A stretch of DNA of 64,000 bases from Paragordius varius. Lineage: Eukaryota > Animalia > Nematomorpha. The position numbers and the translations under genes were made by a program. Below, in pieces: positions 1-64,000 of this stretch (within the stretch, counting starts at the first letter, position 1; each line of letters opens with the position of its first letter). The stretch spans positions 6,262,001 to 6,326,000 of the forward strand of contig OZ176051.1 in NCBI GenBank assembly GCA_964247055.1, given 5' to 3'. The notes below the pieces were generated by a model that was not told the DNA's origin, searched no databases, and saw nothing but the letters and a program-made list of their open reading frames with translations.

Positions 1-1715
1 GAGGTTTATATATTATATAAATTATTACACATTTTTTTAATGAAGGGCCCAATTTGGGTCAATTTTCACATAATTTATTGCGCACGCATCCATTATATTG
101 TTCTCTGAATCGTATAACGAAATAAAAAAAGATAATTTTGTTCAGATAGGATATTTTATTGATTTATGAAAAGTTCTAACTTTTTTATTAAATCCTAATC
201 AATAAAAAATTTTTTTTAAACATCATGAACTATGTACATTTTAGCAAAAAAAAGATCAGAATTTACGAATTTGGTTTTCTCTCTCTATAGTTTCCAAAAA
301 AAACAATTATTGTGCTTCATGCTTTTATCATTACGGAAGAATTTATTCTATTATATAAGCTAAAATATTTTTAGAGAATATAATAATATATATTGATTTT
401 TAACATTTTTTGTAAGGCTGTATTTATAAATACCACACGCATAAAATAAGGCGACACATACGGAAAGCAGTTAGTTATCTTTTTATATCTGTAAAATTCT
501 TTATTTAGCCAATAAAAAAGAAATATTTTTTTTCCTAAAATTGCTATAAAACAGTACTGGAAAATATATATTTGTTAGTTGAAATAATTAGACATTAATA
601 ATTTTATGATTTTTGCAAGTCAGTAAACTTTTTTGTGCGACAATGTACTCACTAAAGTATAAAATATAAAAATACGGTTAAATATATAAATATTTAAATA
701 ATTATACCCAAAAAATATTTATTATATTTTGCTATTTTTTTTAAAAAATTTTCTGGCTGGTTTTGCTATTAAAAAATGCGCACACACATGCTAAAATTTG
801 TACTTATCGAGGCATCTATTATTATTATTATCCACACACGCCATCCATCCCTCCAATTTTTTATTTCAAATATTATTTTGTTTTTTAAATATATAAAAGA
901 TATGAAATATAATTAATTTTAAACAAAATATAAAATAAAATTATGATATGGATAGATAAAGACGTTAAAAAAAGATTTTTATTTCGCCATAACATTTGTG
1001 AATATTTGTGACAATTTTTAGCAAGTAGGGTACACACAAAAATAGTCGGGAAAATTCATGGGTAATAAATAAAATTTTAATTGCAGTTTGATAAACGAAG
1101 AAGACATCCACAGATAATAAATTATTCGTTAGAAATATTATTTATGTTGTTTGTTTTTTGGGTTCCTCTTAATTCAATAAATTTCCAGGAGTTTCTAACA
1201 ATATATCTGATGTATTTTATAAATTGGTTTTAGTTTAATGTGTTTTTTTCGCAGAAAACCGTTTAGGGCCTTTATTCGGCTGTATGTAAATGGTAATCGA
1301 ATTTTAAGGACCGCTAATTTTAATCGTAATATTGTTTGTTAAATTCGATCTTACAGATCATTGCCGGTTTTTGTGATTTTAGTTATATCGGATTAACTAT
1401 AATTGGAAAGAAACCATATTATACGTTCTTTCTTTCAGCAGTTATTTTGAGTATAAAGTTGACTCAAAAGAGGATAATTAAAAAGGACTGTTGACTGTAT
1501 CTTTGAAATTATCAATTTTGTTTAGTAAAACAGAAGCATTCGCACTAAAATTCTATACATGTTGCGCAAACCACTATATTAATTTTTATCAAAATCCTTA
1601 GTGCAAGAATTGGTTTGTCTAACTTACAGTCATGTCCTCATATAAATTAATATATTGATTTGTTGATTAAAAATGTTTTTATGTAATAAAAAAATATATA
1701 TATATATATATATAG

Positions 1716-19563
<17,848 letters not shown>

Positions 19564-20199
19564 TTTGCGATATATTCTCGTTCCAAGGTTAAAGAAAGCG
19601 TTTTAAAATGGACATTCATTGCAGATTTCATTGGCAATGATGCATGCATTTAAATTTTTATTCTTCTAATGGGCTTCCACCACCAAACACCTTTTTTATA
19701 CATTCTTTTGAAGTTGCCGACAAACAAATACCTTAGTATATAATGACACGTTTGCAAAAAAAATTTAAAAGACCATTTTTTGACAAATGAGATGTTGTTT
19801 GTGTGATTCATCATGCATTTAACCTGGATTTTTTAGATTAACCAACCAAAACCACATACATAATTCCTTTATCAGTGTGATATATTAATTTTTAATTTTG
19901 CCAAGATTCTCAAATAACAAACATATTGACAAACAAAAATATGCGTCTTCTCATTTTTTATCTTTATTTATTAAAGTTAGGTATTGTAAATATATTTGCG
20001 TTAACTCTCGTATTATGGAATCCTGCTTCATTGACATTGATAGATATTACAATAAAATCCATGAGTTTTTTCATTAATTCGTTTTTATACTCAAATATGT
20101 ATATTAGCCGTGCCTTTTTTATATAGTTTTTTATATATTCATATGGTATGTATGTATTAAACATTATAGCAACTATATATATACATTACATCTAATATC

Positions 20200-22140
20200 A
20201 AACAAATGTCATAATTTTAACTGTTAATCGAACAAACAAAAATAAATATTTATTCATATTTATATCATGTTTTTGGCGATAATAATTGGAATATCTATCA
20301 GCTGTCATTAAATATTACCCTTCAAATGCTTTCTTTGGTCAAAATAGCGACACAATTTTAACAAGATAAAATTACTTTTTTATTTGTCAAGCTAAAAATT
20401 GGTAAAAATAAAAAGATGTTAGATCCTTGTAATTGACCTGACGGTATATTTCAAAAAATCGTGATTTTGTCAATCATCTCAGTGATGTCTCTATAAATCC
20501 TGAATTTTAACATAATAAATAATATTCTCACCGGGACTTCCAATCTGCTAATAAAAAATTTTACTATACCCAGGTCAAATCAATCAAGATATTAAAAAAA
20601 TTAGCTAAAAACTCTTCTCCCTCATATTCAAATTTTATAGACCTTGACATTATATAGAATGGATATATTGGTGTACATATTTGGTCGTCCTGGAAATCTT
20701 TCTCAAAATTAATGGATGATTTATAACCAAATACTTCTGAACTTTATTTACAATAGTCGCATTTTCCTCAAAATCCTATAACCTGTAACCATATTTTTTT
20801 AATTTTTATCAATTGAAAGTATATATAAAAAAATGTATTTTAAGATTTATGCCAATTATAAATTATGAAACTACATCCTAATGGTGCCGAATAATATTAG
20901 AATATAGTCTATCTACTATTGTAATTTGATCATGTTTTAGGATATTTCATACGAAGGCGCATTTTATTTGATCTGTCATGCCTTTAATAAGTAATATGGT
21001 ATATGGCCTGATAATTTGCTAAATCCCTTTATATTTAATGTGATGTTGCGATTTCTAAGTTTTTATTATTTTTCACCATATTATATCCATAAATGCCCTT
21101 AAATTTTTCCACAAGATAAAATGTTGAGTAATTATTTTCATATCATTAAAAATTGCTATCGCGATATGTAAGTTTTTTGCATTTATTAAGGAAACCCAGT
21201 TGAGATGCATCAAAAATTTTAAACTGAGTGCGCGCATCTAAAATCAATATTTAAATATATTTTATAGGTTTACATATTCGGTATGAGGATTTTAGCTTTC
21301 ACCAAATTAAATAATAGAATATGGACTAATTTTTCGATATGAAGCAATCACCACAAAAATGGTAAAACCTTTTTAACTCGTAATCCCATGAAACTAAAAG
21401 TTTCATATGAGAATCCTGACGCATCTATCAGAGTATATAAAATATTTTTTGATCTTTAATATTTTGCAGGGAATTTTGATGAGTTTTGTAAACAGCAGAG
21501 CCCACATCATGTTAAATACCATAATAGGCTTACTTAAAGTTTATATCTAAAGGAACTATGCTTAATAAATATTTATTATAATCTAGCCAATATATAGCGA
21601 AATACAGCTCTTTTTGCTTTGAGCAAGCTATTACGTTTAGGTTTACAGTTGTGAGACTTTCGGACCTTACATATTAAATAATATTAATGTTTTGCTTTTC
21701 AATTCTATGAAATATTTTGGTAAATTTGGATTAAAGCATTTAGTTTTTCCAAATACGAAAATTGTGCGCTAATTTCGGAATTTAAGTTGTTTGTAAAATA
21801 ACTATAAAAATGGAATACTATAACTCGTAAGGAATATTCTACACCATTGAAATATATATTTTTCACAATTTTTTTGCCCGATTTTGATTTTGTAATTTTC
21901 GAATATCCTGGAGCAATTATCATAAAAGTGGCATTTATTTCCTTTACTTTAATAGTTTTATGACCCAGAGCGTTTATAATTTTAATGCATTATAATGTTA
22001 TTAGGCCAACTTTTAAAAAATGCATTCGTGAACCATTTTACTACATGATAAAATAAAATTTAAAAAATGGAAACCTTTCTCAAACTTTTCGCCACCATTT
22101 GTTTCTTTGGATTTTTCTAAATCGCTTATAAATGTATTAC
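20200..22140 (-). pseudogene. Possible unidentified or decayed multi-exon gene with micro-intron-like gaps
   Basis: Coding-like, GC-richer patches on the minus strand separated by AT-only GT..AG segments (22 nt 20548-20569; 32 nt 20500-20531; 34-36 nt upstream). I could not build a stop-free model or recognise a family. Confidence 0.25.
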
Positions 22141-22177
22141 AAATGTAAAATTAATTTAGAATCTTATAAATTTAAAT

Positions 22178-22719
22178 TTAATACTTTGATTTAAATTAGG
22201 GTAGTTGGAAACCCCAAACCTGTATAAAATTAGATATTTCAAAAAATATGGAAGGAATCAAAACCATGACAAAAATTTGCACATTTATAACATTAATGAA
22301 CCGAAACTTATAAAAAATTTTCATTCAAAAATACTTGATATGACTTATTTTTGGGTAAAACCTCAAGGTAAAAATTTAGCCAGCATGACATGTGTGCATA
22401 AGCTTTTAAAATACAAAATAAACCACTTTTTCTGTTTCTTTCAAAGTTAGATGTAATTTAAATGAAAAATTAGCTTTCATTTTAGCTATAAAATCAAATG
22501 AACACGATATTTTGCAAAAATGTTGTAAAATAAAAATGGCGTCGAAATAGTTTGTATGGAAGTTTTTCCAACAAAATTTTATTTATATATTTCGGCTTAT
22601 TTATATAATTCATATTAGGATAGAATAAATTTAAATTGGGCATTCACTAGTTTTTTAAAAATTTCAACTTAAATATAGTCTGGGGTATTTAGATACCCCA
22701 ATTTGAATCCAAGTGCTAA
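22178..22719 (+). mobile_element. TTAA-flanked MITE family 1, copy A
   Basis: Imperfect ~40-bp TIRs (ttaatactttgatttaaattagggtagttggaaacccca ... tggggtatttagataccccaatttgaatccaagtgctaa); interior homologous to copies at 36264, 36970 and 62197. Confidence 0.8.
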
Positions 22720-23346
22720 AGGATTCTTTTCTATATGGTTCGGCAATGTTATTTATGTGTATACTTTTGAGATTTTTGAAATTTTTTCAATATTTTTTTA
22801 TATATTTAATTTGAAGGTACGAGGTCACTAGTTAGACCAATTTGAACCAAATGACTAAATTAAATTTGTATCTAAATATTAAGCAGCAAATTTTGATAAT
22901 ATTTAAACAAGCTTTTTTCTATCCAATTTTTATACTCTACAAGCTGAGAAACTGTAAAAATCGCAAACTCTTTATACGGGATAATAATGTTTGATAATTG
23001 TTTCAACCGACTTTCAACATTGGCGTATTTCCAATTAGTTCTGGGAATCAAAGTTCCCAAAAAGTTGTAAAAAACATAAAGATAAAGTTTTACTGACTTT
23101 TTAGGTTTACAAAAATACTGAAGGGTTTTTTTTAATTCCACTCCATTAGAAAAAATCCAAATTTAATTTTAGAATATATTTATATCCATGCTATTGTAAT
23201 TTAAAAGTCATTATCTTACTTATTTATTTTATAATTTTTCTATATATTTGTATATGCAGTTTCTCACAAAAATTATATAGTTATTTGCGATTTGCGATCA
23301 TACTCAATCCCACAGCACTCATCAAGCTGCGTGTTAAATATTCGGC

Positions 23347-26300
23347 ATGGGTTTACGGGACAAACAAATAAGTTCGTATATTTTAACGTATAGATGCCTT
23401 GAAAAATATGTTTAATTTTAACCAAGTCACAAAAGATGATGAAATTAATTGGAAGGTAGTTAATAATAAAATTCATTAGATTTTAATCTATGATCAAATT
23501 GGTTATGATATAATATCGCCACATTTTACCATAAAAGAGTTGAGAGATTATGGTATAACCCTTAATTTGTACGTCAATTATTGATAAAAATTAGGCATCT
23601 GAATTCTCAAAGAGATCCTATACCTGATGCACCCGCAATATATTTTGTATATCCCTCATTAGAAAATATAGAAAAGATTGGCAAAGTATCTCTTGTTTAT
23701 ATAAAATATATTTTAATTTATATTCTCATGATATGATTTTTTGTTTTAAAGGATTGTTCGGAACAATTATATGAGAAATTTTATCTAAATTTTATATCAC
23801 CCTTATCACGACACAATATGGATATACTAGCAGCCATATGCGTAAAAAATATGTGTCCCAATATAATTGCTAAAGTAACCTGTTATGATTATAATATAAG
23901 ATATATGATCAATATTTGAATTACATTACTCTGGAAGATTACATGGTTCTACTAAATCATCCCCTTAACAACGATAAAAAGTTGTATTCATTTTATGGTA
24001 AGCATATAATTTTGACTCTACATAATTTTACTTTTTAAGCTTTTTCTTTAATTATTGTTTTAATTAATCTATAAAAATATTTTAATTTTATTGTAACAAA
24101 CTATTATATCATCATTATCACAAAGGGTAGGACTCGGAATTCGGAGTTTTCGTAACACGAAGTAATTCAGATTCATAATATTTATACTTCATGGTAATCT
24201 GAGGCGATTTTTTTTGGAATACATGCCCTTGTGTATAAACAATGTTTTACAGATCATTAGAAATTGGACTTTGCCGTTATAGCGCATTTTCACGCCTCAG
24301 CAAACATCGCGGGGAGGTGTCAATAGGCTTATGATATTATCAAACTAAATATAGTTGTTTTATATTTTAACAGAATTCAATTCAAAACGGGTTGAAGATG
24401 CATTGGTGGAAAAAAAGATCGATGCTTTAGTCGATAAATTATTTTGTGTCTTTACTACGATCGGTAATTTTTAATTTAATTTTATTATCATTTTTTTTAT
24501 TAATTTTATATAATACAAATTTAATAATTATTATATTTATATTTAATTGCATTGCATTGCAAGTACAAATCCCAATCATATTTTATCCATCTACCACAAA
24601 TGCGGCAAAATTAATTGGCGAAAAACTACATAAAAAGATTCAAGACAATTTGAAAGATCCCAAAAATAATTTGTTCATAGCTTCAAACACATCCATGTTT
24701 TCCATGCAAAATGGAATGGATTCTGCCCATGGGTTAATTAATAATCGATATGTAGTTTTAAACGTTGAATTACAGCTTTTTAATTTTTTTTAGTTTATTA
24801 TCGTTTTAAATTTTAGTTTTTTTAGTTATAAAACCGAATTAATTCATACAACTATTTTTTATTTTAGTTTTGATTCTCGGTGCTGTTTAATAATGGTAGA
24901 TCGAACTTTTGATTTGGTGACACCGTTAGCCCATACATGGACTTATCAAGCTTTGTGTCAAGACTTATTTGTATAAATATATTTTACACATTTAAACATA
25001 AAACATTTTTTTTCAATTCTATTATATTTTTGTGATATAAATTTCTTAGAAATACGATTTAAATAAAATTGGTTTGGCGGAACATGGTATAAACAAAACA
25101 TATGATCTAAATTATGACAAAGACAAATTTTGGAAGGATCATAAAGGAAGGTATTTGACAAATAAATAATTTTATATTTAATTGTTTATATTTTTATGCA
25201 TTTTGTTGAATGATGGGTAAAATTTATATTTTCATGAGACAGAAATAATTAGGGACATCTATTTAGGGCTATATTGCATAGTTTCGATATCTCTAGAAGT
25301 TAATTTAATGTTAATCCAAAAGAATAATCTTATATATATATAAATATATGTATATTAATAAGTTTATCTGACCCATGTCTTCTTTCTTTCAAGTAATGCA
25401 TTTTTTACGGCCGGTTTTATATATATTTTTATATTTAATATGCAAAAAATTATATAACCTTCTTTATATATACGTATATATATATATTAGTCCATTCCCT
25501 TCGGTGGCTGAAGCCATACAAAATGAATTGGAACATTACAAATCACGAGAGGGTGAAATCCGCCGCCTAAAACAAAATATGGGGGCTGGCGAGTTGGGAT
25601 CATCCACATTATCTAATGGGGTCGGAGGAGAATCTGAAGCTCTTATGGATATTTTGTCGGGCAATACTAATGCCCTAACTAATGTAGTCAAGTAATTGCC
25701 TTATTTTATATGCATTTTATCGTACTTTTTGTTTGAATTTCTTTGTGTTTAAACGCTAGTATTATTCATAATACCTTGATTGTAATGTTTTATGACCCTT
25801 TAACAGGGCAATGATGCCTTAACTAATCTAGTAGATTAGATATATCAGTTTTTTTAGTTTTTAATTTTTTGATTTTTCTAAAATATAGTCATTTTTTGGA
25901 ATGCCTAACACTCCATTACCCCTTGGGTTAGTTATATATCAGAGCGATTTAGAATTTGAATATCTTAAAAATTACCTAATGTTAAGCCTAAATCCAAATT
26001 ATTAAGCGCCTTATACGATTTTTTTAAAAAAAGGAAAATTGTGAAAAAATTCTTATCTCAATTGGCCTTTTTTCCATAGAGTTCATTGAAAAGATTATCC
26101 CAAAAGGAACGTTGTAGTTGTTTTCTACATAAGATTCTATTATGAGTTAAGTCTATTATATCTAATTTATGTTGAACTAGGTCCTCTTAAATTGTTTGCA
26201 AGTCTATAATTTTTTTTAAATCACTAATGCAACAAGCAAATGGTATATGGTTAGAAAATGTAAATAATTGACTTTAAAAAGCTTTCAGGCTACATTTTAC

Positions 26301-29300
26301 CAGCAAAAACTTGATATATTTTGATTTTAACATCAGCTGTTTGTTCCGATCGTGTTTTGAAGCTGTCCCAATTTTAGACTCTAGAAGTCGCAAAGCTTTT
26401 TTATAATTAAATTTCAACTAAAATAACTTTTAAAACTGTTGTTTATTTACAAAATTGATCTCTGGGATATAAAATTACCCCAAAAGGTTAAGGACAAAAA
26501 AGTGAAAAGGTAATGCAGTTTTTTAATATGTAATAAATATAAATGTCTTTTCCTATTATTACTGCAAAATAACTCATTTTCCCTTTAATAGATAAAATAT
26601 CAATGTATAGATACGATATGTAAAAATTAAAAATTATATGTAAAGCGTAAAAATTAAATGACAACCCATACAAAAAAACAATATTTTTTTATATTTGTAT
26701 TTAAAAGATTACATTTACATATTGAAGTTAATTTACACCAAGTCTCTAAAACAAAATGCTATATTATAAAAACAAAGTTTAAAAAACAATTACCATTGAA
26801 AAATAGCTTTTTTATGTTTTGCTTTATTAATGTCAAATGTAAATGAAATATTGATTATATTAATATATTTTATGTAAAGTTCGTTACCACAATTGCTTGA
26901 AACTAAAAAATATTTGGATTGTCACACAAATATTGCGACAGAAATTTTGGACCGGATCAAAAAACGGCATTTGGATCAATACTTTGAATTGGAAGAAAAA
27001 ATATTGGCAAAAGCATCGTATTTGGTAAAAAATATTTATTTTAAATAATTTTTATTGTATATATATGCACATAGATAAAATTTAATGTATATTTTGCCTA
27101 TTCATTTTTACAACTGTTAAATATGATTCACTCGTACATTGTTTTAGGTATTTACGATTAAAATTAATGCAATCATTTAGATCTAGCCACTTAACATAAC
27201 GTTTAAAATAACATATTTAACTTTTTTTTCACACAAAAAATAATTTGCATATATTTATGCCAAACAATTAAAATTTGCCAGTTTTTTATTTAAATATCTC
27301 TTATTTTATGCGGTTTTTTCACGCATTGATGTTTGATTGTATAAAATATGTTTTTTTTGTTTTTAATCATTCCTTGATTTTGTTTTAGGATCCCGATCTT
27401 TTTGCCTTTATAAGCGACCCGTCCAAGGGTACATTGAAAGATAAATTTCGCCTATTTTTGTTGTCCTACATGTGCAATTACATTCCAAAAGTAAGTTGTT
27501 TGTAGCGATTTATGATAAATATTAAATTTGTAAACTCTATTTAACTTTTTATATTAGCATGAACTTTCAAAATTTCTCAGTGTATTCCGACAATATGGGT
27601 CAGATGGCGGGAGTGCGGATGCCGAAATTATAGCAAATATTGATAATATCGTTAAATTCGTTGACTATATAAGGTTATTGATTATATAATTATTATTTAA
27701 CAGATGAATTAGATTAGATCGTTTTTTAGATTTAAGGTTGATTGATTCAAATAGCTATCAGTTTATATATTTTTCGCTAAATTTTGTTGAAAAAATTTTT
27801 TCGTTTCTATTTGGAGTTTTCTCAAATTTTATTCTATAAAAACTTATTTGCCTAAAAATTTTTTGTTAAATATAGAAACATTAATCAATCAGATTCTTTG
27901 GATAGTTTAAGCAACATGAGTAATACATCAACAGCCATGTCTAATGCATTTACCCCAACCGAAGGTTTTGCCAAAAAAATTGCAATGTTTGGAAAATTAA
28001 TGTCCCAAGGGAGTCAATTTGTTATGGAAGGTGTCGCAAATTTCGTTGTTAAACAACACGTAAAAACTTTTTACTAAGATTTTATTTTGGGAAATTATTG
28101 TTATAAAATTATTTTTTGGAATTTTTTAATTATAATTATTATAACTAGTATCATTTCAATAATTATTTGATATAATATATATTTGGCCTTTCTTTTTAAA
28201 ATAAACACAAAATATATTATAATAAACAGTTAAAAAATTTAAGAATTTTAAAAGAATTTTAATTTTTATATATTGCATTACAATATTCTGAATAATATTT
28301 TACTATTTGCTTTTAAATGGTTTATAAATTGATTTATCCAAATATATTCATTTATAATGCAAAAATTGTTTACATTTCTATTTTATTACGATTTCAAAGA
28401 AAGTTATTACCATTAGACAAATGATTTACATCGCAGTAATTAAACAATAGAATCCCAATATCAATTGGGCCAAATTATATACCTTATATCTTAATCATTA
28501 CATAGTTTTTTTTTCATTGCACATATACCATTTACAATTCAAATTCATCCTCAAATAAATTATATGTTTTTTAAGATTAAAAATTACCTATAATTATATA
28601 TATTTTTAAAATAAAATTTAAATTTAAATAATACTCAAAAAATAATAAACTATGCCACAAAGATATATTTTATATTAATATTGAGTTATACTAGTTCGAA
28701 AACACATAATTTATTTTTAGGGTGAATTTAACTTATTCAAGGGTGAATTTGAACTGTAAATGGTATATCATATATACATACAGAAATTACCATTGACCAA
28801 ATTAGTGGATAAATTGACTGAGAAACCAAGCACTCTAGCAAATACTGCTTCAAACCTTAACCTACAATCTTTAGCTGGTAGTGCAGGGGCTATGTTACAA
28901 AATCAATTTAGCGGTGGAGATAAGCAACGAGATGGATATGGTATTACAAATGCTAAGAGTGGAAATAAATCCAAATTAATTGAATCAACATACATGTGTC
29001 ATGATCCTAAACTTCTCAAACAAACCGCACCCACTTCGATTGAGTATGCCCTTTTTTATGTTTTTCAATTTCGTTTAGTCAAAAAATACCATATATATTG
29101 AATGATACCGTTGGTAATTAATGTAACCCTTAAAAATTATCATTGTATTTTTAAAACGTTTTTTACAAATATATTTGTGTTTTGTGGAAATCGTTATAAT
29201 TTTACGATTCGTCAACAATTAATTTAAATGTAAATTTTGCTTGTATATTAAATTTTTACTATATTCCTAAAGCTTATCCAAAACTAATCCAAATATTACA

Positions 29301-29616
29301 CCCTATAACAATGTATATGTATGCGTTATTGGTGGTGGTACAATGATGGAATTTCAAAATTTAATGGATTATGCCAAAGTTTTTTTTTCATTATTTTTTG
29401 AAATTATCTTCTAAATTTTAAAATGCATTTTTCTTTCAAATCTTTTGTAAAAACTATTTTACATTGAAATATATTTTATTTCTAGTTGAAAATGAATAAA
29501 CAAATATATTACCTGTCATCCGAATTCATGAGTCCTGATTTGTTCGTCGATCAAGTAAATAACTATATTTTAATTAATTTTAGATATCAATGCTTGCCCA
29601 AGAATATTCTACATAA
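23347..29616 (+). CDS. SCFD1: Sec1/Munc18-family protein SCFD1 (Sly1), 19 exons, about 721 aa
   Basis: Exons: 23347-23371, 23394-23455, 23480-23568, 23595-23685, 23752-23874, 23901-23997, 24374-24463, 24564-24732, 24868-24970, 25050-25150, 25491-25691, 26880-27024, 27389-27490, 27558-27673, 27876-28059, 28784-29043, 29273-29378, 29486-29554, 29584-29616 (2166 nt). Motifs: MGLRDKQINALKNMFNFN, WKILIYDQIG, RDPIPDAPAIYFV, YDQYLNYITLED, DRTFDLVTPLAHTWTYQAL, DKFWKDHKGSPFPSVAE, HTNIAT, GSQFVMEGV, VIGGGTMMEFQNL. Confidence 0.95.
23372..23393 (+). other. 22-nt GT-AG micro-intron (SCFD1 intron 1)
   Basis: gttcgtatattttaacgtatag; removal joins MGLRDKQI|NALKNMFNFN; retention shifts frame to a TAA. Confidence 0.85.
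23456..23479 (+). other. 24-nt GT-AG micro-intron (SCFD1 intron 2)
   Basis: gtagttaataataaaattcattag; its terminal TAG is an in-frame stop; removal gives NWK|ILIYD. Confidence 0.9.
23569..23594 (+). other. 26-nt GT-AG micro-intron (SCFD1 intron 3)
   Basis: gtacgtcaattattgataaaaattag; removal gives GITLNL|HLNSQRDPIPD, colinear with Sly1 GITLHLLLHSDRDPIPD. Confidence 0.9.
23875..23900 (+). other. 26-nt GT-AG micro-intron (SCFD1 intron 5)
   Basis: gtaacctgttatgattataatataag; removal gives IAK|IYDQYLNYITLED. Confidence 0.9.
25790..26490. mobile_element. Interspersed repeat family 6 (second copy inverted at about 34500-35110)
   Basis: caggctacatttt..atcagctg..tgaagctgtc and aaatcgctc..aaccc(a)aagg blocks recur in reverse complement at 34.7-35.1 kb; ends in ggttaa. 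Boundaries are approximate. Confidence 0.55.
28523..28768. mobile_element. MITE family 3 copy in SCFD1 intron
   Basis: atataccatttacaattcaaattcatcc ... gggtgaatttgaactgtaaatggtatat. Confidence 0.78.
29555..29583 (+). other. 29-nt GT-AG micro-intron (SCFD1 last intron)
   Basis: gtaaataactatattttaattaattttag; removal gives FVDQ|ISMLAQEYST*, matching the Sly1 C-terminal pattern (FIKQLSQLGQ). Confidence 0.75.
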
Positions 29617-31229
29617 TTTTATTATTGAAAAGAAAAAAAAGCTTCATAATTTAAATTATTTTATTTATATGGTTAATAAATGTATAGGATAAATATGGAT
29701 TATTAAATATCTATCGTTTTTAACATGCTTTCTTTGTTATTAACATTAACTTTTTCAAAATATATTTTCTGAGACTTTTTTTTATTGTTAAAGTGTCATT
29801 ATTCTTGGGTCATCTGTTTTTGTTAAGTTAATTTGGCGGGTTTTTTATTTTTGGGTCGGTTATGTTAAAATGTGCTATTTCTTGCACCCAATTGTTTAAA
29901 TGAATTCATGTGCCGAATTTATTTGTAATAGCGTAAGCGTTGCTGATTTAACATAGTGATGGGTTTAAATTGTTTGATTATATTAACTATTAGTGTTTAA
30001 ATTTGTATCATATAATTTTCAGCTTGTATGAGCTTATCATAATCTATTACTCTTCAGGCTCAAATTTGCATTTATAATGGCCTGCTTTATCGATTTCGCA
30101 ATTTTAAATTTTATTGCTTGGTTTACTAATTTTATTAGCAATAATATATTTAGATGACTCTTGCTTTACATGTAAAAATTTATTTCTACTTAAATTTATA
30201 AATACCTGAGAATTTAGAGTTAATTTTATAATTGTTTGCTGTTTACAAAGACACCAATTTATATATATACCTTTTTGAAGGGATGCCTGAGATGCGAAAA
30301 CCCCTTTAAATGTAATGTGTTTTAAATGACATGCATGTTCGAAATAATATCTTTCCAGGAGACAATAACTCAAACTATATATATACTTGTTATTGCTTAT
30401 GAGAAGAATTATCATTTTGCCACTTTTATTATTTTACCTCTATAATATAATTTTTTAATGTTTTTCGGGTTTCTTTCGATAGGTACATACTATGATATGT
30501 AATATAAGTTCCTTTTTATTATCATATTAACCTAAAAAATAAAATCACTTTAATTTTAGTCACTCATGACTATACCTGTAAAAACCTAGCAGTTAGAAGT
30601 TCATTTTACCAATAACTAATTCAAAATCTCAAATTTTATATATTAGCCTCAAAGACTGTGAAAATAAATTGTTGTAAGATAATATAAGTCAGTGTGCGAT
30701 TGTTTAGTAATGAAATCGGAAACGAAACGATAGACCTGAGTGGCTTTATGCCCTTATATCAAATCATTATGCCGTGGATAATGTTATGACGCTTCGATAA
30801 TTATGGCGGTAAAGGGGTTTGTTACCTAGCCTCCTAATCGGTAATATCATTGTCTGATTGTGTGGGGAAGGCTGGTTTACTTTGGATAAGGATTTGGAAG
30901 TATATTAGTACTATTATTTGAGTTTTTTAAAAAATGTGTGCCGAAAAACTTACATTTTGGTTTATGCGTAAACTAAGTTTTAAACATCTAAATATATCTA
31001 TCTAACACTATACCGTAATTATGTTTTTATACCAATAAACAATTGTTTTTTCACAATTAATTAGTAGTGGGTACTTTCAATTAAACATATGAGGTTATAG
31101 AAATGAGCATCATCGAGATAAATTTATCAGAATTTTCATGTAGCGTTAGGTTTTGGGGCTTACGAGTCTATTGCGCTTTTATAGCTCGTTATAAAGCAAA
31201 ACTCACACATTATGCTTACACTGCATCAT

Positions 31230-32062
31230 CCGGGGTTTAAAACCTGATGAAATATATATGTTCTGATTTGAAAATGTATCAGGATTATAATGGTGCTTTC
31301 GGACTTTCGAGTGATATAAGAAAATTCGGCAATTTTGGGCGAAATTTGATTACATTTTTAACTAAATTTTTTGGCGAAAGCTAATTGCTTCATTCCAAAA
31401 AAATAAATATGTCATAAACCACCTATAAAAATAAAACAACATTTTAAAGAATTAAGGTTTTTAACGTAAGCTACGAAAGTCCCAAATTTTTTGGCTCTTC
31501 TAAAATGGAAATTTTAAGACATATTTAATTAAAAATCTGAGATGAAAGAAATGTTAAGCATCATGAAATATAGATAAATATAATATTTAAAAGTTTTATA
31601 CCGTTTCCATTATGTCTAAAATAGCGTGAAGAACGCTTCAATAAAATTTTGCTCAAAATGGTTGTAAGTATGCATTTTTTTGAAAATAGTTTTTTTTATG
31701 TCAAAATTTAGCATGTATTTGAAACCCAATCCCGGTTTTCGCTTATTCAAAAAGAACTAGCCCGTTTTAGAAGGGCAAAAAAATTTGGAACTTTCGGATA
31801 GATCTAAAAATTAATATATTTTAAAAATATTGTTTTGCTTTTTATAAGTAGTTTATTATACATTTTAATAATATTGTTTGAAACAAAGCATTTGGCTTTC
31901 GCCAAAAAAATTAAAATGTGCACAAATTTTTCCACTTTTTGAGGTGGAGCAATTACCCTAAAAGTGTAAATAAGTTTCTTATATCCTCCATAAGGGCCAA
32001 AACCATGATACAATTTCTTATCAATGTATATTTCAACAGGTTATTTTTTTGTGGACACTGTG
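31230..32062. mobile_element. Foldback-like long-TIR element family 5
   Basis: Largely palindromic (ctacgaaagtcccaaattttt ... aaaaatttggaactttcgga); homologous to 35498-36250 and about 62760-63500. Boundaries are approximate. Confidence 0.6.
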
Positions 32063-32104
32063 TTATTAATAATTTTTAGAGATAGCTTTATTCCAAGAAA
32101 ATCA

Positions 32105-34400
32105 TCTATATATTTATAAAAATGGGAAAATCTAGCTTTGTGATATGTTTCCGGAAAACCGGTGGACCCATTCAGATCCAAATGTCTAAAAGATACAATC
32201 ATTAATGAATGCCACGACAATAGCTGCGCCTTTTTTTAATTAGGCCCCCAGTTCGGGCCCACCCCGTGTAAAAACGGGTTTTTTAAAAAAAGTCCACAAA
32301 AATCGTGTCTTTGAGCCAATTTTCCGCAAAACGTGTTAGTCCATTCGATTTCAAATATGATTTTTTTATTTGTTTTCTATAGCGCTGAACATAGTCGGCT
32401 CGCTTTTTACTTTTTACCCGCTACCCCCGTTAAATGCCATTTTAAACCACTTATTTTTCGCCGAGGTATGAGACCGTAAAAATTCCATAAGGATTTCAAG
32501 TATTCCCTGTTAAAAGGCTAAAACTTTAGTCTTACGTTTCTTTTATATTGGCTGCCGGGTAAGGAGCTACCGGCTAAAAACTGATCCGTCATACCTGGAT
32601 AGCGTGCCATTGAGGCTAAATTTCAGAAAACCTATCAGGCCATATGAGTTTAATATGTCTTAAAATATTACCCGTAACAAGGCAAAAATTTAGGTCTTGC
32701 GGTTTTTTACAATTAGCCGTTAATTAGGCCCTTCACGACCTGAAAAATGCGCCACCATAGAATGATTTGGTAGTTTTGAGGCAATTTTCTAAAAACAAAT
32801 GAGAGCATATGGAATCAATCATGATGTAATCTCCGTAAAAAAGGCAAAAAAATTCTCAAACGCTTTTTTTGTATCAGCCTCTGGGTAAGCTACCTGCCTA
32901 AAACTGCGCCACCATATCGAAATTTCGAGGAGTTCTTTTTCAGAAAATTATCAGGCCATATAATTCAAAAAAGGGCCTGAAATATTACCCTTAAAAAGGC
33001 AAAAATTTAAGTCGAGCGGTTTTTTTAAATTGTTAATTAGGCCCTTTACCCCTTAAAATGCGCTATCATTTAACTAATATTTATTTTTGAAGCCATTCTT
33101 CCAAAAACTATTAAGAACATATGGATTAAAGGATGATTTCAAGTATTCCACTATAAAGGCAAAAATCGAACGTCTTTTTTATATTCCCCTATGGGTAGGG
33201 GGTTATCCGATTAAACCTGCGCCACCATATCAAAACAGCGTGATTTTGGAGGCAAATTTTAGAAAACATAGACATATGAACCCGTAAAAAGGCAAATTAA
33301 GTAGACGGTTTTATTTTACCCGTTAATTAGGCCCTTGCCCTGAAAAATGCACCACCTTAGAATGACTTTTTGATTTTGAGGCAATTTGCAGATCCCACGA
33401 GAGCACATGGGAATCATTATTTCATGTATTACCCGAACTAAGGTAAAAATTTTAATGAAGCGTTTTTTTGTTTCGCCCCTGGTTAGGGGGCCAATCGCGT
33501 AAAACTGTGTCACCATATTGATACAGCATTTGGAGCCATATTTAAGAAAACCTATGAGACTATGTGATAATAAAGGCCTAAAATATTTATTACCCCTTAA
33601 AAAACAAATAGTTAAGTATAGGGGGTTATTTCAATGGGTCGCTAAGTAAAGTTCTGCGCTCTGAAAAATGCGCCATAGAACAATTTTTTAGTTTTGAAGC
33701 AATATTTACAGAACTTATAGGGACATATGGAATCCATGATAATTCCATAATCCCTATATAAAGGCAAAAATTTTGCCCAACGCTTTTTTATCCCTGCCCC
33801 TGAGTAAGGGGCTATCGGCCAAAAAGTGCGCCTCTATATAGATATTGCGTTGTTTTGGAGCCAATTTACAGAAAAATGATGAACCCGTAACTAGGTAAAA
33901 ATTAAGGTCAGGCGTTTTTTTCTTAGCCGTTAATTTGGGCCTTTATGCCCTAAAAATACACCATCATATAACTATTATAGTGTCGAGGTATTTTTTCGAA
34001 TAACCCATGAGAAGATGGTATCAAAGATGATTCCAAATGCCCTCTAAACAAAGAATTTAACTCAGCGCTTTTTCCATATAAGTCTATGGGTAGGGGTCTA
34101 CCGGTTCTAAAATGAAACACCATCCAAAAATGGCGGGGTTTTGGAGCTAATTTTCAAAAAACATAAGAAGCCATACGAGTTCAATAAAGACTTTAAATAA
34201 TATCCATAAAAAAATAAAAATTATAGGAAAGCGGTTTTTTCCGTTGGCCGTCAATTTGGGACCTTCACACCACTAAACAATATATTAGTACCACAATTTT
34301 GATGATTTTTTTAAATAGCGCCCCCAGCCCCCCTCCCTCCCCCCCCCCCAAGAAGTCCGAAGGACTGCCTCCGGGTGCGTATTAGCCCGAGATTAACTAG
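32105..34400 (+). mobile_element. Probable non-autonomous Helitron with internal tandem-repeat array
   Basis: Begins A|TCTATATATTTATAAAA (32105) and ends with the GC-rich hairpin cgggtgcgtattagcccg (34372-34389), then CTAG|T (34397-34400). It sits between A and T with no TSD and carries no Rep/Hel ORF. Confidence 0.7.
32400..34300 (+). repeat. Degenerate tandem satellite of about 12 monomers of 130-165 bp, alternating A/B (about 300-bp dimer)
   Basis: The anchor aaggcaaaaa or a variant recurs at about 32514, 32679, 32841, 32996, 33156, 33289, 33440, 33600, 33761, 33892, 34046, 34210. gttaattaggccc or a variant occurs only in every second unit (32719, 33032, 33322, 33929, 34250). Confidence 0.8.
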
Positions 34401-35497
34401 TAATATTTAAAAGAACAATACTTACTGCCTGGTTACGGAGCTCAGATTTCACAATAAATTTAATATATACTAAATTATAGCTTCGAAAAATAATTTGAAA
34501 AATGCATATTTTGTTTAAATTTATTTTTAGCAATTCTGGAAACGTATTTCAAGTGGAAATTCTATATAATTCAATGATGCTAGACACACTTCATTTTCCT
34601 TTTGTGTCCGCGATGTAATTTTGCGGTGGTTTTTTAAACCAAAAATTTTAGGACTACTGTTTGGAAAGTTATGGTTAATATTTAATTATCTTCCAATGTT
34701 ATTTATACAAAAAAGCTCTTTAGATTTTTAATTTCATTATTCTAATAGTGAGACAGCTTCACATCACGATTGTGAGCAGCTGATCTAAAATTAAATATCA
34801 AATATTTGTTTGTAAAATGTAGCCTGAAAACTTTATTTACTTAAAACCATAATATACATTTATTTGCCTGTTGTATCGATATTTTAAAAAATTTAAAAAA
34901 AATGGCAGCAAAATTATTGAGTTGAGGATATTTTTACAATTTTATATTTTTTAAAAAATATTTTGGTATAATTCGCCTTAAAGGCTAGAGCATATTTTTA
35001 AATTCGGTTAATACCTTATATACTTTTAAAGATTTTCAAATTTTAAATCGCTCCAGATAAAACTACCCCAAAAGGGTATAAAATACTTGCCCATTTTGGA
35101 TGGTTAAAAAAGTTTATCCTTTCGAGTTTGCATTTTATAATATAGAGTTTTGCTTGTAATAAAATATTGTGACATTAATGATTTATGGAATGAGACATTT
35201 AAATTTCACAATTTTTTTTTTAAAATAATTCATGGCAAATTTGGCTATTTATTATCTGATATGTAGGATTACCATAAAAGCGTAAACTCTCTTAAATTAC
35301 TAGAAAGGGCCAACAAAAAGCACCATGATGATCCCGATATATTTTAATATCAGAATATATATATATTTATATATAGATATATAATCACTATATTTTTTGT
35401 GACACTGTTTTTTTCTTTAAAATTTATATATAGATATTTAATCACTATATTTTTTGTGACACTGGTTATTTCTTTAAATACAATACATTGTATATCG

Positions 35498-36250
35498 GGG
35501 GTCATGAAAAAATATGTTGATGAAAATATATTTTGATAGAAAAATGTATCAGGATTATTATATAACTTTTGGTTTACTAGTTATATAAGAAAGTTTTTAT
35601 AAGGACTCCATATCAGAAAATGACAAAATTTGACCATATTTTTTGAAATAATTTTTTTGATGATAGATTTAAAAAATATACCTAAAATATATTAGAAATT
35701 ACTTATAAAAAGCAAAACAATATTTTTATAATATTTTAAATTTTTAGATGTGGGCTCCGAAAGTCCCAATTTTTTGCTCTTTGAAAATGGGCTAATTCTT
35801 TGAAAAATGCGGGATTGCGCGATAATTTTCATATGTTAAATTTTGACATCAAAAAAAATTTGTAAAGCATACTTCTTACTATATATCGTTTTTATCATGT
35901 CTTAAAAAGGACGATACACATTTCAACAAAATTGTGCGAAAAAAATTTTTGTATAAAATCTGCATTTTTAGAAAAAATTTGATGTCAAAATTTAGCGGAA
36001 ATTTAAAATTTTTATCGCGCAATCCCAGCATTTATGCGTTTTTTAATAGAAGGTTTTTGATATATATTAGTGATATTTTTTGGAATCAAGCATATATCCA
36101 AAAAAATATATTATAAAAAATTTTCTCAAATTTCGCCATTTTCTGATATGGATCACTTGCCACAAAAGTGTAAATTACTTTCTTATATCATTCGTAGGCT
36201 CCAAAGACAAAAACACCATAAGATTCTTTCAAAAACTAAATTATATTTTA
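35498..36250. mobile_element. Foldback-like long-TIR element family 5
   Basis: tccatatcagaaaatgacaaaatttg / caaatttcgccattttctgatatgga and gggattgcgcgataa..aaattttgacatcaaa / tttgatgtcaaaattt..ttatcgcgcaatccc inverted pairs. Confidence 0.65.
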
Positions 36251-36263
36251 TCTTATTATTATT

Positions 36264-36838
36264 TTAACACTTGGATACAACCCAATCACTTTAGCCCTTC
36301 AATTTAAATTGGGATAGGTAAATACTCCAAGTCTGTTTAATTTAAATTGTTTAAAAAATATGGAAGGAATAGAAAGCATGGCAAATTTTGCACTTATATA
36401 GCATGATAAACCGAAATGTATAAAAAACTTTATTCAAAAATACTTGATATTACCTATTTTGAGCTAAAACCCAAAGGTAAAAATTTAGTCAACGTGACGT
36501 GTCTGCATTGGTAAAATTGAAAAATAATACAAAACAAACCAGTTTTTCTATTCTCAATTTTAGACGTAATTTAAATAAAAAATTATAATTTTACCTTTCA
36601 AATAACATGAATAGGATATTTTGCAAAAATTTTATAAGATAAAAATGGCGTCGAAGTAGTTTGACATGGAACTTTTTTTTTTCAAAACAAAATTTTATTT
36701 AGAGATTTTGGCTTATTTATATAATTTTTATTGGGATAGAGGCATAAATTTAAATTGGTACCGTTTCCTTTAGTAGTTTTTTTAAAATATTTTAAAATTA
36801 GTCTGGGGTATATACCCCAATTTGAATTGAGGTGTTAA
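36264..36838 (+). mobile_element. TTAA-flanked MITE family 1, copy B
   Basis: ttaacacttggatacaac ... ctggggtatataccccaatttgaattgaggtgttaa; shares the internal aaaaatggcgtcgaagtagtttgac motif. Confidence 0.82.
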
Positions 36839-36969
36839 GATACGCCGTTGTTAGTTATTATCAAATTATATCAATCTGTTACCCTGAGGTAGCCGACCCT
36901 ATGATTAAAAGTTTTGAAAAAATTTAAAATTTTAGATGTACAAAATACAAACATTATTGCTCCGTATGG

Positions 36970-37556
36970 TTAACACTTGGATACAACATACTAATTTTAG
37001 TCCTTCGATTCAAATTGGGGTAGTTGGATACCCCAGGGCCTGTTTAAAATTAAATTCTTTAAAAAATATAGAAGGAAACGAAACCATGGCAAAATTTTGC
37101 ACTTATCTAACATTAATCAACCGAAATATATAAAAATTTTATTCAAAATACTTGATATTACTTATTTTAAGCTAAAACTGAAAGGTAAAAATTTCGTCAA
37201 CGTGACATGTGTTAAATTGTAAAATTGAAAAATTATACAAACTAAACCGCTTTTTCCATTTCTATCAATGTTAGATGTAATTTATATAATAAATTAGCTT
37301 TAGTTTTACCCTTAAAATTAAATAAAGACGATATTTTGCAATAATTTTGTAAAATAAAAATGGCGTCGAAGTAGTTTGAGATGGAGCTTTTTTTCAAAAC
37401 CAAATTTTATCAAGATGTTTTGGCATATTTATATAATATTTATCAGGATAGAAGCACAAATTTAAATTGGGACCGTTTCCTTCAGTAGTTTTTTAAAAAT
37501 AATAATTTAAATTTAGTCTGGGGTATTTAAATACCCCAATTTGAATCAAGTGTTAA
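36970..37556 (+). mobile_element. TTAA-flanked MITE family 1, copy C
   Basis: ttaacacttggatacaac ... ctggggtatttaaataccccaatttgaatcaagtgttaa; direct tandem copy about 130 bp after copy B. Confidence 0.85.
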
Positions 37557-38996
37557 ATAAAATCATTGTTGAAATTCCTAATTAAAACTATAATATTTTT
37601 ATCAGAATATCGACGAAATAATATTATCCGAATTTTATATTTATAAGATATTTTATAAGGTAAAAGCCGATATTGTTAATACGAAAAATTATTTTGCATA
37701 CGTTTTTATTATATTTTAAATTTTATTGTACTATAATCTGATTTTACCTAGAGGTTGCTTTATAACACAAAACACGAATTCTACCTTATTTCATATGTTA
37801 ATTTTTATAGTTCACATTCGCTGCACTGGGTAATATTTTATTTTTGGTATAAAAATTGTTAACACCTTTTTTATATTGTATTAACATATTCTAAATATAA
37901 ATTAAGATATTGCTGATATCAGCAAAAATTAACTGTTTCAAAGGTCAAATGTTTATAAATGAAGAATATTTACATGTATATTTTTATAATTTTAGTGATT
38001 CAAAATTATTAGCTGCCATATATCTATTCAATCAAATATAGTATAAATTATCTTTGTTTATTAATATATAACTATTATTTCATAATTATTAGATTTCACC
38101 TTGATCAGTTTGGGTTGTATTAATATATTTTTTTATATCTAATTTTTGATAATTATTTAACCGATAATAGTTTTTAAGATTTAAATCACCTTTCTGTTTT
38201 ATTCACGCCATCAATATGGCATTTTTTCTCCGATCGCTTTTCATATAATTATATAATCTCTGAACAACACCACATAAGTTATCGAATAAAACATTTAAGA
38301 TGATTCAGTTTTCATATTAAATTTTATGCGGTTTACTTTTAAAATTTTGATATTAAAGTTTGGTCTCAATGTTATTTTTCAATTATTTCCATTGCCATTG
38401 CATAATATAAATTAGGGCTAATTTTATTTAACAAAATTATGATATATACCAATTATTTTCAAGTTTTTAGCGTTGTTTAAACAAATATTAAAGAGATTTT
38501 AATGATATAATATGTGTAAAAATAAATGTAAAAGGCGCTTAAACATTTATTTTTAACTTATGTTTAAAAGATACAACTAAACTAAACTACCTTCTCTATT
38601 GATTTTTTGATTTGAAAAGTAGGTTAACCTGTTGACGAATTGTTATGTAAATGATACATAAATGCATACTGCTTATTGCAGCTAAAATTATTTATATATC
38701 ATTTACGAATACGCTTACTACTTTAATCTCTGAACTGTCATATCTTTATTGCGATTACATACACATTGCTAAATATTTGCGGACTTTACTGTTTTTTATT
38801 ACTTCCTATTTTTATTCTCTTCCAATTTCAAATACCTTGTTTTTTTTTCAACAACATTTGATACATCCGGAATCATTAAAAATTTGGACATTTTTTATAT
38901 CATACAAATTTAAAGTACGTCGTTATTTTATTGGTTGCTTGAGATCGTTTTATTGTTACGGAATAAGAAATTTAATTATACTGATTTTTTTGCGTA

Positions 38997-39031
<35 letters not shown>

Positions 39032-41850
39032 ATTTGTAACATGTTATAAATAATTTCTTTAATCAAAGATTTATATATATATTTGTAGTATTTTCCACAA
39101 GGTGTTTATTTTATATGTATTTGAATAAAATGTACAAATGATTAATTCTCTCATGCGAAAACAAAATTCGATAATCGATCTTTTCTGATTATTATGCATA
39201 ATAATATGCAATACAATAATTATCCGTGGATCGTATGCAATCATAGGGAGAAATTAATAAAATATTAAATTTTATTATATATGTTTTCTAAAAACAACTA
39301 AAATTAAATATAGGTGACTGCCCTCTGCTCTTGAAAAGGTTTTAGTTCTATCGTTACAGCCAAAATTTTTATTTCATCCTTATCTTCACTTTCATTATTG
39401 CGGCTTTTTCTGAGAATTTTTTTTATTCAATGTATTATCATTGAAATGCATATTAATCAATCTTATAAATTACATACATATACATGTGATGTTTAATAAC
39501 GAGCGTAATGTTAGAGAGGGGTTATGAGGGAAACAGGTTAACGCAGCAATGTATGTATGTATTTATGTATAAAAGGTATTTTTATATCGTTTTTAGCATA
39601 TTTTCCTTTTTCTTTTCTTCTCATTTTAAACATAAATAAAATTTCAGTTATTTACGTACATAAACAACAATTATTCAAATTTTTTATTTAAAAATATGTA
39701 ACTATTGTTATGGCGACTTGATAACTACAATTAATTTAAGTCAAATTTGATTTTACATAAAAAGTAAGAAAAATGTTTTGCAGAGGTAGGTCTGGTTTAT
39801 ATCAATCAGTTAACTTGGCTTATGATAAAAGAAATTATTATATTATTAGATTGATGCCGCCGTTGCTTAAGATTAGCGAAAAATTAATTAAAGTAATGTA
39901 GTATAAATAAATATATTAAAATATCTGGATAATTATAATTAGTTTTATGCGGCGGCGTAGATAGCGTATGAATTGAATTACCAGACTATGTGTGTGTGTT
40001 AGTGTATGCATAAATGACCTTGAACATTGGAAAAAAAACTTTCAAGAAGAGTAATAACTTTATTTTTTTTAAAAAAGCGAAGATCATAGCTTATAAGCTA
40101 ATATTCATATTTAATTGTGTAACGGTCCCTGAATTTTAATGATAAACCTTAAAAAAAACATATAATTTCATTACTAAAAATATGTTGATAGATTTTACTT
40201 CACTAGCCAATCATAAATTGTAAAATATCATTCTTAAAACGTTTGTCTTAAATTGTTTTTTGGAGGTATGTATATGTCAGACACCACATTCTACAATAAC
40301 TACCCTTTTAACCAATAATATATGTTTGTTTTGTCTATATTCATTAATGTCAACAAAATCTCTTTAATAAGCTTTGGGCTTTTAAGTCTTTTAAGAATTA
40401 TTTATTATGTTTTTTAAAGTATAGTTGAGCTAGGTAAGGCAAATTATTTAGTAAAACTAGAAAATTAGGCAAAACCACATTATTCAAAAGTTATACAAAT
40501 AAAATAATTATTTTCTCATCTTTGGATAAAATGGGGGATATACACGTATAAAAATATTAAAAGCATGAAATTTTGCATACATTTTATCTCTTTTTGTTTC
40601 ACATAACACTTATAATAATCTCGAAATAGCGAACGTTAAAAAAACAGTTTGCCTAAAAAACATTACACGCTAAAACTTAAAATTTATATTTCCATGCATT
40701 TCTAGTTAAATATGTACTTATATGATAGCGTAGGAGTATAGTAGGAGGTTTTAATATTATTTACTATAACAAAGGCACACACAGAGATAACAAAATAGTA
40801 AAAGTTTGTCAAGAGACACAATTGCAAATATATATATATATATATATATGTAAAAGATGAAACATTTATGTAGCTAAACTTTTGTTTAAATAAAGTAAAT
40901 ATTGCTGAAATATCTATCTATAATATTTTTCTATAATAATAAAGTAATAGTTAGATAGATAACATAAAAACGAGCGTATATTATATTTTTTTCTATATAT
41001 GGAAAATTAAAAAATCTTTAAAAATTGCAACATACGCGTTTCTAATAAATCAATAACCAAAATTGTCTTGCGCTGTTTGTTTATTTCGTTAAAAATGGTA
41101 CAAACTCTTAATTTCGAAAATTTACTCAGCAGTTTTGCCATTCGTGTTTGCTAAAGTTTATTTCGATTTTTTGTTGCAATGTGGTGGTTAGATTGGTTTA
41201 TATAATTTTAAATGTTAATTAGTTAAACTTACAAAAAATCCAAAGAGATAATCTGGATTTAATAATATAATTTTATAAAACTAATTTTTATTTTACAACT
41301 TTTGTATGAAAGCATAACCACATGGTATTTAATTGTTAACCATTCATCCCATTACTGAGAAATTGGAACATTAATTGAAAATTGAGATTTTATCTGTTAA
41401 AAACCTAATGTACTTAAAAATGATATGCTTATACATGTAATATTATTAAATATGCTAGGTCTGCAAGTCTATACAATTAATTTATAATTAATTAATTTTC
41501 GTTAATTCTAAGAAATAAATTATGAACCTTTTTAATAAAATGCATATTATTTAAGTACATGCGTGGGCAATCACGTCATTACATATTATAATAATGTAAA
41601 AAACTTACCTGTAATTTATCATTTGCATGATATAACAAGAGAAAGAGAGAGAGAAAGGATATTTATCATATTTACATCGTTTGCCCAATTTTATTTACGG
41701 ATCAACTAATATTTAAATCTTTTATATGTTTATACTTTGTAGATGGTAGCGATCGATATTTTTTGGTTGGATTATAAAATTTTATCCGTGAACTAATCTT
41801 GAAACACTTTTTTTCCTCAAATTCCTAATCTCAATATTAAATCAGAAAAT

Positions 41851-44800
41851 ATGATCCCACCAATTTCAAACGATGTTATAGATGTTTCGTCATGTGAAAA
41901 TTTAAAACTTGGAAATCGTCTGCCTGATGTCCGCGAGTTAACTGAATGTGAAAAATTTAAATGTATTGATACCTTAGACTATATTACAAAAAATTGTCAA
42001 AAACCCTATTTGAAAGGCGGAACGGATGAAGATGAAATCACAAATTCAATCCACATTAATGCTTTCGTCAGTAAATCGGAATTCCAAAATGGCGTTGCTG
42101 AAACAAATAACTTTAACCACAACCAAAATGAACTTTTGGATAAGCATGGTATATGAGTTTGAATATATATTATGTTATATTAAAGTAAATCAGTTTATTA
42201 AGTCTTATGAAAGTCAATGTGTCATTAATATTTTAATTGTTTATTTTAAACTAATATTTATTTCTGTAAATTTTGCCAGCAAATATTTGTGCTCCATACT
42301 TAAAAACATGTTTAATGTATCCATCTTATAGTTCCAGATTTTAATTCAGTTGCAAATGGATCAAATGATGCTAATGACTCATCTACTTTAGCAACCGCAG
42401 AAACATCTAACTCTTTAACCATGAATAATGTTAATAATAACGATCCTGGAACTACCGACGTTACTCCCGTTCTTCCTCCTGGAAATCCCTTGCTAATGCA
42501 ACCCGTTTATTCTCTTCCTCAGCAACAATCGTCATTGATAAATTTTGATCAATTACAAACACCATCATATTCACCCATGTATCTCTATTTCTTGCCTAAT
42601 AACAATCTGGGGCCTGAACCCTCAAGTTATTTGATACCGGTGCCACCCCCGAGCTTACCTCTACCGCCACCCCACGCAATCGATCCCAATAATATTGATC
42701 AACATCATCATCATCATGCCAATTCAGGTTTTGGGATGACTGGAGCGTCGGCTCCATCTGTCGCGCCAGCGCCATTTCTTGCATTTAATAATAATAATAT
42801 CAATGCTCCACTCGTAAATAATAATGGCAACAATGTCGTTGGAAATCAACAACAACCGATTTTCCTGATTCCTACGGCAATACCCTCAGTACCACCACCA
42901 CACGGCGAAAATGAAACATGTTGTAGTAATAACATAAATAATGGAGAATTATTTGTTAAAGAAGCCACAAACGACCACAGTGACAATTTAACAAAAGATG
43001 TGCAGGCTAACAATAATAGTTCGACCTCAGCTGATTGTCCAGCTTGTTTTCTAGAAGCATCTATTAGAGCCATGGGTGGTAATATTCTAGTTAATCCAAA
43101 CATAGTTATGGATAACACGATTGGAGCTCAACCTAAGTACTGTTTTATTAACAACAGTAATAATAATTATTCTCCAACTCCAAACCAATTTGTCAATGGG
43201 GAAAATGGCATGAAGAAAGATATTTTTTACCCCCCACCCATGCCGCTTTACATGAATCAATCAAACGCTTTAATTTCTCCAATCTTTACAGCTCCAAACA
43301 TATTTTTAAACGATCAAAATTTGTTATTTTATTCGCGGCCTCCAGACCCTTTCGGTAAAAATTTATTAACACCTCTTTCTCCTATGCAAATTCCGTTTAA
43401 CCAAACAATCGGCAACAATTATTGGATCCCTCCTTATTCCTTGGTCGAAAATTCTTCTGTGAGCTACAATGATAATGACACCTTTCTACAAAAGTTATCT
43501 GTGGCTCAACCCAAGGAACAACAATTGACCGCATGGGTAAATACGCTTGAACCCAAAAGGCATAAGAAGAAAGGTGATGTCGGTTCCAGTCGGAGTTCTC
43601 TTTCAAGTTTATGCGAATCGAATACCTCCTCTGTATTTAAGATTGAACACACACCGGCGTCGAGTATAGTTGAAGAAAACTTTTTTAATTCATCGTTTGC
43701 ATCCACCAATTATGTTGATAATGCAAATTCGCCTACTACTGTTATCACTTCAAGTACTGCAATAGTTACCACATTTAATACTCCTAACACCTTTGACCAG
43801 CCTAGTATTATTTTTCAACAACCCTTTAAAACACCACCTTTTCAACCTTCATTTAACATGCCAACAAACGGTTTCGATCTTTCTCCCAATCAATCTGATT
43901 TATTTAAGTTTTCAACATACCCATTATTAAATTTCCCTGCATCCATTTATCAAACTAATACAGCTACTGATTTTGTCTTTAACCCTAACAATTCATCCTA
44001 TTTAAATTATGCAGATTCATCAGTGAGTCGACATTTATCCATTTCTACCGTTTCAACACCATTGCCCTATTTATCCGAGCTTCCAAGGATTGATATTAAT
44101 GCATCATCGCCTAAAAATTATCAACCTTCCACGATTTTTTCTCCCACAAAAAAACGCAACTTTGTTAGAGAAAATGGATTCCTTGCAACAGAACAGAAAA
44201 TATTTAATAAAGGGGTTTTACCACTAACTAGTACCACAGTCCCTAATTACCAGAATAGAAATCGGGCAAAATACAAAGCTAATCAACAACCATTTACATT
44301 ATCTGAGGCCACGCCTAATAATGTATCATGCGCTAGCTCAAAAGGCTTAAGTCATAAGAATAATGGGGCAAAATATGCTCCATATAACAATGGTAATAAC
44401 TTATCTCCTATTCCTCGACGCAACAACTCCCATAAATATGCAGCTGTTTCAAGTTGTGAGAATTTTTCTACCGCGTCAGATGGAAATATTTATTTAGTTG
44501 CAAATTCAAAGGCTAAATACCATCACAATGGCACCTCATCGTCATCCAACGACCATCATTTAGTATTGGGTAACGGTAATAAATCTACTTCATACTACAA
44601 TAACAAGGATGTGAGTAGTTTTGGCAAAATGAACAACCACATTACCGACAAGTATAATGGTCATGAAACGTTACATCGATTACCAGATTCACCCGATTAT
44701 GGGCTGGGGAGTGATGTGGAATCCAGTCAAACTGGAAATTCTGATAACAAAACCCCTTTGCAAAAATTAGCGATTTCGTTAAAGCAACATCAACAACAAC

Positions 44801-47800
44801 CAATGGCTCAATTGATGGCTCATTCTTTGTCTCGTATTGGCGGTATTCACGTTAAAAATATTGAAGCTCGAAGTGCTTGTGTAGTTTGGAAACCGGTAGA
44901 GATTTTGATGGAAGAATCTATGGCGGGTATATCGGTAACGGATATTGATGTACTAACCTTTGACCCTGTGTATAAATTGTATGCCCATCAAATATCAGTA
45001 AAACAACCATCTCACAAGGATGTTGTTATATCATCCATACCTGCTGAATCGACATTAACCAATAACGTTCTTGTGTATTGTGGCCCCTTGTGTGAATATT
45101 TGCTCAAAGATCTCCAACCCGGAACACAATATGAAATATATCTTGAAGCTTTTGCTTGCAATTATCGCGGAGAACGTAGCAAATCCGTTATGTTTAAAAC
45201 TTGCTCAGAATCGCCAGATTGTCCTAGTGCTCCTAGTCTTATTTACCATACAAAAAATAGTTTGACCCTACAATGGGATTCTCTTATGAACGACAATGGG
45301 TCCAACATAATTTATTACACTCTTCAAATGGGTGAAATACATGACACCATAAACAATATAAAAAATACGGTTAATAATAATGCAACTCCTATGGCAAGTT
45401 TAAAATTTAGCACAATTTATCGTGGTGATGAGAAACAGTTTAAAATAAGCAATCTAAAAGGTTCGACTACATATGCCTTTAGATTAAGCGCGACAAATTC
45501 CATAGGTACATCTTCGTTTTCTGATCCAAGAGAATGTTGTTACACTCTTAGCGAAAATGGAACTTTGTTTATGGAGCTTGTTGGAAAACCAAATCCCCTC
45601 ACTTTGATACAAGCCAGCCACGATAGCTTATTATTGGCTTGGGAACATCAATCTGAATTATCAGCCACATCATCATTGTCCATAATTATTCAATGTCAAA
45701 ATGAAACAGTTAACAATAGTGATTTTGTAACCTTGTTTAATGGTCCAGCCTTACGGTTTTGGAATAAGGCTTCCAATGATTATAGATTTAAGATTGGCAG
45801 CGACCAAATTAATGATCATATTTCATATTCCTTTTCCCCCAAGCACACCTATAAATTTCGGGTATGTCCTACGTATAATTCTATCTTTATATCTCAACTT
45901 TATGGATTTAAGGATTCCCTAATATATGTACCTTAAAATAAAAAAAATAAAGTTTATTAAAATAAAAAAATTAATTGAGCATGTATCTGAACAAGCATAA
46001 TATCATAATATAATAATTAATGGTTTAAGAAAATTAATCTTTTTATTCTAAAACTTTGATTTTTTTGTTCCTATTTTTCTTTTTTATGATATGCATATTT
46101 ACTTAGTCATAGTATTATTATATTTTCTTTTTGGTATTCATTTTTTTATTTTTACTGTGACTATTAACCCGGACCATTTGATTTATGAAAGATGTATTAT
46201 TAAAATTTTAGCTAAAAACAATTGATGAGGACGGACAAAGTCTTTGGAGTGATACAGTTTCATACCAGGTAGCTTCTAAACCGATTGAACCGCGGGAAAG
46301 GTTTTGCGTTAAGGAAGTAACACCTACTACTATCCAGTTGTATTGGGGTATGATTTTTTTCAAAAATTAAAAATAAGCGATTAAAATATTAGCAAATAAT
46401 CTTTTTTTCAAATAATGATACCTCTTTTCTTATTTATCATAGAATAAAAATATGGATTTACATAAATTAGTCTTTAAAATAAAAGATTAAACTTCAATAA
46501 GTTATTGAAAGAAGTTTATAACTCTTATCTTTAACGGTTAAAAAGTAGATACACAATAAAATATATTAATTATTCATTTATATTTTATTTATTTAAAAAA
46601 ATTAATTCTCATATATATATATGTATATATATATATATATGTAGACCATTCAAAAGACAGTATTTTGCCCGTTTCATATCAAATTTATATGTGGGACGAA
46701 TCCATCGATCATCAAACGCTAATTTATCAAGGTTATGACAACGAATTTTTAGTTCAAAATCTAAACCCCGGACATCAGTATTGCTTTAAAATTTTATCAA
46801 TTTCTTCGTCTGAAAATGAATCGTGTGATATGGGATCATTAATGGGTGTTTGCACACCCCCTACAGTACCAGAAAGTATGGATGGAAAACTTCGAATCAT
46901 TAATGTGAGACAATTGGATAAAAATGCGACGTTAATAACTACATCCAAAGTTAGTGTTGCCTCTAAAACGGTTTCCTTACCAAACATAAAATATGAAATT
47001 GATCTTGATTGGTCATGCAAAGATATCTTTGATGGTGGTTCACCCATAATCAATTACGTTGTAGAAATGTGCTTAGAACCTGAAAACTTGGCTTCTTCTA
47101 CCCATGATAAGGGCACTTTACGTGTTAAACAAGCTTCATATAAAATTTATGAAGGCCTTGCACCATTTTGCAGCGCTAAGGAGTTAAAACCAAACACCAC
47201 ATATTATTTTCGAGCCTGTGCTATTAATTCCGTAGGACCTGGTCCTTGGTCAAATTGGTTGCATTGTAGTGCTACTACGATTAGTCAAGGTCTCCCCCCA
47301 GCCCCAAAACATTTTACCGTGAAAGTTAAATCACCGCATAGTGTTTCGTTTGGCATTGTGTCACAACAAAATACTACGACGCAAGACAATGATGATACGC
47401 CACCTATTACAAAGTATCGTATAGAAGTTTCGTCAAAGGCAAAAGATTTTACCCTGTTTTGTGAGATTGGTGTAGTTGAGGACGGGAATGGAGAATACAA
47501 GGGATTGAATCATGCTCACACTTATGCATTTAGAGCGTGTGCCGTAAATAAGATTGGATGTGGACCCTTTACTCCAACTGTTACGGTGGAAATGCCTCCA
47601 TATGTGCCTTCACAAATTGCATCTAACTCTATTAGGTGCGTATCTAAAACACCCACTTCGCTTGATTTGGTCTGGGATGTACCATGCGATTCTGGTGGAT
47701 CGCTCATACAAAAGTATGCCATTGAAGTTGAACAAATAATCCAGAATAAAAATCAACAAAACAAGTCTCCTACGACAATGACATACGTTACAGGTATAAA

Positions 47801-50426
47801 TAACATTTATTTAAATTAGGTTTCCAGTTTTTACTCAAAAGTTTAAAAAAAGTTTTTTGAACTTATACTATACTTTAAAATGCTAACTAATTCATTGGTT
47901 TATATATTGATTGGAGGAGATAACTTTTACAAAATCAATTTAAACTATATTGGCTATGTATCACGGAATGTTATGTACAATGTTTTAAGTTACTCCTATT
48001 ATGAAAAAACCCTATTAAATTCTTATTTGTCCTTTTAAAATACAGATAATGCCGAAACCACAACTTACACGGTATCTGGTTTAACACCCTATAACACGTA
48101 TCGAATCCGTATTCAAGCCATAAATGAGATTGGTGTCGGTGCTTTTTCTCATCCCGCTCAAACTTTTTTAACACCCGCTGCCAAACTTTTGGAAGCGCCC
48201 AATTTTGTAGTTTCACAATGTGGTTGTCTTTTATCTACGCAACCTACAACGCTAAAACTTAAATGGGATTTTTCTGCCCACAATAACCATTATTCCGGGA
48301 CAATGACCAATCATGATGTGATTCGTTATGAATTGGAAATGGCAGATTATAGAAAAAAGTTTTTTTTCCTCTCTTTTTTACTGTAACTAATAATTAAGGT
48401 AAAGACGGAACAGCATAAAAAACAACCATGTTTATGAATTTATTTTATAGAAGAGAGTGTTGCTTATTTACATCCTATTTTTTTGCAAACCAAAATAATA
48501 GGTTTTTATAATATAAATATGGTTTTTTAAATATATAAAACTCTTTTACTTTATATTTTGTTTATATAATTCTAACATTAGTGTATTATTACTTGTAAAA
48601 TAATTTTATGGCCATTTTTTAGGTTTCAGAGCATATATTTTGGTGATGGTACATCCTACAAAGTATCAAAACTTGTTGAAAACACGGCATATGATTTTCG
48701 TGTTCGCGCTCATAATGAGAGTGGTTATGGTCCCTATTCGACAAACTTGACTCTCCAGACTGATTGGTCATTTCCCATTATGGTTAAAAGTATAAATTTT
48801 ATTAATTTTACTTTGATTTATATATACTTCTATTGAGTTTATTCTGATTTTAAGTAGAAACTTTGTAAAAAAATTATGATGTATAAATAGTTTTTAATTA
48901 AATACCCAATAGTATATGAACAAATATAAAATGTAATATATTATAAAATATATCGATAATCGCATTCTTAATGTATAAAAGCATTTGTCACACTTTAAAC
49001 ATCTTATGTAAATTATTTACATATAATTAGAATCTAAAGTTAATAATACAAAACAAAATGGATGTCATATATTTTGGCCCTATCCCTCTTCCCCATATCA
49101 AAAGCAATGTCCGGTTGCCTACAATGTAACGCCACATACTACCTGGCAATACATTTTTGAGCTCTACTTATCTAATGGGAGTGATTTAACTTTTAATCCT
49201 AACATTTTATCGTTTGAATCTGGGGTACCTACTATTACTTCTACGGAAGAAAAAATTGATAATTCCTTAACTTTGGTAATTTAGACAGACTTTTATAAGT
49301 GCTTATGTGACGAATTGTTAAATTATTTACTATTATGTCATATTTATTTATACTCTATATTCTTTAAGTATTAAAAATTTCCCAAAAAGTTATGAAGCTT
49401 AGTTTGCTTCTCTGCAATTTTAAAATGGAAAGTTAGGTATATATAATTTTTAAATGAAATCGTTTTTACTTACTTATAATAGGATTGTATATTCTATTAG
49501 GCCTATCGTGGTATCAAACCAGAATGTTTTTTGAAACTTTGTCCGGCCACTGATTACACCTATAAAATTATCGTGTATCGTGAAATATTACAATTAACAA
49601 TTAAACAAAGCGATAGTTTAGACACCTCGAACGTTTTGGAAAACCGTAATATTAGTAGTGAGGCCAATCAGCAAAACACGGAACTTCAGCCTTGCGATAA
49701 TATTCCTTGTCTCAACGACAAAAAATTGTTGGAACCATATTATATGACACTTAAATATTTGAGGGGTCCTTTTTCACCCATATTTTCATTTAAAACTAGT
49801 GGAAAAAATTTGTTATCCAACAATGATGACAATATAAACTCTCATTCAGTATCTGAGAAAAATGATTGTCCAATGTCAAAAGCCACTAATTATAATGGCA
49901 ATAACCCTTTAGCTATAATGTACAATGCCTTGGCTTGTGGGATATGGATTATTGGTTTTTTATTTATGCATTTTTCAATAAATTCGATTTTCTCCAAATT
50001 TTTAAAGGGGGTTAGTTTTCTAAGATTTATTAGCTATATCATAGATTAATACGTTTTTATGAAATAGGTAATAAGAAAACAGATTATGGTTTTATGCTTC
50101 CTCAATTCGTTCGACGCTTTATAACCCATTTTACTGTTACGGGCCGTAAAAATAAAAACGGAGATGAACGACAAGATAATCTTCACCAAAATAAAGCAAA
50201 AACACCGCACCTCTTTAATCGTTTAACAACCACAATATTTTCCTGCCGTAAAAACAAAAATGAAAAAACCAAAAATTTTTTAAGGACTTGTCGCACTACC
50301 TATACTCAAACAACTACTATTAGCGTGAGTGATCAAAATAGGGCATTACTATATTCTTGCATTTTTGTGTGTCTTGCTCTCCTAACTACAACCGTTCTCA
50401 CAATATTTGTTAAATACTTTGATTGA
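41851..50426 (+). CDS. FNDC3: Fibronectin type-III domain-containing protein 3-like (FNDC3 / miles-to-go), 9 exons, about 2246 aa, membrane-anchored C-terminus
   Basis: Exons: 41851-42148, 42332-45861, 46212-46347, 46645-47793, 48046-48358, 48623-48789, 49031-49275 (alternative acceptor at 49040 possible), 49501-50010, 50034-50426 (6741 nt). Long Pro/Asn/Ser-rich N-terminus, then tandem FN3 repeats (LKDLQPGTQYE, LKGSTTYAFRLSATNSIGTS, LKPNTTYYFRACAINSVGPGPWS, LTPYNTYRIRIQAINEIGVG, LVENTAYDFRVRAHNESGYGPYS) and a hydrophobic tail SDQNRALLYSCIFVCLALLTTTVLTIFVKYFD*, which matches FNDC3 architecture. The start codon is inferred. Confidence 0.85.
50011..50033 (+). other. 23-nt GT-AG micro-intron (FNDC3 last intron)
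   Basis: gttagttttctaagatttattag; the best-supported junction I found that joins ORF 49531 in frame to the tail-anchor ORF 50094-50426 without stops (weaker phase-1 donors upstream are not excluded). Confidence 0.7.
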
Positions 50427-52299
50427 AATCTTTTCCAAAATCAATCAATCTATAAATCAATTTTTGATATTTAATAAAAAAAATACAAAAAAACGCGTGG
50501 CCCAATTTTATGTTATTTTATAAGTTGTAATTCATCAGGTATGATGTGAGGTGGAACAATAAAAAATTAAAGTTTTATACTATCTATAATATACACTTAT
50601 ATTGCAAACTCTAACTATTTACTTTTTTTATTATTATTATGTTTAAGGCATAAAATGCAATTTAGTTTAATTTAGCATATACAATTTTTTTAATGTTTTT
50701 TTATAATTTTTTTGTACATACTCTATCTATATACATCAACTTCAAATGTTTATCATTATTTTATTTAAATTATTTAATGTGTTTATGACTCGCATATATG
50801 GAACAAAACAAATCAGAATTAGTATTTAGAAAATTTTATTATAATACCCAGCACGGCATATATTTCATTTAATTTAAATTATAAATGCATCCATCTATTT
50901 AACCCTATTTATTTATCATCAAATACTATGTTGTTTTTTACGTTGCTTTAAACTTTACCCATATTTATTTATTTAAGGTGCATATCTTATCCCCCCACAT
51001 TTATATATTTATATAATATAAAATCATTTAATGTTAAAACGTATAATATTTAATATTTGAATCATAATAGCCCATTTCTATGATTTAAAATTGGGAAAGC
51101 AAACATGATAATTTTATATATATTAAATTATTTAACATCTACCATAATTAATTCATGTTGTAATAATACTTATATATATAGCATATAATTTAATGGGACG
51201 ACGTTTTTAGTACAAAAACATCAATTTTGATTTTTATTAATTACATACTTTTTTTGTACTTTCAATCATTTTTTTATATATAATGGAAAAGGGATTTTTT
51301 ACCTTTTATTATTAGCTTAGCTGTGCTAATCCATAATTTATTTATTAATGGTAAAGAATTTTTTTTTTATTTATAATACAAAATTATATGATTCTATATC
51401 TAAAATTCTATCATTATATAATTTAAAAGGGCGGTATGGATAATATTTTATTTAGTAAAAAATATTTCATCACCTTTGATCTGATTTATTTTAGTATACC
51501 ATTCAAATAATAAATGCATTATTAACCAAATATTTGTAATTACATTAATTTGAAAGAATTTGTCAGATTATAAGGTAAACGCGCTGCATATATTTTACAA
51601 AAAATATATGATTATTTTTATTTGAATAATTGCTAAAAATTATTTATTATTTAAATTTAGATATCCTAATGTATACAAATTTTTTATTTTATGATGGATA
51701 TCGTCTGGAAAAAAGTTAAATAATTTGTAAATTCGGACTCTAAAAAGTTTTTGAATGATAAAAATGTAAAGTAAAATAAAAATTAATAATTATATGCTAA
51801 AAATAAAATAATAGGTAATTATATGGAAATATGGTCCTACACAAAATTTAAGGATCAACTCAATGTGTTTAAGAACCAACTTGAAGTGTTAAAAGACACT
51901 CTAATCCTGCAAATGATATATATACACAATAAAGAAATTCGATAATTGATCATATATGCGATGAGCTTTTATTTGAAAATTTTCAAAATTTTTATAATCA
52001 CATATTTTAACTGATTTTAGTATAACTAAAATTTCAAGCGTTATTAACCAATAGATTATGAACTCTTCGCCATTAGTTGCAGTTCTTAATTAATTTAGAT
52101 ATCGTTTGACACATTTTTTGGCTATATATGTTTTTTAGTATAAGATGATTATAAATTTCTTTCTAAAAACATAATTTTAATTTTGCTAAAAAATATTAAC
52201 ATTCGCTATATTTTGAAATATGAGTATAAAAAATAAGCATTATTTATATTAAATAAAAAGTATTTTTGGCCAAAATATTTGCGATCATACTGTTAATAC

Positions 52300-52303
<4 letters not shown>

Positions 52304-52371
<68 letters not shown>
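52304..52371. repeat. (AT)34 microsatellite in GALK2 3' region
   Basis: 68 bp of uninterrupted alternating AT, ending 18 nt beyond the GALK2 stop codon. Confidence 0.95.
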
Positions 52372-52373
<2 letters not shown>

Positions 52374-52389
52374 AAATAAAAATAATGAG

Positions 52390-55300
52390 CTAATAAGTGA
52401 CATCCGATGCTAAATATATGGAAGCTCCCGTTCCAGGCCCAGTGGGAAATAAAATTGGCGTTTTTGCAAAATTATTGGTAGTTTTTATGCCGTTGTAAAA
52501 ATCTTTTTTCACATTGGTTAAAAAAGGGTCCAATTTTGATTTGGGTACCATACTTACACAACATCCGCCCCAACCTGCACCAGTTAATCTGCTACCTATT
52601 GCACCATGGTTTCTAAGATATTAAAAGATAGATAAATGTATGTATTGTATTTAAGAAGTCTGAATTTCGAAATTAACATTTAGTTTAGGGTTTTTAACAT
52701 TAAAAAACGGTTATGAAGAAACATGGATAGAATTAATAGCGTTAAAGAAATTATGGATTCAAATTTTAAAAATTACTACTATGTCAGAAAATTATTTATA
52801 TACGGAAATTACTTAATAATAATATTTTTTGCGTTTTGTGAGAGAAAATATAAAGTAGAGCCTATTAACTCAATCCACACATAAAACACATACCATTTAC
52901 ACCCTTAACAATTCTAATTCACTCTTGAACAATTTAAATTCTCGAACAATTCAAATTCACACTAAAATAAATTATGTGTTTTTTAAAATTAAAAAATACC
53001 CATATTTTTTTATATTTTTAAAAAAAGAAATTCCGTTTAAAATTAATATAATACTGAAAAAATAATAAACTATGACATAAGAATATATTTCTTATTAATG
53101 ATGATTTTAACGCAAAAAGGTGAATTTAAATTGTAAACGGTAAATTATGATTAATAAAATAGTACTATTTTATTGATTTAGATAAAAAATCCTTTTAAAT
53201 GTGATTCCATTCTTAAATGCTAACAAAAGTTTAAAAATAGGAGAGTGGTGCCTTATAAAAAATATTGTATAAGAAAAACCAATACTAGGTTTACAATCAT
53301 CATTAATCGATATAATCCAACGCTTTGTATTACATATATTATAAAATTTCAAAATAATAACCTACAAATTTGAACCAAATTATTAAGTTGAGGGTGACTG
53401 CAATCGTACAAAAGATCACAACTCTCATGACTTTCATTCATTAATTGACCCAAATAGTTTGCCTCCGTAGTATTTAAAATGTCCCCTTTGTCGCAATTTT
53501 TGGAACAATTATCGTTTTTTTCAGCCAAACTCTGACATTGGCGTTGAAAAGCATGGACACGCATAGTTTCTTTGCAAACATGCATAGCACGATCGTGTAA
53601 ATTGAAAGTTAAATTCTCTACACCTAGAAACAATTTATAAATATTTTAACGGTTTGATTGTAAAATAATGAAATTGGATGTATGTCGTCAATACTATACA
53701 AGGTAAAAAAATGGATATAATTTAAATAGTAAAGAAATTCCTTTATTTATTCATTTTAATAATTAATCACAAAATTTAATTTATATATAAATAGGGCAAT
53801 TGTCTATTGACCATTGTCATACCATAAGATTAAATAAACTTTATTTAACATTTGCAAATTTAAGTATATGTAATGTAAAAGGAGCATAAGTTACGTTTAA
53901 TGATATTTAAGTAAATTGCCAAAAAAATTAAAATTCGTAATAATTCGATTTTTTAAAAGACGCGAAAATTATAATATATCTAGTAATAAATAACGTTTTT
54001 TTTTCAGATCAATAAATGATAAAATTTGGGTTCAAAATTGTAATAATATTTAAAATACCAGGTAGACGTCGGCCACGTAAACAAAGCTCATTAAATTGCG
54101 TCATATCGATTTGCAAAATATCTAGAATTTCATTTAGTGTATATTGATATGGAAACTTTAATATCTTATCTATAGCTTCAATCATTTGTTCCAAACTAAA
54201 GTTTAGCAATTTTTGAGCTTGCGAAATATTGATTATCGTTTTCCATTTGGTGTCGTTGAGAATAGTTTTGCATAAAATCTAACAATAAAATATAAATTCA
54301 GTCAAAATATTTCCATTTGCAAGGTAAAAAAATCCACTAAGTTTATTATTTCTGCATCAAGGAATATTTGAAAACATTAAAATGTAAGAAAAAAATTACA
54401 CAAAGATGTTTTTACAACATGAAAATGTTGTTGTTATAGCTAAGATTGGCGATTCGCTGCTATTTCAGAAGATTTCCCAGATTGTACGATTTGGTGTGAT
54501 GGGTATCAACTGCTCCAATTAGCTTGGTATTTTAAATTATGTTATCATTTTAACGCGTTGTGCACCTACTGCGTTTTGCAGAACATTCAACTTTTCCCGA
54601 CAGGAGCTTATACTAAAGGTGTTTGGCTCTAGTATTATGACCGAAGTAAGAGAGCTTCTCTTAAGGCATAAGCCGGATAGGAATATGTTAGGTTTGATTT
54701 TAAGAATTAAAATGTTTTTAATTATATTTTTGGTCTGAAGCAACTTTCTCCAACAATCCAAACTTTAATATACATATCTTTCATCTCCCGTCTTTACTGA
54801 CCAAGTCGCTGCGGCTTAAAGTATATGATAGTCAGAGATTTTATTAGTCTAATTTTGATTTAAGGTTGATGTCATGAGATGACCGCAGCTTGTTATAATC
54901 TATCATATTCGCTTTGACTTTTGCTATTCTTTCCTGATGTCTAAGGTCCTATTTATCGTGTTGATGATAATACCGCGCTAGATGAATTGTGAATCTGGAG
55001 GAATTCAATCCTCCATGTAAGGTATTATATTGAATTTGTGAATTATCTGCATAATATTTGTTTTATGATATCATTGGTTAAACGAATCGTTTACTTTCGA
55101 TGAATTGTATTAGGAATGTAATGGGGTTATCTAGTGAATTGGATAGAAATATCGTGGCGTATGCGTAATGAAATGACGTATGATATTGTTTTATCGCGAC
55201 TTTTATACAATTTTTCTATGTTACGTGTGATGCTTTCAAAGCATATTTGAAGAGATTCGGTGAAAAGATGCATCCTTGAAGCAATCCGGTGTTTATTGGT

Positions 55301-58300
55301 ACCACTTGTTTGTGCCATGTGGAGTCGATATACTGAAATTTAAATTTAAAAATAAGTTTATTGTTTTTATAATATAATTTAGGATAGTGTGTTCTAGGAG
55401 CATGTCGTGCTTTATGCTATCATAGAAAATATATGCGTTAGAAATGGGGAGTCGGGGAAAGTTGGTTAGGTTTAAATCAATTAAAAAAATAAAATTAAAA
55501 ACACTGAAATTCTTGATAAAATCAGACCAGACATATCCCTGTTTGGCATATGATGTTCTCTTACTTCGACAATCTCATTAAGCCACAAACATGAAGTATC
55601 TGCTCAGTCATGGTTAAAGTTAATTTAGAAAACGCGTTAGATTGATAGCTTAACTAAAGAAACATGGTCATAACAATGCAACAGTTGATACCCATCACAA
55701 CAAAACATACAAGCTGGCGAAATTATACTTATTAAAAAGCAACAAATCAACTTCAATCTAAAGTATATGCCATCAAAGATTTTTTTATCCAAGTTTAAAA
55801 ATTTCAAAATAAACTTTATTATATTATATAAATTTTTAAAAGGGTGTGGGTTGATGAAAAATAAATTTATCATATATATTTCATAAAATGAGATTGTTCA
55901 AAGAATTGGATAGTAGAATCGTGTCATTAGCGTAGTGAAGCGAAGATATTGTGTTGCTGGAAACTTTTATTTCAAATGATTTGTCAATGTTGGGTGTGAT
56001 GTATTCGATGCAGATGTTAAAGAGAATGGGTGAAAGGAGACAACCTTGGCGTAATCATATACACATGAATTTCAGCATAAAGATTTAATTATTATATTTT
56101 AATTAAATCCTTGAATATTCTGATTTGGGATAGTGCGCTCCATCGCTCTCCCTAGACAACCTCATTTTACTCCTAACAAAACATTTTACAACCGAATGTC
56201 AAAAATTCGGTCTAAACAGCTATTATAATAAAGCAAAAATTATGCACATAAACTCACAAATACAATACAATACCTAACCCTTTATGTGAACCCACTGTAG
56301 TACCACAATTCCTTTACCATGGTAGTCTAATCAACACGACTAACGACACAGCACTCCAGACAATAAAAGGATAATGACAATCGACAAAGCAAATAGGATA
56401 AAATACAATAAATTATGGTCATCCCACGATATCAAACTCAAAACCAAGATTAGACTAGTCAAATCTCTGATCTTCCCAAGCATGCTGTACGGTGCAGAGA
56501 GTTGGACAATAAAGAAAGGTGATGTAAGATATATCAGTGCCTTAGAAATGTGGTGCTGGAGAAGCTGCTACAGATAAATTCGAAAGAAAAAATAAAAAAC
56601 AGTCCTCGATAAAATTACACCTGAAACATCCTTATACGGCTTATGCCTTAAAATAAAACTATTTAACTTTGGCCACATGTATCAGATTATATCGGGCAAA
56701 GTTGAAGGCTCAAGAAAACGCAGGAGATGTAAAATGCGGTGGATCGATAAAACTAAAGAAACCAAGCTAACAATGCAACTGCTGATATCCATCACAACAA
56801 ACCGTACCTGGCGAAATAGTAATAAATCAACTTCCATCTAAGCTATATGTCATTGAAAAAAATTTTCAAGTTTAAAAATTAAAAATATATATGCTTAATT
56901 AAAACACTTATATTTAATGGAGAGATAAGGCTTTTTCACAGAATAATTGTTATATCGGTTTTTTTTCTTTAATATATAATTTTAATAAATGTATTTTTGA
57001 TAAAAAGAGTTGAAAATGGTAAACTTTTTGTCGAAAAAAGGGAGATTTGAATGTAAATTAATTTTGTCGTATTGAAGCATAAAATTTATCTTGACAAAAA
57101 ATCAAAATTTTACCTGTGAAGCCAGACAACATTCAAGGACTCGGTGATTAAATTTTATCGTATTTCCCTTATCCATTTCAATCATGCTGTGAGCAATCAC
57201 GAATGCATAATCACTTGGTAAGTTCACCGGTTCAATAACTAATGGATTAAATTTTATGTGCGATGCCTATTTTTTATAAAAAAATTTAAAAATTTACTGA
57301 TTAAAGCTGAGAAACCTTAAAAAATATATATATATATATATGAATCAAATAATTTTAATATTAAAAAATTGAAATTTCTATGAATCGAAAAGTGAGTATG
57401 TTAATATGAAAATAAAATATTTAAAAATAGTAACTTGTATTTTAAGAACTATAAAATATAAACATTTTTTTGGATTTAAAATTTTTTCTTAAAAGTTTTA
57501 TACTTATATAAATTTTTAAACATATTCAGCTAAAATGTATTTAAACTTTATCCATTAAAAAACTAAACCCAATAATTTTTAGAAATTTAATTTACATGAT
57601 CGGTTTGAGCAAGAAAACATATGGCCTGATCCATACAACCTCCTACTGTTCCGATATAACGTTCATTCGAACAACTCAATTCGGCCATTTCAAACTGTAC
57701 TCAAAAAAATTTAATATAAAAATAAATTTATAATTTATTTATTTTATGTCTATAAAATTTAATAAATAATAAACTGAAATTTAAATATAATCTAAAAAAC
57801 TAACAGAATGAAAAAAGAATGTTAATTTTAAATAAGTATAATTAGACCTATAAAACCAAATTATATTACATAAAGAAGCTAAAAAATATATATTTAAAAG
57901 CAAAATAAAAAACATTAAATTCAAGGACAAGACAATTAAATAAGCAAACCATACATATTTATAAAATTATATTTTAAATTATATAATTATAAAATAATTA
58001 ACATTAAAAATTTACCCTATTTAGATTTATATGGTAGGCAAAACAAGTTATTAATGTAGAAGCACAAACTAAAGCACTTGAACTAGATAAACCGGCACAG
58101 GGTGGTAGATTTGAGCTAATTAAAATTTTTATTCCTTAGAATATAAATTGGGAAAAAAGTACCTTTGATAGAATGGTTTGGATAAAATTTTTCAAGGGTT
58201 CCCTTTAAACCGGCTAAAAAATAATCGTTCCATTGTGGTTTATCTGAATTTATAAAAATTTGTTGAAATGTGTCAGATTCCGAATAGATATATTCTGATG

Positions 58301-58695
58301 GCCTAAAATAATAATAATAATAATCTATCATGCATTAAAATTAGATATATTAATGTTTCGCAAACCTTACCTAAATCTAGGATCCATGTTTTTCAAAGTA
58401 ATACTGTGATCCGGAAATAATCTTACAGCAATCAGGATATCATTATCAATTGCCATAGGTAATACACTATAGCCATTGTAATCAATATGTTCCCCTTCAG
58501 GATTAAAGATGTAATTTATTACCAATTATATTAACACGACCTGGTGTTCTAACATAGAATTCGGGAAATTGCCCATATAATTGTCGAAAGTGGAATTTTA
58601 AAATTTTGATTCTATTATAATCAGTAAATGCATATACACCTTTCGATTTTAGAAATAGGAATATCCCGTGAAACATAGGTATTAAATTTTTTCAT
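52390..58695 (-). CDS. GALK2: N-acetylgalactosamine kinase / galactokinase 2 (GHMP kinase), 10 exons, about 494 aa
   Basis: Exons (minus strand): 58640-58695, 58523-58611, 58371-58494, 58163-58302, 58016-58134, 57596-57694, 57114-57266, 54059-54278, 53362-53623, 52390-52612 (1485 nt). Motifs: [122 protein letters not shown]. Confidence 0.95.
52889..53145. mobile_element. MITE family 3 copy in GALK2 last intron
   Basis: ataccatttacacccttaacaattctaattcactcttgaac ... aaggtgaatttaaattgtaaacggta. Confidence 0.7.
54420..55335 (-). mobile_element. Decayed RTE-clade (BovB-like) non-LTR retrotransposon fragment
   Basis: Minus-strand translation gives [14 protein letters not shown] (RT QG motif), a [10 protein letters not shown]-like segment and DCWRKLL, with many stops and frameshifts; within GALK2 intron 7. 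Confidence 0.75.
55500..55810 (+). mobile_element. Decayed 3' end of the same RTE LINE
   Basis: caatgcaacagttgatacccatcacaacaaa and aaatcaacttcaatctaa..caagtttaaaaatt match 56770-56880. Confidence 0.6.
55890..56065 (-). mobile_element. Reverse-transcriptase core fragment (RTE-like)
   Basis: Minus strand reads [18 protein letters not shown]...[10 protein letters not shown] (YADD changed to YAND). Confidence 0.75.
56290..56880 (+). mobile_element. 5'-truncated RTE/BovB-like LINE 3' fragment
   Basis: ORF 56374-56577 [11 protein letters not shown]...EMWCWR, and downstream [18 protein letters not shown], are RTE C-terminal signatures. Confidence 0.85.
58135..58162 (-). other. 28-nt GT-AG micro-intron (GALK2 intron 4)
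   Basis: gtacttttttcccaatttatattctaag; joins SIK|[19 protein letters not shown]. Confidence 0.9.
58495..58522 (-). other. 28-nt GT-AG micro-intron (GALK2 intron 2)
   Basis: gtaataaattacatctttaatcctgaag; splits the invariant GRVNIIG|EHIDY motif. Confidence 0.93.
58612..58639 (-). other. 28-nt GT-AG micro-intron (GALK2 intron 1)
   Basis: gtgtatatgcatttactgattataatag; links the ATG exon to [25 protein letters not shown]. Confidence 0.8.
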
Positions 58696-58796
58696 CCTTA
58701 CTATGACGGCATGGATTTTACATGTGCTGATTTGAATGACTGCAAAATATTTTTATTAGTCTATCCAACACCGTGCAATAAGCAATAATCTTTTAA
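58696..58796. promoter_or_regulatory. Inferred 101-bp bidirectional promoter between GALK2 and DJ-1 start codons
   Basis: Head-to-head ATGs at 58695 (-) and 58797 (+); no in-frame upstream ATG for GALK2 before a stop. Confidence 0.6.
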
Positions 58797-61571
58797 ATGA
58801 CCTCAACAAACGAAAACAAACCTAAAGCTCTTGTGTTTTTAGCACCTGGGGCAGAAGAAATGGAAGTGGTTATAACCGTTGATGTCCTGCGCAGAGGCGG
58901 TGTAAATGTCACTTTAGCTTCAATAACGGATGATAAAGAGCCAATAAAATGTAGTCGAAATGTTTTATTAGTTCCTGATGCCACTTTTGAAGAGGCCACC
59001 CCGTCTCACGTTGATTATGATATTGTAGTTATACCTGGAGGTTTGGGTGGTGCAAACGCTTTAGCTAATAGCAAGAAAGTAGGGTCTATTCTGCAAAAAC
59101 AAGAATCCGAATCAAAAAATGGTATATTTAAGAAATCACATATATAGCATCAAACGCAATATTTAGCCTATAGTTTATAAGTAAATAGTAATATTAAGGT
59201 TAACCGATATTAACATGCTGAGATGGTATTTGACGGCGTTTTGGGTTGAATAATAAATACATTTTTTTAATGATCAAAATCATTACTAGTTTATTATAAT
59301 TTATATATCCTGACTTTTTTATAATATTTTTTAAGTTATATAATTGGGAAATGAATTATCTTTTAATATTTTTAGTTTTAAATTCTTTCGCAGACTTTTG
59401 CATTTAATTTGCGTATAAATTATTTAGTCCTTACAATTGTTGAAAGGTTTGTGTCATACAAGTTTATTTAGTAAATATAATTATATACCATTTACATTTC
59501 AAATTCAGCCTCGATCAATAATTCACTCTAAAAATAAATTATGTGTTTTCGAACTAATATAACTCATTATTAATTTTAAATATATCTTGTTTATTATTTT
59601 TTTTAAATATATTAAAATATAGGTAATTTTTTATATTAAACATAAATTATTTGAGGGTGAATTTAAATTGTACAAGGGTGAATTCGAATTGTTGAAAGGT
59701 GAATTTGAGTTGTAAATGGTATATTAAGGATTGTAGAAAAAAATCAATATTATGAAGTCTATGTCAAAATATCAATTTTAATTTTTCACTAAAATGGATG
59801 TGATGCGGATATTAAGCCTGGTATCTTTTCCAACAATCGGGTGAAGCGAGTATACTGTATCATGAAAATTGTTTCATTCGATACCTTAATAAAAACACAC
59901 TTAGTTTGTAATGTTACCATTTCATTTTAGTAAAACATAATTTTTTTTCCATTTTCAAGGTGATAGTTAGACGATTTCTTGTTTGTTTTATTTTGAAAAC
60001 TTAATTTACCATATTGAAATCGAATTAACTTGCGAAATTCTTTGTGAAAGAATTATCAATTGTTTGTCCGAAAATAACCTTAAACTATGTAAATTTTGTA
60101 TTGTTTTGTTTTTTTAATCATGTCTAAATCAATCAATCTCTAGATCAATATATTTTATAAATTTTACAAATGATTTGATTTAATGTCCTAATAGATCATT
60201 TACATTTGGGTTCAAACCTTTATATCTTAGCAAATTTATATTCATATTAATATTTACCAAAAGCCAACATTTGATACGCTCCCAATCCAACTCGAATTTT
60301 CTCCATTTATTTTGTTATTTTATTTAGTTATTATATCAACTGTCAAAATTGTTGGACCCCATTTAACCAAAATTAATCATCATTGTTGACACTTTTTAAC
60401 TAAACAAAAATTCTTGCCACTTATTATATTTAACATATAAAAAGTTTTTATTGTACAAAACGAACTATATAATACAAATATAATTTACTTGTGATGATTT
60501 GCATAAAAAAGACATCCCCCTTCTTTTCAAAAACCTCGATTGCCGCAAAAATTAGGATTATATTCGCATGACATTACCCACAAACGACTACTACCTATGG
60601 AGAGGTGTATTCAACTTTTATTTGAGATTATCAGATCTTAGTTTATAGACGCTGCTATTTTAAATACCTTATTACAGGGGTTTTTTGTGTATAGTTTATA
60701 TTTCTTTTTGTGATTATATAGGTAAACGTAAATTCCTGGCTGCAATATGTGCCGGTCCCCAAGTATTTTTGTCTCATAACATTGGGCTGGGATGTCGCCT
60801 AACATCACACCCGAGTATAAAAGAAAAATTGGAAACCCACTATCAATACGTGGATGATGAAAAGGTGGTCATTGATGGACCCTATATTACATCCCGTGGA
60901 CCTGGTATATATAATTCCAAATGCATTTATCATAAATTTTATTTGAAACTTAAATGGATGATAATAATTTTTAGCTACCTATTTTTTTGAAAGATGTATA
61001 TGAACAGATATTATTTGGTATTGTAGAGAAAAATTAATATATGCGAAAAAATAATTTCCGTTTTTTCTGCCTGTTTTTTTCCCTAATTATATTGAAAATA
61101 ACCTAATAATTAATAGTATGTGTGGTAAAATCTTAAAAAACGGCTTATAATCAACTGTATATTTTTATCTAAATTATTAATGTATAAAATCATTTTTATA
61201 AAACGGATTAGTTTAATTTTAACTGGACCTTTGTTGTCTTTTTACATTTGAATAGAATGAGATTTAGGGTAGATAGTTCACGTGGTTTTAAATTTAAGTT
61301 CGAGCAGATATTAAATAAAATGGCCTTTCTTATATAAATATTAAAGCACCCATAAAACTATGCGTTCGTTATAATACCAAATATGATTTTTTATAAATAT
61401 GCTTATATCTCTTTATATAATTAAAAGTTAAATAATTATTAAATTTTTGATAATATTTTTATTATATTTTGTTTTTATTTAGGAACGGCTTTTGCATTTG
61501 CGCTAGCAATTGTTGAAACACTAACGGATAAAAAAATTGCGGAATCAATCATTAAACCAATGTTGTTATAA
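58797..61571 (+). CDS. PARK7: DJ-1/PfpI family protein (PARK7), 3 exons, 198 aa
   Basis: Exons 58797-59121, 60722-60904, 61483-61571 (597 nt). KALVFLAPGAEEME (catalytic Glu), VDVLRRGGV, DYDIVVIPGGLGG, AAICAGP (Cys106 equivalent), ITSRGPGTAFAFAL. Confidence 0.96.
59483..59724. mobile_element. MITE family 3 copy in DJ-1 intron 1
   Basis: atataccatttacatttcaaattcag ... gggtgaattcgaattgttgaaaggtgaatttgagttgtaaatggtatat. Confidence 0.78.
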
Positions 61572-61636
61572 GCGGATTAAACAATTTATTTATTTTTTTT
61601 CAATCTTGTGATATTGATTATAATTATTTTCACACA

Positions 61637-61982
61637 TCAATGTTCATCATGCTTATGCGAAAACAATGGGGTTTTGCCGTCTCCCCACCAAAATGGCTAA
61701 AAATAAATATATAAAAAAAACTTTATTAATGCGATGCATATATGAATAAGGCTTTATCTCATCTGGATTATGAGGTTTTTCGTGCTTTTTTAAATAATAC
61801 ACATTAAGATGTCCCAAAACAAGTAATGGACAGAAAAAATAAAAAAATACGTTTTTCCACAATCGTTCTTTTGCTAAAATATTAGAAAAATTTATACCTC
61901 TGACCTGAACGGGATCAGAAAACCCGCTCATCATACGTTTTGCAACAAAAGTTGTGTGGATCGATTTCGATAATATTGCCAT
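61637..61982 (-). CDS. COX6A: Cytochrome c oxidase subunit 6A, mitochondrial precursor (98 aa if both micro-introns are spliced)
   Basis: Exons 61898-61982, 61722-61873, 61637-61696. Basic transit-peptide-like N-terminus, RLWKNVFFYFFCPLLVLGHLNVY transmembrane segment, PYSYMHRINK|PFWWGDGKTPLF matching the COX6A (R/K)PFPWGDG motif. The 24-nt first intron is in frame and so not proven. Confidence 0.88.
61697..61721 (-). other. 25-nt GT-AG micro-intron (COX6A last intron)
   Basis: gttttttttatatatttatttttag; removal restores RINK|PFWWGDG. Confidence 0.9.
61874..61897 (-). other. Probable 24-nt in-frame, stop-free micro-intron (COX6A intron 1)
   Basis: gtataaatttttctaatattttag, with a CTAAT branch-like site; retention inserts 8 codons without a frameshift. 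Confidence 0.6.
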
Positions 61983-62196
61983 ATGAACGCCAATTATTAT
62001 TATATCATATGATGTCGATTTAAAAATCGGTATCAACCTAAAAAACTATATTTTGTGGGTAATATTTGGTGTATAAAATATCAACCAAATATAATCATTA
62101 AATTTATTCTTTTAAATTATTTTATTTTCCATTATTTTTGTTTCAAATGAAAGTTTTTACAAGATTTAAACTAATTTTGTACATGTTCGTAATTGC

Positions 62197-62753
62197 TTAA
62201 CACTTCGATTCAAATTCTGGTATCTAAATACCCCAAACTAAATTTGAATTAGGGTTTTTAAAAAACTACTGAAGGAATTAGTCCTAATTTAAATTTTGCT
62301 TCTATCCTAATTAAAATTATATATATATGATAAAATACCTAAATAAAATTTTTTTCAAAAAAAGTTCCTGGTCAAACTACTTCGACGCCATTTTTATTTT
62401 ACATTTTTGCAAAATATCGTTTTCATTTTATTATAAGGATTAAATTATAGCTAATTTTTATTTAAATTACATATAACATAAGAAATAGAAAAAGCGGTTT
62501 TTTTTGTATTATTTTTGAATTTTACCTTTGCAGACATGTCACGTTGACTAAATTTTTACCTTTTGCTTTTAGCTTAAATAAGTAATATCAAGTATTTTCG
62601 AATAAAATCTTTTATATACTTTATTAATGTTATAAAAGTGCAAATTTACCATGATTTCGATTTCTTCCATAGAATTTAATTTTAAACAGGCCTGGGGTAT
62701 CCAACTACCCCAATTTGAAGGACTGAAATGAATGTGTTGTATCCAAGTGTTAA
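62197..62753 (-). mobile_element. TTAA-flanked MITE family 1, copy D (inverted)
   Basis: ttaacacttcgattcaaattctggtatctaaataccccaa ... ggggtatccaactaccccaatttgaagg ... gttgtatccaagtgttaa; reverse complement of copy C. Confidence 0.85.
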
Positions 62754-62759
62754 AATAAT

Positions 62760-63500
62760 GTTAAAATACCGGGATTGCGCCAAAAAACAAATATATGCTA
62801 ATTGATATTAACTAAAATTTGTAAAAATATATAATTTTTTAAAAATTTTATTTTTTAACAAAATTTTGTTGAAGAGTACTTTATTATATATTGAGGCATG
62901 GTGGAAACGAAAACGTTTTGAGATATTAAATATTAAAAAACACTTTATAAATCGATGATGGTGAACATTTCTATAACAATAGAATTTTGAAATTCGCCTT
63001 CGAATCTATGTAAAATTGTCTTTTTTTCGAAAATTACCAAATTTTAGAGTAAACGGACCATTTAAATTCTAAAGCGATAGAAATGAGCATCATCGTTTAT
63101 ATAAGAGAGTTTTTAAACCGATTACATCATGCCTTAAAATAGTATAAAGTACGCTTTTAAATTTTGCTAAAATTTTTAATTATGCATTTTAAATAATATT
63201 TTTCGTTGATAACAAAAATTAGATATATTTAAAAGTTTGCATTTATTTTAAGAGAACTATCCTATTTTAGTGGTGCTCAAAAATATACGACTTTCGGAGC
63301 CTACTTCAGTTTTAAATTTAATGTTTTGTTTTGCTTTTAAAATATAATTTATCAATATTTTAATGATATTTTTGGAATGAGGCCTCCTCCTTTTACCAAG
63401 ATTTTTCGATATGACGCAGTAGGCATAATAGTGTAAAAATATTTTCTGACATGACTCGTAGGTCCTGATTCATTTTTGCAGAATGAATACATCTCATCAG
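62760..63500. mobile_element. Degenerate family 5 copy
   Basis: Shares gggattgcgc, gactttcggagcc, gaaatgagcatcatcg and tcatcaggt motifs with the 31-32 kb and 35.5-36.2 kb copies. Boundaries are approximate. Confidence 0.5.
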
Positions 63501-64000
63501 GTATTTTTTGTAAGCACTATATATAAAAGTATTTCATAATAACTTAAACTGTTTACCTTTCCACAATGTTCCAAAATACCATTGATCGAGATATTTCTCT
63601 AATTATATATTTGCGAAATCATTCCTTTTCTATTTTGTATCTTTATAAATACTTAATTATTTACCGTCTAAATTAAATATTTCATTTTTTCCTTCATTTC
63701 AAGATTTTTAATTTTTTACCACTATATAAAATATAATCGTATTTATTTATATTCTAAAATGACTACATTTAAGATTATATATAATATATTTAAAATCTAT
63801 TTGTTGTGTTGAATGAAGATATCTGATACCTGTAGGGGTTAGGCCCACAGTGTCTAGTAGCGAATTTTCATGGAAAAATCCCTGAGTTTAGTTAGTTAAA
63901 ATGTTGATTAACCTTAAACGATAATAATGAGAGAATTATAAAGTTAATAATATAAATTCTATGGCGTGGTAATAAACGCGTTTACGCGTGAGATAGGGAC

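Follow-up and report, generated by a model that had tools for sequence, protein, structure and literature searches.

Predicted spliceosomal introns of 22-29 nt alongside kilobase-sized introns in a repeat-rich region of a hairworm genome

Introduction

In C. elegans and Drosophila, the shortest introns form a peak at ~45-65 nt. A length of ~30 nt has long been taken as the minimum for animals, and a September 2026 survey of 51 genomes reports, in its main text, animal introns shorter than ~30 nt only in myxobolid myxozoans (Henneguya, Thelohanellus and Myxobolus) and in Dicyema (Dicyema japonicum), with further animal cases being predicted (Hadjez et al., Mol Biol Evol 2026, PMC13644364). Nematomorpha are never mentioned in the main text of that survey. 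The first-pass annotation of the DNA described here had also listed lineages known for tiny introns, dicyemids among them; the myxobolid myxozoans were absent from its list and have to be added (PMC13644364).

Here, we describe 11 segments of 22-29 nt in a 64-kb window (the whole stretch of hairworm DNA that was analysed), which very probably are ordinary GT-AG introns shrunk to the shortest-intron peak of this species, and we compare them with the introns of a second hairworm, Gordionus montsenyensis.

Results

Genomic setting

The genome is AT-rich and, in agreement with the first-pass annotation, the region is not compact. Only five genes are spread over the 64 kb of the window, 12 kb of which form a single intergenic stretch; dispersed repeats are present, and a reverse-transcriptase fragment lies within an intron of GALK2. 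The genes end with the standard stop codons TAA, TAG and TGA, which indicates the standard genetic code. Neither spliceosome genes nor snRNAs were found in the 64-kb window.

All 11 segments that had been proposed as introns are present, with the positions and lengths given to them, and every one starts with GT and ends with AG. Eight of them are firm, of which SCFD1 has five, GALK2 two and COX6A one: their exact removal restores a conserved protein, and their retention introduces a stop, a frameshift or the replacement of the conserved C-terminus. The earlier claim that most of the segments are required for reading the proteins therefore holds for these eight, but not for GALK2 intron 1, COX6A intron 1 and a 23-nt segment in FNDC3, which are ambiguous and are treated as candidates only.

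SCFD1 and its Gordionus ortholog

The SCFD1 gene contains five micro-introns, all firm, and two of the three modelled introns of 66-68 nt.

23347..29616, plus strand: SCFD1 / Sly1 homolog gene, 19 exons, 721 aa; Pfam Sec1 match on one exon
23372..23393, plus strand: SCFD1 intron 1, 22 nt, phase 1, firm; Gordionus counterpart 47 nt; retention gives a stop after 22 aa
23456..23479, plus strand: SCFD1 intron 2, 24 nt, phase 0, firm; best-scoring junction; Gordionus counterpart 41 nt
23569..23594, plus strand: SCFD1 intron 3, 26 nt, phase 2, firm; Gordionus counterpart 41 nt; retention ends the protein at 63 aa
23686..23751, plus strand: SCFD1 intron 4, 66 nt; T-rich tract before AG; Gordionus counterpart 45 nt
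23875..23900, plus strand: SCFD1 intron 5, 26 nt, phase 0, firm; Gordionus counterpart 49 nt; retention ends the protein at 144 aa
27491..27557, plus strand: SCFD1 intron 13, 67 nt; GTAAGT donor
29555..29583, plus strand: SCFD1 intron 18 (last), 29 nt, phase 0, firm; Gordionus counterpart 2028 nt

The rebuilt SCFD1 protein is 60.2% identical over its full length to the Sly1 homolog of Gordionus montsenyensis (XP_065323975.1), which is the nearest homolog found; the next long (near full-length) match is at 37%. When intron 2 is retained, the protein ends at 36 aa through an in-frame TAG at the end of the intron. When intron 18 is spliced out, the resulting C-terminus can be aligned with the last exon of the Gordionus gene, while retention gives an unrelated tail of 49 aa.

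The positional comparison with a hairworm ortholog covers SCFD1 alone, and in this gene all 18 introns, including the five micro-introns, correspond in both alignment column and phase to those of the Gordionus gene. Together with the sequence identity, this shared gene structure places the source among the hairworms. The RefSeq annotation of the latter is identical to the annotation deposited with the assembly over all 737 aa. The exon bases next to the junctions are nearly identical in the two species. The Gordionus counterparts of the four 5' micro-introns form a tight class of 41-49 nt.

GALK2

GALK2 carries two firm micro-introns and one candidate, together with the longest of the modelled introns.

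52390..58695, minus strand: GALK2 (N-acetylgalactosamine kinase-like) gene, 10 exons, 494 aa, in-frame model
58612..58639, minus strand: GALK2 intron 1, 28 nt, candidate only; GT..AG ends; joins an upstream ATG in frame
58495..58522, minus strand: GALK2 intron 2, 28 nt, firm; removal gives a gapless galactokinase signature
58303..58370, minus strand: GALK2 intron 3, 68 nt, from the gene model
58135..58162, minus strand: GALK2 intron 4, 28 nt, firm; retention gives a frameshift ahead of the PPxxGLSSS motif
55884..56054, minus strand: reverse-transcriptase fragment inside the 2835-nt GALK2 intron 7; Pfam RVT_1, E = 1.4e-07

The exons align to human GALK2 (PDB 2a2c), and a Pfam GHMP_kinases_C match was found. 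At intron 2, the preceding exon aligns to 2a2c through residue 68 (..GRVNIIG) and the next exon continues from EHIDY onward. The exons flanking intron 4 match contiguous 2a2c residues, 113-142 and beyond on one side and 149-189 on the other. For intron 1, an unspliced ORF that begins at a different ATG is just as open, and neither version is favoured by homology.

COX6A and FNDC3

The remaining three segments are found in COX6A, which has one firm micro-intron and one candidate, and in FNDC3, which has one candidate.

61637..61982, minus strand: COX6A gene, 3 exons, 98 aa; weak Pfam COX6A match
61874..61897, minus strand: COX6A intron 1, 24 nt, candidate only; GT..AG ends; 88% A+T
61697..61721, minus strand: COX6A intron 2, 25 nt, firm; if retained, it breaks the frame and the PFxWGDG motif disappears
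41851..50426, plus strand: FNDC3 / 'miles to go'-like gene; Pfam fn3 matches; long introns of ~183-350 nt
50011..50033, plus strand: FNDC3 23-nt segment, candidate intron; simplest GT..AG join, others possible

For COX6A intron 2, the peptide across the spliced junction aligns without gaps to 17 COX6A-family chains, e.g. 7o37_g residues 46-74. COX6A intron 1 is in frame, has no stop and lies within the unconserved N-terminus; it has a CTAAT motif 8 nt before its 3' end.

In FNDC3, a 1171-aa exon matches FNDC3A and 'miles to go' proteins, and the tail exon carries the SDQ..A and membrane-helix ending of the family. To pass from the ORF that ends at 50046 into this conserved tail exon, the frame has to change. 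The 3.5-kb ORF at 42421-45936 is a real FNDC3 exon rather than a transposon, on the basis of its FNDC3A and 'miles to go' matches.

Intron lengths and splice signals

The models of the four genes comprise 37 introns. Of these, 11 are 22-29 nt long and three are 66-68 nt, with no intron of 30-65 nt; the others range from 79 to 2835 nt, and the median over all of them is 183 nt. The length gap and the presence of a tight class of tiny, real-looking spliceosomal introns next to others of between 66 nt and 2.8 kb, both reported by the first-pass annotation, were thus confirmed, as was its observation that a polypyrimidine tract has no room in the micro-introns.

The micro-introns are 73-92% A+T, compared with 66% in coding sequence. 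In this small sample, the 5' end is GTA in 7/11 and GTT in 3/11, T is frequent at position 6, and the -3 position is exclusively T or A. Within the window, the same weak signals are common to micro-introns and long introns (5' end GT[A>T]..T, 3' end [T>A]AG), and the preceding exon ends in A rather than G at 4 of the 11 micro-introns and 5 of 19 long introns. In about half of the micro-introns, a YTAAY-like motif precedes the AG by 6-10 nt, a frequency that does not clearly exceed the chance level in sequence of 80% A+T, and no clear branch-point consensus was found across the 11 micro-intron sequences.

GT and AG would occur at fixed ends by chance with a frequency of ~0.0015 per site, and at the eight fixed sites jointly with a probability of less than 1e-18. 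The firm micro-introns are not explained by chance alone. However, decoy GT..AG pairs 20-30 nt apart are present at 11-24 per kb of coding sequence. Because exons often contain decoys of this size, the case for the micro-introns is based on homology and positional conservation rather than on the dinucleotides.

Discussion

Alternative explanations

If the segments were assembly errors, or small insertions in decaying pseudogenes, they would not be expected to begin with GT and end with AG in every case, nor would the five in SCFD1 coincide exactly, in codon and phase, with introns of Gordionus, nor would the exons be open and conserved over 721, 494 and 98 aa. This explanation is effectively refuted. 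Another possibility is that the segments are removed from somatic DNA rather than spliced from RNA, as ciliates do with their short internal eliminated sequences. Their sizes resemble the smallest of the ciliate elements, and programmed DNA elimination occurs in some nematodes. However, their ends are GT..AG and not TA..TA, the orthologous positions of the SCFD1 segments hold introns of 41-49 and 2028 nt in Gordionus, and the use of TAA, TAG and TGA as stops conforms to the standard code, which makes DNA elimination extremely improbable. The three candidates have to be considered separately, as some of them could be unspliced chance GT..AG pairs. There is an open alternative for each (another start codon in GALK2, an in-frame, stop-free read-through in COX6A and other joins in FNDC3), and decoys are frequent in coding sequence. 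In size, A+T content and end signals, however, all three match the firm micro-introns, they sit at gene ends where the firm ones also cluster, and COX6A intron 1 has the CTAAT motif. We therefore consider it quite possible, although not the favoured outcome, that some of the three are not introns.

The first-pass annotation had suggested that the ~26-nt class could be handled by a modified spliceosome, or by a distinct mode of recognition in parallel to normal splicing. The sharp gap from 29 to 66 nt could be seen in this light, as could the more canonical appearance of the introns of 66-68 nt (a T-rich tract or a GTAAGT donor), the lack of room for a polypyrimidine tract and the exons ending in A. 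On the other hand, the weak 5' and 3' signals are shared by the micro-introns and long introns of this sample, and the orthologous short class of Gordionus, at 41-49 nt, falls within the supposed forbidden gap. The suggestion is therefore unsupported by the present tests, and we regard it as unlikely. Because the Gordionus class falls inside it, the gap of 30-65 nt does not reflect a structural limit within the phylum; it simply separates a narrow shortest-intron peak from a broad tail, which is also the pattern of flies or nematodes.

Probable ordinary introns at a shorter peak

The explanation that we favour, and judge from the sequence to be very probable, is that in this nematomorph genome ordinary spliceosomal introns of the GT-AG type have shrunk to 22-29 nt, and that the segments represent the peak of shortest introns in this species. 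As their signals are shared with long introns and their Gordionus counterparts form a class of 41-49 nt, the micro-introns look like an ordinary shortest-intron peak moved to ~25 nt, the same in kind as those of Gordionus and of model animals. They are clustered toward the 5' ends of genes, as are the short introns of Gordionus SCFD1.

Most likely, such introns would be removed from RNA by the major (U2-type) spliceosome, with the whole intron being recognised as one unit. The signals that are visible for this would be a minimal 5' signal (GTA or GTT, often with T at position 6), a [T/A]AG 3' end and a high A+T content. We infer the cutting of RNA, the use of U2 and the location of the branch point, which would probably be in an A-rich region 6-10 nt before the 3' end.

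Taken together, the hairworm lineage could represent a third independent origin of introns shorter than 30 nt in animals, and the first in Ecdysozoa. As the orthologous Gordionus introns are 41-49 nt, the lower length limit of splicing could have been approximately halved within the phylum, and as this happened in a repeat-rich genome that keeps kilobase-sized introns, the shrinkage would not be a by-product of genome compaction. Part of the reported large-scale loss of universal animal genes in hairworms could also be an annotation artefact, since standard gene finders and BUSCO-type searches tend to break such genes. For this joint reading, we consider the chances to be evenly balanced.

A third animal lineage with introns under 30 nt would be of value in several ways. 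The pair with Gordionus, in which the same introns are about twice as long, offers a natural test of what sets the minimum intron length, for which the distance between the 5' splice site and the branch point, the use of U2AF and changes in snRNAs are possible determinants. The hairworm case also illustrates that tiny introns can coexist with long, transposon-bearing ones. Such genes will be frameshifted by aligners and gene finders that require introns of at least 30-40 nt, which bears on annotation and on claims of gene loss in the phylum.

Comparison with known systems

One close system is that of Gordionus SCFD1, whose short introns agree with those described here in position, phase, flanking exon bases and weak splice signals, and are likewise clustered within the first ~600 bases of the gene. 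They differ in being about twice as long, with none below 41 nt, and in the last intron, which is 2028 nt there and 29 nt here.

With the narrow peak of model animals, the hairworm class shares a position at the shortest workable length, followed by a long tail, and short introns of this kind are thought to be recognised across the intron. The hairworm peak of ~25 nt, however, undercuts the long-accepted animal minimum of ~30 nt (as described in PMC13644364). Human ultra-short introns of 43-65 nt, as described in a preprint (bioRxiv 10.1101/784868), also form a short class with a truncated polypyrimidine tract, depend on SPF45/RBM17 and may bypass U2AF, but they are twice as long as those here and are rare.

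The tiny introns of ciliates (Paramecium, ~25 nt) and nucleomorphs are similar in length range, A+T richness and GTA..TAG ends. However, those genomes are compact and nearly all of their introns are tiny, whereas in the hairworm long introns coexist with tiny ones, the genetic code is standard, the genes are animal genes with an animal as the nearest relative (60% identity), and the segments, with their GT..AG ends, differ from TA-bounded eliminated elements.

Myxobolidae and Dicyema, as presented in the main text of the survey (PMC13644364), are parasitic lineages in which, as in the hairworm, ordinary animal genes carry GT-AG introns of ~20-30 nt whose positions are conserved, with reduced 5' (GTa) and 3' (AG) splice signals, which in our small sample extend to the long introns. 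In contrast, their median intron length is 22-27 nt and most of their introns are tiny, whereas only 11 of 37 are tiny here, against a window median of 183 nt; kilobase-sized introns with transposon remains persist in the hairworm, and its lineage is ecdysozoan, closest to Gordionus.

Micro-introns and gene content of the region

Eleven GT-AG segments of 22-29 nt are predicted to be introns in four genes of the window: five in SCFD1, three in GALK2, two in COX6A and one in FNDC3. Eight of these micro-introns are firm, and GALK2 intron 1, COX6A intron 1 and a 23-nt segment in FNDC3 are candidates. Five animal genes were identified in the window:

about 1.7-19.4 kb, plus strand, TNIK/misshapen-like kinase
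23347-29616, plus strand, SCFD1/Sly1
41851-50426, plus strand, FNDC3/'miles to go'-like
58695-52390, minus strand, GALK2
61982-61637, minus strand, COX6A

Pfam searches with single exons confirmed Sec1, fn3, GHMP_kinases_C and Pkinase, and supported COX6A weakly. The sequence is very A+T-rich (G+C 21-36%), the genes use all three standard stop codons, and Rfam and tRNA scans of the whole window found no RNA gene. The region is not compact, with five genes in 64 kb, a spacing of 12 kb between SCFD1 and FNDC3, self-repeats, and a reverse-transcriptase (RT) fragment within an intron.

The self-repeated share of the window is about 7.7%. Stretches matching elsewhere in the window include 36258-36842, 36970-37559, 62196-62768 and 22173-22720, the first three of which have peptide motifs in common by eye and look like several copies of one dispersed repeat. 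Introns also hold self-matching stretches, including 28534-28780 (SCFD1 intron 15) and 52946-53099 (GALK2 intron 9). In GALK2 intron 7 (2835 nt) there is a remnant scored by Pfam as RVT_1 (55884-56054, minus strand), and a second RT-like remnant (55219-55416, minus strand) that is similar by eye and has no Pfam score. A long (TA)n-type microsatellite (52290-52390) lies directly downstream of the GALK2 stop codon.

Besides its kinase-domain exons, the TNIK/misshapen-like STE20 kinase gene has a citron-homology-like part at the C-terminus, as well as very long low-complexity exons rich in N, Q and S. Judged by eye from the exon pieces, its kinase-domain part has roughly ten introns, all about 90 nt or longer, and no micro-introns were seen by eye in the readable part of the gene.

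Conserved intron positions in SCFD1

The coding sequence of the same genes contains 11-24 GT..AG pairs 20-30 nt apart per kb; the dinucleotides alone therefore prove nothing, and the weight falls on homology and shared intron positions. An exhaustive profile search with one SCFD1 exon as the query gave a single close full-length relative, the 'protein sly1 homolog' (P0002, XP_065323975.1) of the horsehair worm Gordionus montsenyensis (Gordionus sp. m RMFG-2023). The SCFD1 exon model was guided by this protein and resolved 19 exons; full-length identity to it is 60.2% for the rebuilt protein, while the runner-up long match (P0001, 596 aa) reaches 37%. The source of the window is therefore related to Gordionus and very probably also a nematomorph. 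A dicyemid or ciliate-like source, considered at first, was rejected on the basis of this relationship and of the standard stop codons. The Gordionus intron lengths were obtained by mapping its protein exactly onto the genomic locus (L001), in a genome that is likewise A+T-rich (G+C 26.9%, hairworm genome preprint).

Lengths (nt) of the 18 SCFD1 introns in the window and in Gordionus
Introns 1-9, window: 22, 24, 26, 66, 26, 376, 100, 135, 79
Introns 1-9, Gordionus: 47, 41, 41, 45, 49, 4070, 348, 106, 531
Introns 10-18, window: 340, 1188, 364, 67, 202, 724, 229, 107, 29
Introns 10-18, Gordionus: 2453, 1493, 771, 508, 269, 749, 1022, 476, 2028

All 18 introns are at the identical alignment column and codon phase in the two species, so that the five SCFD1 micro-introns have Gordionus counterparts of 47, 41, 41, 49 and 2028 nt, and the exon bases flanking junctions 1-5 are nearly identical. 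Retention of intron 1, 2, 3 or 5 would end the protein at 22, 36, 63 or 144 aa, respectively, and retention of the last intron would put an unrelated tail in place of the conserved C-terminus. At the window's composition, the probability that two fixed positions carry GT and AG is about 0.0015, and the joint chance for eight fixed sites is below 1e-18, with slack allowed.

In Gordionus SCFD1, introns 1-5 measure 41-49 nt each and are packed into ~600 bases at the start of the gene (L001 3029-3622); of the 13 introns after them, 12 are at least 269 nt and one is 106 nt. Clustering of short introns toward the 5' end is therefore common to both worms.

The RefSeq and assembly-deposited annotations of Gordionus Sly1 are identical over 737 residues. 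The assembly-deposited protein (P0014, CAK9294242.1) is 811 aa, consisting of the 737 aa of RefSeq and a 74-aa C-terminal extension. The extension probably reflects an error in calling the end, or else a fusion to the following ORF. When GALK2, COX6A and FNDC3 of Gordionus were sought by synteny, the 10-kb flanks of its SCFD1 were found to carry unrelated genes.

Firm and candidate micro-introns in GALK2, COX6A and FNDC3

The ten-exon GALK2 model is in frame throughout and encodes 494 aa, with introns of 28, 28, 68, 28, 321, 329, 2835, 435 and 749 nt. For intron 2 (58495-58522), the upstream exon matches human GALK2 (PDB 2a2c) up to residue 68 (..GRVNIIG) and the downstream exon from EHIDY, and taking out the 28 nt restores the galactokinase signature without a gap. 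The exons flanking intron 4 (58135-58162) match 2a2c residues 113-142 and onward, and 149-189; retention of this intron would cause a frameshift ahead of the GLSSS motif. GALK2 intron 1 (58612-58639) is a candidate micro-intron predicted from the sequence. The alternative is an unspliced ORF starting from another ATG; it is just as open, and conservation of the N-terminus is too weak to decide between them.

COX6A in its three-exon form encodes 98 aa. A 33-residue peptide over the second junction (..RINK|PFWWGDG..) gave a gap-free match to 17 COX6A-family chains, and the PFWWGDG motif is lost when intron 2 (61697-61721) is retained. Intron 1 (24 nt, 61874-61897) is in frame and stop-free within the unconserved presequence, and is a candidate. 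An exact scan of metagenome contigs did not find the spliced COX6A junction, and no near-identical protein was returned when the COX6A read-through ORF and two exons of FNDC3 served as homology queries.

The last exon of FNDC3 has the family SDQ..A motif and, after it, a membrane helix, an arrangement also seen in homologs P0015-P0019; its reading frame differs from that of the preceding ORF. The 23-nt GT..AG segment (50011-50033) would be the simplest join to this tail exon and is considered a candidate, as longer joins are possible. The remaining FNDC3 introns are about 183-350 nt. A single coding exon of this gene (42421-45936, plus strand) is about 3.6 kb, the first two thirds of which are N/S/P-rich low-complexity sequence, followed by fibronectin type III repeats. 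Its 1171-aa ORF could be taken for a transposon, but homology shows a genuine FNDC3 exon; an exact protein look-up with this ORF gave no match.

Intron lengths and splice signals

Among the 37 introns of the four genes (median 183 nt), 11 are 22-29 nt, none are 30-65 nt, three are 66-68 nt, five are 79-183 nt and 18 are at least 200 nt. The empty 30-65-nt range pointed out on first reading thus holds in this small sample. The 66-, 67- and 68-nt introns (23686-23751, 27491-27557 and 58303-58370) form a second small cluster and may represent the lower limit for introns keeping a polypyrimidine tract. Their appearance is closer to canonical than that of the micro-introns, through a donor of GTAAGT or GTAAGG or through a T-rich stretch ahead of the AG.

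It was initially proposed that a separate splicing mode or modified spliceosome could serve the ~26-nt class. However, there is no sign of two recognition systems, as the weak signals are alike in the 11 micro-introns and 19 long introns compared: A at intron position 3 (7/11 and 15/19, respectively), T at position 6 (8/11 and 12/19), T at position -3 before the 3' end (8/11 and 12/19), and G or A as the last exon base in both. A YTAAY-like motif is found in about half of the micro-introns, a frequency that does not clearly exceed the chance expectation for sequence of 80% A+T. The A+T content is 73-92% in micro-introns, 79% in long introns and 66% in coding sequence. The orthologous short introns of Gordionus, at 41-49 nt, show that the phylum does not exclude the 30-65-nt range. 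On the simplest reading, this species combines the usual long tail of introns with the usual narrow peak at the shortest lengths, here shifted down to about 25 nt.

Comparison with other animals

A search of the literature on hairworms or Nematomorpha and introns found no report, and the word 'intron' is absent from two hairworm genome preprints. The main text of Hadjez et al. (Mol Biol Evol, September 2026, PMC13644364) makes no mention of Nematomorpha, its list of 51 species being in the supplement. Within the literature covered, introns shorter than 30 nt are unreported for the phylum.

According to Hadjez et al., introns under about 30 bp had been considered absent from animals, and among 51 genomes they were present only in myxobolid myxozoans and Dicyema, with further animal cases predicted (PMC13644364). 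A peak moved to about 25 nt would imply a spliceosome tolerating a short distance from the 5' splice site to the branch point, of roughly 13-20 nt, and the polypyrimidine tract could be dispensable, as has been proposed for myxobolids and Dicyema.
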